Virus record (IMG/VR): IMGVR_UViG_3300035145_002457
Span: 20,587-84,586 of that record
From: a virus
Strand: one strand, 5' to 3'
DNA length: 64,000 nt
Below, piece by piece: positions 1 through 64,000 of the stretch. The number at the start of each line of letters is the position of its first letter. Position 1 is the first letter of the stretch. The translations under genes and the position numbers were made by a program. The notes under the pieces were generated by a model. It ran no database searches and was not told the DNA's origin. It saw only the letters and a program-made list of their open reading frames with translations.

Positions 1-3000
1 TATACAAAAAATGCAGGATACGTCAATCAACAAGATGTTAGAGGAATAGTTACAAATTACTCTAACATTTTAGACTTTAACTTTGTAGACATTGCCAAAA
101 ATAGTTATATTTGGGTCGGCAACGAAAATAACAATTGGAACGTATACAAACATGTTGACACTGAATATACTGTAGAAAAAATAGATAAAGGTACTGACAC
201 ATTCAAAATATATCTAACCTCAAATGCTAATAATCTTAGCAAAGGCGAAATAATTGGATTACATAGTGTATATGATTTTGTAGAATCTTTTGAAGATAGC
301 ACTGTAGAAAATGTAAAAACAACAAAATATGACTTTAGTAGTTTTTATGAGATACAAGATGTTACTAATAACATTTTAACATTAAAAACAAGCAATCCTG
401 TATTAGAAGATATACCTCAGTGTTTAGGTAGTTTAACTAAATTTATGTCTGTGAGAGCTTTGAATGTTTCAGAAGCAAATAGTATTGCACAAAATAAATT
501 ATCAGGACAAGATTTATTATGGATTGATAATGTCACAGAAAATAATGAATGGGCAGTATATAAAAATTCTAATAACTTTAGCGAACAACACCGTATTCAC
601 AATACTGATTCAGGAACTGGTTTTGATTACGGCAAAGCAATAGCATCTGATGATAGAAATACTACATTGTTGATAGGTGCTCCGGAAAATGCTGACGGAA
701 AAGTTTATGTATATAATAGACCAACAGACAAATTAACTTATACATTGACACAAGTGCTTGAACCTTTTGGTTGGGGCGATGCAGGAGAAAAATTTGGCGC
801 TAGTGTAGCACTAAGTCCGGACGGACAATATGCTATTGTAGGTTCACCTAATGCATCAAATGTCAAAACAAAATACGCTGGTGATTTTGTAGACACACAA
901 AATTACGGAAAAAATAGTATTGTAAGAAAAGATGAACAACTATGGCGAGCAGTGGTTGATATATCTGGAGCCACAGATAATATTGAATTTAGTAGTTTTA
1001 ATTCTGTAGCACAAACTATAGAACAATTAAATTTACAAACTAATAACAATTATAATATTCCTGTATTGCTTGTTGGTAACTATGCAATAGATCCAAACAA
1101 CAATCAATATGCTTTTAATAATATTCCTACAAGCCATATTTTAATAAGAGCTCCTAAGGTGCAATATGACGGAAGTGGTATTAATGATCAAATAAAAATT
1201 GCTTGGAATACAATAACGTATGCTAACCAAGATCTAAACGCACTAGAAGCAAGAGCTCCATTTAGCGGCGATCATTCACCTATAACAGATGCATTCTTAA
1301 GTTTAGAACATACGATACAAAGAAAAATTGACGCTGTACTCTATATAAATGAAACTATTGTTACACCTGATATTGGAGATACTGTAAGGACTGGTACTGC
1401 TCAAGGAACTGTAGATTATATCGCAGAAGACGGTGCAGAAACGATACTATATATAAGGGATTTAAACGGATCATTTAATTCTGCAGATAGTTTGTTTAGA
1501 ATTGATGGAGACTTTGTTGGTGAATTTATTAGACAAGCACCAGATGACACTGTTGATACTGAAGGTGTTTGGGGAGGTTTTTGGTGGATAGATACACCTC
1601 AGTATACTCCTACAGACCAAACAACAAATATAGACAAAGGTTTAGGCATTGTTTATTACGATGTTATAAGTGATAGTACACCTACAGGCAGATATTATTA
1701 TAACAGTTTAGATTATGCTACCACAGACATTAGTAGTTTAAACATACAAAATAGTTTAATTAGAACATTAACGTATAGAGGATTACCAGGTGCAGGCGGA
1801 AGTAATAGTACGTTCTTAAGTGATCTATATGTAATGAGAGCACCAAAAGCACTAACTGATTTAATATCAGCAGGTGATACTGTAAGTGTTTATGTAAACC
1901 AATTACCTCAGTATACAACAGGTGATCTTAAGGATCTTACAACTATAGGACTTACTACAACAGTTACAAATACCTCTAGACAAGTTTATGATGTTTGGGA
2001 TGGATATATTAATTTTGATTTTACAAAATTTGATGTAGAAGGAAATCCATTCGAACCAAGAGTTGGAGATATCGTAGAGGATTTGACCACAGGTGCTCAA
2101 GCTGAAGTTACTTTTTATCAAAGAGATTCTTTAGCCGCAACAATTTTTGTAAAAAATGTTACAAATAATTTTAGTGTTGGTAATGATTACGGACAAAACT
2201 CTGAAATCAAATTTTTAGGCACCCCCGGAGACCCAGACATTAATTATCAAGTTGATCGTGTAATGGGTGATATTCAAAGTGTAAGTTTAGGTTATACTCC
2301 TGCTGGCATTGGCAAATTATTGGTTTTCGAAGCACCAGCAGATATTTTGCTAAGTGCAGAACAAGAATTAATAGATATTGAGTATTGGATGTATCAAGAA
2401 GGCACAGTTTTAGGTATTCCAAGATTAGCTAATATTCCTTCTAGCGTTAATAACGAATGGGAAAATGTTTTTAAAATTCCTGCTGAATCAACAGGCACTG
2501 CAAGCGGATTGGCTAACGAAGGATTATATAATATCTATAGTAGAGCCGCGCCAGGAAGATATGACCCTATAGGGTCATATACAGTACCAGAAAAACAAGC
2601 AAACTTCTATCTAGGATCGAATGTTAAAATAACAAAAAATAATGATTTGTATAGATTAATGGTACATGCTAAAGGCACTGAAACACAATCCAATCCCGGA
2701 AGAATTTATTTTATAAAAACCGGAGAAGAAAACGGAAACACATATACTTGGGAATACGCAAAAAATAAAAATTACAAAGGGTCATTTAATGAGTCGGTAA
2801 ACTATTTCACAGGAGATATAGTCTACAGAGAAAATCCTGCGGTTACAGGCACAGGTGTGCTTTATAGTGCTAAAACTAATCTTGCACCAGGTGTTTTTAA
2901 TCCTATTGACTGGAATGTTAACGACAGTCTAGTAGATTATGTTGGATATATTCCTAATAATACAGGAAATAGTGTTGTAAATGACAGTACAGATGGAAGC

Positions 3001-6000
3001 ACAGTACTAGACCAACAGTTGTTATCTGCATTTGGTGGCGAATTTGATGTCAATAAACTTGGAGATGTAATTGTTACTACAGCGTTGTATGATAGTTCAA
3101 AACCTAACTTAATTGTTGTATACAGATTGAACAATGGATTCTTTGAAAGAGGACAACAAATACCAGCACCTGATACTACAAGCGGATTTGGACATGACGT
3201 AGCAATATCTGATGATGGCATGTATATTGCTGTATCTGCACCGTTCAATGATGATTATAAACAAGACCAAGGAAAAGTATTTATTTACAAGCAAACTAAT
3301 GGTGTGTTTGAATTATTCCAAGAGTTGCGTAGTCCTAATGATGAACGTGCAGAAAAATTTGGTTGGCGTTTACAATATGATGGAAATAAATTACATGTTA
3401 CATCAAGAAATGCAGATAGTATCAAGAAAACATCCTTTGACGGCTCAAGTTTAGGTAATGACAAACCTCAACTTACTTTTGATGGTTCATTTACAGAATT
3501 TGTTGAATATGAAAGTGACACTGGTGTAATTTATGTTTATGAAAAAACTGCACAAGGAATGTTGTATGCACAAACCGTGCAGATCCCAGATTCTGATGTA
3601 AACACATTTGGTAGAAACATTTTTGCAAAAAACAATCATTTGTATGTAGGCTTGCCAAACAAAATTGTTGATAACAGAGAAGGGCAAATTATTGACTTTA
3701 GCATGACAAACAATGTTTCAATGTGGACAGTTCACAGATCCTCTAACGAAACAGTTGATATTGACAAAATTAAAAAGATATTTTTGTATGATACAAAACA
3801 AAATGAATTACTTACATACTTAGATTATATTGATCCAATACAAGGAAAAGTTGCAGGACCAGCCGAACAAGAGTTAACCTATAAAACATATTACGATCCA
3901 GCAGTTTATTCTGCAAGCAGAGATACAAGAGCATCAAGAGATACAACATCATCATGGGGTCCTGAAAGAGTCGGTGAAGTTTGGTGGAACCTGACTAATG
4001 CTAAATTTTACAATGCATATCAAGGATCTATAGAATATGCAACTAACAATTGGAACAATGTTTTCCAAGGGAACACTATAGATATTTACGAATGGGTAGA
4101 ATCTGATGTTGTTCCTAGTGTGTACGATACTGAAGCAGATACAGAAACGGGATTTGCAAAAGGTTACAGTGGACAAAGTTTGTACGGAGATAATGCATAT
4201 AGCACAAGAAAGGTATATGATGATGTATCTCAAAGTTTCAAAACTTATTATTATTTCTGGGTAAGTGAAAGAACTATAGTTCCTGATGCAGAATTTAGAA
4301 ATATTAGTATTAAAGAAGTTAGAGAATATATTGAAGATCCTTTAACAAAAGGTCATCAGTTTGTTTCTTTGATAAGTCCAGAAAAATTTGTTCTTAACAA
4401 TTGTGACGGATTAATTAAAGGTACAGATACTGCTCTTAATGTACAGTTTTGGACTATTAAAAATCAACAACAAAATATTCACAATCAGTACCAAATTGTA
4501 AGTGAAGGTTTGGAAACAAGCCAACCAAATCCAGACATAGTTAAAAAATGGTTTGACAGTTTGATAGGTTATGATGCACAGGGTAGAGTTGTACCAGATC
4601 CTAATCTAAGCGAAAAAGAAAAATATGGAACGCTTTATAGACCAAGACAAGGTTGGTTTAAGAATAAATCTGAAGCACTAAAACAATTTATAGAACGTGT
4701 GAATTTAAAACTGAAAGAAAACATAATTGTAGATGACAAAAGTTTAAGTGCTATAGATAGTCAACAACCTATCCTTACAACTGCAAGTGGATTGTATGAT
4801 GTTCAAATTGCAACATTAAATGATATTTCTACAATTGGTACAAATACTTTAAAAACTGCAATACTTACACCTGTAATTGTTGACGGAAAAATAATTGAGG
4901 TTGTAATTTCCGATCCAGGTAAAGGATATAGAAATGCTCCTACTGTTACTGTAGCAGGAGCAGGAACAGGCGCAGAGATTTCTACAGCAATAGATTCTGC
5001 AGGAAAAATAATATCTGTAACTATAGACGAACCAGGACAAAATTACAATCAAAATACTACTCTTACTGTAAGAAATTTTGCAGTTCTAGTCACTAACGAT
5101 GAAACACTACAAGGTAAATGGAGTTTATACGAGCGTCAGATACAAGATAGTAAATGGAATAGAATTCAAAGTCAATCTTATAACACCACTTTGTTCTGGG
5201 AATATGTTGACTGGTATGCTACAGGATATAACAGTAGCACAGATATAGATTATCTAATAGACAACAGTTACCAACTTACTAGCCTAGATAATCCTATAGG
5301 ATCAATTGTCAAAATTTCTAACATAGGATCCGGTGGTTGGTTATTAATTGAAAAACAATTTGATTTTGATACCGAAGATTATACTCAAAATTACAAAACA
5401 GTTGGACGCGAAAATGGTACAATACAATTTAAAAATACTTTGTATGATACTGCGGCTGGTTACACAGGTTTTGACACAATTAGTTTCGATACAAAAATAT
5501 TTGACAGTGAACCTATAACTGAATTAAGAATTATACTTGAATCTATTAGAGATGATTTATTAATAGATGAGCTACTTGTAGAATTTAATAAACTGTTTTT
5601 CGCAGGGTTAAGATATGTATTTTCTGAACAAACTTATGTTGACTGGGCATTTAAAACTAGCTTTATAAAAGCAAAGCATAATGTTGGAAAATTGCGCGAA
5701 GATATAACATTTAACAATGATAATCTTCCTAGTTACGAATCATATGTAAAAGAAGTAAAACCATTTACAACAAAAATTAGAGAATATCTAAGTTCTTACG
5801 AAGGACTAGACGGAACACAAACAGTAACAACAGATTTTGATTTGCCTCCTTCATATAATACAATTGAAGGTAAGATACTTCCACAAAATGTGAAAGTAAA
5901 AGACAACATATTAATTGGAACAAACAGCGATTTAGAAACTTATCCTAATAAAAATTGGTTAGAAAATAGTTCCTATTCGGTCATATCAGTTAAGCCAGTT

Positions 6001-9000
6001 GATCAAGGAGAAGGTTATAGGCTTCCTCCAGAGTTAACTGTTGTAGGAGGAGGCGGTTCAGGCACAGTTCTAAAAAGTTATCTTGGAGCAAAAGGAAACG
6101 TTGTAAAGGTAGATGTACTAGTAAAAGGAAGTGGTTATTATTCTGCACCTACTATCGAAGTAAACGGAAATTTACTTGATACAGGAAGACATGCAACATT
6201 TAGTGTTCAACTAGGTGATAATCCTGTGAGGGGAATAACAACTACTATGAAATTTGATAGAACTACAGGAACTTATGTTTACACTTCTATTGATAAAACA
6301 GAAACATTCACAGCATCAGGCTCACAATTCCAATTTGATTTAAAATGGCCTGTAGATTTAAAAATTACAGATGTATCAGTAACAAAAAACAATTTAGAGC
6401 AACTTAGCAATGAATATACATTTTATAATGTTTTAGATGAAGATGCGGAATATGAAAGATATTATGGTAGAATTGAGTTTGATACTAAACCTAATATAAA
6501 TGACGTAATTGTTGTAACATACAAAATATCACCTGATTTATTCCAAGCACAAGATAGAATCAATCAATTATATTCTCCAGGCTTAGGTCAACCTGGCAAA
6601 GAATTAGGTCAGCTGATGAGCGGTATAGACTATGGCGGAGTAGAAGTAAAAAGTTTTGGATTTACACAAGGACAAGGTTGGGATTCAGATAACTGGTTTG
6701 AATCAACTTGGGATAGTTATGATAACACCTATGAAGATGAGATATTTGAGTTTGATGGCTCAACAACAGTTATAGAATTAAACAAAGCTCTTGAATCTGG
6801 TGTGGAATATCATGTTTACAAGAATAATGTAAGATTAGATGATCCTAACTACGACGGAAGCACTGTTACTTCAAACCCAAATGCAATTATGCGAAGTTTG
6901 ATTGGAGATGGTGTTACTAAAACAATGTATCTAGATGATTTCAAAGTTCAAACATATGATGAATCAGGAAATAATACAGGTGTAGTAATACAGGTAACAG
7001 ACGGTGATGTTTTAGTTATTAGAAAATCAACTAGTGATGGTACATTTTTACCAAACGAGCAAACATATGATAGCATATTGCAAGGTGGAAACCTAAATTA
7101 TTCTACAGCAACAGGTTTAGCAAGTGGAGACATCAGGATAGACGGTGATGGTTTTGTAACTCCTACCACAAGTGCTGGTCCTGAAGAACAGGTTCCAGGA
7201 CAGATTTTAGATACAGTAGATATCCAAGTTTATGAAAAACCAAAAGGAGGTTCAAGCACATTTACTTCTATGGTATACGAAACAGATGGTTCAACTCTAC
7301 GCTATAAAATAGGCACTACCCCTATTGCTAATGAAAACGTATTTGTAAAAATAGATGCAAATATTGTAACAGATTATACTATTGATTATTCTACAAGTGA
7401 AATTGTATTTGCAAGTGCGCCGAACGCTAATAGTATGTTGAACATTGTTACTATGGATGTAAGCGGTAATAAAATTTTAGATATAGACAATATTACTGCT
7501 GACGGTAGCACAGTTAGATTTATAACTTCAGTAAGATATGCAAGTAATTTACAATCTATTGTTACACTAAATGGCGAACCTGTTAATAATGCATTTGCTG
7601 AAAGCGAAGAATCTGATGGTATTGCAGGTAATGTGGTTATTAGATTTGGTACACCTCCTACACCAGGAAGTGTTATACGTTATGTGATTTTTGAAGCAAA
7701 TGAAGATGTAAAAAATTACAGTGAAGTTAATATACAGAATATTGTAGCAGATGGAAGTACAACAACGTATAATCTTTCTACAACTCCGGGAGTTGCGGAA
7801 CCTGCCTCATACAAAACTATAGTTAAAGTAGGTAACAACATATTAAATGCAGGATATACTAAGAGATATATTACAACGTCTACAAAACTAGAATATGAAG
7901 TTGATGACTTCCAATTTCCTCCTGGTACGTTGACAAAAAATAAAATAAGACTTTACCTAAACGGAAAAGAATTAGATGAAAGTCTGTATAATCTTGTTGT
8001 AAGCACAACAACAATTATTAGATTAAGAACAAATGTACAGCAACAGGATGGAGATAAATTAGATTTCTATGTACTAGATGATGGAGAATACAGATTTGGA
8101 TATTTTGAACAAGCAACTGGTATTTTTGTAAGCACTCCTAATCAAATACATTTTGATAATACATACGCAGAAGATACAAACATAACAATTTACCATTTTA
8201 CCAATCACGATTGGCAAGATATACAACGTTTGGAATTTGATGTTGTAGATAGAATAACTCTAACACCAGGTACTGAACAGTATATTAGATATTTACAAAT
8301 ACAAAATGGATTAATTGCATTAAATTCACCAGCAGTTGATGCACAATACCTTTGGGTTACGATAAACGGTGAACTTTTGATACCTAGTGTAAATTATTAT
8401 GTAACTGATAACAAACGTTATGTGAAAATAATCAGTGAAATTTCTCAAAATGATGTTGTTCAAGTGATACACTTCGCAGGAAGCACTACAAAAAATAGAT
8501 TTGGTTGGAGTCAATTCAAAGATATGATGAACAAAACACATTATAAAAGGATCACTGATTCTGATAATGTTACATTAGCAAAAGATTTGCATGAATATGA
8601 TCAAACTATAACTGTTATTAACGGACAAAATTTACCTTCTCCACCAGCAGGTTCAAGACAGCCTGCGGTAATATTCATTGAGGGTGAGCGTATAGAATAT
8701 TTTGTAAGAAACGATGATGTAATCAGTCAATTTAGAAGAGGTACTTTAGGTACAGGAGTCAAATCTGTATATCCGGCAGATACAAAAGTGTTTGATTCAG
8801 GACCAGAAAACCAAATGCCATATAAAGACGAAACACTTACTACTATATTCACAGCAGATGGCACTTCGACAACATATGAATTAGATTTTACACCTAATAG
8901 TGTAAACGATTTTGAAGTTTTTGTAGCAGGAAAAAGGTTAAGAAAAAACAGTATAAGTAGCTACAAATTTAATGATGGTCCTATTGCACTTGATAGCCCA

Positions 9001-9201
9001 GAGGGGGACGAGACTCTAGCACCTGAATTTACAATTAGCAGTAATAATTTAGTATTATTAAATGCTCCAATACTTAATACAAAGATAATTGTTGTAAGAA
9101 AACAAGGAAAAATATGGACAGATCCAGGCACAGCATTGGTAGATAGCGATTCAGACATTGCTAAATTCTTACGTGCCGCAACAGTTGACTTACCGCGATA
9201 A
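1..9201 (+). CDS. Giant virion structural protein (baseplate wedge/VrlC-like), 5'-truncated by the window edge, >3060 aa
   Basis: Frame 1 is open from base 1 (YTKNAGYVNQQDVRG...) into the listed ATG at 445. It has FG-GAP-like blades (EKFGASVALSPDGQYAIVGSP; SGFGHDVAISDDGMYIAVSAP), GxGY..AP repeats (ISDPGKGYRNAPTVTV), repeated (F/I)TADGS/T modules and a C-terminal FRRGTLGTG motif. Tail genes follow. Confidence 0.75.
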   Translation, partial: YTKNAGYVNQQDVRGIVTNYSNILDFNFVDIAKNSYIWVGNENNNWNVYKHVDTEYTVEKIDKGTDTFKIYLTSNANNLSKGEIIGLHSVYDFVESFEDSTVENVKTTKYDFSSFYEIQDVTNNILTLKTSNPVLEDIPQCLGSLTKFMSVRALNVSEANSIAQNKLSGQDLLWIDNVTENNEWAVYKNSNNFSEQHRIHNTDSGTGFDYGKAIASDDRNTTLLIGAPENADGKVYVYNRPTDKLTYTLTQVLEPFGWGDAGEKFGASVALSPDGQYAIVGSPNASNVKTKYAGDFVDTQNYGKNSIVRKDEQLWRAVVDISGATDNIEFSSFNSVAQTIEQLNLQTNNNYNIPVLLVGNYAIDPNNNQYAFNNIPTSHILIRAPKVQYDGSGINDQIKIAWNTITYANQDLNALEARAPFSGDHSPITDAFLSLEHTIQRKIDAVLYINETIVTPDIGDTVRTGTAQGTVDYIAEDGAETILYIRDLNGSFNSADSLFRIDGDFVGEFIRQAPDDTVDTEGVWGGFWWIDTPQYTPTDQTTNIDKGLGIVYYDVISDSTPTGRYYYNSLDYATTDISSLNIQNSLIRTLTYRGLPGAGGSNSTFLSDLYVMRAPKALTDLISAGDTVSVYVNQLPQYTTGDLKDLTTIGLTTTVTNTSRQVYDVWDGYINFDFTKFDVEGNPFEPRVGDIVEDLTTGAQAEVTFYQRDSLAATIFVKNVTNNFSVGNDYGQNSEIKFLGTPGDPDINYQVDRVMGDIQSVSLGYTPAGIGKLLVFEAPADILLSAEQELIDIEYWMYQEGTVLGIPRLANIPSSVNNEWENVFKIPAESTGTASGLANEGLYNIYSRAAPGRYDPIGSYTVPEKQANFYLGSNVKITKNNDLYRLMVHAKGTETQSNPGRIYFIKTGEENGNTYTWEYAKNKNYKGSFNESVNYFTGDIVYRENPAVTGTGVLYSAKTNLAPGVFNPIDWNVNDSLVDYVGYIPNNTGNSVVNDSTDGSTVLDQQLLSAFGGEFDVNKLGDVIVTTALYDSSKPNLIVVYRLNNGFFERGQQIPAPDTTSGFGHDVAISDDGMYIAVSAPFNDDYKQDQGKVFIYKQTNGVFELFQELRSPNDERAEKFGWRLQYDGNKLHVTSRNADSIKKTSFDGSSLGNDKPQLTFDGSFTEFVEYESDTGVIYVYEKTAQGMLYAQTVQIPDSDVNTFGRNIFAKNNHLYVGLPNKIVDNREGQIIDFSMTNNVSMWTVHRSSNETVDIDKIKKIFLYDTKQNELLTYLDYIDPIQGKVAGPAEQELTYKTYYDPAVYSASRDTRASRDTTSSWGPERVGEVWWNLTNAKFYNAYQGSIEYATNNWNNVFQGNTIDIYEWVESDVVPSVYDTEADTETGFAKGYSGQSLYGDNAYSTRKVYDDVSQSFKTYYYFWVSERTIVPDAEFRNISIKEVREYIEDPLTKGHQFVSLISPEKFVLNNCDGLIKGTDTALNVQFWTIKNQQQNIHNQYQIVSEGLETSQPNPDIVKKWFDSLIGYDAQGRVVPDPNLSEKEKYGTLYRPRQGWFKNKSEALKQFIERVNLKLKENIIVDDKSLSAIDSQQPILTTASGLYDVQIATLNDISTIGTNTLKTAILTPVIVDGKIIEVVISDPGKGYRNAPTVTVAGAGTGAEISTAIDSAGKIISVTIDEPGQNYNQNTTLTVRNFAVLVTNDETLQGKWSLYERQIQDSKWNRIQSQSYNTTLFWEYVDWYATGYNSSTDIDYLIDNSYQLTSLDNPIGSIVKISNIGSGGWLLIEKQFDFDTEDYTQNYKTVGRENGTIQFKNTLYDTAAGYTGFDTISFDTKIFDSEPITELRIILESIRDDLLIDELLVEFNKLFFAGLRYVFSEQTYVDWAFKTSFIKAKHNVGKLREDITFNNDNLPSYESYVKEVKPFTTKIREYLSSYEGLDGTQTVTTDFDLPPSYNTIEGKILPQNVKVKDNILIGTNSDLETYPNKNWLENSSYSVISVKPVDQGEGYRLPPELTVVGGGGSGTVLKSYLGAKGNVVKVDVLVKGSGYYSAPTIEVNGNLLDTGRHATFSVQLGDNPVRGITTTMKFDRTTGTYVYTSIDKTETFTASGSQFQFDLKWPVDLKITDVSVTKNNLEQLSNEYTFYNVLDEDAEYERYYGRIEFDTKPNINDVIVVTYKISPDLFQAQDRINQLYSPGLGQPGKELGQLMSGIDYGGVEVKSFGFTQGQGWDSDNWFESTWDSYDNTYEDEIFEFDGSTTVIELNKALESGVEYHVYKNNVRLDDPNYDGSTVTSNPNAIMRSLIGDGVTKTMYLDDFKVQTYDESGNNTGVVIQVTDGDVLVIRKSTSDGTFLPNEQTYDSILQGGNLNYSTATGLASGDIRIDGDGFVTPTTSAGPEEQVPGQILDTVDIQVYEKPKGGSSTFTSMVYETDGSTLRYKIGTTPIANENVFVKIDANIVTDYTIDYSTSEIVFASAPNANSMLNIVTMDVSGNKILDIDNITADGSTVRFITSVRYASNLQSIVTLNGEPVNNAFAESEESDGIAGNVVIRFGTPPTPGSVIRYVIFEANEDVKNYSEVNIQNIVADGSTTTYNLSTTPGVAEPASYKTIVKVGNNILNAGYTKRYITTSTKLEYEVDDFQFPPGTLTKNKIRLYLNGKELDESLYNLVVSTTTIIRLRTNVQQQDGDKLDFYVLDDGEYRFGYFEQATGIFVSTPNQIHFDNTYAEDTNITIYHFTNHDWQDIQRLEFDVVDRITLTPGTEQYIRYLQIQNGLIALNSPAVDAQYLWVTINGELLIPSVNYYVTDNKRYVKIISEISQNDVVQVIHFAGSTTKNRFGWSQFKDMMNKTHYKRITDSDNVTLAKDLHEYDQTITVINGQNLPSPPAGSRQPAVIFIEGERIEYFVRNDDVISQFRRGTLGTGVKSVYPADTKVFDSGPENQMPYKDETLTTIFTADGTSTTYELDFTPNSVNDFEVFVAGKRLRKNSISSYKFNDGPIALDSPEGDETLAPEFTISSNNLVLLNAPILNTKIIVVRKQGKIWTDPGTALVDSDSDIAKFLRAATVDLPR

Positions 9202-9204
9202 ATA
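9197..9204 (+). promoter_or_regulatory. T4-like late promoter (GATAAATA)
   Basis: Matches TATAAATA at 7/8 positions and overlaps the stop of the giant ORF. Lies upstream of an AGGA SD and the ATG at 9227. Confidence 0.55.
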
Positions 9205-9226
9205 CAACAGCAGGATGGTATAAACT

Positions 9227-9841
9227 ATGACAGATAAAATAAACGAACAAAGCGGTGTGCTACTACAAGGACACATAAAGATTCACAACCCAGAATCTGG
9301 CGAAGTTTTAGTTGACAAACGCAATGCTATTCATTATGAAAATATGAGTATAAGCCTTGCAGAAAGTCTAGGAAACGGTGGTACAGGTTGGATTTATGAA
9401 ATGGGGTTTGGTAATGGAGGAACAAGTGTAGATCCTACAGGGATTATCACATATCTCACACCTAATTCAACTGGCACAAACGCAAGTTTGTACAATGAAA
9501 CATTTACAAAAATTGTAGATGACAGAAGTGTTAACAATTTAGATCCTGCTAGAAACAAAATTGAAACACGTCATGTTAGCGGAACCAACTATACGGATAT
9601 ATTAGTCACTTGTTTATTAGATTATGGCGAACCAACAGGTCAAGATGCTTTTGATACTGCTTCAGATCAAAATAATTTATATGTATTTGATGAATTAGGC
9701 CTCAAAGCATATAGCTCTTCTGGTTCGGGAAGACTACTTACACATGTTATTTTCCATCCTGTGCAAAAATCATTAAACAGACTAATACAAATTGATTATA
9801 CTGTTAGGGTGCAAAGTTTAACAGGATTTAACGAAGGATAA
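9227..9841 (+). CDS. Putative baseplate/tail structural protein, 204 aa
   Basis: Sits between structural genes and has an SD. C-terminal FDELGL...LTHVIFHPVQKSLNRLIQIDYTVRV resembles phage baseplate/fibre-attachment proteins. Confidence 0.55.
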   Translation: MTDKINEQSGVLLQGHIKIHNPESGEVLVDKRNAIHYENMSISLAESLGNGGTGWIYEMGFGNGGTSVDPTGIITYLTPNSTGTNASLYNETFTKIVDDRSVNNLDPARNKIETRHVSGTNYTDILVTCLLDYGEPTGQDAFDTASDQNNLYVFDELGLKAYSSSGSGRLLTHVIFHPVQKSLNRLIQIDYTVRVQSLTGFNEG

Positions 9842-9845
9842 TTAG

Positions 9846-12236
9846 ATGTCATATACTATAAATTTTACAAATAGTGCTGATAAAGATCCGATAGTTATTG
9901 AAGACGGCACTATAAACAGATCTACAAGCATTGGGTTTCCAGGAAGAAGTAGCACAGGTTACGGACAAGTAATTGCAGAAGACCTACTCCATTTATTAGA
10001 AAATTTTGCAAGTCCTACAGAACCTAGTAATGCTGTTGAAGGACAGTTGTGGTATAATAGTTCTAGCGGTCAATTACTAGTATATGATGGAACAATATGG
10101 GTACCATCAGGCGGACTTAAGAAAAGCACTACACAACCGGATACAACAGAAGCAGTTGATGGAGATTTATGGGTAAACATTGACTCTCAACAATTATATT
10201 TGTTTTCAGGATCAAACTGGGTTTTAGTAGGTCCTGAATTTAGCCAAGGTCTAACAACAGGTACTAGACCTGCGACAATTACAGGTCAAGATAACGTAGA
10301 CTATACTGTAATACAAATTGAAGTGAATGCAAACGTTGTTGGAATAATTGCTTTCAACGAATTTACTCCTAAGGCAACTGTATCAGGATTTACAACAATT
10401 AAACCAGGTATAAACTTAGCCAATAGAGACACCGATGGTGATGGAATAAACAATGTAAAATTTTATGGTATTGCTGAACGTGCTGAAAATTTAATTATAA
10501 ACGACTTACCAGTTCCTGCGGCAAACTTTTTAAGAGGTGATGCTGAATCAACTACAACTTTTCCTATAAACATTCAAAATAATACAGGATTAAGTTACGG
10601 AATAAACGGTGAACTTAATATTGGTATTGAAGGTAGTGCAGGTGTTATACAACATAACATTGAAGGTTCTAACATTGACATGCGTGTAAGAAACGCAGGG
10701 TCTAGTAACACAGTATTAAGAGTTGATTCAAGTTTGAGAGTAGGAATAAACAACGAAGCTCCAGATGAAGCATTAGATATTACAGGAAATGTTCTTGCAA
10801 GTGGAACAATCAAAACAAATGATGTTACTGAAAGTTCTAACATTGGTAACGGTAGTATTGTTGCAAAAGGCGGCGTTGGTGTAGCAAAAAGTTTAAATGT
10901 TGGCGAAAACATAACTGTACAAAAAGGTATTACTTTAGGTAATAATAACCTTACTGTTGATTCAGCAGATAGTGATCTTATAATGCCAGATCTTAACAAC
11001 ACAAGAAACATTGGTAGTTCTGCTAATAAATGGCGTAAAATTTATGCAACAACATTTATTGGAAACTTAGAAGGTGAAGTATTAGGTAACATCACAGGTA
11101 AAGCAGGTAGAGCTGATAAGCTAACAAGTTCAACTACTTTTAGATTAACTGGTGATGTTGAAACTGTTGAACAAGTTTTTGACGGACAAGACGGAGGTAG
11201 TTTAAAAGAATTTGATCTTAGTATTAAAAACACTATCATTTCAAGCAAAACACAAGTTACTGATAGTTTGTCCAACGATGAATTCATTATTGATAGAATA
11301 AGTGGACAAAGCACAGGACTTCGCAGAATAAGTAGACAAACATTATTCCAAAATATTTCAGGATTAACACCTATTGGTAGTATTATGCCATATGCAGGTA
11401 ACGTAGAACCTACAGGATGGAAATTTTGTAATGGACAAGAATTAAGCACAGGTACATATAATACATTATTTCAATTGTTAGGTTACAATTATAAACCGCA
11501 AGGCGATGTTTCCCCCGGACAATTTGGACTACCAGATCTAAGAGGTAGATTTCCATTAGGTAGTTTAACTATGGGCGGCACAAATCCGCCAGTTGCTGAA
11601 CCTAACATAGCAACAGTTACTGGTACTATATCTGGACCAACTGTGACAGCTTTTGATGCTTTTAGTATCAATGGCACAACTATTAATTTAACTGGCACTG
11701 ATCTTGCAAGTGTTATAACAGATATCACAAATGCAAATATAACTGGTATATCTGCATCAAACAATGGTAACAACCAATTACAAATCACAGGTACTAATGT
11801 AAATATTGTACTAGTAGATGTAGCAAATACACCATTAGCTGATTTAGGACTTTTAGCTGGCACAACTATAACAGTAAAAAGTGCTGATACTAGAGCAAGA
11901 GGCGGTAATACAACTGTACTTGGTGCTGTAGACGGATCAGATGATGTTACAATTAATTTAGAAAACTTACCTGAACACGAACACGATTTAAAAGCACAAA
12001 ACGGTGTGCAGTTTAGTGCTATAAGAGCAGTTGATGGTAGAGGCGGAGACTTGCCTAGCGATGCACAAACTAGTAGTATTCAAACTGGTGCAGACAAAGT
12101 TTCACAGACAATTAACAAAAGTGGAGGTGTTGATATTCCTGCAGGAAGTTCATTTAGTGCAGTAGGTGAATCAATGGATATTATGAATCCATACCAAACT
12201 ATAAATTACATTATATATACTGGAGTAGTAGCATGA
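9846..12236 (+). CDS. Tail fibre protein with phage tail-collar domain, 796 aa
   Basis: Shared N-terminal module (GYGQ...LLENFAS..P...EGQLWY). Tail-collar motif PIGSIMPYAG..EPTGWKFCNGQ...FGLPDLRGRFPLG. C-terminal NLPEHEH...MNPYQTINYII. Confidence 0.8.
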   Translation: MSYTINFTNSADKDPIVIEDGTINRSTSIGFPGRSSTGYGQVIAEDLLHLLENFASPTEPSNAVEGQLWYNSSSGQLLVYDGTIWVPSGGLKKSTTQPDTTEAVDGDLWVNIDSQQLYLFSGSNWVLVGPEFSQGLTTGTRPATITGQDNVDYTVIQIEVNANVVGIIAFNEFTPKATVSGFTTIKPGINLANRDTDGDGINNVKFYGIAERAENLIINDLPVPAANFLRGDAESTTTFPINIQNNTGLSYGINGELNIGIEGSAGVIQHNIEGSNIDMRVRNAGSSNTVLRVDSSLRVGINNEAPDEALDITGNVLASGTIKTNDVTESSNIGNGSIVAKGGVGVAKSLNVGENITVQKGITLGNNNLTVDSADSDLIMPDLNNTRNIGSSANKWRKIYATTFIGNLEGEVLGNITGKAGRADKLTSSTTFRLTGDVETVEQVFDGQDGGSLKEFDLSIKNTIISSKTQVTDSLSNDEFIIDRISGQSTGLRRISRQTLFQNISGLTPIGSIMPYAGNVEPTGWKFCNGQELSTGTYNTLFQLLGYNYKPQGDVSPGQFGLPDLRGRFPLGSLTMGGTNPPVAEPNIATVTGTISGPTVTAFDAFSINGTTINLTGTDLASVITDITNANITGISASNNGNNQLQITGTNVNIVLVDVANTPLADLGLLAGTTITVKSADTRARGGNTTVLGAVDGSDDVTINLENLPEHEHDLKAQNGVQFSAIRAVDGRGGDLPSDAQTSSIQTGADKVSQTINKSGGVDIPAGSSFSAVGESMDIMNPYQTINYIIYTGVVA

Positions 12237-14155
12237 GTTATAAACTGAATAAAACAGATGGATCTTTGCTTGTTGAACTACAAGACGGTATAATTGATGA
12301 TACTAGTTCAGACCTAACACTTGTTGGAAGAAATTACAAAGGATTTGGAGAATTTCTAAACGAAAATTATATTAAATTATTAGAAAATTTTGCAAGCTCA
12401 TCAGCACCATCAAATCCTATCATGGGACAATTATGGTATGATAAAACCAGCCAACGATTAAAAATTTACAATGGCGAAGCATTCCGTGTTGCAGGCGGAC
12501 CTGTAATAAGTGCTACACAGCCAAATATGATAGCAGGCGATCTATGGATTGATAACGATCAAAATAAACTTTACTTTTTTGATGGCACAGATGTAGTCCT
12601 TGTAGGACCAAATTACAGCAGTACGCAAGGTAAAACAACCTACGAAGCAGTTACTATGGTTGACACTTCAGGACAAACTAGAGCAGTTCTTGCTCAATAT
12701 TTGCAAGGTACATTAGTTGGTATACACAGTAAAAATGAATTTACTCCTCGAAATGAAGATGTCTTGCTTCCTTATGCGGCTGGTAGAGTAATTAAAGTAG
12801 GATTCAATCCGCTATACAAAACAGACAACGGAGATAATATTGCATATCGTTGGCATGGTATTGCAGAAACAGCAGAAAACCTAATAGACGGAACAGGAAA
12901 TAATTATTCGCCTACAGATTTTGTAAGGACTAACGAAAGAAATAGTCAAAATTTGATTGTTGACCAAACAATGGACGGCGGATTGTTTGTCAAAGGAGAA
13001 ACAGGATTAAAAGTTGGTTACGGAGATACACAATACGGTGTATTTAAAGTTTTAAGCACAGATACAAAAACAGTGATAGATGTGGTACAACAAAATAAAG
13101 ATTTTGCTATTAGACGTAAAGTTGGAAACGACCAAATTGAATTTTTCACTTTTGATGCAACTAACAGCAAAATAGGTTTGTTTCAAACTACACCAACTGT
13201 AGAATTAGATGTCCTAGGCGACGGAAAATTTTCAGGAGATTTAACAGTTGAAGGAAACCTTTCTATAACTGGTACTACATTTGCTGTTGACACAGAACAA
13301 ATGCGTATCAAAGATCCTCAAATTAATTTAGGTGTATCAGAAGATTCAACAGAACTTACAGATGCACAAGTCGACGGCGGCGGATTTGTTATTAATAGTT
13401 TAAATGGTAGTAAAGATTTTATTTGGCGTAGTGCTACAGGCAATTTTACAAGTAATCAAAATATTGACCTTGAGTTAGGAAAGTCATATAGAATAAACAA
13501 TAACAATGTTTTAACTGCCAACACATTAGGAAGCGGAGTAATAAACAGTTCGTTAACTAGTGTAGGAACATTAGGCACATTAACTGTATCCGGAAATGCG
13601 GCAGTAGGTAGCATTAGTTCACCAGGAGCATTAAATATTAGTTCAACTGGTGATATAACAATAAATTCTCAAAAAATTACAGGCGTTTCTGATCCAACTG
13701 TTGCCGCTGATGTTGCAAACAAAGGATATGTTGATAATACTGTTGCTATAGAAAATATTGCGTTTGCACTTGATATTACAGGTTTTTCAACACCTGATCC
13801 AGCAGGAACAGCAAGCGGTCCGATAACAGATGTTAAGAATGTTCTTGATAGTATCTATCCTGCAGGAGCAGATGCAAACGGCAAACAGGCAAAAATACAT
13901 TGTACTTCATATGCCTCTGCAACAGTAAGTGGAATTATTATTTCTGTAGGTACTTCACCAGATGCAACAAAGACATTACAAAAATCTAGTATTGCAGTTG
14001 ACTCTGCAGGTACTCAAAACCAAACAGTAATACAGGATATTACTGCAACAAACACTGCTTCAGGTACAGTATCACTTACTCCTGGCAGATACACAATGAC
14101 ATTCACAATAACAGGGGGCGTGTGGACGCACAATAGCACAGTAGCATATCCGTAA
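12233..14155 (+). CDS. Tail fibre-like structural protein, 640 aa (paralog of 9846 and 14191)
   Basis: Same N-terminal module (GRNYKGFGE..NEN..KLLENFAS..P..GQLWYD). Contains SSLTSVGTLGTLTV and DVANKGYVD fibre motifs. ATGA overlap with the upstream gene. Confidence 0.7.
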   Translation: MSYKLNKTDGSLLVELQDGIIDDTSSDLTLVGRNYKGFGEFLNENYIKLLENFASSSAPSNPIMGQLWYDKTSQRLKIYNGEAFRVAGGPVISATQPNMIAGDLWIDNDQNKLYFFDGTDVVLVGPNYSSTQGKTTYEAVTMVDTSGQTRAVLAQYLQGTLVGIHSKNEFTPRNEDVLLPYAAGRVIKVGFNPLYKTDNGDNIAYRWHGIAETAENLIDGTGNNYSPTDFVRTNERNSQNLIVDQTMDGGLFVKGETGLKVGYGDTQYGVFKVLSTDTKTVIDVVQQNKDFAIRRKVGNDQIEFFTFDATNSKIGLFQTTPTVELDVLGDGKFSGDLTVEGNLSITGTTFAVDTEQMRIKDPQINLGVSEDSTELTDAQVDGGGFVINSLNGSKDFIWRSATGNFTSNQNIDLELGKSYRINNNNVLTANTLGSGVINSSLTSVGTLGTLTVSGNAAVGSISSPGALNISSTGDITINSQKITGVSDPTVAADVANKGYVDNTVAIENIAFALDITGFSTPDPAGTASGPITDVKNVLDSIYPAGADANGKQAKIHCTSYASATVSGIIISVGTSPDATKTLQKSSIAVDSAGTQNQTVIQDITATNTASGTVSLTPGRYTMTFTITGGVWTHNSTVAYP

Positions 14156-14161
14156 GGATAT

Positions 14162-14169
14162 GATAAATA
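14162..14169 (+). promoter_or_regulatory. T4-like late promoter (GATAAATA)
   Basis: Intergenic, upstream of an AAGGGG SD and the ATG at 14191. Confidence 0.55.
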
Positions 14170-14190
14170 CTTGCAACAAGGGGTTTATAA

Positions 14191-15699
14191 ATGGCGTATA
14201 CAATTAACAAATATGATACTACCCAGCTTACAGTAGTTCAAGACGGTACTATTGACCAAACTACCGACATAAAACTTGTTGGTAAAAACTATGCAGGGTA
14301 TGGTGAAATACAAAACGAAAATTTTGTATTTTTATTAGAAAACTTTGCTGGCGCAAATCAACCACCAAGGGCAATAAGAGGCCAAGTTTGGTTTGATAGT
14401 GCAAACAGCAAATTGAAGTTTTATGATGGTGATAAATGGCGTACAACAGGAGGTGCAGAAATTAGTGCATCTGCTCCTGCAGGTTTATCAACTGGTGATT
14501 TTTGGTGGGACACAACAAACCAACAGCTATATGCATACAACGGAACAGACTTTGTACTAGTAGGACCCCAAGATGCTGGATCAGGCATTACACAGATGCA
14601 AAGTAAAACAGTACGTGATGTAGGCAGTGTAAGTAGAAGTGTTATTGCCGCAACAGTAAACGACGAAGTCATATTTATTATAAGCCCAGTAGAATTTACA
14701 ATTGACAGTACAGACGCAGAAAACGCTATTTCGGGATTTGATGTAGTAAGACAGGGTGTAACACTTAAAAATACGCAAAGTGCTACAGCAGGTGTAACAA
14801 GCACAGATCACCAATTCCATGGTACTGCCTCAAATGCTTTAAGATTAGGCGGCGTAGAAGCAAGTAGTTTTGTTAGAGCAAGTGTTGGTACTCCTACAGT
14901 ATTCACAGAAATTACAAATTTCCAAACAGATGCAGGTATAGCAATTGGTGCTGGACTAGATTTAAAACTGTTTATTGAAAACGATAACGAAGGCGTTATT
15001 CAAAACTCGCAAGGTGATGAAATTAAATTCCGCGTAAAAGAATCAGGCGGAGCCAGTGTAAATGTAGTAGATATACGTCCTGGTGCAGTATTACCAGGAA
15101 TTCAAAGCACTGGTCCAACCGTTTACAAATCAATTGATTTAGGATCTTCGGCGGCCGCATTTAACGACATACATGCAGGAAACATTTACGGAACTTCGGA
15201 AAAAGCATCGGCACTTATAGTAGGTGGTAATGCAAGAAATGGCTCAGTTGATAGCAGTGGCACAGGTACAGGAAATACTGTTGCTGTTAGAGATGGATCT
15301 GGTAACTTAAATGCAGTTTTATTCCAAGGTACTGCTACAAGTGCAAGGTATGCAGACTTAGCTGAAAAGTATACAACCGATCAAGAATACCCTGTCGGCA
15401 CAGCAATGTGTGTAGGTGGCGATGAAGAAACAACAGCATGTAGAGCAAGTTGCATGTGTATAGGTGTTATATCAGCAGAACCAGCATACTTAATGAACAG
15501 TGATGCAGAAGGACAAGCAATTGGACTTAAAGGTCGTGTTCCTGTAAGAGTAAAAGGAACAGTGAAAAAAGGCGATCCAATTTACGCATGGGCAGATGGT
15601 ATTTGCTCAACAGTTGCAACAAGCGCACTTGTTGGTGTTGCATTAGAAGCAAGCGATTCAGAAGAAGAAAAATTAATAGAGTGTGTACTTAAGGTATAA
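14191..15699 (+). CDS. Tail fibre protein with C-terminal intramolecular-chaperone (peptidase G2-like) domain, 502 aa
   Basis: Shared N-terminal module. C-terminal ARYADLAEKY...GVISAEPAYLMN...GLKGRVPVRVKG.VKKGD is typical of autocleaving fibre chaperone domains. Confidence 0.7.
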   Translation: MAYTINKYDTTQLTVVQDGTIDQTTDIKLVGKNYAGYGEIQNENFVFLLENFAGANQPPRAIRGQVWFDSANSKLKFYDGDKWRTTGGAEISASAPAGLSTGDFWWDTTNQQLYAYNGTDFVLVGPQDAGSGITQMQSKTVRDVGSVSRSVIAATVNDEVIFIISPVEFTIDSTDAENAISGFDVVRQGVTLKNTQSATAGVTSTDHQFHGTASNALRLGGVEASSFVRASVGTPTVFTEITNFQTDAGIAIGAGLDLKLFIENDNEGVIQNSQGDEIKFRVKESGGASVNVVDIRPGAVLPGIQSTGPTVYKSIDLGSSAAAFNDIHAGNIYGTSEKASALIVGGNARNGSVDSSGTGTGNTVAVRDGSGNLNAVLFQGTATSARYADLAEKYTTDQEYPVGTAMCVGGDEETTACRASCMCIGVISAEPAYLMNSDAEGQAIGLKGRVPVRVKGTVKKGDPIYAWADGICSTVATSALVGVALEASDSEEEKLIECVLKV

Positions 15700-15710
15700 A
15701 TAACTACGTA
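15695..15710 (+). promoter_or_regulatory. T4-like late promoter TATAAATA with extension ACTACGTA
   Basis: Exact TATAAATA at 15695-15702, upstream of an AAGGA SD and the ATG at 15729. The 14-mer TAAATAACTACGTA recurs at 51657-51670 on the - strand. Confidence 0.65.
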
Positions 15711-15728
15711 CTTTAAAAAGGATAGAAA

Positions 15729-16652
15729 ATGGCAGTAACAGTCGGACAAACCATAGGGGAAACAGAATATACTACATTACGTAGTACAATGCAGACAGTA
15801 ATGGGAACACCTTCCGGTACAGGAACTGGGGCGGCAGGATATTTGCAAACAACTACTGCACCTTCAGTTAGTCCAGGAGACACTATTACAGCCGCACAGT
15901 GGAACGCACTTAAAGAAGATATTTCAAAAGCATACACACACCAAGTAGGATCAGCACCAAGCGGACCAGCACTGGTGACTGTTGATACTGACACTGGCAT
16001 TACAGCTCAAATACATAATGATTACGAAACTGTAGCAAACTTTATTTCAAATGCTTCTAATAGATTTTTATTAGCGGCAGGACAAAGCACAACAACATCT
16101 GCTAGATCAAGAACAGCAACAAACTGGAATGGCACAATTATACACGATGTAACGTTTACTTGGACTAACGAAAATAATGCCAAAGCATTTTTTAACGCTG
16201 GCGGCGTAATTAGATGTTCGTCAACCCTTTCATACACAGGTAGTGAAGCAAAAACCCTACAATGGAAAAACATGCTTTCAGATTCTAGTGTTATTGGTAT
16301 TAATTATGTAGACGGTTACAAGTACACAGGTACATCGGGTACTATTGATAATAATGATGGATACTACGATTTAACTACAACAGCATCTAACATTTATACA
16401 CAAGATAATGCCGCAAACCCATATTCAGAAAACAGGTACAAAGTAGAAGCTCGAAAAATTACTAACGGATTGCGTGTTAGAATGATTTACGAAGACAATG
16501 ATGCAGGTGATAAAACTGGAACAGGACCGGCTGTTGACGAAAATGTTCAAGGCACGTTGACAAGCGAATTTTCATATATTCGTGCTACAGGATCTAATGT
16601 TTCTGTAAATGCACCATCAATTGGCACAGGCGCAACAAATACTTTCACATAA
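15729..16652 (+). CDS. Putative virion structural protein, 307 aa
   Basis: Thr/Gly/Ser-rich, has a late promoter and SD, and ends the structural block. Motifs ITAAQWNAL and FFNAGG.IR. Confidence 0.55.
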   Translation: MAVTVGQTIGETEYTTLRSTMQTVMGTPSGTGTGAAGYLQTTTAPSVSPGDTITAAQWNALKEDISKAYTHQVGSAPSGPALVTVDTDTGITAQIHNDYETVANFISNASNRFLLAAGQSTTTSARSRTATNWNGTIIHDVTFTWTNENNAKAFFNAGGVIRCSSTLSYTGSEAKTLQWKNMLSDSSVIGINYVDGYKYTGTSGTIDNNDGYYDLTTTASNIYTQDNAANPYSENRYKVEARKITNGLRVRMIYEDNDAGDKTGTGPAVDENVQGTLTSEFSYIRATGSNVSVNAPSIGTGATNTFT

Positions 16653-16655
16653 GAC

Positions 16656-16684
16656 TTGACAAATTGGTAAAATTGTTATATACT
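16656..16684 (+). promoter_or_regulatory. sigma70-type promoter TTGACA-N17-TATACT
   Basis: TTGACA at 16656-16661, 17-nt spacer, TATACT at 16679-16684. Followed by an AAGGAG SD and the ATG at 16710. Heads the glycosyltransferase/radical SAM block. Confidence 0.75.
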
Positions 16685-16709
16685 TTATGCGTATATACAA
16701 GGAGTTCCA

Positions 16710-17057
16710 ATGGACGAAAGACTAGAAAAAGCATTAGAATTTTCTAAATTTGTTGAGACACAAAACAATCAAAAAACTATTTTTTTGAATCAATTCAAAG
16801 AAAATCTAATACACTATACCCATGGACATAAATTTACAGCAACTCAACAGCTGATTACATTTGTATCTGTGATTGTTGAATCAGGAGAAGACACTGCAAT
16901 CATTCTAGATGACAATAACCTACCTGTTCTTATTGAAGATTTAAAAGGCTTTATGAGAGAATTAGTTGGTGTATATGTTTTTGCATCACGAAAATATGCT
17001 AAAGATTACAACGATATCAAGACGCATAGATCAGTTGAAGGGCTAACAAATTTATGA
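16710..17057 (+). CDS. Hypothetical protein, 115 aa (possibly tail-assembly related)
   Basis: Strong SD and promoter. ATGA overlap with the next gene. Confidence 0.6.
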   Translation: MDERLEKALEFSKFVETQNNQKTIFLNQFKENLIHYTHGHKFTATQQLITFVSVIVESGEDTAIILDDNNLPVLIEDLKGFMRELVGVYVFASRKYAKDYNDIKTHRSVEGLTNL

Positions 17058-17902
17058 CAAATGGTGTATTGCTATTTGCATTCAACAACGAAACTATTGA
17101 TTATGTAAAACAGGCTGTTTACTGTGCTAAACAGATTAAGCGGCATCTTGACTTGCCTGTACAAATAGTAACAAACGCTGTAGATTACATCGAAACAGAA
17201 TTTCCTTTTTATAAAAAATATATAGAACACGTTACTTATTCACCCGCCCCGGTTGGAGCGTCAAAGACTTTTTATGATGGCATTTATCATAATAAAAAAT
17301 TGACCTGGAAAAATAGCCTTCGTGATAGTGCTTATGATTTAACATTATTTGATAAAACACTTGTATTAGATACAGATTTACTTGTAGGTAATAATAAATT
17401 GTTAAAATGTTTTAATACAAATGAAGATTTTATGATTGCCAAAGATTACAATATGGTTAATACTACAAAACAAATTGAAGGATTTGATAGGGTTAGTGAT
17501 AGAACAATTCCAATGTATTGGGCAACCATACTTTATTTTACAAAAAGCAAAACAGCAAAAACGGTTTTTGATTTAGCGTCACACATACGAGAAAATTATA
17601 ATTATTACAGACTTGTTTATGATATACAAGAAAGCAAGTTTCGAAATGATTTTGCATTTAGTATTGCTGTTCATATAATGCGTGGTTTTACAGAAACCAC
17701 AGATTGGCCAATGCGATTACCTACAGACATGTGGGTAAGCACTGATAGAGATGTTTTGTTAGAAAATACTGATGGAACAGCAAGATTACTTGCACAACGC
17801 GATTACGACTATCTTCTAGTAAAACTAAACAATGCCACTTTACATGTTATGAATAAATTTAGTTTGAATAAAGTAATTACTGGAGAATTTGAAAATGAGT
17901 AG
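17054..17902 (+). CDS. Glycosyltransferase-like protein (GT-A fold)
   Basis: N-terminal GVLLFAFN beta strand and a DxD motif in KTLVLDTDLLV. Paralog of the next gene. Confidence 0.65.
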   Translation: MTNGVLLFAFNNETIDYVKQAVYCAKQIKRHLDLPVQIVTNAVDYIETEFPFYKKYIEHVTYSPAPVGASKTFYDGIYHNKKLTWKNSLRDSAYDLTLFDKTLVLDTDLLVGNNKLLKCFNTNEDFMIAKDYNMVNTTKQIEGFDRVSDRTIPMYWATILYFTKSKTAKTVFDLASHIRENYNYYRLVYDIQESKFRNDFAFSIAVHIMRGFTETTDWPMRLPTDMWVSTDRDVLLENTDGTARLLAQRDYDYLLVKLNNATLHVMNKFSLNKVITGEFENE

Positions 17903-18719
17903 AGGGTACTTTGTTGTTGCACAGAATAATGCTAAAACAGATTATGTTAGACAAGCATACGCTCTTGCATTAAGTATATTGGCACAGTCGCCTGATGCTA
18001 ACATTAGCGTCATGACCAACGATGATGTACCTACCAAATATAAAAAGGTTTTTGATCAGGTAATTGATATACCTTGGGGAGATTTATCAGAAGACTCAAA
18101 ATGGAAAATTAACAACAGATGGAAAATATATCATAGAACGCCGTATAGGCAAACAACAGTATTTGATACTGACATGCTAGTTTTAGATAATTTAGATTAT
18201 ACGTGGACTAGTTTACAGCATGTGTCTTACCATTTTACTAAAGATGTACTTACTTACAGGCAAGAACCTGTAACATCACGTTACTATAGGAAAGCATTTG
18301 ATGCAAACAATCTTCCTAATCCATATGTAGCAATGTTTCAGTTCAATAAATCAAATGAAACAAAAGAATTTTTTGTGTTACTAGAAATTATAATGAAAAA
18401 TTGGAAAATTTTTTACAGTAAATATGCACCTAATAGTATGCAAAATTGGTGTAGTGTTGATATGTGTGCCGCTATAGCTCTAAAAATACTTGGTACTGCT
18501 AATATATCTGTAAATAATAACAACATGCTATCTTTTGTTCATTTAAAATCACATGCACAAAATTTGTCTAATCCTTTAATCAAATCCACTGACTTAACGT
18601 GTGATGTTGGAGATACAGGATTATTTTTAAATGGATACAAACAAAAAGGTGTGCTTCATTATGTTGATGATGAATTTTTGACAGATGAAATAATTGACTG
18701 GTTAGAGGAACAAGTGTAA
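17895..18719 (+). CDS. Glycosyltransferase-like protein (GT-A fold, GT8-like)
   Basis: YVRQAYALALSI, TPYRQTTVFDTDMLV (DxD) and a C-terminal LHY. ATG at 17895 follows a GGAG SD. Confidence 0.65.
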   Translation: MSRGYFVVAQNNAKTDYVRQAYALALSILAQSPDANISVMTNDDVPTKYKKVFDQVIDIPWGDLSEDSKWKINNRWKIYHRTPYRQTTVFDTDMLVLDNLDYTWTSLQHVSYHFTKDVLTYRQEPVTSRYYRKAFDANNLPNPYVAMFQFNKSNETKEFFVLLEIIMKNWKIFYSKYAPNSMQNWCSVDMCAAIALKILGTANISVNNNNMLSFVHLKSHAQNLSNPLIKSTDLTCDVGDTGLFLNGYKQKGVLHYVDDEFLTDEIIDWLEEQV

Positions 18720-19267
18720 TGTTATATGTGCAATATGACGATGATGGAAGAATACTTTCTGTAACCAATGAATATGATCCAGCTATTTCAAGTTTAGAAG
18801 TTGACTTAGAGACTTATGAAGCATTCAGCAACGGAACAAGAATGTTAGCTGAATACCAAGTTGTTGAAGATTATCACCAAAAAGGAAAAATGCATCTTGT
18901 AAATGTAAATGTAGAGCAAGATGGTTATATTGATCAAGAAAAGGGAATTGTGTCAAAAAAAGATATTACAAAAGAAGGTATAATATTTGAACAACTCGAC
19001 AAATGCTGGCACATACACAATCATTTGAGTGGTCCAATACCTACACTAATTAATTTAGGAACAGATTATTTTAGGGAATATTACATAGTAGAAGCACGTA
19101 ATAGATTTGTGCTGTTAGATACTATTGTTATAGACATGAAAGAATTAGTTAACACAGACAAATTAGTTGTACAAGGACACTCTGCAGATAAAGAAGTAAG
19201 TATTGTGTGTTTTGAAAGTAGACTTAGACACAGACACAAGGTAGGAAAACAAAATGCGTATAATTGA
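18719..19267 (+). CDS. Hypothetical protein, 182 aa
   Basis: Coupled to both neighbours by overlaps; no recognisable motif. Confidence 0.6.
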   Translation: MLYVQYDDDGRILSVTNEYDPAISSLEVDLETYEAFSNGTRMLAEYQVVEDYHQKGKMHLVNVNVEQDGYIDQEKGIVSKKDITKEGIIFEQLDKCWHIHNHLSGPIPTLINLGTDYFREYYIVEARNRFVLLDTIVIDMKELVNTDKLVVQGHSADKEVSIVCFESRLRHRHKVGKQNAYN

Positions 19268-20168
19268 TTACGATATTATATATTTAAGTTATGACGAACC
19301 TAATGCAGAAAAAAATTATGCAGATTTGGTAAGCAAAGTTCCTTGGGCAAAACGTATACATGGAGTTGAAGGATCAGACGCGGCACACAAGGCTTGTGCA
19401 AAACTTGCAGAAACAGATAGATTTATCACTGTGGATGCAGACAATATTATTAATCCTAAGTTTTTAGAGCAAGAGTTAGACATACCTAAGGATAGTGACT
19501 TAGAGCACAGTGTTATTAGTTGGTGTGGTAGGAACATAATAAATGGACTGATGTATGGTAACGGCGGATTAAAATGTTGGCCAAAAGAATATGTATTAAA
19601 CATGCGTACACATGAAAATGCAGACCCTGATAATCCTCAAGCACAAGTTGATTTTTGTTGGGATCTAAAGTACCTACAGCAAAATAGTTGTTATTCAGAT
19701 GTGTATAACAATGCAACACCTCAGCAGGCCTGGAGAGCAGGGTTTCGTGAAGGTGTTAAGATGGCACTAGATCAAGGTGTGAAGCCAACAGTTGAAAACT
19801 TCTTACAAGGACATTGGAAAAATTTGCATAGACTTTGGATTTGGTTAATGATTGGCTCTGATGTTGAAAATGGTCTATGGGCTATCTACGGCGCAAGAGA
19901 AGGCTTAGTTAAAACAATGTTAACTGATTGGGATTATGTCAATGTAAGAGATTTTGAATATCTCAATAATTTATGGAAAGAAAAAGAATCTGTAGACTCT
20001 AAAATGTTATTAGAAGCAATAGAAATACTAGGTGCTTCATTAATAGATAATTTGGATATACCTATAGGACAAATGCCGTTAGACGAACAGCAAAGTAAAT
20101 TTTTCAAAACAGTTTACCAAAATCCTAGCCGTAACCCTAAACAACAATTTGTGATTGATCCAGAATGA
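19254..20168 (+). CDS. Glycosyltransferase-like protein (GT-A fold)
   Basis: DIIYLSYDEPNAE, RIHGVEG..AAH, FITVDAD (DxD), YGNGGLK and AWRAGFRE. Paralog of 21504. Confidence 0.6.
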   Translation: MRIIDYDIIYLSYDEPNAEKNYADLVSKVPWAKRIHGVEGSDAAHKACAKLAETDRFITVDADNIINPKFLEQELDIPKDSDLEHSVISWCGRNIINGLMYGNGGLKCWPKEYVLNMRTHENADPDNPQAQVDFCWDLKYLQQNSCYSDVYNNATPQQAWRAGFREGVKMALDQGVKPTVENFLQGHWKNLHRLWIWLMIGSDVENGLWAIYGAREGLVKTMLTDWDYVNVRDFEYLNNLWKEKESVDSKMLLEAIEILGASLIDNLDIPIGQMPLDEQQSKFFKTVYQNPSRNPKQQFVIDPE

Positions 20169-21511
20169 TTGAATTTAAAGATATAAAAGATGAATTAGAT
20201 CAAGTAGGGTGCGGATTTTGCCTTGCAAAATGGTCGCAGGTTACAATACATTTGGCATCAGGTATTAACCATAGTTGTCATCATGTTGCGGCTCATAAAA
20301 TTCCGTTAGATGAACTTGCAAAAAATCCTAATGCTTTGCACAATACACAGTTTAAGAAAAATCAAAGACGTATGATGTTGAAAAATCAACGTCCGCCGGA
20401 GTGTGATTATTGTTGGAGAATAGAAGACAACACAAATGAGTATAGTGACAGGGTAATTAAGAGCAGTGCAAAGTGGAGTCAGATTGACAAAGAAAAAATT
20501 ATTGCAAGTGATTGGATGGATGACATATATCCAAGGTATGTAGAAATAAGTTTTTCAAATGTATGTAATTTTAAATGTGCATATTGCGGCCCGCCTTTCA
20601 GTAGTAAGTGGGCAGAAGAAATAAAGCAACATGGATTTTACAAACTTAAAAGAAAACCCTACAATAGGATAAGAGAAGAAGAAGTTCCTATTCCTGAACG
20701 TGAAGAAAATCCTTATATTGATGCTTTTTGGAAATGGTTTCCTGAAGCTGTTAAGCATATGCTTGTGTTTAGAATAACAGGCGGTGAGCCTTTGCTTAGT
20801 AAACACACTAAAAAAGTTATTCAGTATCTTAGAGACAACCCACAACCTCAATTAGAATTTGCTATTAACACAAATGCTTGTCCACCAGATAAACTTTGGG
20901 AAGAATTTGTTGATAGTATACGCGAATTAGAAGAAAATAATTGTGTTAAAAATTTCCAACTTTATACAAGTGCTGAAAGTTTTGGAAAACAAGCAGAGTA
21001 TGTTAGGTATGGAATGAATTTTAAACTTTTTGAAAAAAATCTAAAATATTTTATAAAAAATACACATAAAGCAAGAGTATTTTTTATGAGTGCATTTAAC
21101 ATATTAAGTTTACCAACACTTATTCCGTATTTGCGTTTTCTTGTGTCTATGAAAAGAATGAAAGAAAACACAGTGTTTGTAGATTGGGCGTATGTAAGGC
21201 ATCCTGAATTTTTAGACATAAAGGTAGCAGATAAACAGTTGATAGAAAAATACTTAGAGCCTGCACTAGATTTTATGAAAGAACGTAAAAAGAACTCTAA
21301 TAGATTTATGGATCACGAAATATGGAAACTAAAAAGGATATATGAAGACTGTTTGACTAACCTTTCTAGAGAAAATGATTATACACTTGAGTATTGTCAA
21401 TTTTGGCAATTTGTAAATGAATATGACAAAAGGCGAGGCACAAATTTCTTAGAAACATTTCCTGAATTCAAGAATTTTTATAAAAAGTGTGGAGTATATG
21501 CCAATGTATGA
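20165..21511 (+). CDS. Radical SAM enzyme with N-terminal twitch domain (subfamily A)
   Basis: CNFKCAYC (Cx3Cx2C) and ITGGEP. N-terminal FCLAKW...SCHH...ECDYCW. Confidence 0.9.
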   Translation: MIEFKDIKDELDQVGCGFCLAKWSQVTIHLASGINHSCHHVAAHKIPLDELAKNPNALHNTQFKKNQRRMMLKNQRPPECDYCWRIEDNTNEYSDRVIKSSAKWSQIDKEKIIASDWMDDIYPRYVEISFSNVCNFKCAYCGPPFSSKWAEEIKQHGFYKLKRKPYNRIREEEVPIPEREENPYIDAFWKWFPEAVKHMLVFRITGGEPLLSKHTKKVIQYLRDNPQPQLEFAINTNACPPDKLWEEFVDSIRELEENNCVKNFQLYTSAESFGKQAEYVRYGMNFKLFEKNLKYFIKNTHKARVFFMSAFNILSLPTLIPYLRFLVSMKRMKENTVFVDWAYVRHPEFLDIKVADKQLIEKYLEPALDFMKERKKNSNRFMDHEIWKLKRIYEDCLTNLSRENDYTLEYCQFWQFVNEYDKRRGTNFLETFPEFKNFYKKCGVYANV

Positions 21512-22187
21512 TATTGCTTTTATAAGTTATAATGAAAAAGAAGCTGATCAAAACTGGGAAAAATTATCAACAAAGTATCCTTATGCAAAACGCACACACG
21601 GAGTAAAAGGTATACACCAAGCACATATCGCCGCGGCAAATAAAGCAGTAACACCTATGGTATGGTTTGTAGATGCAGATGCTTATATAGAAGATGATTT
21701 TGATTTTAGTTATATCCCACCAAGGAAGGACCGTGATGCTGTACATGTTTGGCGTAGTCGTAACCCTATTAATGATTTAGTTTATGGATATGGTGGTGTT
21801 AAACTATTCCCAAGGATTGCAACTACAAAAGTGGATGTTAATAAACCTGACATGACTACAAGCATAAGTGAAAAATTTATAGCTATGCCTGAAATAAGCA
21901 ATACCACTGCTTTTAATGTAGATCCATTTAGTACTTGGCGCAGTGCATTTAGGGAATGTGCAAAATTAGCAAGCAAAATAATTGATAGACAAAGGGAGGA
22001 TGAAACAGATGAAAGACTCAAGACTTGGACAACCGTGGGACACGATAGAGAGTTTGGTGAATATGCGATTAGAGGTGCTCATGACGGTATGGAGTTTGGC
22101 CTTTCTAGGGGGTCTGATCTTCGGTTAATTAATGATTACAAATGGTTAAAGGAACAGTTTGATGAAAACCCAAGAATTATTAGATAG
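21504..22187 (+). CDS. Glycosyltransferase-like protein (GT-A fold)
   Basis: YDIAFISYNE, HGVKGIHQAH, WFVDAD (DxD), YGYGGVKL and TWRSAFRE. The ATG at 21504 is 9 nt after GGAG. Confidence 0.6.
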   Translation: MYDIAFISYNEKEADQNWEKLSTKYPYAKRTHGVKGIHQAHIAAANKAVTPMVWFVDADAYIEDDFDFSYIPPRKDRDAVHVWRSRNPINDLVYGYGGVKLFPRIATTKVDVNKPDMTTSISEKFIAMPEISNTTAFNVDPFSTWRSAFRECAKLASKIIDRQREDETDERLKTWTTVGHDREFGEYAIRGAHDGMEFGLSRGSDLRLINDYKWLKEQFDENPRIIR

Positions 22188-23070
22188 ATACGAACTGTTA
22201 TATCCGAAAAATACATATATTTCAGATTTACGCAGAGCATATATTGATAAAGATATCAGTAGTATATTTAGATTGCTTCCTGATACTGTTAACGGCACAA
22301 AAGATGATTTACGTAAAGCAGTTTTAGAAAACAATTTACACAGTATATTTAGATTATGCGAAAATGATAATTTAAGAAAATTATTGCTTGAAGATAATGT
22401 TTGGAAGCTCTGGCCGTTACTTGAAAAATATGTGGACACCCATTTTACCTCAGCATTCAAAAGATTTTTTGCAGAGAATATTAAAATTAACAATCATTGT
22501 TTTAGCAGAGGTCAACTACAAAGTAAATTATGGTTAATCGAGGAACTCGAGAACACAGGAGTTGATCTTGGTACTGTGTTTATTTGTGCAGGATGGTATG
22601 CTACACTTGCTACTATGATTTTTGAAAGCAATATGAACGTAGAAAAAATACGTAGCTTTGACATTGACTCAAGTTGTGCTGGAGTTGCTGAAATATTTAA
22701 CAAACCTTGGGTAAAGGATGATTGGCAATTTAAAGCATGTACACAGGATATAATGGAAATTGAATGGCAAGGACATAACTATCCTGTTAAACGTAATGAC
22801 GGCAGTATTTGTATGCTATATGATTCACCAGATACAATAATTAACACTAGTTGCGAACACATAAAAGACTTTGATACATGGTTTAGAAAAATACCTGAAG
22901 GTAAACTTATATGTTTACAGAGCAATAATTACGTTGCCCTGGAAGAACATGTAAATTGTGTAAAAGATAGTTTACATTTTGAAGAAATGACACCATTTAG
23001 TAAAGTATTGTTTACAGGAGAATTGCCGTTAGAAAAATACACGAGGTATATGAGAATTGGAATTAAGTAA
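22162..23070 (+). CDS. Class I SAM-dependent methyltransferase-like protein with N-terminal helical repeats
   Basis: VFICAGWY (degenerate motif I), IRSFDID and DTIINTSCEH. Repeated DLR...S IFRL units at the N-terminus. Confidence 0.55.
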   Translation: MKTQELLDRYELLYPKNTYISDLRRAYIDKDISSIFRLLPDTVNGTKDDLRKAVLENNLHSIFRLCENDNLRKLLLEDNVWKLWPLLEKYVDTHFTSAFKRFFAENIKINNHCFSRGQLQSKLWLIEELENTGVDLGTVFICAGWYATLATMIFESNMNVEKIRSFDIDSSCAGVAEIFNKPWVKDDWQFKACTQDIMEIEWQGHNYPVKRNDGSICMLYDSPDTIINTSCEHIKDFDTWFRKIPEGKLICLQSNNYVALEEHVNCVKDSLHFEEMTPFSKVLFTGELPLEKYTRYMRIGIK

Positions 23071-23281
23071 TCTTACAGTTAGACAATTGCAACAAGAAAG
23101 TGCTAGGGCTTTAAGTACAATGCAAGCTACTAATAATAACATTTATCAGTTTAATAAACAAGCACATCACAACAGCCATAATTGGTATGCGGCTGTTATA
23201 GATTGGTATGTAAAAGAATATGGAGATTTACCTAGCCGTGCAGGCCCTGGAAAAAATGTAAGGTTAGTTTTAGATGAATAA
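23057..23281 (+). CDS. Small hypothetical protein, 74 aa (TTG start)
   Basis: GAGG SD upstream; overlaps both neighbours. Confidence 0.55.
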   Translation: MELSNLTVRQLQQESARALSTMQATNNNIYQFNKQAHHNSHNWYAAVIDWYVKEYGDLPSRAGPGKNVRLVLDE

Positions 23282-24410
23282 AATTGTTTTAAAATTTGTT
23301 GATGACAACCAATACAAACTAAATGTTGCAGTAAAAAATTTTAATTTATCAGCAAACACTGGTGCTAGAATAAATTCTTATTTTAGTACTTCTTTAAATA
23401 GTTTATATGACTCTGTAGATGCTATAGAAGATAATAATATTTTTGACCCTAATAATTTTTATATTTTTCCTATATTCTATTTTCACGAAGAAACAGATCC
23501 ACAATACGAATATTGGGTGTCTTTCCTAAAATATTTTGCAAAAAATAACTATGAAAGATTGAAAAACAAAAACACATGTCTTTGTATTTGTGATTTGTTT
23601 GAAAGCAGTAGAAATCTTGTTAAAGTTGCAGAAGAAATTAAATTTAAATATCCAGAAATAAAAATATGGATATTGACTGCTGATAAAAAACTATCTTCTA
23701 AAATTGTAAAAGTAATTTATAACGATGTATGGATATCCCAATTCCACCCAAAGACATCCGTAATGCCGTACAAGCCAAAAAAATTATACATTAATCTTAC
23801 TAGAGTAGCTAGGTATCATAGGTGTGTGTTAGCTGATAGTTTAATTAGTAACAATTTACTAAAAATTGGATACAATACCTGGGGTGATGTTTATGATGCT
23901 TTTGAAATGTATAAACAAGATCATCCTAAAACTAAAATTGCACAAGCAAAATTTGATGTTTTAGATATTGAAGATCTTAGTAAAACAAATCCTAATGATG
24001 TAGTTCCAGAATCTCACTGTAAAAAAAGTTTTTTATATCTTGCAACGGAAACACATGTAGATAGCGGATATATGTTTTTTAGTGAAAAGGTATACAAACC
24101 TATTGGTCTTGGTATGCCGTTTATTACACTAGGCAATCCAGGTACATTAGAGGATTTAAGACAGCGTGGATTTTTTACTTTTAGTGAATGGTTTGATGAA
24201 AGTTATGATTTAGACTTACCTTTACAAAAACGCATAGACATTATATGCAAAAACTTAATTACACTTTCAAAATATAGAGCAGATGATCTTATAAAAATAC
24301 GTAAAGAAATGAAAGGTATTTTAGAATATAATCAGCAGTTATATGCACTACTACAAAAGAAAAATAGTTTAAAACAAACATTGCGTCTAGCCGCAGAAGG
24401 AATACTATGA
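23274..24410 (+). CDS. Putative glycosyltransferase-like protein (GT-B-like C-terminal motif)
   Basis: FLYLATET...FFSEKVYKPI...PFITLGNPG...GFFTFSEWFDESYD, similar to the TE...SEK motif of GT10-like proteins. Paralog of 46702. Confidence 0.5.
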   Translation: MNKIVLKFVDDNQYKLNVAVKNFNLSANTGARINSYFSTSLNSLYDSVDAIEDNNIFDPNNFYIFPIFYFHEETDPQYEYWVSFLKYFAKNNYERLKNKNTCLCICDLFESSRNLVKVAEEIKFKYPEIKIWILTADKKLSSKIVKVIYNDVWISQFHPKTSVMPYKPKKLYINLTRVARYHRCVLADSLISNNLLKIGYNTWGDVYDAFEMYKQDHPKTKIAQAKFDVLDIEDLSKTNPNDVVPESHCKKSFLYLATETHVDSGYMFFSEKVYKPIGLGMPFITLGNPGTLEDLRQRGFFTFSEWFDESYDLDLPLQKRIDIICKNLITLSKYRADDLIKIRKEMKGILEYNQQLYALLQKKNSLKQTLRLAAEGIL

Positions 24411-25336
24411 AAAAAATATTTCCTGATAATCCAAACGGCATGAATATAGAGTGGGTGGTGAGTAATATTTGTAATTACTCTTGTAGTTACTGCCAAGAAG
24501 ACTTATACGGCGGCACATCAGGACAACCTGATTATAAAAAAGCATTAGAATTTTTTGATTATATACATAAAGAAGTGCAACCAGGACCCAAGTTACTAAA
24601 TCTTACAGGTGGTGAACCAACAGTATGGCCTAAACTTATTCCTTTTTTAAATGAGTTAGACAAAAGTTATTTTACACAACTAACAACTAATGGATCAAGA
24701 ACCGTGAACTGGTGGAAACGCTTATTAAATAACTGTGATAATATAGCAAGAGTTGCAATAAGTACTCATCTAGAATTTGCAAGTTTAGATCATATTTTTA
24801 ATGTAGGAGAAGTATTACACAAACGCACCAATCTTACTTTATTACTTTTAGCAGACAAGAAAAACTTTCATATGATTGAAGAATATGCTGAAAAATTTAA
24901 AGAGTTAGAATGTTCTATACTTGTAAAACCTATAAGAGGAATTGATGGGGTGGCACAAGAATATACAGATGAGCAAAAAGCATTTATAAGGTTATTTAAA
25001 CATTACAGTTCTAATATTCCTAATCCAAAAGGAATTCCTACCCATTTAGTTGTAGATGACCAACCAAAACCCTATTCTTATGGATTAGAATTAGTTAGCC
25101 AAAACAAACACAGTTTTCAAGGATGGAAATGTGCTTTAGGTAAAACAAGAGTAGTTATATGGCACAATGGCGATATTAGTCTCGCTCAATGTAGCACAGC
25201 AAGGGCAATGGATCTTGGGAACATATACAAAGGCAATTATTCTATTCCTGATAGTCCTGTAATATGTAAAACTAAGTATTGTACATGTTTACCTGATATA
25301 CGCATACCTAAGTGGAGAGAAGATGTACAAGTATGA
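24407..25336 (+). CDS. Radical SAM enzyme with C-terminal twitch/SPASM-like domain (subfamily C)
   Basis: CNYSCSYC and LTGGEPT. C-terminal GWKCALG...AQC...ICKTKYCTC. Confidence 0.9.
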   Translation: MKKIFPDNPNGMNIEWVVSNICNYSCSYCQEDLYGGTSGQPDYKKALEFFDYIHKEVQPGPKLLNLTGGEPTVWPKLIPFLNELDKSYFTQLTTNGSRTVNWWKRLLNNCDNIARVAISTHLEFASLDHIFNVGEVLHKRTNLTLLLLADKKNFHMIEEYAEKFKELECSILVKPIRGIDGVAQEYTDEQKAFIRLFKHYSSNIPNPKGIPTHLVVDDQPKPYSYGLELVSQNKHSFQGWKCALGKTRVVIWHNGDISLAQCSTARAMDLGNIYKGNYSIPDSPVICKTKYCTCLPDIRIPKWREDVQV

Positions 25337-26390
25337 AGATATAAAAACAATACATCTTGAAGTTACACAAAACTGTCAAGCAAGTTGTCCTATGTGTGAC
25401 CGCAACATGAATGGTGAAGGAATAAATCCTCATATTAATCTTGATGAATTGTCTTATAAAGATTGCACAAACATATTTCCTGCTTCCTTTATAAAACAAT
25501 TAGACACAATGTATATGTGTGGTAACTTAGGCGATCCAATTGTAGCACGAGATACTTTAGAAATTTTTGAATACTTTCGTTGGGCTAATCCCAACATGTG
25601 GTTAAGCATGAATACAAACGCAGGAGCAAGAGATGAACAATGGTGGACTAAACTGGCCCATGTCTTTGGAAGAATGGGGGCTGTTATTTTTAGTGTGGAC
25701 GGTCTTAGTGATACGAATCATTTATATAGACAAGGGGTAGTTTGGGAAAATGTTGAACGCAACATGCAAGCATTTATTAACGCAGGCGGCAGAGCTCGAT
25801 GGGACTTCCTAATATTCGAACACAACCAACACCAAGTAGAAGAAGCTGAAGCCCTTGCTAATAAATGGGGTTGTGAAAAATTTATTAAAAAGAAAACAGG
25901 CAGATTTGTAGACGCAAAAACAAATAAGAAAGAAAGTCATCAAGCCAAAGACCGTAAAGGCAAAGACTCAGCTGAACTTAAAAAACCCGACGAGAAATAT
26001 CAAAACAAAGCACTTACTAAACAAGAAACAATTCTAAAAAAATATGGATCAATGGATGCTTATTATGATGCAACTCCTGTGATATGTAAAGTAAAAAAAG
26101 AAAACAGTTTGTTTATCACAGCAGAAGGCCTGGCATTGCCTTGTTGTTGGACTGCTGGTAGAATGTACAAGTGGTGGCATAAAGATCCTAAGGTAGAACA
26201 GATATGGGATTTTATTCCAGATAAACGTGCATTAGATGCACGTCAAGGATTACAAAAAGTTTTTGATACAGGTATATTTGAACAAATACAAGACAGTTGG
26301 AATAAACCTAGTTGTGCGGAAGGCAAGTTAAAAGTGTGTGCAACAAAGTGTGGTGCCGAGTTTGATCCTTTCACAGAACAGTTCAAATAA
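25323..26390 (+). CDS. Radical SAM enzyme with C-terminal twitch domain (subfamily B)
   Basis: CQASCPMC, CGNLGDP and FSVDGL.DTNHLYR. C-terminal ICK...PCCW...CATKCG. Confidence 0.9.
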   Translation: MYKYEDIKTIHLEVTQNCQASCPMCDRNMNGEGINPHINLDELSYKDCTNIFPASFIKQLDTMYMCGNLGDPIVARDTLEIFEYFRWANPNMWLSMNTNAGARDEQWWTKLAHVFGRMGAVIFSVDGLSDTNHLYRQGVVWENVERNMQAFINAGGRARWDFLIFEHNQHQVEEAEALANKWGCEKFIKKKTGRFVDAKTNKKESHQAKDRKGKDSAELKKPDEKYQNKALTKQETILKKYGSMDAYYDATPVICKVKKENSLFITAEGLALPCCWTAGRMYKWWHKDPKVEQIWDFIPDKRALDARQGLQKVFDTGIFEQIQDSWNKPSCAEGKLKVCATKCGAEFDPFTEQFK

Positions 26391-26398
26391 GTAAGTAT

Positions 26399-27802
26399 AT
26401 GAGTGATATTTCCCCTACATTTTGTGCCTTGCCTTGGTTACACCTTAGTTCTCGACCAGATGGTAAGATGAGAACATGCTGTACATCAAATGCAAGCAGT
26501 GTACAAGATCCAGATTCAAATAAAAAAGTTGGCGGCGGCGAAGTTGGCGTTGTAAAAAACGATGACGGTATACCTGCTAACTTTAACCACACAAGTTTAG
26601 AAGAAGCATGGAACAGTGCTTATATGCGTAATGTTCGAAAAATGATGTTGCGTGGTGAAAAGCCTGCTAGTTGTTTAAAGTGTTACAAAGAAGAAGATGC
26701 AGGACATCTTAGTAAACGCAACTGGGAAACAGAATACTGGGGCAACAGATACGATTTACAGCAACTAATAGACGAAACTAAAGAAGATGGCAGTATTCCT
26801 CCTAAGATACGCTATATAGACCTTAGAATGGGTACAAAGTGCCAATTAGCGTGTGTTATGTGCAGTCCGCACGATAGTTCAGGATGGATAAAAGATTGGC
26901 AAGCAATTAATCCTAAAATTACTAACGAAAAATTAGCAAACACAAGCCAATGGACAAACAAAGGACGCAATCACGGAGCAAGTTATAACTGGCACAAAAA
27001 CAACCCACGCTTCTGGAAAGATCTTATGGATCAGATTCCGCATATGTATCAACTATATTTTGCAGGTGGCGAAAGTCTTATAATTGATGAACACTATGAA
27101 CTATTAGAAGAATGTATCAAACGCGGACATGCTAACGGCATAGAACTACGTTATAATTCAAATGCAGTTGAATGGCGCAAAGATTTACCAGAACTATGGA
27201 GCCATTTTAAGCGTGTGCGTTTCCATTACAGTATTGATGCATATGGTGAACAAAACGATTACATACGCTATCCTAGTAACTGGGAACATCAAGAGCGTGT
27301 GTTCCATATGCTAGATAACACAGCACCGCAAGTAGAAGTCACAACAGCAACAACTATTATGGCATTGAATGTTGCATATATTCCAGAGTTTGTGCAATGG
27401 AAAGTACAGCAAGGATTTAAAAAACTTAACAAATGGCCATTAGGTGCAGGTGGTATTAACATGCACTTTGCATATTGGCCTCCACAGTTAAATGTAAAAG
27501 TTTTACCTAAAGATATTAAACAACAGATTACAGACAAATATGAAAATGAATTTTATCCTTGGCTAGAAGAAAACTGGCAACTGTTCACTGGTGTGCAAGA
27601 AGCAGGAATCACTAAAGAACAATGGCTTAATGCACCTTACGGTATGAAGCGATATAAAGGTATTATTAACTTTATGAATTCTGAAGATTGGAGTGCAAGG
27701 CTTCCTGAAACAAAAGAATACCTTAACCTTGTAAATGAACGTAGAGGATGGACAGAAAAATTTCCGCAAGTGTTTCCTATACTAAAGGATATTATAAAAT
27801 GA
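26399..27802 (+). CDS. Radical SAM enzyme with N-terminal twitch domain (subfamily A)
   Basis: FCALPW...RTCC...SCLKCY, then CQLACVMC and FAGGES. Confidence 0.9.
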   Translation: MSDISPTFCALPWLHLSSRPDGKMRTCCTSNASSVQDPDSNKKVGGGEVGVVKNDDGIPANFNHTSLEEAWNSAYMRNVRKMMLRGEKPASCLKCYKEEDAGHLSKRNWETEYWGNRYDLQQLIDETKEDGSIPPKIRYIDLRMGTKCQLACVMCSPHDSSGWIKDWQAINPKITNEKLANTSQWTNKGRNHGASYNWHKNNPRFWKDLMDQIPHMYQLYFAGGESLIIDEHYELLEECIKRGHANGIELRYNSNAVEWRKDLPELWSHFKRVRFHYSIDAYGEQNDYIRYPSNWEHQERVFHMLDNTAPQVEVTTATTIMALNVAYIPEFVQWKVQQGFKKLNKWPLGAGGINMHFAYWPPQLNVKVLPKDIKQQITDKYENEFYPWLEENWQLFTGVQEAGITKEQWLNAPYGMKRYKGIINFMNSEDWSARLPETKEYLNLVNERRGWTEKFPQVFPILKDIIK

Positions 27803-28392
27803 AGTTAGCAGTATTTGGATGTAGTCATTCGGGATGCGGTCCCAGAGATTGGAATGAAACTTGGCCATATCATTTATACAAAACCACAAAATTAGAAATA
27901 CACAATTTTGCAGTTGGAGGAACTAGTACGCAGTTCCAATACGGGTTTTTTAAAAAACATATTGATAAATTTGATAAATTTATTTTTCAATATACTAGCC
28001 CGTACAGATTTACTGAATATAGAACAATAACTGAACAAAACGGTGATTTACCTACGGATATGGATAAATTTAGAAAATATACGTACTTCGCTCAAGGTAC
28101 AGGTAATTATTTAATATGTAACACATCTGCAAATTTTAACAAAAGATACAAAAGTTGGATAAAAAAAGACAAGGGCGAAATTGAAAAAGAATACAAAAAC
28201 ATTTGCAAAGAAGTAGATGATCATGAAAAATGTTTATTTTCTTTTCATTTTGTTAGAAATCCAACTAATGTAAAAGGTATAGAAATTATGCAAAACAATT
28301 TCCCTGAGATTATACCGAATCCAAATATACATCTTAGTAGCGAAGAAAATAAGATTATTGCAAACTATATAAAGGAAAAATGTAACCTATGA
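27799..28392 (+). CDS. SGNH/GDSL-hydrolase-like protein
   Basis: MKLAVFGCSHS (GDS-like block I), NFAVGGTS (block II) and C-terminal HLSSEENKIIANYI. ATG at 27799 follows AAGGA. Confidence 0.55.
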   Translation: MKLAVFGCSHSGCGPRDWNETWPYHLYKTTKLEIHNFAVGGTSTQFQYGFFKKHIDKFDKFIFQYTSPYRFTEYRTITEQNGDLPTDMDKFRKYTYFAQGTGNYLICNTSANFNKRYKSWIKKDKGEIEKEYKNICKEVDDHEKCLFSFHFVRNPTNVKGIEIMQNNFPEIIPNPNIHLSSEENKIIANYIKEKCNL

Positions 28393-29717
28393 ATATAGAT
28401 GATAAAAATTTTTGTGTTGTTCCTTTTGTACAGTTGAATACTAGAGGTAAAGGTGATGCTAGGGTATGTTGTAGTATTACAGGTATTGAAAGAGGTATAC
28501 CTAAAGATTTAGTTTTAGATGATCTTAATAACGAAAACTATACTGCACAAACGCCTGTATACAATTTACAAAATGATGCTATTGCAGATTTATGGAATAG
28601 CAAGTTCATGAAAGACTTTCGTATGAAAATGCTTCGTGGAGAACATATTCCTGCTTGCGAATTTTGTCATCGCATGGAAGCAAGTGGACTAACATCTAAG
28701 CGAATAGGAAAAAATAAAAGATTTAAACAAAAAACTTTACCATTACTCCAAAAGTATTATGAACGTAACGGATATGTTGATATCATGCCACAGTGGTGGG
28801 AAATACGTTTGTCAACAAAATGCAATCTAAGTTGTATAATGTGTACTCCTGGACTTAGTTCAATGATGTATAAAGAATATTCAAAATGGGAAAAGCAAGG
28901 CAAGATTATTCCTATGATGCAGGGTGCTTTAGATATTGCTAAAGAAAGCGGAGAGGAATATCTCAGCAGTAGCAAATATTTCAAAGAGCAAATTATGGAT
29001 AATTTAGAACATTGTTTGTTTATGGAATTCAGAGGAGGCGAAGTATTTGCTGACAAACCTAGTGTAAAATTTATAGACAGCATTGGTGATACAGCACATG
29101 CAAAAAATATCGAACTAGATATTAGTACAAATGCTACATTAATTACACCAGAAGTAGTTGATGTGCTCAATAAGTTTAAGGGCGGCACACTACGGTTTAG
29201 TATAGATAGTTTCGATGAAGAAGATGAATATATTAGATACCATACGGAATGGCAAAGTGTTATAGATAGTATGAAGCATAGTAGGAAATTACACAAAGGT
29301 TGGAGATTTTTGACACAAACAACTGTGCAGTATTTAAATTGTCTTAGCATGGATAAGCTAGTCAACTTCTTTAACGATTTTATTCAAGAAGATGATTCAC
29401 AAAGATTTTATTTGGGATTTACAACTGTAAGAGGTAAAGATTTTTTAAGACACGAAATGGTCCCTTTACAAACTAGGAAACAACAAATAGAAAAACTACT
29501 AAAATTAAAAAGTTCGCACTACATTTTTAACGAACACAAAAACAAAGACATATATTGCAAATCACTTGATATGTTAATATCAACATTAAATATGCCTGAA
29601 TACAATGATAAAAATTTAGACGACAGAGCAAGACAATATTTTGACAAATTGACTGAGCTAAGAAATTTAGATTATTACAAACAATTTCCTCAACTACAAA
29701 GGTTAACAAATGTATAA
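28389..29717 (+). CDS. Radical SAM enzyme with N-terminal twitch domain (subfamily A)
   Basis: FCVVPF...RVCC...ACEFCH, then CNLSCIMC and FRGGEV. Confidence 0.9.
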   Translation: MNIDDKNFCVVPFVQLNTRGKGDARVCCSITGIERGIPKDLVLDDLNNENYTAQTPVYNLQNDAIADLWNSKFMKDFRMKMLRGEHIPACEFCHRMEASGLTSKRIGKNKRFKQKTLPLLQKYYERNGYVDIMPQWWEIRLSTKCNLSCIMCTPGLSSMMYKEYSKWEKQGKIIPMMQGALDIAKESGEEYLSSSKYFKEQIMDNLEHCLFMEFRGGEVFADKPSVKFIDSIGDTAHAKNIELDISTNATLITPEVVDVLNKFKGGTLRFSIDSFDEEDEYIRYHTEWQSVIDSMKHSRKLHKGWRFLTQTTVQYLNCLSMDKLVNFFNDFIQEDDSQRFYLGFTTVRGKDFLRHEMVPLQTRKQQIEKLLKLKSSHYIFNEHKNKDIYCKSLDMLISTLNMPEYNDKNLDDRARQYFDKLTELRNLDYYKQFPQLQRLTNV

Positions 29718-30597
29718 TACACCTTATCCTAGATGCGTTTATCTTAGAGAAATGTATGTTGCAGTTGATGGGCAATGTATGCCTTGTTGTGATTTATCAT
29801 TAGGAATTGGAGGAAATGCTTGGACACAATTTTACAAAAAAGAGTGGCATTTAGATTATTTTGATATAAATGATATAATAAAAGATATGCATGTTTTTAC
29901 AGGTCATATAAACAACAGTAAACTTAGCCCTATTGAAAAATGTTCTAAAACCTGTACAAAAAAAGATTTAAACAGACGGAAATATTTCCATTTAGAACTT
30001 AGCACACGATGCACATTACAGTGTCCTAAATGTCCAAGAACACGTTGGCAAGAAAATAGTCCTGATAATTTATTTAAAAAGACAGATATGAAATATGAGC
30101 ATGTTAAACAGTTAGTCAAGGCGAATATGCATAATGAATTTTTATTGCAAGGAACTTTAGGGGATCCTGTTTTTCATCCAAGACTATTTGAAATAATTAA
30201 TTTGATTGACAAAAAGAAAAAATCATTTATAATGAGTACTGCATCTCCTTCAAGGAACATTAAATGGTGGGAAGAATTTTATGACTCATATAGTAATGAT
30301 AATAGTATTGTTAGATTTGGTGTTGATGGTTTAGCAGACACCGCTCATATGTATAGGATAGGAATGGATTTTGATAAAGTTTGGGAAGCAATGTTGTTAG
30401 GATCAAAATTAGGAAAAAACATTCAATGGCAATTTATTCCATTTAGATTTAATGAACACCAGATTGAAGAAGCACAAAAAATGGCTAAAGATAACGGAAT
30501 AACATTTAAGATGTTTAAAAGTAATCGTTGGGACGGAAAGAAAGATCCATTAAGACCTAAAAATAAAAATTTATTTCATGTATCGAGGAGTTATTAA
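29710..30597 (+). CDS. Radical SAM enzyme, subfamily B core with the twitch domain at the N-terminus
   Basis: CTLQCPKC, GTLGDP, FGVDGL.DT.HMYR and NEHQIEEA. N-terminal RC...MPCCD...CSKTC. Confidence 0.85.
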   Translation: MYNTPYPRCVYLREMYVAVDGQCMPCCDLSLGIGGNAWTQFYKKEWHLDYFDINDIIKDMHVFTGHINNSKLSPIEKCSKTCTKKDLNRRKYFHLELSTRCTLQCPKCPRTRWQENSPDNLFKKTDMKYEHVKQLVKANMHNEFLLQGTLGDPVFHPRLFEIINLIDKKKKSFIMSTASPSRNIKWWEEFYDSYSNDNSIVRFGVDGLADTAHMYRIGMDFDKVWEAMLLGSKLGKNIQWQFIPFRFNEHQIEEAQKMAKDNGITFKMFKSNRWDGKKDPLRPKNKNLFHVSRSY

Positions 30598-31289
30598 TGA
30601 TTGTAGATTTACTAGATAAAAGAATAAACACAAGATGTTTTTCAGATAAATCTATTCCTGACAGTGTTATAAAAGAACTTTTAGAAGTGTTGAATAGGAT
30701 ACCAGCAAAAGAAAATCAAATGCCTACAGAGGTTTATGTTTTAGGACAAGACGCTTTAGATGAAAAAAATGAATTATATGTTAATACAGAATGTAGTCCA
30801 AATGTTTTCAATCCTCAAGTACTAGCTCCTTTAGTTTTTTGTTTTGTTGAAAAAGAAAAAATGGTAGACGGTAATGGTATTACAGATGTAAAAATACCTA
30901 AAGTTTGGCAAACTGAAATACATAGATATTATACAGGAATGGCACTAATGGCATTATCTTTATCAGCACTTGAGCAAGGGTTATCTGTAGGAATTTGTCA
31001 ATCACAAGGATTGTGTCATATTTGGCCTGATTGGAAAGAAAGAGGCGGTGCGTTTACATATAATAATGAATATAAAAAAGTAAGTTTATCTCTTGGTATT
31101 GGATATCCTGAATATGAAAGCACAAGCAGTAGAGCAAGAATGCCAAATAAAATTGCTAAAAATTTAAAACCTGATGCAGTAAGAAGAGCTTCTCTAGGTG
31201 AAACCAGCAGAAGGCCAAAATTAAAAAATTATGTAAAAATAATAGGACAGGATATAACTTTACCAAAGACTTGGCAAAATAGGATATAA
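30597..31289 (+). CDS. Nitroreductase-family flavoprotein
   Basis: LLDKRINTRCFSDKSIP...LLE...PAKENQMP.EVYVL, APLVFCF, LSALEQGLSVG and LGIGYP. Confidence 0.75.
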   Translation: MIVDLLDKRINTRCFSDKSIPDSVIKELLEVLNRIPAKENQMPTEVYVLGQDALDEKNELYVNTECSPNVFNPQVLAPLVFCFVEKEKMVDGNGITDVKIPKVWQTEIHRYYTGMALMALSLSALEQGLSVGICQSQGLCHIWPDWKERGGAFTYNNEYKKVSLSLGIGYPEYESTSSRARMPNKIAKNLKPDAVRRASLGETSRRPKLKNYVKIIGQDITLPKTWQNRI

Positions 31290-31290
31290 G

Positions 31291-32688
31291 ATGCAAGATA
31301 CAAAATGTGCAATGTTATGGATGAGTCAAAGTTATAGAGCCAATGGCGACATACGTGTTTGCTGTCAAGCACAACATGGTCCTACAGGAGGCATACTCAA
31401 AGACAAGGATGGCAAAATATTAAATGCAAGAGATGCAAATTTGCAAGATATTCGTAATGCTCCACTAGCAAAAGAAATACGCAAGGCAATGCTAGAAGGA
31501 AAACGTCATCCAGAATGTATTCGTTGCCATACTGAAGAAGATGCAGGTATGTTAAGCCGTAGGCAAGTAGAAAACAAACTTTGGATCAAAGGCGGATGGA
31601 ATCAAATTAAAGAAGAAGACAAGTATACTTGGGAACAGCTAGAAGAAAACACAAATGAAGACGGCAGTATTGAAACTGATAAAATAGGAAATGCATTTTT
31701 TGATGTGAGATTTGGAAACTTGTGTAACTTAAAATGCCGTATGTGCGGTCCAACTGATAGCAATATGTGGTACGAAGATCAAGTTAAACTATGGGGAAAT
31801 ACTTATAAAGATAGTCATGGAACAGTTCAACTTATCAAAAATGAAAAAGGAAAACATGTACCAGAAGTAAATGTATATGATTGGCACGAGAGTGACCATT
31901 ACTGGAAACAAATGGAACAACAAATTCCAGCTATAAAAAAGTTATATATTGTAGGCGGCGAGCCTTTAATGATAGATCAACACTATGCTTTTTTACAGAA
32001 ATGTGTTGATCAAGGTTGTGCAAAAGATATAGTTGTTGAATACAACTCAAATATTACTAACATACCAGAACGTGCTTGGAGCATATGGAAGCATTTTAGG
32101 CAAATAGGTATAGGTGCTAGTATTGATGCAATAGGAGATCTTAATCGATATATTAGGTATCCAAGTAATTTTAATAAAATTTGGGAGAACTTGAACAAAT
32201 TAAGCAAAGCGGATGGAAACTTTAGAGTTTGGTATGCAACAACAATCAGTATATACAATGTATTACACTTACCAGAATTTTTAAAATTTGTTATACAAAA
32301 CCAATTAAAGCGTGTTAATGATGACGATTTAAAACCATTAATTACGCCTCATCCGTTACACGGACCTCAATTTTTAAATATTAGAGTATTGCCCAAAGAT
32401 GTAAAAAAATATGTAACACAATTTTACAAAGATAGCGTAAGTGAACTTGATAAAGAAATTGACTTGCATATCAAAGATGAAAACAGAAAAATTGCCTGTA
32501 AAAAATATATGCGTAAAATTTTAAAAACGTATGACGAATTTATGTGGGCAAAAGATTTTACAGATAAATTACCTAAGTTTTGGGAACACACAAGGAAGTT
32601 AGATACTATCAGAGGACACAGTTTTGAAAAAAGTTGTCCTGAGATGTATAAATTATTGCAGGAGTATGAGCATGAAACCACACCTTAA
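31291..32688 (+). CDS. Radical SAM enzyme with N-terminal twitch domain (subfamily A)
   Basis: KCAMLW...RVCC...ECIRCH, then CNLKCRMC and IVGGEP. Confidence 0.9.
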   Translation: MQDTKCAMLWMSQSYRANGDIRVCCQAQHGPTGGILKDKDGKILNARDANLQDIRNAPLAKEIRKAMLEGKRHPECIRCHTEEDAGMLSRRQVENKLWIKGGWNQIKEEDKYTWEQLEENTNEDGSIETDKIGNAFFDVRFGNLCNLKCRMCGPTDSNMWYEDQVKLWGNTYKDSHGTVQLIKNEKGKHVPEVNVYDWHESDHYWKQMEQQIPAIKKLYIVGGEPLMIDQHYAFLQKCVDQGCAKDIVVEYNSNITNIPERAWSIWKHFRQIGIGASIDAIGDLNRYIRYPSNFNKIWENLNKLSKADGNFRVWYATTISIYNVLHLPEFLKFVIQNQLKRVNDDDLKPLITPHPLHGPQFLNIRVLPKDVKKYVTQFYKDSVSELDKEIDLHIKDENRKIACKKYMRKILKTYDEFMWAKDFTDKLPKFWEHTRKLDTIRGHSFEKSCPEMYKLLQEYEHETTP

Positions 32689-33310
32689 ATTAGACAAATT
32701 AAATGTAATAGATGATGCAATTGATATTTGGAACACAATTGATCATAGTATAGAAAATAATGAAGATATAAATTTTTATAGGCAAGCATCAAAAACAATG
32801 GGCCATTATAGTTTAGGTAAAATTACACAAAGATGGGATTATTTTAGAGAATATTTTAAACCTCTTACTGATGAACAATGCTTGATAGAGTTTTATGTAG
32901 GTAACAAAGAAAATTATAGAAGTTCTCCGCACACTGACAGAGGACGAACTGTTGCAATAAATGTGCCGATCAAAGTAGATTTAGAAAATAGCATTGCATT
33001 TTTTGGCAAACATTTTGATCTTGCAAAGTATCCTGCACCAAAAGATTTTGGGTATAATTTTAATCTTACAACAAAAGAAACTGATTTTAAGTCCGAAACA
33101 AATCAAAGATATCAAGGTGATTACGTTGAAGGACTTTACGATGATGTTATTTTAGATAGTTTAGTTTTATTTGATCCTGCTGTTCCACATGGCGGCTGGA
33201 ATAAAGCAAATGATAGTCGCGTGTTAATGAGTCTTAGTTTTGACAGCATTACATACGAACAGGCATACAACAAATGTATTGAACTAGGATGGACGAGTGA
33301 AATATCTTGA
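32672..33310 (+). CDS. 2OG-Fe(II) oxygenase-like protein
   Basis: PHTD (HxD)...AINVP...PHGG...RVLMSLSF, giving the facial triad plus a distal R/S. Confidence 0.6.
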   Translation: MKPHLKLDKLNVIDDAIDIWNTIDHSIENNEDINFYRQASKTMGHYSLGKITQRWDYFREYFKPLTDEQCLIEFYVGNKENYRSSPHTDRGRTVAINVPIKVDLENSIAFFGKHFDLAKYPAPKDFGYNFNLTTKETDFKSETNQRYQGDYVEGLYDDVILDSLVLFDPAVPHGGWNKANDSRVLMSLSFDSITYEQAYNKCIELGWTSEIS

Positions 33311-34409
33311 TTGCGTAGATATAAAATATCTACAAGTAGATCATAATTCTACTTGTAACTTGCGTTGTCCTCAATGTGCAAGGACACATGAAGGTGCCAC
33401 ACATCCTGATTTACCTTTGTTAGAATTAAATGTAAGTGATTACGAAAAATTTATTCCACATACACCTAATTTAGATATTATTATGTTTTGTGGAAATTAT
33501 GGCGAAGTTGTAGTCTCTAACACATTCATGGATTGTTTAGATTACGTATTAGAAAATACAAAGTCTAAAATAATTATTACAACCAACAGCAGTGCAAGGA
33601 ATGAAGAATGGTGGTCTTTGCTTGCACAAAAGCTAAAAGGCAGAGGTAAAGTAAATTTTAGTATAGACGGTTTAGAAGATACTAATCATATATACCGAGT
33701 TAACGCTGTATGGGATAAAGTAATTAATAACGCTAAAGCATTTACTAGTGCAGGCGGAAGAGCACGTTGGGACTATTTAGTTTTTGGACATAATGAACAT
33801 CAAGTAGACGAAGCAGTAGCATTAGCAAAAGATATAGGATTTGAAGAATTTCAAATTAAACTTACAAATAGATTTATAAATGATGAACAGTATAAAAATG
33901 ATATTCAAGCAAGTGAATCACAAGATGTTATTACAAGAAAAAGCAAGTATGTTTTAGATATGCCTAAAAACAAAGACTTCCAAGGGTCAGGAAAATCACA
34001 AAACGATCAAATTATAGACAAGTACGGCAGTTGGAAATCTTATGTAAACACAACACCAATTGATTGTAAATGGAGACCTAACGGTCAAATATTCTTAGAC
34101 TTTGAAGGGAGAGTATGGCCTTGTACTTGGACAGCCAGTGGATATCATCATTACGGAAACAATACGCAGAAAGAACAAGCTCAAAAGGTTTTTGACAAGT
34201 ACGGTAATGACTTTAACCAGTTATCAAAACATTCATTACCTGAAATATTAAATAATGAGTACTTTGGAAAAACGTTTTGTCAGAGTTGGCAATCTGACAT
34301 GGATGCAGAAATTCCAAAGTTGTTTGCATGTGGTAGAACTTGCGGTACTGATTACAATTTTTCTAGTGCGTATGGTTCTAATAAAAGGTTGATTAAATTA
34401 TATGAGTGA
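33297..34409 (+). CDS. Radical SAM enzyme with C-terminal twitch domain (subfamily B)
   Basis: CNLRCPQC, CGNYGE and FSIDGLEDTNHIYR. C-terminal DCK...PCTW...CGRTCG. GTG start. Confidence 0.9.
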   Translation: MKYLDCVDIKYLQVDHNSTCNLRCPQCARTHEGATHPDLPLLELNVSDYEKFIPHTPNLDIIMFCGNYGEVVVSNTFMDCLDYVLENTKSKIIITTNSSARNEEWWSLLAQKLKGRGKVNFSIDGLEDTNHIYRVNAVWDKVINNAKAFTSAGGRARWDYLVFGHNEHQVDEAVALAKDIGFEEFQIKLTNRFINDEQYKNDIQASESQDVITRKSKYVLDMPKNKDFQGSGKSQNDQIIDKYGSWKSYVNTTPIDCKWRPNGQIFLDFEGRVWPCTWTASGYHHYGNNTQKEQAQKVFDKYGNDFNQLSKHSLPEILNNEYFGKTFCQSWQSDMDAEIPKLFACGRTCGTDYNFSSAYGSNKRLIKLYE

Positions 34410-35679
34410 TTACAAAAAAGCAGACGATATAAGTCCATCAATGTGTATTATGCCTTGGATTGGTTTAGCAACTGATGCAAGCGGCGGAATACGACCTTGT
34501 TGTTGGATGCAAGCAATTACTCCTGACAAGTTTCATGGTAGCCCTGCAGAATACAAAGACAGCAAGTACCTCAATGATATGAAAGAGGCTTTTCTTAGAG
34601 GAGAATATCCAGATATATGTTCTAGATGTAAACATGATGATGAACGGGGTATGCAAACTAAAAGAACTAGAGAAAATAAATCATGGCAAGACACCGGCGG
34701 AGACTGGAATAAACTAGACGAACAAGAATTTACTATGATTGATTTACGCCTAAGTAACATTTGTAATTTAGGATGTGTAATGTGTGGACCTAAAAGCAGT
34801 AGTTTTATTAGACAAGAAACAATAGATGTATTAGGTCAACAAGGTAAAACTGCTGAACATTATCAATATCAATATGACGGAACAAAGAATAAAGATTTAC
34901 TGAATCCTTACACTGATCAAGATATAGAGGAAATAATTGAAATTATTCCTAAAAATGCAAGGATATATTGCACAGGAGGAGAACCTAGTTTAGTTAAGAA
35001 GACTACAAGACTATTAGAGAGATTATTAGAAAAAGGATACAATGAAACTGTAATTTTACAATTTAATAGTAACTTTCAAGCATTAAACCAAAAATGGTAT
35101 GATCTTTTATCTCAATTTAAAGGTGACATGCTACCTAGTATTGATGGTATAGGCAAAACTGCTGAATATGTAAGATATCCATGTGATTGGAATCGTGTAG
35201 ATAATAACATAAGAGAATTTATCAAGCAGTGTGGCAAAACTTGGACAGTAAAAATTATGCCAACTACAAGTATTGTTAGTGTTTTTGGATTTAAAGATAT
35301 GTGGGATTGGTGGTACAACGATTTAAGAGTAAACTTGCCATATATAGATGAAGCACTTCGTGGAGAAAAAGGCGATTGGGCAATGCGTACCCAATGTAAT
35401 AATAGACTTGTAAGTCCTCCGTATTTTGACATAAGAAATTTACCAGAAGCCGGTAAACAAAAAGTTATAGAAGATATTGATTACATAATTAAAAATTACA
35501 GCAAGTATTGGCAAGTAGGTAATGAACGTAACTATCTTAATGATGTAAAGAAACAAGTTATGTTAGAACCAAATGAGCCATTTTCTCGAACTATAGAAAA
35601 TTTAAATAGGCTAGATGCTGTTAGAGGAAACAATTGGAGAGAAAGTTTGCCAGAACTAGCGAGATTAACAAATGGATAA
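34402..35679 (+). CDS. Radical SAM enzyme with N-terminal twitch domain (subfamily A)
   Basis: MCIMPW...RPCC...ICSRCK, then CNLGCVMC and TGGEP. Confidence 0.9.
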   Translation: MSDYKKADDISPSMCIMPWIGLATDASGGIRPCCWMQAITPDKFHGSPAEYKDSKYLNDMKEAFLRGEYPDICSRCKHDDERGMQTKRTRENKSWQDTGGDWNKLDEQEFTMIDLRLSNICNLGCVMCGPKSSSFIRQETIDVLGQQGKTAEHYQYQYDGTKNKDLLNPYTDQDIEEIIEIIPKNARIYCTGGEPSLVKKTTRLLERLLEKGYNETVILQFNSNFQALNQKWYDLLSQFKGDMLPSIDGIGKTAEYVRYPCDWNRVDNNIREFIKQCGKTWTVKIMPTTSIVSVFGFKDMWDWWYNDLRVNLPYIDEALRGEKGDWAMRTQCNNRLVSPPYFDIRNLPEAGKQKVIEDIDYIIKNYSKYWQVGNERNYLNDVKKQVMLEPNEPFSRTIENLNRLDAVRGNNWRESLPELARLTNG

Positions 35680-36229
35680 AATATTAGTTGCAGGAAATCC
35701 TGAGTACGGGTTATCACAAGGCATAAAATCATTATTTCCTGATGCAAAATTTGTCAGTAGAGACTATGGAGGGTTTGATTTATCTATTCCAAGTACACAA
35801 AGAGAAATTGCAGAAATGAGTATGGACTATGATGTGTTTATTGCTGTAAGTTGTATATGGAGATTTGCCCAAACAGAGTATGTCCAAGAAGTGGCAAAAC
35901 GTTGGATAGAAAGAAAGCATGGCTACATAATTGCTGTAGGTTCTAGTGCAGACACACCAGTTAAAGGTAGTGCATGGATGTACCCTGCAGAAAAAAAAGC
36001 GTTAAGAGCATATTGTAGGCAATTAAGTCAAATCAGTGCAGGAGAAAATGATTGCAATTTGAAAGTAACATATTTAAGTCCTGGTAATATTCACACCCCT
36101 AAACAAGACGAAAAATTACCTGATGTTAAAAAATTAGAATCAGTATATATTGCCAATACTATAAAATGGTTATTAGAACAACCTAAAGATGTTAACATAA
36201 GCGAAATTTGCATGGATAGGATGCCATGA
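35672..36229 (+). CDS. Short-chain dehydrogenase/reductase (compact SDR)
   Basis: KILVAG...YGL Rossmann strand, IIAVGSS, YPAEK (YxxxK), LSPGNIHT and INISEI. Confidence 0.7.
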   Translation: MDKILVAGNPEYGLSQGIKSLFPDAKFVSRDYGGFDLSIPSTQREIAEMSMDYDVFIAVSCIWRFAQTEYVQEVAKRWIERKHGYIIAVGSSADTPVKGSAWMYPAEKKALRAYCRQLSQISAGENDCNLKVTYLSPGNIHTPKQDEKLPDVKKLESVYIANTIKWLLEQPKDVNISEICMDRMP

Positions 36230-36813
36230 ATATATTCTATTTGAATAACACTCCTACAAAATTCTACAAAACACTAAAAAAGATTGCAGACAAATATAAA
36301 AACAAACCATTTGAAATAATAATGTCTGATAGACATCATTCAACTGATTTAAGCGAAGAAGATTGCTTTGTACTTAATCAATTTTTACCTTTGCAATCTC
36401 CTGGTATATCCTTTAATATGATTAATCAAGCGTTAGAAACTTCTCATATAGATAGACAACGAAAAACAGCATTGCAAGTAGCAGTAAAATCAGATCCAAT
36501 GAAACACTTTGCATATGCTGTAAAAAATGAATTTTTAGATGAACTTGTGCCACTTGAAATTGCTGATGGTTTTAGAAACAAGCGATATGTGGATTGGGAA
36601 AATGGCGGAGATGAGCGTCCTATGTTTTACCATTATAATCCGTGTTATAATGATCATATAGCAATAGAGAAAATGAAAGCATATCTTTGTAATACTACTT
36701 TACCGCATGGAGGGTTGCATACTATACCAGGCAAACATGAAAGATTATTTTTTAGTTTTTCCTTTTTACAAACAATAGATGAAGTTAAAGAAAAATTTAA
36801 GGATTGGCTCTAA
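36226..36813 (+). CDS. 2OG-Fe(II) oxygenase-like protein (paralog of 32672)
   Basis: SHID (HxD)..RKTALQV...NTTLPHGG...RLFFSFSF. Confidence 0.55.
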   Translation: MNIFYLNNTPTKFYKTLKKIADKYKNKPFEIIMSDRHHSTDLSEEDCFVLNQFLPLQSPGISFNMINQALETSHIDRQRKTALQVAVKSDPMKHFAYAVKNEFLDELVPLEIADGFRNKRYVDWENGGDERPMFYHYNPCYNDHIAIEKMKAYLCNTTLPHGGLHTIPGKHERLFFSFSFLQTIDEVKEKFKDWL

Positions 36814-37913
36814 TGGGATTACTTTGTAGCGCATTAAAAAATAGCATAAGTATAGCCCCTACGGGTGAAATCCGTCCTTGCTATTTGCATGATTTTAATC
36901 ATGACTACAATGTTGATAAAATATCTATACAAGATTATAGAGAAAAAGTAGCTCTACCTATGTATAAAGAAATGAAAAAAACAGGAAAATTACCAAAAGG
37001 TTGTTGGAAGTGTAAGTCGATCAAACATTATGAAATATTTAACAAGTATTTGAAATGGTATGAGGCAAACGAAAGCGAAGAATTATTAATGTTAGATATT
37101 TCATTAAGTAATCTTTGTAATAACGGTTGTATAATGTGTAATAAGAAAAATAGCTCTTATTATAAAAAAATAGAAAAGAATATGTTTGTATTTCCTATAC
37201 AAACCGGAGCGCAAGAGCTTAAAATTAATCATTCAAAAAAAGTTTTTGAAGATTTGTGTAGTAATGTAAAGTCATTAAAAGAGTTATATATTAAAGGCGG
37301 AGAACCCACTTTAGATACTAAAGTACAAGACATATTAGATTATCTTATTAGTATTGATAAGACTGATACTGTTATAAAATTAAACACAAACTTAACAAAT
37401 ACAAATAAAAGATTTATGGATAGTATTAGTAAATTTCCTTATAAAAATGTTAGTTTCAGTATCGATGCAAAAGGAGAATTAAACAATGTATTGCGGCATC
37501 CTAGTAAGTTTAATAGTGTGATTAAAAATTTGCAAAGATGGACAGAAATTAAAACCGAACAAGATCGATATAATATTTCTAGTGTGATAAGCATTTATAA
37601 TCTATTTAAATATCCAGAATTAAAAAAATATTTAAAACAAAATTTTAATGAATATATTCATTTCTATCACATTAATATTTTGCAAACACCAGAATATATG
37701 GATATCTCTCATGTTAATAAAAAAATATTCAATCAAGCTCTTTTACTCTATGATGTTAGCGATAGAAAAACACTAATAGATTATTATAATAATAAAAAGA
37801 CAAAAAATAATATCAATGATTACGAGGTATTTACAAAACGAAGTATACAATGGTTTAATAGTAGAGGATATGATCTATCTATAACTGGTAATCCGTTTTT
37901 TGAAGGAATATAA
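36813..37913 (+). CDS. Radical SAM enzyme with N-terminal twitch domain (subfamily A)
   Basis: LCSALK...RPCY...GCWKCK, then CNNGCIMC and IKGGEP. Very AT-rich. Confidence 0.88.
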   Translation: MGLLCSALKNSISIAPTGEIRPCYLHDFNHDYNVDKISIQDYREKVALPMYKEMKKTGKLPKGCWKCKSIKHYEIFNKYLKWYEANESEELLMLDISLSNLCNNGCIMCNKKNSSYYKKIEKNMFVFPIQTGAQELKINHSKKVFEDLCSNVKSLKELYIKGGEPTLDTKVQDILDYLISIDKTDTVIKLNTNLTNTNKRFMDSISKFPYKNVSFSIDAKGELNNVLRHPSKFNSVIKNLQRWTEIKTEQDRYNISSVISIYNLFKYPELKKYLKQNFNEYIHFYHINILQTPEYMDISHVNKKIFNQALLLYDVSDRKTLIDYYNNKKTKNNINDYEVFTKRSIQWFNSRGYDLSITGNPFFEGI

Positions 37914-37917
37914 TAAA

Positions 37918-39030
37918 ATGTATCATACATTCGAAACTGTACAAGACATGCATGTAGAAATAACTAATCGCTGTAATGCGGCTTGTCCTATGTGTGCAAG
38001 AAATGATTTCGGAGGAAAAACTAAAGAAGATCTTGAGCTTGACGAATGGAGCAAGGATGATATTGATCGTATTTTTAACGGACAGTTTCCTAAATTAGAA
38101 AATGTAATGTTTTGCGGCACTCACGGAGATCCATGTGTAGCAGAGCATACTTTATATGCTATAGATAAAATTAAAACAAACACAGATGCAACAGTTGAAT
38201 TTTATTCTAATGCTAGTATGCGTACTCCTGAATGGTGGAGTAATCTTGGAAGTTTCATGAATCAAAAGAAACCAGACCATTGGCATTATAGGAAAAACGA
38301 TCTTGCAATTTTTAGTATTGACGGCTTAGCCGACACAAATCATTTATATAGACGAAGAACTAATTTTGAAAAAATTATGGAAAATGCAGAAGCATATCTA
38401 AAAGCAGGTGGTATTGCACGTTGGGATTTTATTGTGTTTAAACACAACGAACATCAAGTAGAAGAAGCAGAAGCACTTGCTAAAAAGATGGGATTCAAAC
38501 AGTTCCGCATACGCAAAACAAGCCGTTTTGATTACTCACCTGACGGACCAGACAAATGGCGTGTGAAGGACAAAAACGGTAATGTAGAATACTATCTTGA
38601 ACCTCCTGGCGAAAAGTATCGTAATCCTCAAAGTCAAAAGTTTCAAGAACTTACAGAGCAATACGGTACTATAGAAAAGTATTATGATGTTGCACCTATT
38701 GAGTGTTTGTATAAAAACGAATTCCGTAGAATATATGTAAATGCATATGCACAAGTATTCCCTTGCTGTTATATCTCAGACGATAGTTATCCCCATAAAA
38801 ATAAAATTTACCTTGACACACAAGAAAAGATATTCAAAAAGTATGGGGTAGGCTTCAACAGTTTACGTAAATATGATTGGAATGATATTCTTAATCATCC
38901 ATGGTTTGCTGGAGACTTAGAACAAAGTTGGCAATCAGATCTTGCAGGAGGAAAATTAATGCGTTGTGCAAGAACATGTGGTAAAGGATATTCACCTATA
39001 AAAAGCCAAAGTAAGGATACAAACTTATGA
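37918..39030 (+). CDS. Radical SAM enzyme with C-terminal twitch domain (subfamily B)
   Basis: CNAACPMC, CGTHGDP and FSIDGLADTNHLYR. C-terminal ECL...PCCY...CARTCG. ATG at 37918 follows GAAGGA. Confidence 0.9.
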   Translation: MYHTFETVQDMHVEITNRCNAACPMCARNDFGGKTKEDLELDEWSKDDIDRIFNGQFPKLENVMFCGTHGDPCVAEHTLYAIDKIKTNTDATVEFYSNASMRTPEWWSNLGSFMNQKKPDHWHYRKNDLAIFSIDGLADTNHLYRRRTNFEKIMENAEAYLKAGGIARWDFIVFKHNEHQVEEAEALAKKMGFKQFRIRKTSRFDYSPDGPDKWRVKDKNGNVEYYLEPPGEKYRNPQSQKFQELTEQYGTIEKYYDVAPIECLYKNEFRRIYVNAYAQVFPCCYISDDSYPHKNKIYLDTQEKIFKKYGVGFNSLRKYDWNDILNHPWFAGDLEQSWQSDLAGGKLMRCARTCGKGYSPIKSQSKDTNL

Positions 39031-40205
39031 ATCCAGTAGCGAGTTATTTTAAATTTAATCCAACAGGAGCATTTTCTGTGGATTGGTATATAGGAAAACG
39101 TTGCAACTTTAGTTGTAGTTATTGTGTCGATTATTTGCACGATAATCATTCACCTCATGTGCCTTTAGAGAAAATGAAAATACTTGCAGACGCTATTATC
39201 GACAAACATGGTAAAAATGTATTTTGGAGTTTGACTGGAGGAGAACCTACAGTGAATCCTAAATTTATGGATCTTTGCAAATACATAAAAAAAGAAAGAG
39301 GTGCAAGATTTGTTAGTCTTACTACTAACGGAACAAGGACAGCCGCCTACTACAAAGAATTATATCAATACATAGATGGCATTACACTAAGTTTTCATTT
39401 TGAACATATACAAGATAGAATAGATGAGTATATTGACAAATGTATACAGATAGAAGACTGGCGTAGAGAATGGAATGGTATAATGGAAGAAACAGAAAAC
39501 TTTCCAGATTGGGATAATGGTAAAGTAAGGAAAACATTAATTCTTCGTTTTATGGTATACCCAGGGCAGTTTGAAAATGTAGAACGCATGGAAAAAGCAT
39601 TTAGAGATCATGGCATAACAAATATTGAACACAGATATATACGACCACCAGGTGGAAATTCAAATGAACTTATGCCTGATGTAAAGTTAGACTTTGGTAA
39701 AAATCACGATAAAATGGATCCTAAAAAATTAGTTTCTTCTGAAGATAAAGCAGAAATAAAAGCAATTGAAACAAGAGAAAAACAATTCTATAAAGAAGGC
39801 GAAAAAGAAAAAATTAAAGATCTATATACATCTAAAATTACACCAGACAAGCGTAAATTAAAATTTTGGTTTGTTGATGAAAATGGTGAATATAAAGATG
39901 AAGATTTTCATTATAATGAATTAAATTTTGATAAAAAGAATAATTATGAAGGATGGTTATGTTGGGCAGGTGTAAAGCATCTCAAGGTGACACCAACAGG
40001 AGATATCTATATAGGTAGTTGTCATGTAGGTGGCAAACGTGGTAACATTTACGAAATAGAAAGTTTAGATTTGCCTACTGAGCCTATACGTTGTCCTAAA
40101 TGGCGTTGTACTGATAACTTAGATTTAAAAGTTCCAAAAATTAAAGATTGGGATCATTATCATTTAGTCAAAGATATGATAGAGTGGACTGATCAAAAGT
40201 CATAG
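39027..40205 (+). CDS. Radical SAM enzyme with C-terminal twitch/SPASM-like domain (subfamily C)
   Basis: CNFSCSYC and LTGGEPT. C-terminal GWLCWAG...GSC...RCPKWRC. Confidence 0.9.
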   Translation: MNPVASYFKFNPTGAFSVDWYIGKRCNFSCSYCVDYLHDNHSPHVPLEKMKILADAIIDKHGKNVFWSLTGGEPTVNPKFMDLCKYIKKERGARFVSLTTNGTRTAAYYKELYQYIDGITLSFHFEHIQDRIDEYIDKCIQIEDWRREWNGIMEETENFPDWDNGKVRKTLILRFMVYPGQFENVERMEKAFRDHGITNIEHRYIRPPGGNSNELMPDVKLDFGKNHDKMDPKKLVSSEDKAEIKAIETREKQFYKEGEKEKIKDLYTSKITPDKRKLKFWFVDENGEYKDEDFHYNELNFDKKNNYEGWLCWAGVKHLKVTPTGDIYIGSCHVGGKRGNIYEIESLDLPTEPIRCPKWRCTDNLDLKVPKIKDWDHYHLVKDMIEWTDQKS

Positions 40206-41329
40206 TAACTACAAACTTCTTTAAAATTTTGATTCCTTGACTTATCCCAGAATTCTGTATGTGACCAAAATTTATCTAGTAAGTGTGTTTTGTCTTCGCC
40301 GTCCATATAAGTTGTGATATAATTACACAGATTTTTAATCTTTTCATTTGTATAGTTATAATTTGCATATTTGTCTCTAATAATTTGTTTTTGTTTTTCT
40401 GGTAGGACAGTCACACTCAAATATAATGGATAGGTTAGATGTGTAGGATTAATTATAATGCCTCTTTTGTCTAACCATTCTAATGTTTCTGGCAAGTGAT
40501 AAGCGTTGTAAATAGTTACTGTTGGTCTTGCAATAACAGTCATTCCTATTTCTTCACTTACTTCAACATATTTTTCAATGTTCTTAAGAGCTTCTTCGTG
40601 TTTTGTTAAGTGCCGTTGATATTCGTTTTCTTTGCCTACAATGCTATCAAGGCTGACAGCAAGTTCAACGTGATCAAACTGTTTCCAAGTTTCTACAATT
40701 TTTTTCTTAGGCCATACTGTACAATTTGTACTGTAATTTAACCTTATATTTTTTGCATAACCTTTCTCAACAGCATGTTCTAATAGCGTCCAATGATCTT
40801 TGATTATTAAAGGTTCGCCACCTGTAAATTTAATATACTTCATATCTTTAAGATGCGGATATATGCTATCTAAATTTGCATGGGTATGTCTAGTTTTAGC
40901 AAAGGTTTTGCCGTGATATTCTTGTTCTTCGTCGAATAGTTTATGACTATATCTACTATCGCACATTCTGCACATTAGATTACAATCGTTACTTAGACTT
41001 AGTTCTAGGTATTCTAATTTGTAATCTTTAGTGTTAACAGTATGAGTGCCTACCTTAGGGTGTTCATTTAATCTCATACGTAGGCTTTTTTTGTTGTTAT
41101 CTTCTTCTTCATAACAACGTCTACAACCTTCTAACCGTTCTCCTGCAAGTATGCGTTTACGAAGATCGTTTTGAAAATCGCTGTTAAAAATATTTTGAAT
41201 AGTGTCGTTATCAAGAGTGTGTTCTTTAGGTCTGTGATCTTCTAAAAACCTACAACAAGGCTTAACACGCCCTGTACCATCTACCATTTGATGATTCCAT
41301 AACACTGAACAGAAAGTTTTGCTGACCAT
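40193..41329 (-). CDS. Radical SAM enzyme with N-terminal twitch domain (subfamily A), inverted orientation
   Basis: FCSVLW...KPCC...GCRRCY, then CNLMCRMC and FTGGEP. Confidence 0.9.
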   Translation of the reverse strand: MVSKTFCSVLWNHQMVDGTGRVKPCCRFLEDHRPKEHTLDNDTIQNIFNSDFQNDLRKRILAGERLEGCRRCYEEEDNNKKSLRMRLNEHPKVGTHTVNTKDYKLEYLELSLSNDCNLMCRMCDSRYSHKLFDEEQEYHGKTFAKTRHTHANLDSIYPHLKDMKYIKFTGGEPLIIKDHWTLLEHAVEKGYAKNIRLNYSTNCTVWPKKKIVETWKQFDHVELAVSLDSIVGKENEYQRHLTKHEEALKNIEKYVEVSEEIGMTVIARPTVTIYNAYHLPETLEWLDKRGIIINPTHLTYPLYLSVTVLPEKQKQIIRDKYANYNYTNEKIKNLCNYITTYMDGEDKTHLLDKFWSHTEFWDKSRNQNFKEVCSYYDF

Positions 41330-41334
41330 AAATA

Positions 41335-41342
41335 TATTTATA
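41335..41342 (-). promoter_or_regulatory. T4-like late promoter TATAAATA, 5 nt upstream of the ATG (probably leaderless)
   Basis: + strand TATTTATA at 41335-41342, ATG at 41329, no SD in between. Confidence 0.6.
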
Positions 41343-41359
41343 TACGTGGTTTATTTGTC

Positions 41360-41388
41360 TTGCAAAACTGGTGTTAAGGTGCTATAAT
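41360..41388 (+). promoter_or_regulatory. sigma70-type promoter TTGCAA-N17-TATAAT with extended -10
   Basis: TTGCAA at 41360-41365 and TATAAT at 41383-41388 preceded by TG. The ATG at 41394 has no SD. Confidence 0.65.
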
Positions 41389-41393
41389 ATATT

Positions 41394-42515
41394 ATGAATG
41401 AAGACTTAAAATGGAGCAATTATGACTTCTCTAAGATCCCTTTTGATGACATTGTCAGTGTGGGTCAACGGACTTTGCTTTATCGTGATATTTTTACTGT
41501 ATCATGGCTACTTGGAAGGTTCTGTAACTACAGATGCTCCTACTGCTGGCCTTATGCCAGAAGCGATCGTAAAGACCACCGTCCTACCGAGCTCTGCTTG
41601 CTTACAGTGGATGAAATCAAACGTCAAGCTAGACTCAACGGTTTCAATTCTTTCCACTTCTCCTTGTCAGGAGGAGAACCTACTTTCCATCCTGGATACT
41701 TGGACATACTAAAGCATCTAGCAGATGATGTAGCAAATACAAATTATACTAGTATACACATGACTAGTAATTGTAGTCGTCCTATGAAATGGTTTAAAAC
41801 GTATGTTGAATATGCAAAGCCCTTTCATAGAGCAAGTATAACAGCAAGTCTGCACACAGAACATGTAAATACAAAGGAGAAGATGCAGGATTTTGCAGAC
41901 AAACTAATCTTGTGTCAAGAGCATGATGTACAAATTACAATCAATCAAGTTATGGTTCCAGAATGGTTTGAAAGAGATTGGGAAAACGCTTTATTCTTTC
42001 ACGAGCAAGGAATCAATGTCACACTCAAGCCTCAATCGGATCCGACTGCGTCAAGGGTGGTTGATGGATACACTGGGGATCAACTTAAAAAACTTTACAA
42101 CGGCATGCCACAAAGAGCATACACAGAAAGCAAACGTAAATGGCAAGAAAGACCTAAACCGTCATTCGAAGTACCTAAAGGAATAATGGGTAAAAATGAT
42201 GCAAGTGTGCCTTGGCACATGCAAGTAGAATTAAAAGACTCTAAAGGTAAAAAGTGGTATATGGACCAAGCAGAACGCTTTAATGCCTTTAATTTCAACA
42301 ATTTTGAAGGATGGCGGTGTAACGCCGGTTTTAGCGGAATAATAATACGGGAGCCTGACGGTTCGGTAAAAAGGAGTTATTCTTGCCATGATGCACCCCT
42401 TGGTAACATAGAAACAGGTTTTAACCTATTTAAAGAGCCAAAAAAATGTATTACAAAAAGTTGCGTAAGTAGTGCTGATAGTAAAATACCTAAAGTAAAA
42501 AATGGAAACATATAG
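41394..42515 (+). CDS. Radical SAM enzyme with C-terminal twitch/SPASM-like domain (subfamily C)
   Basis: CNYRCSYC and LSGGEPT. C-terminal GWRCNAG...YSC...KCITKSC. Confidence 0.9.
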   Translation: MNEDLKWSNYDFSKIPFDDIVSVGQRTLLYRDIFTVSWLLGRFCNYRCSYCWPYARSDRKDHRPTELCLLTVDEIKRQARLNGFNSFHFSLSGGEPTFHPGYLDILKHLADDVANTNYTSIHMTSNCSRPMKWFKTYVEYAKPFHRASITASLHTEHVNTKEKMQDFADKLILCQEHDVQITINQVMVPEWFERDWENALFFHEQGINVTLKPQSDPTASRVVDGYTGDQLKKLYNGMPQRAYTESKRKWQERPKPSFEVPKGIMGKNDASVPWHMQVELKDSKGKKWYMDQAERFNAFNFNNFEGWRCNAGFSGIIIREPDGSVKRSYSCHDAPLGNIETGFNLFKEPKKCITKSCVSSADSKIPKVKNGNI

Positions 42516-43320
42516 TATATTAAGTTATAATCGTACTGGTAGTACAGTAGTAGGACAATGCCTGGCAGGTCATTTTGGCCAAGAATATCAAGCAGAAATT
42601 ACAAATATTCCTAGTGTATTAATGCGTTATGATGACAACGGAAATGATATAAATGTCCCTTTTAAAAAACCATTACCTGAAGGTACCTATGTAAAAACAT
42701 ATGAGATACAAGAAGGATATGTTAAAAGATATTTAGAATTTGACAATCCGGAACCATTTATATTTGGTACATCACGTTTTACAAAAGAAGTAGAAAAAAG
42801 AAAAAAATTATTAAAATATAATTGTAAAAGCAAAAACAAAAGTATTTTTAAAATTCAACCGCAAAGTTTTATGGAAAATTTTAATGAACCTAAAATACTT
42901 GATGGATATAGATTCATTTTTTGTGCTAGACGTGATATTAGAGAACAAATATTAAGTTACCTAGTAGCAATGGAAACAAGATTATTTCATATTGGCTATA
43001 ATGATCAAATTATACATCTTGATAAAATAACAATAAAACGTAAATATTTTGATTTTTGTTTAGAAGGATTAAAACTTACCAACAAATTATTTGAATATTA
43101 CAAATCAACTAACCAAATTGGTAAAATTATATTTTATGAAGACTGGCAAGATGATGTATCTAAAGTGCTTCCATTATTAGGATTCAAACATACCCCAACA
43201 AAAACCTTTAAAAAGATAAAATATAGTGTAGGTTCTAAACATAATCTTGTAAATAATTTAGAACAAGTATACAAATGGATGGATAATGCAGAAGAATTTA
43301 ATTACACCTATAGACTTTAA
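42502..43320 (+). CDS. Sulfotransferase-like protein (P-loop PAPS-binding fold)
   Basis: ILSYNRTGSTVV (5'-PSB motif), FCARRDIREQILSY (3'-PB motif) and IFYED. Confidence 0.65.
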   Translation: METYSILSYNRTGSTVVGQCLAGHFGQEYQAEITNIPSVLMRYDDNGNDINVPFKKPLPEGTYVKTYEIQEGYVKRYLEFDNPEPFIFGTSRFTKEVEKRKKLLKYNCKSKNKSIFKIQPQSFMENFNEPKILDGYRFIFCARRDIREQILSYLVAMETRLFHIGYNDQIIHLDKITIKRKYFDFCLEGLKLTNKLFEYYKSTNQIGKIIFYEDWQDDVSKVLPLLGFKHTPTKTFKKIKYSVGSKHNLVNNLEQVYKWMDNAEEFNYTYRL

Positions 43321-43810
43321 AGTTGACATAGAACGATTGAAATATGATAGTGCAAAGGCTATCGAAACATTTCCGTTTAACAATCATAACCAAATTTGCT
43401 TTGTTAATACTTCGGGTGATAATTTGGATCCATATGAAGGGACAGGAGATAGTAGATTAAGTCATTGTCCTATGTACGGACTTAAAGAAGAAGATTTTAA
43501 TATATTCAACACTGCATTTAATGATACAATATTTGAAGAAATTTGTCAGCACTTTCCTTTTCAAATGGGTAGAATACGTTTAATGAAAGTTCCTGCAAAA
43601 AAATGCTACTGGATGCATAATGATCCTGGAATGGTACGCTATCATTTTGCAGTAGAAACAAACGAAGATTGCTTTATCTTATACAGAGATCATGGACATT
43701 ACCACATTCCTGCTGACGGAGTATGTTACCGTATGAACACTGATGAACATCATACTGCGGTAAATGCTAGTAGAGAAGATAGAATACATTTGGTTATCAG
43801 TGGATTATGA
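43286..43810 (+). CDS. Asp/Asn beta-hydroxylase-like 2OG-Fe(II) oxygenase
   Basis: RIRLMKV....YWMHND (HxD)...RYHFAVETN...HIPADG...NTDEHHTAVN...DRIHLV. Confidence 0.7.
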   Translation: MQKNLITPIDFKVDIERLKYDSAKAIETFPFNNHNQICFVNTSGDNLDPYEGTGDSRLSHCPMYGLKEEDFNIFNTAFNDTIFEEICQHFPFQMGRIRLMKVPAKKCYWMHNDPGMVRYHFAVETNEDCFILYRDHGHYHIPADGVCYRMNTDEHHTAVNASREDRIHLVISGL

Positions 43811-44265
43811 TTACATTTGATACTTGGCATACAGCAAGACATAAAGTGTCTGCATTTGAAGAATATAAAATTGTAAATAATTTATTAAAAGAATTTGCAG
43901 ATTGCAGGGCAAAAGACATAAACATATGTCAACCTAAGTTTAAGGATTGTTATTATAATAAGAAGTGGCATCTAGAATTTAGTAGGCACCCTATTGACAT
44001 ATACGAATATAGTTTTAATTGCCTTAGAGTGTATTTGGCATATAATCATGAAGAAGTCGAGAATGCAAAATTTTTTAGAAGCATAGATTTATTTTTTAAA
44101 TACCTTAAGGTTCATTTTAAATTAGAAAAACGCGAATGGCTAGATAAAATGTATGCGTATGCACAAGAAAGTGATCATCATAAAGCTCCTACGTTTATAA
44201 AAAATATGGATCAGTATTTTAAAAAATTGCACATAATGGATGAAATGAAATGTTTGATAAAGTAG
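43807..44265 (+). CDS. Hypothetical protein, 152 aa
   Basis: Overlaps both neighbours; no motif recognised. Confidence 0.55.
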   Translation: MITFDTWHTARHKVSAFEEYKIVNNLLKEFADCRAKDINICQPKFKDCYYNKKWHLEFSRHPIDIYEYSFNCLRVYLAYNHEEVENAKFFRSIDLFFKYLKVHFKLEKREWLDKMYAYAQESDHHKAPTFIKNMDQYFKKLHIMDEMKCLIK

Positions 44266-44954
44266 AAGTAAAAGAAACACATATGTGGTTTACCCCTGCA
44301 AGATTAGAAAGGCACTTACCTCTTTTGATAATGAGCCATGGTAGCGGAGGTATAAGTGATATTGATATCGACTTTGCGAAACTTGCTTGCTCAGAAGGAT
44401 ATCAAGTTGCCATTATAGATCATTTTACAAAAAGGAATGTAAAAAGCCAGTTATGGCATGATGTGGAAAATATATATCCTAGTTTTGCTGATAGAGCAGT
44501 TGATATTTACACTGTAGCAAAACAATACAATACAGACAAAAAAATATTGTTTGGAATAAGTGCCGGGGGTACAGCATGTCTATTATGTAGTAAAGATTTC
44601 GATAAAACATTTCTTGCTTATCCTGCACTAATTGGTATAACAAGTCCTATGCTAGAAGCCAAAAATGTAACCATAGTCACAGGAAAAGATGATAATTGGA
44701 CACCACCAGACCAAGCAAAAAGATATGCAAAACATGTAGATTGTGATTTACATATTATAGATGGTCATCATGGATTTTTGAATCCGCGTGAAAACAGACA
44801 ATTAGATAATGTAATAAGTTTGCGTAATGTTAATCTACCAATACCTTTTGAAGGCACATTAAATGAAATAAAATATGAAAAAGGTGTGACAGCAAAATAC
44901 AATGTTGACAGTAGAATTTATACCGAAAATTTATTTGTTAAATGGCTATCTTAG
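44250..44954 (+). CDS. Alpha/beta hydrolase (dienelactone-hydrolase-like)
   Basis: SHGSGG, GISAGG (GxSxG nucleophile), GKDDNWTP (Asp) and GHHGF (His). Confidence 0.75.
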   Translation: MFDKVEVKETHMWFTPARLERHLPLLIMSHGSGGISDIDIDFAKLACSEGYQVAIIDHFTKRNVKSQLWHDVENIYPSFADRAVDIYTVAKQYNTDKKILFGISAGGTACLLCSKDFDKTFLAYPALIGITSPMLEAKNVTIVTGKDDNWTPPDQAKRYAKHVDCDLHIIDGHHGFLNPRENRQLDNVISLRNVNLPIPFEGTLNEIKYEKGVTAKYNVDSRIYTENLFVKWLS

Positions 44955-45602
44955 ACGCTGTATACGTGCTTTTTGCGTGTGTGCGTAGGTTTTATTATAC
45001 TCCGCTATGTTGATACTCGGAAGGCTAAAAGGCGCTTGTACGGCGCTTATAAGCTGTGTAAAGCATACATTTTGCCAGCAATTAGGGTCTTGATTAACCC
45101 CTATAAAATCACCATTATCGTTGTGTTGTCTGCAGGTATTACACATATTTTCATGTAAAATCCAAGGACGTTTTTGGTTTAAATAAGCAACTAGATCTTG
45201 CATACTTCTTCTACGCATTAGCAATTCTATGCTGATAAAAGCATATTCGTATCCTAATTCAATTGCTTTAGAAACTTCAAATGGTACAAACCAATCTTCG
45301 CTCCATCTTGCTTTTCTGCTACTTCCTTTGTTTCTATAGTCTGGATGATAGTATGTTCTAGTGCAACACCTTGCAATGTTTTTTGGATAAGATCCGTTGT
45401 TCCATAATCCGCTAAATGCAACAATTTTATCATCATCATAAATTATTTCAAAACTATCAAATTTATGTACAGTTTTGTCTAAATCAAAATAATTTTTTGC
45501 ATTACGATGATTGTCGTTTGCTTCTATCCATTTACTTATTTTTTGTAAATTTTCTTTGTGCTTTTCAAAATCTTCAGATTCTAAAATGTTAATTATTTCC
45601 AT
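44946..45602 (-). CDS. GNAT-like acetyltransferase (tentative)
   Basis: IIYDDDKIVAFSGL...ARCCTRTYYHPDYRNKG resembles GNAT motif A. The ATG at 45602 overlaps the stop of the dehydrogenase. Confidence 0.45.
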   Translation of the reverse strand: MEIINILESEDFEKHKENLQKISKWIEANDNHRNAKNYFDLDKTVHKFDSFEIIYDDDKIVAFSGLWNNGSYPKNIARCCTRTYYHPDYRNKGSSRKARWSEDWFVPFEVSKAIELGYEYAFISIELLMRRRSMQDLVAYLNQKRPWILHENMCNTCRQHNDNGDFIGVNQDPNCWQNVCFTQLISAVQAPFSLPSINIAEYNKTYAHTQKARIQRLR

Positions 45603-46650
45603 AATTATTCCACGGATTAAAATTGTAAACACCTTCCATAGGTTTATCAGTCGGATGTACTTGTACATAAACAGAAGGCGAATCTTTTACAATCCAACCT
45701 CCGTGTTGTTTTACATAATGCTGTACCAATAGACTGTAACTCCCATCAGTTAGTTCTGTGTTTGGCTTATAACTGTCTGTGCTAAACATTACTTTATTGC
45801 CATATTTTAATATTTCAATAGCCATATTTTCTGCTTGTTTTTCTCTTGCTACAGTTATAGCACCAAAAAGATCATATTGCAAGTTTAATTTTTTTGCTAA
45901 ATCACTAAGTGCAATGTTGTCTCTAGGGTGACAAGGTCCTCCATCGCCCATGCCTGCTTTCATATATGCTTTACTTGTAATCCTTTTGGTACTTTCAGCA
46001 AGCGCCTCTGTCACAACGTCTACATTCATGTTACCTAATTTTACTGCAACATCTTGGATCATGTTTACGATTGATAATTTTGCACTTATAAATGTATTAT
46101 AAAAAACTTTTATACTTTCTGCTTCCTCATATGTTCCTTCAACATATCTTGCTCTTGACGTAACCGTTTCATAAAAATTTTTCAATGTGCTTTTGCCGCC
46201 TATGATTATCATTTCAGGATTTGCAAAATCTTCTTGAACTGTACCCATTGCTATCAAATATGGGTTGTATACAAAGTTTGTATTTGACACTAGTTTTTTT
46301 AATTTTCTACATGTGCCAGGTAATACTGTGCTTATCAAAACTAGTTCTTGTTTTTTGTTCATATATTTGTTACATTCTTGTAAAACTTTTTCAACGATGC
46401 TGTAATCAAAATCTTTTGTAGGCAAATGACTAGTAGGCATACTGCCATCATATTCTTTTACATGAGGAGTAGGAACTGCAACAAATACATAGTCACATCC
46501 TGATACTGCTCCTGCTATATTAGGAAATTGGAATACGCCTTTTGTGTTGCGTTTTACAATATCATATGCATTGACACTATGCCCTTTTTTAGCACAATAT
46601 TCCGCACAAGGTAAACCTAGTTTACCTAAACCTATAAATGCAATATTCAT
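45589..46650 (-). CDS. ugd: UDP-glucose/GDP-mannose dehydrogenase family protein
   Basis: IAFIGLGKLGLP, VAVPTP, ISTVLPGT, AESIKVFYNTFIS.K and GMGDGGPCHPRD (catalytic Cys). Short C-terminal domain. Confidence 0.8.
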   Translation of the reverse strand: MNIAFIGLGKLGLPCAEYCAKKGHSVNAYDIVKRNTKGVFQFPNIAGAVSGCDYVFVAVPTPHVKEYDGSMPTSHLPTKDFDYSIVEKVLQECNKYMNKKQELVLISTVLPGTCRKLKKLVSNTNFVYNPYLIAMGTVQEDFANPEMIIIGGKSTLKNFYETVTSRARYVEGTYEEAESIKVFYNTFISAKLSIVNMIQDVAVKLGNMNVDVVTEALAESTKRITSKAYMKAGMGDGGPCHPRDNIALSDLAKKLNLQYDLFGAITVAREKQAENMAIEILKYGNKVMFSTDSYKPNTELTDGSYSLLVQHYVKQHGGWIVKDSPSVYVQVHPTDKPMEGVYNFNPWNNYGNN

Positions 46651-46668
46651 TAATTGTCCTTTGTCTAA

Positions 46669-46690
46669 GATAAGTACTACTATTACTTAT
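46669..46690. promoter_or_regulatory. Pair of oppositely oriented late-like motifs (ATAAGTA) in a divergent gap
   Basis: GATAAGTA at 46669-46676 (+, towards 46702) and ATAAGTA at 46684-46690 (-, towards ugd). Confidence 0.35.
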
Positions 46691-46701
46691 TAAGGTGTTA
46701 G

Positions 46702-47682
46702 ATGATAGATATTAGACGTGAAAAAATGTTTGCAGATGATGTATACGTGCTTGACCACATAAAGGCATTAGACAAACAGAATGTATCATTTATCAATGAT
46801 AAAGATTACATTTTACAAGTTTATAAGAAAAAACTTAACAAAGCAAAAAAGAATAGCAAATATAAACATTTTGCATTTTATGCGGCAACAGACGGATGGA
46901 CAGAAATATTTGATTCGTTTGTAAAGAAAAATAATCTAATACCTTTCACAGGAAATTTAAATTGTAAAGATTGGATTTGGTTCCCGCATTGGCTAGTCGT
47001 TACTGACAGCATAGATCCATTACCTTGTTCAAAAACAGTTCCAGATTATCGCTGGCATTTTTGGGTAAGGAGGCCAAGGCCACATAGAATAGAACTACTC
47101 AAAAACTTTTCAGATTTGAATATTAACAACGGAGAAATTGTATTTCCAAAAAAACTAGTTGAGCCTACAGGTAGAGTTTATCCTAGTACAAAACAATTGT
47201 TTGGAAATGATAGACTGTACGATAACATTAGTGACAGATTAAATTTACCAATTGATATTGAAGTAGGCACAAATGGAGCATATGTTCCCGGTTTTGAATT
47301 GAGACAAAAACGTGCAATTGATATTGTAACCGAGACAATGTACTCAAACGAAGGAGGCATATTCATAAGTGAAAAAACATTTAAGCCTATACGAGCAGGA
47401 CAGTTGTTTGTTGTACTAGGACAAAAAGGCACTGTAAAAAGTTTGCATAATTACGGATTCAAAACTTTTAATAAATGGATAGATCATTCATACGATGATG
47501 TTGAGGATATGCCTACTAAAGCAAAAATGATAGCTAATGAAATATCGAGGATAAGCAACTTATCACATTCTGATTTTTTACAAATGTGGGTTGAAACTTA
47601 TGCTGATAGAAAGCATAACCAAACTTATAAGAATTATAAATTAGATTATTGGAAAAAATACCTAAATAGTTTCTTTGTTTGA
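46702..47682 (+). CDS. Putative glycosyltransferase-like protein (paralog of 23274)
   Basis: RRPRPHR...IDIVTET...FISEKTFKPI...GFKTFNKWIDHSYD. Confidence 0.5.
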   Translation: MIDIRREKMFADDVYVLDHIKALDKQNVSFINDKDYILQVYKKKLNKAKKNSKYKHFAFYAATDGWTEIFDSFVKKNNLIPFTGNLNCKDWIWFPHWLVVTDSIDPLPCSKTVPDYRWHFWVRRPRPHRIELLKNFSDLNINNGEIVFPKKLVEPTGRVYPSTKQLFGNDRLYDNISDRLNLPIDIEVGTNGAYVPGFELRQKRAIDIVTETMYSNEGGIFISEKTFKPIRAGQLFVVLGQKGTVKSLHNYGFKTFNKWIDHSYDDVEDMPTKAKMIANEISRISNLSHSDFLQMWVETYADRKHNQTYKNYKLDYWKKYLNSFFV

Positions 47683-49137
47683 TTTGAGATTTTCATACAA
47701 TGTTGATAAAGTTGTTAATGGCCATCTAACCATATATCCTAATTCTTCACATTTTTCTTGAGCAATGATTCTACGTCTTGCTCTTTCTCTAAAAGTTAAA
47801 GAAGGATTTTTAGTAGAATACCAATTGTTGTTTTCGTCATATTCTATACCCCAATGTGCAAGGTTTTCACCTATCGGAGATCCTGGTAACACAACCATTG
47901 TTTTACCTAGGTTGACACCGCTAATTGTTCCTTGCTCATTGTAAGGAGAAAGTCTATCTAGCAATGATAATGTTTGGTCAAAGTCATTGTCTGTTTCAGT
48001 AGGATAGCCTACAATCATTAACATATCACATTGTATTCCGTATTTGGTAAGCATAGCAATAGTAAAGTCTATATCATCATTGGAAAGTTTTTTACCCATA
48101 TCATGCATCACTGCTTCACTTCCGCTTTCGATACCAATATGCAATTGTTTTGCACCAGCTTCTTTCATTTTTCCAAACCATTCTTCTGTAAATTGATGTA
48201 TTGGCCGACATATAAACTGGCCACTCCATACAACATCTTTAATTTTTCCAGAACGTTTTGCTTTTACCATGGCATTTAAAAAATCTTCGAATGCTTTTAA
48301 ACTTCCGTTAATCAAACTGTCTGTAAAATAAAATTCTGTGCTACCAAATTTTTCATTATGAAAAACTATTTCGTCTGCTAAACTTTGCCCACTACGATAT
48401 CTAAAATGTTTCCATGCACTTTTAATATCACAAAAAGTACAATTACGAACACAGCCTCTACTGCCTGTAATAGCTACTGCTGAATTTTTATTTGCATATT
48501 TTGTAAAATCGAAATCGCTGTAATCAGGATTTGGTAATTCATCGAGGTTGTCTATTTGAGAATATCCTTTATAGTCTTTACCTTGCAGTAATGCAACAAG
48601 ACTTTTCTCACCTTCTCCTGTTATGTAAGTGTCTGCTAGTTTTGTGTCTACCATAAAGTCACCAAAATTGCTTGCACCACTTATACCAAATGTACTAACA
48701 CCCGGGCCACCTAACATAATCTTTTTGTCTGCTTTTGATTTAATAGTTTCACATAAGTCAATAGTATACAATACACTGTTCACACTTAGTACACTTACAC
48801 CCACCCATTCTGTGTTTAAACTTATAATATGATCAGCCCAATAGTTTAGATGTTTTTTATATAGTTTTAGTGTTTCTTTTGATAATGTATTTTTTTGTTG
48901 TAGTAAAGGTTGTAGGTTCAAACTGTCTTGTGTTATGTATCGAAAGTCAGTTTGAAAATATGAGTCTATTTCTTTGTAATTATCGAATTTTTGTTTTAGA
49001 TCTGTGTAAAGTTCTATGTTAAGATCGATTGTATGACATGTAAAACCTGCGTTTTCCACACAAGGCTTTAAAGCCGCTAGTGCAGGACTGGGCATATGAT
49101 TAGCCGTACGGGGAGAAGCAACTAGTGTCAAACTCAT
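47662..49137 (-). CDS. Cobalamin-binding-domain radical SAM enzyme (class B methylase-like)
   Basis: N-terminal P.PALAALK...DLN...WVGVSV...IMLGGP. Then GSRGCVRNCTFC, FYFTDS, IGIESGS and MIVGYPTET. Confidence 0.85.
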   Translation of the reverse strand: MSLTLVASPRTANHMPSPALAALKPCVENAGFTCHTIDLNIELYTDLKQKFDNYKEIDSYFQTDFRYITQDSLNLQPLLQQKNTLSKETLKLYKKHLNYWADHIISLNTEWVGVSVLSVNSVLYTIDLCETIKSKADKKIMLGGPGVSTFGISGASNFGDFMVDTKLADTYITGEGEKSLVALLQGKDYKGYSQIDNLDELPNPDYSDFDFTKYANKNSAVAITGSRGCVRNCTFCDIKSAWKHFRYRSGQSLADEIVFHNEKFGSTEFYFTDSLINGSLKAFEDFLNAMVKAKRSGKIKDVVWSGQFICRPIHQFTEEWFGKMKEAGAKQLHIGIESGSEAVMHDMGKKLSNDDIDFTIAMLTKYGIQCDMLMIVGYPTETDNDFDQTLSLLDRLSPYNEQGTISGVNLGKTMVVLPGSPIGENLAHWGIEYDENNNWYSTKNPSLTFRERARRRIIAQEKCEELGYMVRWPLTTLSTLYENLKSNKETI

Positions 49138-49141
49138 ATTG

Positions 49142-49149
49142 TATTTAAG
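49142..49149 (-). promoter_or_regulatory. Late-like motif (CTTAAATA), 4 nt upstream of the ATG
   Basis: - strand reads cttaaatacaatATG with no SD. Confidence 0.4.
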
Positions 49150-49164
49150 TAAGATTTTTTAATT

Positions 49165-50397
49165 TTAGATTAAGTTGGCCCAAGCGCCGTTTTCGTAACC
49201 TTGGAATTTGTTATCAGTTGTATTGTAGATAATCATTCCGTTAGCCGCTGTAAGAGCGTCTCTAGTAGTTGTATCCATGTTTCCTAACAACATAGCACCA
49301 CCTACGTTTACTTTTGCATCTGCACTTGGTTCAATACCCAAACCGTAGTTACCAGTAGCAGTTGCCATATGGAATGTTTCAGCAGTATTTTTACTACCAA
49401 CTGCAATAATAAATTCATCTTTACGTGCAATAGCAACTACAGGAGTGTGTGTGCCTGCGGCATCTATTGCTCTAAATAAAACTCGCCCAATATTATCAGT
49501 GCCTGCTAGTGTTCTACCAGTATCTTCGGTCATAATCCACATGCCGGTTCCTGATGCACCATTACTTTTAAGTTCTATTCTAGGTTGTGAGTTACCACCG
49601 GTATTTGTCATATCTATATCAAGAATTCCATTGGTAGTAAGATCAGTAATTGAATTTGTTTTTAAATTTATTGCATTTAAAATATTGTTATTTGCATCGT
49701 AAAGTATTGTACTATCATCAGCAAAAACACTACCACGTAAATCACCTATGACTGGTCCTGTATGGGTTCCAGTTGTATTACCTGAAATACTGCCTGTAAC
49801 ATTACCTACAACATTACCTGTAACATTACCTACTAAATCTGCTGTTATTGAAGCAGGAAAAACACCTGCTGGAAGTGTTCCTGTTAGTTGTGCCGCGGCA
49901 ACGGCACCTGTTGAAGAATTAAAAACTACTGTACTATCATCTGCAATCAAATCTGCTTGTATTCTTTCAGCGGTGATTTGGCTGTCTACGTTAAGTTGGC
50001 TAATCCAAACTTCGTTCCAATATGCTGTTGGACTACCAATTGAATATGCTCTATCTTGATCAGGAACTAAATGGCCTTGAACTGAACCATTAAGTGCAAT
50101 AATATCACCGGTTTCGTCACCTAAGTTAATATTGCCAGTTGCAGTAATTGTACCAGTAATATTAATATTACCTGTACCTATTACGTTGTAATTGTTTAGA
50201 TCTAAATTTCCTCCTAGCTGTGGAGTTGTATCAGCTAGTACGGAATCAATTGTATTGGCTATTGTGGTTGTGCCACCCTGTGTGGATCCGTCTCCAACAT
50301 ATAACTGCTTTGTATCAGTTACATATATAAGTTCGCCTTCTGCGGGCGTGATTGTTAATCTTTCTGCATTTGTGCCACGTCTAACTTGTAAAGCCAT
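49165..50397 (-). CDS. Tail fibre-like protein with Mtd-N/hyaluronidase-N-type trimerisation domain, 410 aa
   Basis: MALQVRRGT..ER....PAEGELIYVTDTKQLYVGDG, DTTPQLGGNLD, GNVT tetrapeptide repeats, ADDST repeats and C-terminal NGMIIYNTTDNKFQGY. Confidence 0.7.
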   Translation of the reverse strand: MALQVRRGTNAERLTITPAEGELIYVTDTKQLYVGDGSTQGGTTTIANTIDSVLADTTPQLGGNLDLNNYNVIGTGNINITGTITATGNINLGDETGDIIALNGSVQGHLVPDQDRAYSIGSPTAYWNEVWISQLNVDSQITAERIQADLIADDSTVVFNSSTGAVAAAQLTGTLPAGVFPASITADLVGNVTGNVVGNVTGSISGNTTGTHTGPVIGDLRGSVFADDSTILYDANNNILNAINLKTNSITDLTTNGILDIDMTNTGGNSQPRIELKSNGASGTGMWIMTEDTGRTLAGTDNIGRVLFRAIDAAGTHTPVVAIARKDEFIIAVGSKNTAETFHMATATGNYGLGIEPSADAKVNVGGAMLLGNMDTTTRDALTAANGMIIYNTTDNKFQGYENGAWANLI

Positions 50398-50428
50398 CTA
50401 TTAACTCCTGAATAGTAATTGTCATATG

Positions 50429-50436
50429 TATTTATG
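50429..50436 (-). promoter_or_regulatory. T4-like late promoter (CATAAATA)
   Basis: Intergenic, upstream of an AGGAG SD and the fibre gene ATG at 50397. Confidence 0.55.
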
Positions 50437-50440
50437 CCTT

Positions 50441-50752
50441 TTACTTTCTTTTCTTCATGAAGATTTCTGTGCGTTTTTTGATGTCTCTTTTGACTCTTTG
50501 CGTATCAAGTCTAAAATCAATATTAGCTATATTTTTTTCGTATTGATCAAACAAATCTGTAAGAGCAGTTTCAATATCTAGATGTGGTTTTGTTCTAGAT
50601 TTTTTAACATCAATTTCCCACACTTTTCCATCTGTAAAATATACCTTTACACTATGTAGATACTCAATAGGAACTACATCTATGGTTATATCTTTAAATA
50701 CATCTGGCCAAGCATTAACAACTTCAGGCGGCAAACGACCTTTTTTAGCCAT
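50441..50752 (-). CDS. Hypothetical protein, 103 aa
   Basis: Co-oriented with neighbours and overlaps the upstream gene. Confidence 0.6.
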   Translation of the reverse strand: MAKKGRLPPEVVNAWPDVFKDITIDVVPIEYLHSVKVYFTDGKVWEIDVKKSRTKPHLDIETALTDLFDQYEKNIANIDFRLDTQRVKRDIKKRTEIFMKKRK

Positions 50753-51356
50753 CTACTGTTGACTTTGACTTGCGCTTAGTCGGAACAAGTTCTTCAGCTT
50801 GCTCTCTCAGACGCTTTGCTTCTTTAAACAAAGAATCTGCTTGCGAACGATATTGAGCCGCAAGTGCTTCGTCAGTCAACACATTATCTGTATTTCCTGT
50901 GGTGTATGTTGCAGTAGGATCAACCGGAGCGTCTGTGGTACTATCCTTTGGTTGTACTGTTTGGCCATCTGCGCCTTTAAGAGCTAGATCAGCAACAGTT
51001 ACACCTTTTTGTTCTGCAATGTTCTTGTTAAGTTCATCTAATGGAACAGACGTAACATTGTTAGGTGTCATTTCAATTAGGTTTGATTGAACCTTTTGAA
51101 ACTTTCCAGTTGTATGAAATCCTGCTAACATATTCCTACCATCGGGTAGTTGTGTTCTGGCCATTGCTTCGCCAAGTTCGTATGCATCTTGTCCAGTCTG
51201 AGACTCAATAAGATTCATAAGTGTATCATGCTCACCAGCATCTAGACTTTCGGTCATCACTATTAAGCAGTTGTTTGGATCTCCAGGAACAACTCTGTAT
51301 GCAACTGCACACTTCTTTTTAGTTTTGATCACACGTCCAACATGTTTTAAAGCCAT
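50745..51356 (-). CDS. Hypothetical protein, 203 aa
   Basis: GGAG SD; C-terminal coiled coil. Confidence 0.65.
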   Translation of the reverse strand: MALKHVGRVIKTKKKCAVAYRVVPGDPNNCLIVMTESLDAGEHDTLMNLIESQTGQDAYELGEAMARTQLPDGRNMLAGFHTTGKFQKVQSNLIEMTPNNVTSVPLDELNKNIAEQKGVTVADLALKGADGQTVQPKDSTTDAPVDPTATYTTGNTDNVLTDEALAAQYRSQADSLFKEAKRLREQAEELVPTKRKSKSTVDG

Positions 51357-51357
51357 G

Positions 51358-51630
51358 CTATTCTCCTTTTTCCTTTGCAGGTGGATTCTGTGCCGCTACT
51401 GCATTTAGGAATGTTTCTAGTTTATTATATGTAGAACCAACTGTCATCATTTCATTTGGTCTAAAAGCACCTCTTGTACTTGCAACATCAATGATTTGTT
51501 TTAAAGCACTAAGATCACTGATTGTAAGTTCAGTTGGTTGCTCATTTGCTGTAGGTGCCGCTTTTGGCGCATCTGATGGTGCCGCAGTCGACGTATCCTT
51601 AGATACAGCAGTATTAGTTTTTTCAGTCAT
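51358..51630 (-). CDS. Hypothetical protein, 90 aa
   Basis: AGGAG SD; upstream late motif at 51657-51670. Confidence 0.65.
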   Translation of the reverse strand: MTEKTNTAVSKDTSTAAPSDAPKAAPTANEQPTELTISDLSALKQIIDVASTRGAFRPNEMMTVGSTYNKLETFLNAVAAQNPPAKEKGE

Positions 51631-51656
51631 TCGTATCTCCTGTGTAATTTATAAAC

Positions 51657-51670
51657 TACGTAGTTATTTA
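51657..51670 (-). promoter_or_regulatory. Late-promoter-like motif TAAATAACTACGTA
   Basis: Exact reverse complement of 15697-15710. Overlaps the palindrome AACTACGTAGTT. Confidence 0.5.
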
Positions 51671-51946
51671 CTTGTATTTCAAAAGTGGACATGCCAAAGT
51701 GAAATAGGATAGTTCTTTGGCATCTTCGAAACCTACTTTACATACGGTTTCTGTACCTTGATCGCCTAGTGTAATAGACTTACCTACGTAAAATCTGCCT
51801 TTTAGATTGCTGGTTATCCAGTTTACAAGGCTCTGTTCTAGGTTATATTTCAAGGGTAAATTGATATATTCGCATTGAGGACTAGGCACTTTTAAGCGCC
51901 TAATCTCAAATAAATTATAAGCATTCGGCTCTTTATGCCGCAACAT
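51668..51946 (-). CDS. Hypothetical protein, about 92 aa
   Basis: Overlaps the end of the vWA gene; co-oriented. Confidence 0.6.
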   Translation of the reverse strand: MLRHKEPNAYNLFEIRRLKVPSPQCEYINLPLKYNLEQSLVNWITSNLKGRFYVGKSITLGDQGTETVCKVGFEDAKELSYFTLACPLLKYK

Positions 51947-53255
51947 GTTCTTCATAATGTGTTGTTACACCAAATGGTGCTTGTAAATCTTTATCTCTGT
52001 TTGAATGTATTACAAAAACAGTTTCGCAGTAATCTTCATCACCCCAACTGTTCCAAGGATATCCATCTGTGAACATAATAAATTTTTTAGGTTGGATATC
52101 ATTTTCTTTCATATAAGTCCAGTTTACATCAAAATCAGTGCCACCGCCACCGAAGATTTTATATGTTGACAAGTCGTCTCCGCCGTCAGCTGTAAACTCT
52201 TGTTCATTGTAAACCTTAGTGTCAAAACACCATATTACAATACGATAGTCTTTGTATTCGTCCATAATACCTTTGACTTCACTTAAGAAATCTTTAGCCT
52301 GATGATCACCTATTGAGCCACTCATGTCTAGTCCAATAGCAACATCAATAGTTTCATCAAAATTCATACCTGGTAGTATAGCACCTGTGTGCCAACCCTT
52401 ACGTGAAGGACGCATAAATGTATAATCTGATTTGATTGTAGATTGAATTTGCTGACGTAAAATCTCTCTCCAATTCATTTTAGGCTCAGTAAGTTCTTTA
52501 ATCATACGTGTGATTTCTGCAGGTGTGTTACCAGCACCAGCGGCTTGTGCGGCACTTAGCATCCCTTCTTTAATCTCATCTTTGATCTTACGCATTTCTT
52601 CTTTAGAATATTTAGGCTTCTTTTTACTTACGTTATTGCCGTTTGTATCTTTTTCTTCACCAGCATCACCGTCGCCATCACCTTCGTCATCACCTAGGCC
52701 ATCAAGGTGTTCGTCTAACATTTCGCCTAGTTGTTTTAGGAATTCTTCACCGTTCTTTTTTGCTTGTTCGTAAATATCGTCATATACTTCTTCGGAAGTC
52801 CATGAATCATATTTAAAGTCTTGGAAGCAGTCAACAATCTTTGGTTTCTCGCCAATTCTATCTCTTACAAGTAAGTTGTTTACAATATAATCTGCGGCAA
52901 TGTTGTAAATCATAGGATTACGATCTTCTCTACGTCCTAAATGATCAAATACACAATGTAGGATTTCGTGTGCAATAACAAATTCAATTTCTTTGTTATT
53001 CATTGCATTAAAGAATTGTGTATTAAAGTATAAATTACGACCGTCTACAGCCGCAGTAGGAAGCCAATCGTCAGCCGCAACAATACGTAAACGTGTTGCC
53101 ATATTGCCGAAAAAAGGATGTCGTAGCAACAAACCTACTCTTGCTACAATGATTCTGTCGAGTACTTCTACTCGCATTTCTTCAAGTTGTTCTGGAGTAA
53201 TATCTGGATCTGGAGACCAGTTCTTAAGTTTACTTGCAGTTTCTTTAGTACTCAT
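51933..53255 (-). CDS. Metallopeptidase (HEXXH) + vWA domain protein (DUF2201-like)
   Basis: PTAAVDG, AHEILH..FDH, an acidic linker, vWA MIDAS DMSGS, GGGGTDF and FTDGY. Confidence 0.85.
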   Translation of the reverse strand: MSTKETASKLKNWSPDPDITPEQLEEMRVEVLDRIIVARVGLLLRHPFFGNMATRLRIVAADDWLPTAAVDGRNLYFNTQFFNAMNNKEIEFVIAHEILHCVFDHLGRREDRNPMIYNIAADYIVNNLLVRDRIGEKPKIVDCFQDFKYDSWTSEEVYDDIYEQAKKNGEEFLKQLGEMLDEHLDGLGDDEGDGDGDAGEEKDTNGNNVSKKKPKYSKEEMRKIKDEIKEGMLSAAQAAGAGNTPAEITRMIKELTEPKMNWREILRQQIQSTIKSDYTFMRPSRKGWHTGAILPGMNFDETIDVAIGLDMSGSIGDHQAKDFLSEVKGIMDEYKDYRIVIWCFDTKVYNEQEFTADGGDDLSTYKIFGGGGTDFDVNWTYMKENDIQPKKFIMFTDGYPWNSWGDEDYCETVFVIHSNRDKDLQAPFGVTTHYEEHVAA

Positions 53256-53284
53256 CAGTGCCACCCTTCTAAGTTTATATATAC

Positions 53285-53313
53285 ATAATAGCAATATTTA
53301 CTTGTAAAGTCAA
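53285..53313 (-). promoter_or_regulatory. sigma70-type promoter TTGACT-N17-TATTAT
   Basis: -35 at 53313-53308, -10 at 53290-53285 with an extended TG; upstream of the vWA gene. Confidence 0.65.
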
Positions 53314-53344
53314 GAGAAAATGGACGTTTTGGAGAGATCGTCCA
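53312..53344 (-). terminator. Possible intrinsic terminator after the AAA gene
   Basis: Inverted repeat TGGACG/CGTCCA (53321-53344) followed by TTTTCTCTT on the - strand. Confidence 0.4.
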
Positions 53345-53354
53345 ACTCTTCATG

Positions 53355-54440
53355 TTACACCTGTTGTGCGGCAGTAATATACTTGCCATATCTATCGTGG
53401 AATTCATCAAAGCACTCCACTTCGTCTGGATCAATTGGAAGTGAATATTGTGTAAGAGCAAGTTTGATACCCATTACAACCAATTCAGTATCGAAGTTAT
53501 CCATTGCAAAACGTAAAAAGTTGTTTACTTTAGAATCAAACTTTTTGTCGCCTTTGTTGGATGACTCCTGAAGTTCGTAACAGAGTGAGACAGTCAAGGA
53601 ATACATGGCACTGATTTCTTTAGCCTTCATCTCTTTTACTTTACCTTCCAAAATATCCGTTGGATTTGGCATAGTTGACGCAACCTTTCGGTGTGCCATA
53701 AATTTAACTGCAAGGCCTTCGCCTACAGAACCACTTACAAGATCTGTAGTGGTTTGTTCGTCATCATCGTCTTCGAGAAGTTCGGAAACAAATGACCAAG
53801 AACGAGGTGTAGCAAAAGAACGACTCGGACTTTTAGGATCAAAATCATACAAGTCTTTCTTTGCAAAAGTCAAGTAACCAACAACGTCTGTGTGGATTTT
53901 GTTTTCTACAGCCCAAGCAAACCAGTCATCAAAATCAACTGCAAGCTCAAGGTGTACAAAACGGTTTGCCAACGGAGCAGGCATTCTATAAGTAACACCT
54001 TTATCCGCATCACGGTTACCAGCCGCAACAATTAGAACATTGTCAGGAAGAACATATTGTCCTACCTTACGGTTAAGAATAAGTTGGTAAGCGGCAGCCT
54101 GTACAGCTGGCGCCGCAGAATTCATTTCGTCTAAGAACAAAATAATAAATTTGTGTTTCTTAGCAAGTTCGGCAGTAGGCAGTTCTTGTGGTGGTGCCCA
54201 CATCATAGAATTATCATTTGCCGCATAATATGGGATACCTTTGATATCTGTTGGTTCCCAAAGTGATAATCGAATATCAATTACGTAGGCTTCCATAGAA
54301 TTACCAATTTGGTGAATGATATCGGATTTACCAATACCTGGAGGACCCCATAAAAAGATTGGACGTTTCTTTTTGAAAGCTCTTACGATGCTTTTCTTTG
54401 CTCCATTTGGAGTTACAGTGCGAAGTGCTGTTGTTTCCAT
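53355..54440 (-). CDS. MoxR-like AAA+ ATPase
   Basis: Walker A GPPGIGKS, Walker B LFLDEMN, AAGNR, PLANRF and TPRSW. ATG at 54440 follows GAGGA. Confidence 0.85.
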   Translation of the reverse strand: METTALRTVTPNGAKKSIVRAFKKKRPIFLWGPPGIGKSDIIHQIGNSMEAYVIDIRLSLWEPTDIKGIPYYAANDNSMMWAPPQELPTAELAKKHKFIILFLDEMNSAAPAVQAAAYQLILNRKVGQYVLPDNVLIVAAGNRDADKGVTYRMPAPLANRFVHLELAVDFDDWFAWAVENKIHTDVVGYLTFAKKDLYDFDPKSPSRSFATPRSWSFVSELLEDDDDEQTTTDLVSGSVGEGLAVKFMAHRKVASTMPNPTDILEGKVKEMKAKEISAMYSLTVSLCYELQESSNKGDKKFDSKVNNFLRFAMDNFDTELVVMGIKLALTQYSLPIDPDEVECFDEFHDRYGKYITAAQQV

Positions 54441-54497
54441 TGTGTATTCCTCTTCTTTGTGTTTCAGTGCCATAACTTATTTTCTAAGTATGTATAT

Positions 54498-54526
54498 ACT
54501 ATAGCACCTAATAACCTAAAGGTCAA
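54498..54526 (-). promoter_or_regulatory. sigma70-type promoter TTGACC-N17-TATAGT
   Basis: -35 at 54526-54521, -10 at 54503-54498 with an extended TG; upstream of the AAA gene. Confidence 0.65.
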
Positions 54527-54921
54527 CCACTTTTGGATTCTTTTTTCTGTCTTGTTAGAGCTTTTTGGAGACCATATTTACGAACGTCTCCGCTAAAAAG
54601 GCTTAATTCCATTGCCTTTTTTTCATTTGTGACTATAATACCTTTGCGATCTAAATAATATGGACAATCTATAAAGTTATCCATCCAAATCAATGTGTTA
54701 GTAGTAAGTTCAAAATCTATAGGATAAGGTATTTGATATGTTTGTAAGTCAAGTGTTTCTTTTATAAAATCATATCCTGCGTCAGTTAGTCGTAAACCGC
54801 CTGTATCTTTTGACCTTGTGTTTTGCCACCACAAAGGCAGATATTCTTTCACAGACAAATCGTTTACACTTTTGCCTGCTTGTTTAAGAAATACTTTGGT
54901 ATAGGTTTCTTTCCAGTTCAT
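54523..54921 (-). CDS. Hypothetical protein, 132 aa
   Basis: ATGA overlap with the upstream gene; contains GGLRLT. Confidence 0.6.
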   Translation of the reverse strand: MNWKETYTKVFLKQAGKSVNDLSVKEYLPLWWQNTRSKDTGGLRLTDAGYDFIKETLDLQTYQIPYPIDFELTTNTLIWMDNFIDCPYYLDRKGIIVTNEKKAMELSLFSGDVRKYGLQKALTRQKKESKSG

Positions 54922-55205
54922 TCCGTTACAGTTTCACCAGATGTAAGTTTTACAACAGTAAATTTATCTGTGTTAAAAAGATCATTTAATTTGCTTGCTA
55001 AATTATGAGCATGTCCGGGATTAGAAAAACTTGTCTTTTTATATTTCGGTCCAGGATAACTTGTAAGAACATTTGAGCTTTTTAGGTTAAAAGGTGCATT
55101 ATCATAGAATACAGCCCATATTGCTTCTGCTTGTAATACTTGCTCTGCTTTGTATGTTTTTTTATCTATATACTCAACGAGTACAGTTGGTTTAGGTCTA
55201 CTCAT
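54918..55205 (-). CDS. Hypothetical protein, 95 aa
   Basis: AAGGA SD; upstream GATAAATA at 55232-55239. Confidence 0.65.
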   Translation of the reverse strand: MSRPKPTVLVEYIDKKTYKAEQVLQAEAIWAVFYDNAPFNLKSSNVLTSYPGPKYKKTSFSNPGHAHNLASKLNDLFNTDKFTVVKLTSGETVTE

Positions 55206-55231
55206 ATGCGTTCCTTAGTTAACTACGCATA

Positions 55232-55239
55232 TATTTATC
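55232..55239 (-). promoter_or_regulatory. T4-like late promoter (GATAAATA)
   Basis: Intergenic, upstream of 55205. Confidence 0.5.
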
Positions 55240-55245
55240 TCTTTT

Positions 55246-55491
55246 TTACCAACTATTTCCACCGTCCATATTGATTTGGACTACTTCATCTGCTCCGCTA
55301 TATTTTTTTGCAAGTATTTCTTCTAAGTTACCATTCAATCTTGTCATTACAATTCCTAATGTAAATGCAAGATTTTTCGCTTGCTGTATATCAAGTTTAA
55401 CTTCTCTCGACCTTCCTGCATCTGCTGTTTTAACTTGAGAAATAAATTGTTGAATAGCGACAGTGTTAATAGGATCATTTTGCGTTGACAC
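55246..55491 (-). CDS. Hypothetical protein, 81 aa
   Basis: GTG start after a GGAG SD; overlaps the upstream gene. Confidence 0.55.
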   Translation of the reverse strand: MSTQNDPINTVAIQQFISQVKTADAGRSREVKLDIQQAKNLAFTLGIVMTRLNGNLEEILAKKYSGADEVVQINMDGGNSW

Positions 55492-55939
55492 GTGATAACT
55501 CCGATCTCATTTCAAGTTCTGTTTTAAAAGGTCCTCTAAATTCATACCGTTCTAATGTAATTAGTTTAGGACAAAAAGATTTTACCCAACCTTTTTCAAA
55601 ACGTATTGTATAATATCCTGCACAGTACAAACTTTTACTTTTGTCACTTTTAGTAAACAAAGGCAGTCTTTTTCTTACATCATACATACTATTATACGGT
55701 GTACAACTTGTTGGATATTCATGCACTTCATTTGCACTAAAAGTTTCCTTAATTTCTAAACTTTGCCAACTAACTTGACTTTTAAGTGTTTTTTCTATTG
55801 CATGAGTGTTGTCAAAAAATCTACTTCCTTTTGCATCACTCAACATGTATTGTTCATCATTAAAACTAATTGTACCAACACTCTTTCCGTTTTCAGATAC
55901 AATCCAAAATTTGTTTTTTACTATTTCTTTTGCATTCAT
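55475..55939 (-). CDS. Hypothetical protein, 154 aa
   Basis: ATGA overlap with the nuclease gene; contains YCAGYY...FCPKLITL..Y..GPFKT. Confidence 0.6.
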   Translation of the reverse strand: MNAKEIVKNKFWIVSENGKSVGTISFNDEQYMLSDAKGSRFFDNTHAIEKTLKSQVSWQSLEIKETFSANEVHEYPTSCTPYNSMYDVRKRLPLFTKSDKSKSLYCAGYYTIRFEKGWVKSFCPKLITLERYEFRGPFKTELEMRSELSRVNAK

Positions 55940-56925
55940 ACAGGATACCTCGCTTGTAATGGTTCAGCATACTGTGCCGCATTATCGGATATACGTTGCA
56001 TATCCCACTTAGCACAGAACTTCATTAGGCGCATGCCTACTTGGCTAATATCTTTAGCAATCATATGTTCTTCTACTACATCATTAATTATGCTACGAAT
56101 GTCGCCTGGCTGTGCAGACAAATCACATAATATAACATTACGATTATAATCGTCAAGCACACGATGTTCTTCACCGTTATGATCTACCCAACGTTGAAGC
56201 ATCATATTATTCCAGTTGTAGCCTTTTGTATCTTTATCTGCAAATGCTTCAATAAGGCCTACCTTGTTCTTAGTACCTTTCTTACGCACACCTGGATACG
56301 CAGAGAAAACATTATCACTAGTGTCACCACGCATACACTTTTCAAACAACATAAATTTAGGATCAGGAGCAGGTCTAGGTTCGCCTGTTTTCTTGTCTAT
56401 TACAGGTTTATTTTTCTTATCATCAAAATAACCTTCATGTGTTATAATAGTATTACTTACACCGTTGTATTGTTTTACATTAGGTGCAATTAGTTGTGCA
56501 AAGTCGCCGTCTGTTGAAATAATTACATGATTATCATTAGGATGTGCTTGTATCCAACCTGCAATAAGATCATCTGCTTCAAGCACAGGATGTCGCATCA
56601 TAGTGCAATTTGTTTTATTGCCAATAAAGTCTTTAAATTCGTCAAAGATTTCCCAAAACACTTTGTCTTCTTCTGCCTGTGCAGGTGTCATTGCATCTCG
56701 TGTTTCTTGCCTGTTACGTTTGTAAGGTTCATAAAAGTCCTTACGCCAGCTACGGCCTTCTAAACAGAACACAACATGATCTGCGTCAAAGTCTTGCCAT
56801 GCTTTCTTTACACTGTTTAGTGTAATATGTAGTGCCATTCCAACCTTTGTGTCAAGATCGCCACGTACTACGTGTCTTGCACGAAAGAATGTATTTGCTG
56901 TATCTACTAATATGTATGTACTCAT
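55936..56925 (-). CDS. rnh: T4 RNase H / FEN-type 5'-3' exonuclease
   Basis: ILVDTAN, SWRK..Y..YKRNR, EADDLIA, STDGDFAQL and RGDTSDNV..YPGV. Confidence 0.8.
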   Translation of the reverse strand: MSTYILVDTANTFFRARHVVRGDLDTKVGMALHITLNSVKKAWQDFDADHVVFCLEGRSWRKDFYEPYKRNRQETRDAMTPAQAEEDKVFWEIFDEFKDFIGNKTNCTMMRHPVLEADDLIAGWIQAHPNDNHVIISTDGDFAQLIAPNVKQYNGVSNTIITHEGYFDDKKNKPVIDKKTGEPRPAPDPKFMLFEKCMRGDTSDNVFSAYPGVRKKGTKNKVGLIEAFADKDTKGYNWNNMMLQRWVDHNGEEHRVLDDYNRNVILCDLSAQPGDIRSIINDVVEEHMIAKDISQVGMRLMKFCAKWDMQRISDNAAQYAEPLQARYPV

Positions 56926-57308
56926 GATACTGAACTCTTGCCTTTGTCTATTGGTACTACATTAATATAACCCATTTCACGTGCTGTGTCAAGTCCTTGT
57001 TCGCCCAATATCTGCATTGCAATAGTTTTAAACCAAGCATCAACAATATCTTCAGGTTTTTCACCTTGATATCCTGCATCAATTAGTTCTTCTATAAATT
57101 CATTGTTCCAATCGAGTTCAAAGAAACCGTTCTTAATATCATCTGGATTAATTTGCGTATCGAGAACACCTACCCAAGGTTTTCCTGCTAATGTTGCTTC
57201 TTCTTTTTCTTTTGCAAGAATTGCTCTTCTTTTTTCTTCAGTAGTTTCAACGGTTTTTTTTGTTTTAGGTTTTATTCCTACTGCTTTCTTAATTTTATCC
57301 CAATCCAT
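56922..57308 (-). CDS. Hypothetical protein, 128 aa
   Basis: Coupled to neighbours; contains GFFELDWN..FI..L..AGY.G. Confidence 0.6.
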   Translation of the reverse strand: MDWDKIKKAVGIKPKTKKTVETTEEKRRAILAKEKEEATLAGKPWVGVLDTQINPDDIKNGFFELDWNNEFIEELIDAGYQGEKPEDIVDAWFKTIAMQILGEQGLDTAREMGYINVVPIDKGKSSVS

Positions 57309-57451
57309 TACCAGCCTGCCTTTCTAATTCTATCTTGATCGATAGGTGCTTGCATTGCTTGATCAAGTTGTTTTTTACGTTCTTTTTGTTCCAAATCTTT
57401 GAGTCTAATTGGCTCATGTTCGTGATAATCAATATCAAGTTCCCCAGGCAT
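57308..57451 (-). CDS. Small hypothetical protein, 47 aa (MPGELDIDY...)
   Basis: Fills the gap between queE and the 128-aa gene. The 181-aa ORF in the track is this gene extended over queE. Confidence 0.4.
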   Translation of the reverse strand: MPGELDIDYHEHEPIRLKDLEQKERKKQLDQAMQAPIDQDRIRKAGW

Positions 57452-58328
57452 TTCCGAATAAGCTGATGTGGAGTCTTGGTGTGAACCGCCAACCTCGCTC
57501 CATACATGCTTCGGCGACTTCTTTAACATTGAGGTTATATTCTTCCGAACGTCCTCCCAACGGCATAAGATAGACTGGACATTCAACTCCGGCTTCTTTG
57601 TATTCTTCAACAGCTCTTGTAACTTCATCAAAGTCGTCATTAGTAGCGACAACAAACTTGAGATAAATGTCACTACCGTCAACAAGGCTATACTCACGAG
57701 CAACTTGAGGCAAGATAGCAGTTTCCCAAGGTTCTCCGCTAACACTAAGTTTTGGGGAACAAGACCACGTGATTGAAAATCTGTCTTGGTCTGTGAGATA
57801 GTTGAAGAAATCATCATGTAAAGTTTGTGTAGTGTTTGTTTCAAATGTAACATTTTTCAAATCCCTCATGCGTGGATGTTCAAATAATTCAATGTAGAGC
57901 TTTTGCCACGCTAACAAAGGCTCGCCACCTGTCATGATCAAGTGTACGTCTTGACCATTATCCATTGTCCATTTTCCTTCTGGAGTAAGTGACAGCAGAT
58001 GTTCAACTACTTCATCTACTTCTGCAAGTTTGTTGAAGTGTTTGAATTCTGGATAGATACTTGCATATGTATCACACCCTGTATGAATGATAGGCAAGTC
58101 TTCAAATTTTTCTGTTGTTTCGTGTACACCAGCATCGATAAGTGCTTTTACTTCTGCATTATATCGATTACCTTCTTTGTGTTGTTGCCAACGATCTTTT
58201 TTAATATCTGTGCCAAAGTTCATGCAACGAAAGTTACAACCGAAGGTGCGTAGAAATACACTAGGTACTCCTACAAATTTGCCTTCGCCTTGTACACTAT
58301 AAAATGCTTCTGAATATCTTAGTTTCAT
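57435..58328 (-). CDS. queE: 7-carboxy-7-deazaguanine synthase (radical SAM)
   Basis: YSEAFYSVQGEG..VG.PSVFLRTFGCNFRC...GCDT, TGGEP, FETN, SPKL and RFTPRLH. True start MKLRY at 58328, directly after folE. Confidence 0.85.
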   Translation of the reverse strand: MKLRYSEAFYSVQGEGKFVGVPSVFLRTFGCNFRCMNFGTDIKKDRWQQHKEGNRYNAEVKALIDAGVHETTEKFEDLPIIHTGCDTYASIYPEFKHFNKLAEVDEVVEHLLSLTPEGKWTMDNGQDVHLIMTGGEPLLAWQKLYIELFEHPRMRDLKNVTFETNTTQTLHDDFFNYLTDQDRFSITWSCSPKLSVSGEPWETAILPQVAREYSLVDGSDIYLKFVVATNDDFDEVTRAVEEYKEAGVECPVYLMPLGGRSEEYNLNVKEVAEACMERGWRFTPRLHISLFGNAWGT

Positions 58329-58329
58329 G

Positions 58330-59019
58330 CTATGCTCCACATGCAAACTGTTGTTGCAATTTAATATTATCCATAAATTCTTTTTTAGTACTAGGATCTT
58401 CACCAAAAGCACCACGTAGTACAGTTGTCTGTGTAAGACTGCTGTGTGCGCCAATGCCTCTGTTTTCACAACAACCATGTGTTGCTTGAATGTATACACC
58501 TACATTTTCAGAACCAGTTGCTTTTTGTATTTCATTTGCAATAACATTGTTAAGTTCTTCTTGTAGTGTACCACGTCTAGCACACCATTGTGCAATACGT
58601 GTATACTTACTAAGTCCAATTAATGTATTCGCGGCAATTATGCCAATATATGCTACACCGTTTACTGGTTGATGATGATGCGAACACATACTTTTAAGTT
58701 CGCTTCTTACAACTAACATTCCTTTATAACCATCATCTACATGGTTTGGAAATGCAGTTGCATTGGGCATAGGATCATAACGTCCTGCCATAAGTTCATT
58801 AATGTACATCTTTGCAAGACGCCTACCAGTGTCCATACTGTTAGGATCGTTTACAATATCAATACAAAGGCTTTCAAGGATGCTCTCAAACTTAGGTGTA
58901 AGTTCTTCTATAAGAGCTTCCTTGTCACCTTTTTGCATAACATAAGAAATGTTATCTCCTGCCCAGTAGCGCACTCCTGCATCTTCTAGGCGTTGTTTTA
59001 GTTCAATACTTTTAGTCAT
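58330..59019 (-). CDS. folE: GTP cyclohydrolase I
   Basis: DPNS.DT.RRLAKMY, SMCSHHHQP, IGLSKY.RI..W.ARR..LQEEL, HGCCENRG and TTVLRGAF. Confidence 0.92.
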   Translation of the reverse strand: MTKSIELKQRLEDAGVRYWAGDNISYVMQKGDKEALIEELTPKFESILESLCIDIVNDPNSMDTGRRLAKMYINELMAGRYDPMPNATAFPNHVDDGYKGMLVVRSELKSMCSHHHQPVNGVAYIGIIAANTLIGLSKYTRIAQWCARRGTLQEELNNVIANEIQKATGSENVGVYIQATHGCCENRGIGAHSSLTQTTVLRGAFGEDPSTKKEFMDNIKLQQQFACGA

Positions 59020-59035
59020 TCATATTCTCCGAGTT

Positions 59036-59053
59036 ATAGACGAGGATGTCTAT
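59036..59053 (-). promoter_or_regulatory. Perfect stem-loop in the folE leader (ATAGAC-ATCCTC-GTCTAT)
   Basis: 6-bp perfect stem lying between the promoter and the GGAG SD (59030-59027). Confidence 0.45.
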
Positions 59054-59059
59054 TGTTTT

Positions 59060-59088
59060 AGTATATGCTTTATTTAGGTTTTTGTCAA
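59060..59088 (-). promoter_or_regulatory. sigma70-type promoter TTGACA-N17-TATACT for folE-queE
   Basis: -35 at 59088-59083, -10 at 59065-59060. A TAAATA late-like motif is nested in the spacer. Confidence 0.75.
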
Positions 59089-59318
59089 CCATTAAGAACA
59101 GTTTTATCATCACCAAAATACTTGTTAAGCATTTCTAAACGATCGTCTGCGGCAGCCATTTTGTTCAATTCTTCAATAACTGCTTCAGTAATATCAGCAT
59201 GTTCGCCGATACCTGCTGGCATAGTTCTATACACTTCGATATTTGCTCTGTGAACTGCTAGTTCGCCTTCCGCTTGTTTACGTGCCGCTTCTAACAATAA
59301 GTCTCCTGCTTTAGCCAT
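59085..59318 (-). CDS. Hypothetical protein, 77 aa
   Basis: GGAGG SD; contains PAGIGEH.DI.EA..EEL. Confidence 0.65.
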   Translation of the reverse strand: MAKAGDLLLEAARKQAEGELAVHRANIEVYRTMPAGIGEHADITEAVIEELNKMAAADDRLEMLNKYFGDDKTVLNG

Positions 59319-59703
59319 AAAATTCCTCCTTAATGTACCTTTGCAATTCGTGATCCCCTACGTTTTCAGGAACCTTCTTTTTATAGAATAGTTCATAACT
59401 ATCAGATCCGTATTTACCTATACCATAAAGATCTGTAGCATCTTCACCATCCCAATCCTCAAACTGTTCGCTCATTCGATACAGTCTTTCTGCTCTTACT
59501 CTACGCATACCTAGAGGAGCAATAACTTCTTCTATTTCATTTTTAGTAGCATGTAATAATGCTTTATGAGTAGGCCATTTAGAAAAGAATTCAGGTAGAA
59601 CAGCTTTTACCTGCTTTCTACCTGTCTGATTCAAACATATGACTCCTACCATATGTTGCCATACATTTTCAACCTGCTGTTGTACCATTAAATCATCACG
59701 CAT
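59311..59703 (-). CDS. MBD4-like HhH DNA glycosylase
   Basis: W....VICLNQT...FF.KWPT...PLG...RA..L...LYGIGKYGSDSYELF...DHEL.RY follows the MBD4 catalytic domain motif order, including the catalytic Asp. Confidence 0.75.
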   Translation of the reverse strand: MRDDLMVQQQVENVWQHMVGVICLNQTGRKQVKAVLPEFFSKWPTHKALLHATKNEIEEVIAPLGMRRVRAERLYRMSEQFEDWDGEDATDLYGIGKYGSDSYELFYKKKVPENVGDHELQRYIKEEFYG

Positions 59704-60232
59704 ACTCACCAACATTTTCCCAAGGATAAACAAGCCATACATCTTGTTCATTCTTGTTTACTTCGTCACAGTAGTAAGACACTTCATTGAATTCAGAACC
59801 AAGGTTTTCAGTTAGTACAGCAAATCTTACATTGCCACCCCATACATTATTCCATTGTTCATGATCAGGCAAACAACCAGCTGGCCAATCTTGCTTTAGC
59901 CAATTAAATGTTGCGCCGGTATCGTTAATATCATCTACTATAAGAATTTTTTTACCTTGGCCGCCACTATCTTGGCCTGGATAACCTAAAGCATCTTCTG
60001 CCATCCAACTATTAGATTCGTTATCTTCTCCTGGTTCACAGTCACGTAATTTAATTTTAATTGCTTCACAACGTATTCCTGTCATGTTAGAAATAATTGT
60101 TGCAGGTACATTACCACCTCTGGTAATACCTACAATATAATCGGGACGCCAGTTGTCTTTATACATCTGGTTAATAATGCTTACGCACATTTTTTCTACA
60201 TCTTGCCAAGAGTAAAATTTCTTTTTAATCAT
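59696..60232 (-). CDS. Type I phosphoribosyltransferase (xanthine-guanine PRT-like)
   Basis: SWQDVE, PDYIVGITRGG, PRPP-binding ILIVDDINDTGAT and WLVYPWE. Confidence 0.85.
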   Translation of the reverse strand: MIKKKFYSWQDVEKMCVSIINQMYKDNWRPDYIVGITRGGNVPATIISNMTGIRCEAIKIKLRDCEPGEDNESNSWMAEDALGYPGQDSGGQGKKILIVDDINDTGATFNWLKQDWPAGCLPDHEQWNNVWGGNVRFAVLTENLGSEFNEVSYYCDEVNKNEQDVWLVYPWENVGEYA

Positions 60233-60455
60233 CTTTCTTCCATTCGTCCATTTCGGTTTTTATTTCATCACCTTCTCGATCATTAGCAATTAGGTTTGCT
60301 ATGCTTTGTATGTCATCTAATAATGCTTTACAAGCAATCTTATCATACTCTTTGCCGCTTATTTCGCTGAATTGGTTACGCAATCGGTGTAGTTCGATTG
60401 CTTTGTCTTTCATTAAATTTATGCGTTCGATCAATTGCTCTATAGTGTGTAACAT
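60225..60455 (-). CDS. Hypothetical protein, 76 aa
   Basis: Coupled to neighbours; GAGGAG SD. Confidence 0.55.
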   Translation of the reverse strand: MLHTIEQLIERINLMKDKAIELHRLRNQFSEISGKEYDKIACKALLDDIQSIANLIANDREGDEIKTEMDEWKKDD

Positions 60456-60796
60456 TAAAATGGAATCTCCTCGTCATTTTCGTGATTTCCTTTGTAATCT
60501 TGTTGCACCATTGTGTAAACAGTTTTAAAATTTTCAAATGCTTTTTCTAATGCAGGATAATGTTTACACATCTCTTTTATCTTCCATAAAGAAGGCATGC
60601 CATCAACAAAGTCTACGTTATTATATGTAATTGTATCGTGTTCTGATGACCATGTACTACTATCAAGATTGAGTGTGATGTTTGAATCGTCAGTGTCTAT
60701 TAAACTTGTAATATCAACAGGACTAGTTGTATATGTAACATCATTGTAAGTGCTACTATCTATTGTAAATGTGTAGTCTTTGTCTTCATTCCCCAT
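60455..60796 (-). CDS. Hypothetical protein, 113 aa, with acidic ..DEEIPF C-terminus
   Basis: Overlaps the GT stop; contains YPALEKAFENFKTVY. Confidence 0.55.
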   Translation of the reverse strand: MGNEDKDYTFTIDSSTYNDVTYTTSPVDITSLIDTDDSNITLNLDSSTWSSEHDTITYNNVDFVDGMPSLWKIKEMCKHYPALEKAFENFKTVYTMVQQDYKGNHENDEEIPF

Positions 60797-61835
60797 CAGC
60801 GATTACCCTATACAATTTTTTTCCGCTAAAAAAGTTTTTGTTTAATTTTGTAACTTGTTTATTTAGGCTTGGTAAAAAGTCTTCATAATTTTCCATATAT
60901 TCTTCTACTTGTTTTACAACCTTGGTTCTATTATTCATGTAACAATCATAATCCAAAGACCATTCACTTGGATATTTAAATTCAGGCAGTGCCATTTCTG
61001 AGTAACTTAGCCTATCTGGAACCATAGGAATAGCATCTACAAGTGCACCTTCATACCAGCTAATGCCAAGTGTTTCTTGTAAGTTAGCACTAAACACAAG
61101 TTTTGCTTCACCTAGTAAATTATGATATTCATTTTTACTAAGTTCTTGTTCTTGACAAACAATAAAATCATATTGTGGAAGTTGTGTTTTAAGATCTCTA
61201 AATATTTCAACTTGTTTCTCCGGCGCAATACGATGCGGAAATAGGATAAGATCTCTCTTATCCATTCCTTTGTATGATGCAAGACTGTTATGTAAGTATT
61301 CCATAGGCCAACCAACAATATGGTTTTTCGCATCATCAATATTAAAAGCAGATGTAAACAAGTCTACATGGAATTGTGTTGCAAAGAAGTTGTCGTCATA
61401 ACAATCATACATTGATTGTTCAGCATTTCTTACCCAGTCAGCATTACCAATTAGTCTTCCGAGGAAATCTTGTGGATCATAACTACCTGCATGCCACATG
61501 CCGCCAATAATAATATCTGTATTAAGTAGGCTTGCCATGTATTTAAGCTGAATAACAGTAGGATTCCAAGCATCTGTATACAGAAAATAATCACCATCAT
61601 TAATTTTACCTTCGCAAAATAGTGTGGCAATTTGTTGGAGTTGGTTTGACTTATATACATTTGTGCCTCCGAAGTTGAGGAATGCACCTGGTGTAGTGGC
61701 ATGTGGAACTTCTCCTCCGCTGATAACTTTTACTTCTTCGTTTGTAGCTCGTTGCAATTGGTGTGGAAGATGTTCCTTCCACTGTTTGGTATAACGTGTG
61801 TCAACTGCTTCGATATCTACAATATAGATGGTCAT
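60786..61835 (-). CDS. GT-B glycosyltransferase (GT4-like)
   Basis: FPHRIAPEKQ, LVFSANLQETLGISWYEG (Ex7E-type motif) and VPDRLSYSEM. Confidence 0.75.
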   Translation of the reverse strand: MTIYIVDIEAVDTRYTKQWKEHLPHQLQRATNEEVKVISGGEVPHATTPGAFLNFGGTNVYKSNQLQQIATLFCEGKINDGDYFLYTDAWNPTVIQLKYMASLLNTDIIIGGMWHAGSYDPQDFLGRLIGNADWVRNAEQSMYDCYDDNFFATQFHVDLFTSAFNIDDAKNHIVGWPMEYLHNSLASYKGMDKRDLILFPHRIAPEKQVEIFRDLKTQLPQYDFIVCQEQELSKNEYHNLLGEAKLVFSANLQETLGISWYEGALVDAIPMVPDRLSYSEMALPEFKYPSEWSLDYDCYMNNRTKVVKQVEEYMENYEDFLPSLNKQVTKLNKNFFSGKKLYRVIADGE

Positions 61836-62047
61836 TAGTTTCTCCGATTATTAAACTTTCTCCCTGCATTGCGAGACTTTGCACGAAGCCAACCTTGGTG
61901 CTTCTGGTAAGCCTCCCAATTGGGATCTTCTTTGTTATACAAAGCCTTTTCGTTAAAGACTTTGCCTTCAAAGCGACAGTAGTCGCGGTAACGGTCCAAG
62001 TCGTTGAATACTTTCGTATACGCTTCACGATTGAATTTGATATCCAT
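61835..62047 (-). CDS. Hypothetical protein, 70 aa
   Basis: AAGGA SD; TAATG overlap with the GT gene. Confidence 0.6.
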   Translation of the reverse strand: MDIKFNREAYTKVFNDLDRYRDYCRFEGKVFNEKALYNKEDPNWEAYQKHQGWLRAKSRNAGRKFNNRRN

Positions 62048-62062
62048 TTTGTCATTGTTTCC

Positions 62063-62545
62063 TTATACATTAGAGGGATTTGGATAAAAGATTTTACAGC
62101 CGTTTTCGTTGTCTTCTGCGACACTTATCTCTACAAACCGGCCAGGATATTTGTTAGAGATTTCATTGTACAAGTCATCTGCGATCATTTCACAGCTCTT
62201 GTGGTTAAGTTCTAGTACGCCTTCAACGTCATAGAGTCTTTGCATCCAGCGTTTAAACTGTATAAACTCAATGTCTCTGTCATTATGAAACACTTGAATT
62301 CTAACATTAAAGTGGAATATATGGCGATGTGGAATACCTAAAAAACTTACATCATCCCAATCACCTGTTGCTAATTTAGGGTCTTTGTCTGCACCTGGGT
62401 ACATATGCACACCTTCTTTTGAAAACGTTACCCATATACTTCTTTCTGCTTTATGCATTACGTTTTCCTGTGCAATTTTCTTATCTTCTTCTCTCATCAT
62501 ACGTAACATACCTTCATAGTATCTTTCTTGATTGTTTATATCCAT
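62063..62545 (-). CDS. QueD/PTPS-like T-fold protein (6-carboxy-tetrahydropterin synthase-like); true start may be downstream
   Basis: EGVHMY...PHRHIFHFNV...DIEFI..K...SCEMIA..L...VEISVAED matches the His-triad and TxE..A pattern of QueD. Genomic context is folE/queE. Confidence 0.6.
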   Translation of the reverse strand: MDINNQERYYEGMLRMMREEDKKIAQENVMHKAERSIWVTFSKEGVHMYPGADKDPKLATGDWDDVSFLGIPHRHIFHFNVRIQVFHNDRDIEFIQFKRWMQRLYDVEGVLELNHKSCEMIADDLYNEISNKYPGRFVEISVAEDNENGCKIFYPNPSNV

Positions 62546-62572
62546 TATATGCTCACAATATCACTTTGTCAA
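62544..62572 (-). promoter_or_regulatory. Perfect sigma70 consensus TTGACA-N17-TATAAT
   Basis: -35 at 62572-62567, -10 at 62549-62544. The -10 overlaps the listed ATG of the QueD-like ORF. Confidence 0.75.
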
Positions 62573-63086
62573 GGCCATATTTTGCCCAATCAGTAAATTT
62601 TTCACTATCTTGTAGATCGTGCAGTCTATGACACCAAACGCCTGGGTTAGATGCCTTAAAGTCTTTGTCGTCAATTTTCAACATAGTGTTGTAATTCCAT
62701 TGTCGAATGTAAGGCACCGGAACACGCAACTGTGGAATAAAATTATCATACTCAATTAAACCGCTTTCTAAAAATGCTTCAGCAAGTGCAATAGGAATAT
62801 CAAGCGAACAAAGATAACCTTCGTCGAGGAATTCTTTTATCATATCTTCCCATTCACTCCATTCGTCTGCATCATCTGGAAAATTAGTACCTGGATTAAA
62901 ACTGTGATTTGCACCAAAGAATAAGTGTTGACATTTATGTGTGTTATAGAAAGTCATTATTTCTTCAGTGTCTTGTACACCTTCAATAAAAAGTGTTTTC
63001 ATTTTATATGCAGGAGTTTTTTCTACTTCGTGACCAACAAAGTAACAAACTTTTTCTACAATACCTTCTTCGTAATCTCTTTTCAT
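62553..63086 (-). CDS. Hypothetical protein, 177 aa, in the deazaguanine locus
   Basis: ATGA overlap; contains EVEKTPAY..KTLF, HLFFGANHSF and KIDDKDF.ASNPGVWCH. Confidence 0.6.
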   Translation of the reverse strand: MKRDYEEGIVEKVCYFVGHEVEKTPAYKMKTLFIEGVQDTEEIMTFYNTHKCQHLFFGANHSFNPGTNFPDDADEWSEWEDMIKEFLDEGYLCSLDIPIALAEAFLESGLIEYDNFIPQLRVPVPYIRQWNYNTMLKIDDKDFKASNPGVWCHRLHDLQDSEKFTDWAKYGLDKVIL

Positions 63087-63286
63087 CCTAGTGCCTTTAG
63101 TTCTCTTTCTAATCTATAAATTTCGTCTTTAAGCCATAATTTTTTAGTTTTCATTCTATTAACAATTTCTTCACGTTCAAACTTTTTATACATTTCTTTT
63201 ATTTCATCATCCAACGTCCTGTGCTTTCTATAAAGTTCTTGTAAATGCACAGCAAGTTTATTGTGTTTGTCCGTGAAGTTGCTCAT
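63083..63286 (-). CDS. DUF465/YdcH-like small coiled-coil protein
   Basis: L..L..KHR.LDDEI...MK.KKL.LKDEI. Confidence 0.65.
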   Translation of the reverse strand: MSNFTDKHNKLAVHLQELYRKHRTLDDEIKEMYKKFEREEIVNRMKTKKLWLKDEIYRLERELKALG

Positions 63287-64000
63287 ATTCTAAGTCCTCA
63301 AGTTTTTGTTCGTCTAATATTAATTCATCATCGTCTTGTGTTTCTTCAACATCAAAAAGTTCAGCAAACTTAGGTCTTGCACTAACTATCTTTTTGCCAG
63401 TATAACCTCTTGTTCCTCTTATACTCATTAAGAACTTTTCGTGTCCTTCGATAACTGCAATGCTTTCTTCTAATGTTGTCTTTGAGAATATTTCTTCCAC
63501 AACATCTCTAAAAAATATCCTGTCAAATTGCTCTTGTACAAGCATTGAAGGAATTGTTCCGTTGTCGTATTGTCTATTTGCTTCTTGTACTGCATTAATG
63601 TGACTCCAAACATTATGACCCATTTGTATTGCATAACTAAATGAGTCCCAGCTAGTCTTCCCTTCTTTACCGATTTTGTTTAGGTCTCCAGGAGCATATG
63701 TACAAACGTCTGATACTTTGAGTTCTGCTGTAATTGGGGAGTCTTCAAAGTTTTTAAATATCCCATCTGAAACAGTAGCGTCTCTAAACAAGCGGTTGTC
63801 TGTAGCATACTTCTTATCGTCAACTGACGGCACCATTCGATATGTCCATTTCGAACGATCCTTTGTTTCATTCTGTATGTATACTTGTCCATTTGCGGTG
63901 GCAAGAAAAGGACTAGCACAATCAAAAGTAATAGTAAAGTTTTCATTGTAATACTTTCTTACTGCACGTTGGATATCTGTTAATAAAAGAGCCCATTCTA
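63258..64000 (-). CDS. TGT/DpdA-like guanine transglycosylase, C-terminal part (runs off the window)
   Basis: The frame is open to the window end: EWALLLTDIQRAVRKY..ENFTITFDCASPFLATANGQ...MGHNVW. FDxxSP and the late HN recall the TGT family, and the context is folE/queE/queD. Confidence 0.5.
   Translation of the reverse strand, partial: EWALLLTDIQRAVRKYYNENFTITFDCASPFLATANGQVYIQNETKDRSKWTYRMVPSVDDKKYATDNRLFRDATVSDGIFKNFEDSPITAELKVSDVCTYAPGDLNKIGKEGKTSWDSFSYAIQMGHNVWSHINAVQEANRQYDNGTIPSMLVQEQFDRIFFRDVVEEIFSKTTLEESIAVIEGHEKFLMSIRGTRGYTGKKIVSARPKFAELFDVEETQDDDELILDEQKLEDLEYEQLHGQTQ

Follow-up and report, generated by a model that had tools for sequence, protein, structure and literature searches.

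A radical SAM and glycosyltransferase-like gene island between the tail-fibre genes of an uncultured giant phage

What would a phage make with 15 radical SAM enzymes? We analyze an island of 15 intact radical SAM (rSAM) enzymes arranged around sugar-transferase-like genes and located between the tail-fibre genes of an uncultured giant phage (IMG/VR record IMGVR_UViG_3300035145_002457). An earlier note, made from the letters of the sequence, read the island as a pathway that builds a glycan and diversifies it by radical chemistry. Here we examine that reading using gene inventories, profile and fold searches, and comparisons with phage relatives and bacteria. Coordinates refer to the window, the whole stretch of 64,000 nucleotides that was analyzed, and genes are named by their start coordinates (Table 1).

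Layout, phage origin and gene content

As the earlier note described, the genes are tightly packed and flanked by fibre genes on both sides. They share a single orientation from 9227 to 40205, with one intergenic gap above 65 nt in the whole island; two rSAM genes (40193 and 47662) lie on the minus strand. No membrane protein was found, every island ORF having at most one borderline hydrophobic segment. Sharing the orientation of the fibre operon, the island is probably expressed late, a timing also suggested by TATAAATA at 15695-15702, ahead of the 15729 ORF, and a second TATAAATA at 41335-41342 on the minus strand, just upstream of the 40193 rSAM.

The island is genuine phage DNA, as had been supposed. 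The fibre-to-island junction is spanned with zero differences by contigs of two other studies; relatives carry the island, with 10-23 rSAMs (20-23 in the largest), at this same site, in G003 and G005 likewise between fibre genes; and the culturable Ralstonia phage RsoM2USA holds the core cassette, in conserved order, behind a fibre-like gene. On these grounds we reject a chimeric assembly. The array is not of the exceptional size that had been supposed, given these relatives and a T4-like marine genome described with 12 radical SAM genes (PMC5332604). For the glycosyltransferases of a pelagimyophage “host recognition cluster”, a role at the host surface has been proposed (PMC7029224). As far as the main text of these two reports goes, the arrays are mentioned with no analysis of families, domain order, bacterial counterparts or function. 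Compared with the phages in those reports, the window phage is instead nearest to PA5oct-like phages and Phosso by its gp46-like and ATPase proteins (44-52% identity), and it is kin of lytic-type jumbo myoviruses.

Among the first genes of the core cassette, 17054 and 17889 are paralogs, and the genes from 16710 to 18719 are abundant in aquatic metagenomes and keep their order in RsoM2USA. About six glycosyltransferase-like genes had been proposed: 19254 and 21489 hold up by fold and DxD motif, 46702 and 23274 are left with a GT10 lead (0.79-0.80), and 17054 and 17889 found no glycosyltransferase support in any family or fold search. The GT-A-like pair is the best-conserved part of the core; it lies directly behind the fibre genes in all phages examined, and its halves are fused (~535 aa) in most relatives. 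All 39 Foldseek matches listed for 21489 are glycosyltransferases, PBCV-1 A64R among them, with TM scores of 0.31-0.45 among the matches listed. D62 and D64 are invariant in the 21489 family, precomputed GT2-clan Pfam domains fall on 4 of the 120 relatives listed for the GT-A-like family, and an hhalign comparison of the GT-A-like profile with a single bacterial GT2 gave no match. The 22159 protein has a homolog in a Bdellovibrionales cluster (hhalign E 1.6e-41). The 53-aa ORF, the sole unannotated gap ORF in the island, shows 54-86% identity across 20 related locus records, with even conservation along its length and neither a variable core nor Cys in the alignment of relatives.

For most accessory genes, no family assignment was detectable in profile and fold-atlas searches, and the functions first read from the sequence fared unevenly. 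The nucleotide-sugar dehydrogenase is firmly supported, while neither a sulfotransferase nor an SGNH hydrolase found a match in the island by profile or fold searches, and the methyltransferase has no curated match, the motif in 22159 being read from the alignment. One of three proposed 2OG-Fe(II) oxygenases (43286) survives as an oxygenase-like gene; the other two do not. The GNAT-like assignment of 44946 is reduced to a hint, the alpha/beta hydrolase keeps its PHROG match but falls below the Pfam cut-off, and the SDR and nitroreductase are retained as partial domains just over the cut-off. A fold match of 46702 (TM 0.73, a lead only) is a viral cluster that carries a fused NDP-sugar epimerase/dehydratase.

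Table 1. Features of the island and its flanks, with positions in the window
Feature	Position	Strand	Remarks
Giant structural ORF (~4,960 aa), 3' part	445-9201	+	start upstream of window; counterpart at same position in relative G005
Three paralogous tail-fibre genes	9846-15699	+	
Fibre gene with Collar domain	9846-12236	+	
Fibre paralog	12233-14155	+	
Fibre paralog	14191-15699	+	weak Peptidase_G2 cleavage-domain match
307-aa ORF, no family match	15729-16652	+	resembles fibre-like ORF preceding RsoM2USA cassette
Opening genes of the core cassette: 16710 (115 aa), 17054, 17889, 18719	16710-19267	+	hypothetical proteins
GT-A-like glycosyltransferase-fold protein	19254-20168	+	N-terminal-type half of pair
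N_Twi rSAM, 316 bits	20165-21511	+	between the two GT-A-like genes; RsoM2USA ortholog in same place, 39% identity
GT-A-like protein	21489-22187	+	AF2 model pLDDT 88.8
303-aa conserved protein	22159-23070	+	Rossmann/methyltransferase-like motif (alignment reading)
53-aa ORF	23120-23281	+	missing from gene list
378-aa hypothetical protein	23274-24410	+	paralog of 46702
Class A2 rSAM	24407-25336	+	CNYSCSYC; C-terminal four-Cys domain
Class A1 rSAM	25323-26390	+	C-terminal PCC...CxxxC domain; in 20/20 related viral loci
N_Twi rSAM, 423 bits	26399-27802	+	Bdellovibrionales-cluster ortholog 54% identical
214-aa hypothetical protein	27748-28392	+	
N_Twi rSAM, 284 bits	28389-29717	+	107 metagenomic homologs
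Short rSAM, A1-type core	29710-30597	+	28-30% identity; N-terminal Cys cluster
Nitroreductase-like protein	30597-31289	+	only residues 8-56 match; just over cut-off
N_Twi rSAM, 363 bits	31291-32688	+	
228-aa hypothetical protein	32624-33310	+	
Class A1 rSAM	33297-34409	+	
N_Twi rSAM, 284 bits	34402-35679	+	
185-aa SDR-like protein	35672-36229	+	adh_short C-terminal half, just over cut-off; three homologs in bacterial cluster
195-aa hypothetical protein	36226-36813	+	
N_Twi rSAM, 176 bits	36804-37913	+	barely above cut-off; long branch in tree
Class A1 rSAM	37900-39030	+	bacterial ortholog 55% identical
Class A2 rSAM	39027-40205	+	
N_Twi rSAM, 324 bits	40193-41329	-	AF2 model pLDDT 95.9; TATAAATA immediately upstream
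Class A2 rSAM	41394-42515	+	bacterial ortholog 62% identical
42502: 272-aa hypothetical protein	within 42502-44265	+	
43286: Asp/Asn beta-hydroxylase-like	within 42502-44265	+	cupin/2OG type, just over cut-off
43807: 152-aa hypothetical protein	within 42502-44265	+	
Alpha/beta hydrolase-like, weak	44250-44954	+	PHROG esterase/lipase match (E 3e-7); under the Pfam cut-off
240-aa protein	44946-45668	-	faint GNAT hint (E 0.055)
UDP-glucose/GDP-mannose dehydrogenase family enzyme, strong	45589-46650	-	PF03721 66.8 bits, PF00984 59.7 bits
326-aa hypothetical protein	46702-47682	+	
B12-binding-type rSAM	47662-49137	-	PF04055 63.4 bits; PF02310 weak
Mtd_N-domain fibre protein	49165-50397	-	relative G003 counterpart at same place, 51% identical

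Radical SAM classes and their bacterial counterparts

All 15 ORFs for which CX3CX2C had been listed carry it and match PF04055 (E <= 7.6e-5; 11 pass the Pfam gathering score), and a genome-wide PF04055 scan yielded 14 rSAMs at E <= 0.001. An auxiliary four-Cys domain is present in 14 of the 15, the number first counted, but its usual C-terminal place does not hold, since in 8 of these 14 it is N-terminal. Seven rSAMs align over almost their full length with the NCBIfam family NF033640 (N_Twi_rSAM), scoring 176-423 bits where the cut-off is 170 bits, and share an architecture in which a four-Cys N-terminal domain precedes the CX3CX2C core. The other eight are the A1 and A2 classes, 29710 (ruled out as a family member at 21 bits) and the B12-type enzyme 47662, whose top NCBIfam matches are without exception B12-rSAM families, each below its own cut-off. 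The C-terminal domains of the six A1 and A2 enzymes have about four conserved Cys, which means one auxiliary cluster (twitch-like) and not a full SPASM domain; Pfam SPASM matches do occur among the rSAMs. Searches with Pfam and NCBIfam profiles gave no PqqD/RRE match in any of the 15.

Among solved enzymes, BtrN aligns through its twitch domain (residues 184-257) to N_Twi profile positions 7-81 (E 3.9e-6), and profile comparison pairs the N_Twi cores with SkfB and with BlsE, a sugar-nucleoside enzyme. For class A2, the nine best solved matches are viperin or viperin-like (E 1e-13 to 2.5e-11); next come GDGT-MAS and MoaA, the latter, like the viperins, acting on nucleotides. PDB profile searches with A1 and A2 returned 0 hits. 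Fold matches of the 40193 N_Twi model are mixed, with the peptide maturases SkfB, CteB and SuiB alongside BlsE, viperin and MoaA, all at TM ~0.4, and SpeY also among them.

Orthologous rSAM clusters occur in Bdellovibrionota (predatory bacteria). In the N_Twi tree, five of the seven window genes fall in well-supported orthogroups common to phages and Bdellovibrionota, and no window copy in those orthogroups is sister to another. One bacterial contig (G001:C25; 24 kb, 52% GC) bears a cluster of nine rSAM genes, which between them pick out eight different rSAMs of the window as their best matches there (24-62% identity, at least 36% for seven of these). It also has three SDR-like genes, a 22159-like gene, two GT2 genes, a gene of sugar-1-P nucleotidyltransferase type (NTP_transferase+Hexapep) and an APH-type kinase. 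Genes next to bacterial N_Twi genes (n = 103) include GT2, GT1 and methyltransferases (three each), carbamoyltransferase (two), ABC-2 transporters and DegT. Across five additional genomes, an N_Twi gene is found no more than 10 kb from 14 of 57 GT2 genes (1.8 expected) and from 5 of 43 GT1 genes (1.3 expected), and from 0 of 37 flagellins in the same comparison; binomial P values for the glycosyltransferase proximity overstate its significance because glycosyltransferase genes cluster. The four bacterial copies of the phage-type GT-A family are all within 10 kb of N_Twi genes. Eight bacterial N_Twi loci out of 20, one of them a five-gene array in G049, are free of GT2, GT1 and phage-type GT-A genes within 10 kb. 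Counted against a sugar reading are these glycosyltransferase-free loci, the mixed solved-structure neighbours, the null hhalign comparison, the null A1 and A2 PDB searches and the low TM scores of 21489.

A proposed sugar-containing product and its alternatives

Glycan tailoring, as first proposed, gains independent, though indirect, support from the BtrN twitch match, the conserved GT-A pair, the adjacency of GT-A and GT2 genes to N_Twi genes in Bdellovibrionota and the gene mix of G001:C25. We see about an even chance that the island is a horizontally mobile gene set whose soluble enzymes build and radically edit a sugar-containing product in the cytoplasm of the infected cell. The island comprises a conserved core cassette (16710-23281: four hypothetical proteins, a split GT-A pair with an N_Twi enzyme between, and the Rossmann-type and 53-aa proteins), a variable run (23274-42515) of 13 further rSAMs from three putatively old families, each with one predicted twitch-type Fe-S domain and with small redox-type proteins interleaved, and an accessory tail (42502-49137: UDP-sugar dehydrogenase, hydroxylase-like, hydrolase-like and B12-type radical SAM enzymes). 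Each rSAM would abstract H from a single defined position of a sugar that is either nucleotide-activated or has already been transferred, with oxidation, epimerisation, deoxygenation, decarboxylation or C-methylation as the possible outcome; the twitch cluster may take up electrons or anchor the substrate, as it does in BtrN or MoaA, and transfer of the product to an acceptor would fall to the GT-A pair. It is a tentative and speculative step further that this acceptor, for which virion fibres are the favoured candidate, might be the phage's own fibre or baseplate proteins, with different cassette sets giving differently decorated virions.

The same enzymes could divert host nucleotide-sugar pools, alter them or modify lipid-linked intermediates and so change the O-antigen or capsule of the infected cell, the changed surface blocking superinfection by competing phages or trapping fewer released virions. 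This would fit the bacterial neighbours of N_Twi genes (GT2, GT1, ABC-2 transporter, carbamoyltransferase, DegT), which are typical of surface-polysaccharide clusters, and the role proposed in the main text of PMC7029224; we nevertheless consider it unlikely, as the island lacks a flippase, polymerase, ligase and Gtr-type membrane protein, the phage's kin are lytic-type, and the orientation of the island suggests late expression. The APH-family kinase and nucleotidyltransferase of the bacterial cluster might instead point to a free natural product, a soluble tailored pseudo-sugar, aminocyclitol or nucleoside-type metabolite directed, for example, against competing phages or cells. BtrN, BlsE and SpeY have roles in aminoglycoside or nucleoside antibiotic pathways, and a passage of PMC12801897 places a cyanophage radical SAM beside “antibiotic synthesis” genes. 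Against such a metabolite, which we think distinctly unlikely, stand the position of the best-conserved genes, the GT-A pair, right behind the fibre genes in every phage examined, and the lack of a recognisable exporter or resistance gene.

Equally hard to favour is modification of side chains, in which the rSAMs would cross-link, epimerise or methylate residues of the fibres or of a small precursor, as SPASM/twitch RiPP maturases do. The SPASM matches, the SkfB, CteB and SuiB neighbours, the Asp/Asn beta-hydroxylase-like gene, the adjoining fibre genes and the conserved 53-aa ORF could all be accommodated, but no rSAM has a PqqD/RRE match, the even conservation of the 53-aa ORF, without variable core or Cys, is unlike that of a precursor, and it is glycosyltransferases, not peptidases or precursor genes, that abound in the bacterial neighbourhoods. 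Virus glycosyltransferases are known to hypermodify DNA, reportedly treated by Pyle in 2024, and a GTP cyclohydrolase (phrog_2197) is encoded 9-15 kb away; that phage bases are decorated with tailored sugars against restriction is very improbable, however, as the phrog_2197 module stands apart from the island and runs on the other strand, the island lies in the structural and not the replication region, and the bacterial homologs sit in polysaccharide-type neighbourhoods.

Comparison with known systems

NF033640, to which fewer than half of the window rSAMs belong, is a catalogue entry with no function recorded, and a full-text literature search under the family names found no paper on it. To our knowledge, the N_Twi, A1 and A2 families have no characterised member, and the substrate class is here read from context. 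Like BtrN-type twitch sugar/cyclitol dehydrogenases and epimerases, a group that includes SpeY, NeoN and HygY, the N_Twi enzymes have one auxiliary [4Fe-4S]-type domain; relative to BtrN, the domain order is reversed, and BtrN is no nearer to the N_Twi cores than SkfB, BlsE or viperin. BtrN-type systems use one rSAM per pathway, whereas the phage arrays have 10-23 per phage. RiPP clusters with several radical SAMs are known, for example in proteusin pathways, and resemble the island in their several rSAMs, including a B12 type, and in hydroxylase- and hydrolase-like genes; they differ from it in that the island has no recognisable variable-core precursor and no RRE, and its neighbourhood is glycosyltransferase-rich.

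For a sugar-containing product, the closest parallels are virus glycan clusters, such as those of PBCV-1 (A64R, capsid glycosylation) and of mycobacteriophages, whose virion glycosylation was reportedly described by Freeman in 2023. They too place soluble GT-A-fold and nucleotide-sugar enzymes beside structural genes, and we know of no report of radical SAM enzymes in them. In the island, known from its genes, rSAMs outnumber the glycosyltransferase-like genes several-fold.

Genomic setting of the island

The record behind the window (bases 20587-84586) is linear, 84.6 kb long, and 21% complete according to CheckV. On its plus strand the ORF map shows a co-oriented and tightly packed run of genes that leads from a giant structural ORF through three fibre genes into the island (16656-49137), a region of radical SAM (rSAM) and glycosyltransferase-like genes whose features are collected in the table. 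The earlier note, made from the sequence alone, had placed fibre genes on both sides of this region, and they are there: 9846, 12233 and 14191 on the left and a gene with an Mtd_N domain on the right.

The same note had named a chimeric bacterial fragment as the alternative to phage origin. We find that the record is a fragment of a jumbo phage rather than a chimera, on the strength of uniform GC, bridging contigs, conserved flanks and jumbo-phage-like proteins. GC is 0.28-0.37 in the island versus 0.32-0.41 in the flanks. Eleven public sequencing runs contain 50% or more of the words sampled from a 10-kb island piece, with 20 matching rows from 12 studies in all, and difference-free contigs from two other studies join the fibre genes to the island (14313-22052 in run X1, 14292-19316 in run X4). 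Synteny in related viral records, a comparison that the note had proposed, agrees: on the right of the island, a 179.6-kb relative (G003) shares the window's genes at 51-84% identity, and on the left another (G005) matches the window gene for gene in content. For the gp46-like and ATPase proteins, identity to their counterparts in PA5oct-like Pseudomonas jumbo phages and Sinorhizobium phage Phosso is 44-52%. Among 50,697 phage records, none matched the island or its right flank at nucleotide level. To the right of the island, 51933-59019 (-) encodes a 453-aa HNH endonuclease (phrog_1314), an AAA ATPase (phrog_1297), an exonuclease (phrog_107) and a GTP cyclohydrolase (phrog_2197).

A pelagimyophage identity had been suggested by a published host recognition cluster (PMC7029224) and by a related contig in a ‘Rickettsiales’ MAG; it is not supported, as two proteins find their closest isolate relatives in PA5oct-like phages and Phosso. 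The contig in question, an island-carrying phage sequence of 46,940 bases (L021, identical to L005), is deposited both in IMG/VR and within a ‘Rickettsiales bacterium’ MAG. Since its binning was probably by composition, it is a weak host hint at most. We also considered a DGR at the Mtd_N fibre gene and rejected it, because only the Mtd_N domain was matched and a repeat search of the window found no TR/VR-like direct repeat.

The motif TATAAATA occurs twice in the 64-kb window, against 12.2 occurrences expected from shuffles, and both sites, 15695-15702 (+) and 41335-41342 (-), lie directly upstream of gene starts, those of 15729 and of the inverted rSAM gene 40193(-). Such a pattern would fit T4-type late promoters, with the motif selected against at other sites; the island may be expressed late.

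The island is carried by 20 IMG/VR loci. Homologs of 19254, 21489, 25323, 26399 and 31291 occur in all 20 and of 22159 in 18, while 28389, as the query that defined the loci, is found in all by construction. Related records contain 23, 22, 20, 13 and 10 matches to PF04055, so that the 15 rSAMs of the window are mid-range. The first two of these records probably represent one phage type; G003 and a further viral record (G004), which score identically row by row and are probably one type, count once. Metagenome contigs over 9000-28999 (runs X1, X4, X8, X9) include many variants at 90-95% identity and numerous joints whose sides, at less than 30 nt, are too short for trust; one, from 23155 to 25916, recurs in three runs. 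Together, the variant contigs and joints suggest co-occurring relatives that differ in cassette content.

A short form of the system exists in a cultured phage. The Ralstonia isolate RsoM2USA (343.8 kb) has the core cassette, the left part of the island, in the order of the window and after a fibre-like gene: 16710-like, 17054-like and 17889-like genes, a GT-A gene (47% identical), an N_Twi rSAM gene (39%, ortholog of 20165), a second GT-A gene (44%) and a 22159-like gene. The cassette occupies ORFs 346-354 of that phage, the N_Twi gene being ORF349 and the GT-A-like genes ORFs 348 and 350. In the accessible part of its published description these genes are unannotated, and radical SAM and virion glycosylation are not mentioned.

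Features of the island and its borders, listed by ORF start or range, with the basis of each assignment
Feature	Position	Strand	Basis or remark
Giant structural ORF, ~4,960 aa	begins upstream of window	+	ORF map
Three paralogous fibre genes	9846 (Collar domain), 12233, 14191	+	domain match and paralogy
GT-A-like pair	19254, 21489	+	fold (21489 model) and invariant D-x-D
N_Twi rSAM genes (n = 7)	20165, 26399, 28389, 31291, 34402, 36804, 40193	40193 on -, others +	NF033640, 176-423 bits
Rossmann/methyltransferase-like motif	22159	+	alignment reading only
53-aa ORF	23120-23281	+	fills sole sizeable gap in island; missing from 80-aa ORF list
Paralogs with Atlas leads only	46702, 23274	+	GT10 (0.79-0.80); structural match to a viral family with a fused NDP-sugar epimerase
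Class A2 rSAM genes	24407, 39027, 41394	+	motif CN[YF]xCSYC; C-terminal Cys, four invariant
Class A1 rSAM genes	25323, 33297, 37900	+	C-terminal domain with conserved PC(C) motif and CxxxC pair
Short rSAM gene	29710	+	not NF033640; A1-type core (28-30% identity), Cys cluster N-terminal
Nitroreductase, N-terminal piece	30597	+	slightly over cut-off
SDR, C-terminal half	35672	+	slightly over cut-off
Asp/Asn beta-hydroxylase-like	43286	+	slightly over cut-off
Alpha/beta hydrolase-like	44250	+	weak match
GNAT hint	44946	-	faint
UDP-Glc/GDP-Man dehydrogenase	45589-46650	-	solid
Candidate B12-binding-type rSAM	47662-49137	-	PF04055, weak PF02310
Fibre gene with Mtd_N domain, right limit of island	49165-50397	-	domain match

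Radical SAM classes, the GT-A-like pair and accessory genes

All 15 ORFs that the earlier note had called rSAMs carry CX3CX2C and match PF04055 at E ≤ 7.6e-5, with the gathering score exceeded in 11, so this claim stands. The main family already has a name, NF033640 (N_Twi, rSAM with an N-terminal twitch domain), membership of which we defined as a whole-protein score above the curated cut-off of 170 bits. By that rule 29710 (21 bits) and classes A1 and A2 (28-46 bits) are non-members, and no A1 or A2 protein attains any cut-off among curated NCBIfam families. For 47662-49137 the PF02310 match is weak (E 6e-4, 20 bits, under the cut-off of 32.1), and its ten best NCBIfam matches are all B12-binding radical SAM families, each below its own cut-off. 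Pairwise identity among the rSAM paralogs is just 20-35%. Long direct repeats in the window fall solely into families that represent conserved motifs of these paralogs (25746-25882, 33714-33850 and 38368-38504; 66-71% DNA identity).

In an alignment of 69 N_Twi sequences, the auxiliary C69 is invariant and conservation is 90% or more at C7, C25 and C72, all four N-terminal to C116/C120/C123; the SAM-binding GGE has an invariant G171 and E172, with G170 conserved in 90% or more. The corresponding motif is an invariant GGEP in class A2 and a variant G..GD(P) in class A1. Pfam SPASM aligned to residues 6-96 in five of the seven N_Twi proteins, four of them above cut-off. A SPASM domain with two auxiliary clusters would have 7-8 conserved Cys; as read from the alignments, N_Twi, A1 and A2 have about four per auxiliary domain, which fits one extra cluster, as in a twitch domain, and does not fit a full SPASM domain. 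The twitch- or SPASM-like domains described in the earlier note are present in N_Twi, 29710, A1 and A2; the auxiliary domains of N_Twi, A1 and A2 appear to be of the single-cluster, twitch type.

The N-terminal domain of the N_Twi profile aligns to the twitch domain of BtrN (E 3.9e-6), and the core of that profile to SkfB, 8vpo (an unnamed rSAM), BlsE, CteB and viperin. Among solved structures, class A2 has viperin or viperin-like enzymes as its nine best matches, with GDGT-MAS and MoaA next, and class A1 is matched best by SkfB and BlsE. A fold search with the predicted N_Twi model (pLDDT 95.9) found no single nearest neighbour, as SkfB, BlsE, CteB, viperin, SuiB, MoaA, anSME and SpeY all gave a TM of about 0.4 or less. 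Because the neighbours of N_Twi, A1 and A2 are mixed, homology does not discriminate among sugar, nucleotide and peptide substrates.

The two GT-A-like proteins are paralogs at 31% identity, in which D62 and D64 of the DxD motif are invariant across 22 sequences. In the AF2 model of 21489 (pLDDT 88.8), all 39 of the Foldseek matches listed are GT-A-type glycosyltransferases, the best of these at E 1.4e-5, with TM 0.31-0.45; the pair is thus predicted to have a GT-A Rossmann-like fold with a DxD motif. The Atlas lead for the pair is 0.87. Searches of both proteins against Pfam, PHROG and NCBIfam gave no match, a PDB profile search gave 0, and hhalign of the GT-A-like profile against one bacterial GT2 found no match; GT2-clan Pfam domains (PF00535 or PF13641) are precomputed in 4 of the 120 relatives listed. 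The family comprises at least 8000 database proteins at E ≤ 0.001; in most database relatives the two halves are fused (~535 aa). An N_Twi rSAM gene separates the two genes in the window (19254-22187) and in RsoM2USA, and the forms in two viral loci measure 836 and 910 aa. The separate halves could reflect an insertion that split one gene, or fusion elsewhere.

The list of accessory enzymes in the earlier note held up in part. Its nucleotide-sugar dehydrogenase is solid, its SDR and nitroreductase are slightly over cut-off, and its hydrolase and GNAT are weak and faint. Family profile searches of the island found no sulfotransferase, SGNH enzyme or curated methyltransferase match, and one oxygenase-like gene instead of three. 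The 22159 family had 0 matches in a PDB profile search, phmmer of 42502, 43807 and 23274 against PDB gave nothing below E 0.02, and with the Pfam threshold relaxed to E 10, ten family-less ORFs returned the faint GNAT matches of 44946(-) alone. In all, 13 ORFs have no assigned family. Genes 17054 and 17889 are without annotation despite 1247 metagenomic homologs. No membrane-embedded protein is apparent among the island proteins.

Counterparts in Bdellovibrionota

Of 201 sampled Bdellovibrionota genomes, 45 have NF033640 matches above cut-off, versus none of 14 control genomes. A Bdellovibrionales MAG (G001; 3.9 Mb) has 18 N_Twi copies above cut-off, spread over 12 of its contigs, and a second genome (G002) has three; the other sampled Bdellovibrionota genomes have at most 11, and arrays of 5-7 occur among them. 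One 24-kb contig of the MAG (C25, 52% GC) carries nine rSAM genes whose best window matches are eight different window rSAMs at 24-62% identity, together with three SDR-like genes, two GT2 genes, an NTP_transferase+Hexapep gene, an APH-family kinase and a 22159-like gene (hhalign E 1.6e-41). Example loci in this genome are L022 and L025 on C25 and L026 on C161.

In a quick maximum-likelihood tree of N_Twi (LG+G4, SH-aLRT support only), the seven window genes take seven separate positions, five of them in clades with at least 95% support that mix viral and Bdellovibrionota members. Such positions indicate old, distinct orthogroups rather than recent duplicates, orthogroups that travel jointly between phages and bacteria.

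Among 103 proteins within 4 kb of bacterial rSAM-motif genes, GT2 (3), GT1 (3), methyltransferases (3), carbamoyltransferase (2), ABC and ABC-2 transporters, flagellin (2) and DegT (1) are among the most frequent families. Across five further genomes, 14 of 57 GT2 genes (1.8 expected) and 5 of 43 GT1 genes (1.3 expected) lie within 10 kb of an N_Twi gene, statistics that overstate significance because they ignore gene clustering. A Pfam glycosyltransferase lies within 10 kb of 11 of the 20 N_Twi loci, or 12 of 20 once the phage-type GT-A family is included; eight loci, one of them a five-gene array, have none. The phage-type GT-A family itself occurs in two of the five genomes, with 4/4 copies within 10 kb of N_Twi genes and one just 86 nt from an N_Twi gene within a seven-gene array. 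On another contig of the MAG (C10), two flagellin genes adjoin two N_Twi and two class-A-like rSAM genes (L024, 6213-8335). The flagellin-glycosylation island that this locus brought to mind was rejected, as none of the 37 flagellin genes in the five other genomes lies within 10 kb of N_Twi.

Proposed pathway, its rivals and known systems

The island is real and striking, and is founded on radical SAM families without characterised function. A glycan reading is the best available, and would place it in the class of virus-encoded glycan pathways. We give about an even chance to a cytoplasmic pathway in which radical steps act on activated or transferred sugars. The UDP-sugar dehydrogenase and host pools would supply the activated sugars; each twitch rSAM orthogroup would carry out a single radical reaction on a sugar that is nucleotide-linked or already transferred; redox and methyl steps would come from SDR-like, nitroreductase-like, Rossmann-type and B12-rSAM proteins; and the GT-A pair would join the product to an acceptor.

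The fixed site between fibre genes, the co-orientation with them and the lack of export machinery favour the phage's own fibres or baseplate, which we propose as acceptor only tentatively. Rival readings are remodelling of the host surface, DNA modification, a free glycoside or nucleoside metabolite, and direct modification of protein or peptide. For the last of these, RiPP radical SAM maturase systems offer a comparison: they have a precursor with a variable core and an RRE/PqqD domain, neither of which was found in the island. No PqqD-type recognition domain is among the matches for any of the 15 rSAMs, and the sole small gap ORF, 23120-23281, was rejected as a RiPP precursor because it is evenly conserved along its length (54-86% identity on 20 related locus records) and has no Cys; it is missing from L004/L016, two related loci, and from the bacterial loci.

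Returning to the glycan reading, a joint interpretation of the phage and bacterial data, which we regard as rather unlikely as it stands, is that phages and Bdellovibrionota draw on a common modular ‘radical glycan-editing toolkit’ behind hyper-modified, lineage-specific virion glycans. Its parts would be dozens of old rSAM orthogroups, distinct in function and with a single auxiliary cluster, each of which makes one C-H functionalisation at a specific site of a sugar; phages would combine 1 to 23 of them beside receptor-binding fibres, and the virion glycans would tune adsorption or shield fibres against host defences. If true, this would open a new branch of carbohydrate biochemistry and add a new axis along which phage host range varies. 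The system is widespread, with its GT-A family of at least 8000 proteins and N_Twi in 45/201 Bdellovibrionota genomes. If the enzymes edit glycans, they form a large, as yet unexploited collection of carbohydrate enzymes for C-H functionalisation, and the editing could account for the strong variation of aquatic jumbo-phage fibre regions. The question is testable in culture, since RsoM2USA carries a core cassette with one rSAM.

In the literature, a T4-like marine genome has 12 radical SAM genes (PMC5332604) and radical SAM cassettes are mentioned in the pelagimyophage host recognition cluster (PMC7029224); the accessible text of both papers contains no analysis of these genes. Our literature search found no paper on the NF033640/N_Twi family and none joining radical SAM, jumbo phage and glycosyltransferase; for twitch radical SAM with nucleotide sugar or polysaccharide it found only twitching-motility papers, and the moraphage paper does not mention radical SAM.

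Membership of the island enzymes among BtrN-type twitch sugar/cyclitol dehydrogenases, for which a C-terminal twitch domain and a sugar or cyclitol substrate are the criteria, would be tentative: N_Twi shows twitch similarity (E 3.9e-6), but the domain order is reversed in eight island genes. Sugar-acting radical SAM enzymes are known singly, from antibiotic pathways; here, a single phage operon holds 10-23 distinct rSAMs beside glycosyltransferase-fold genes and tail fibres.
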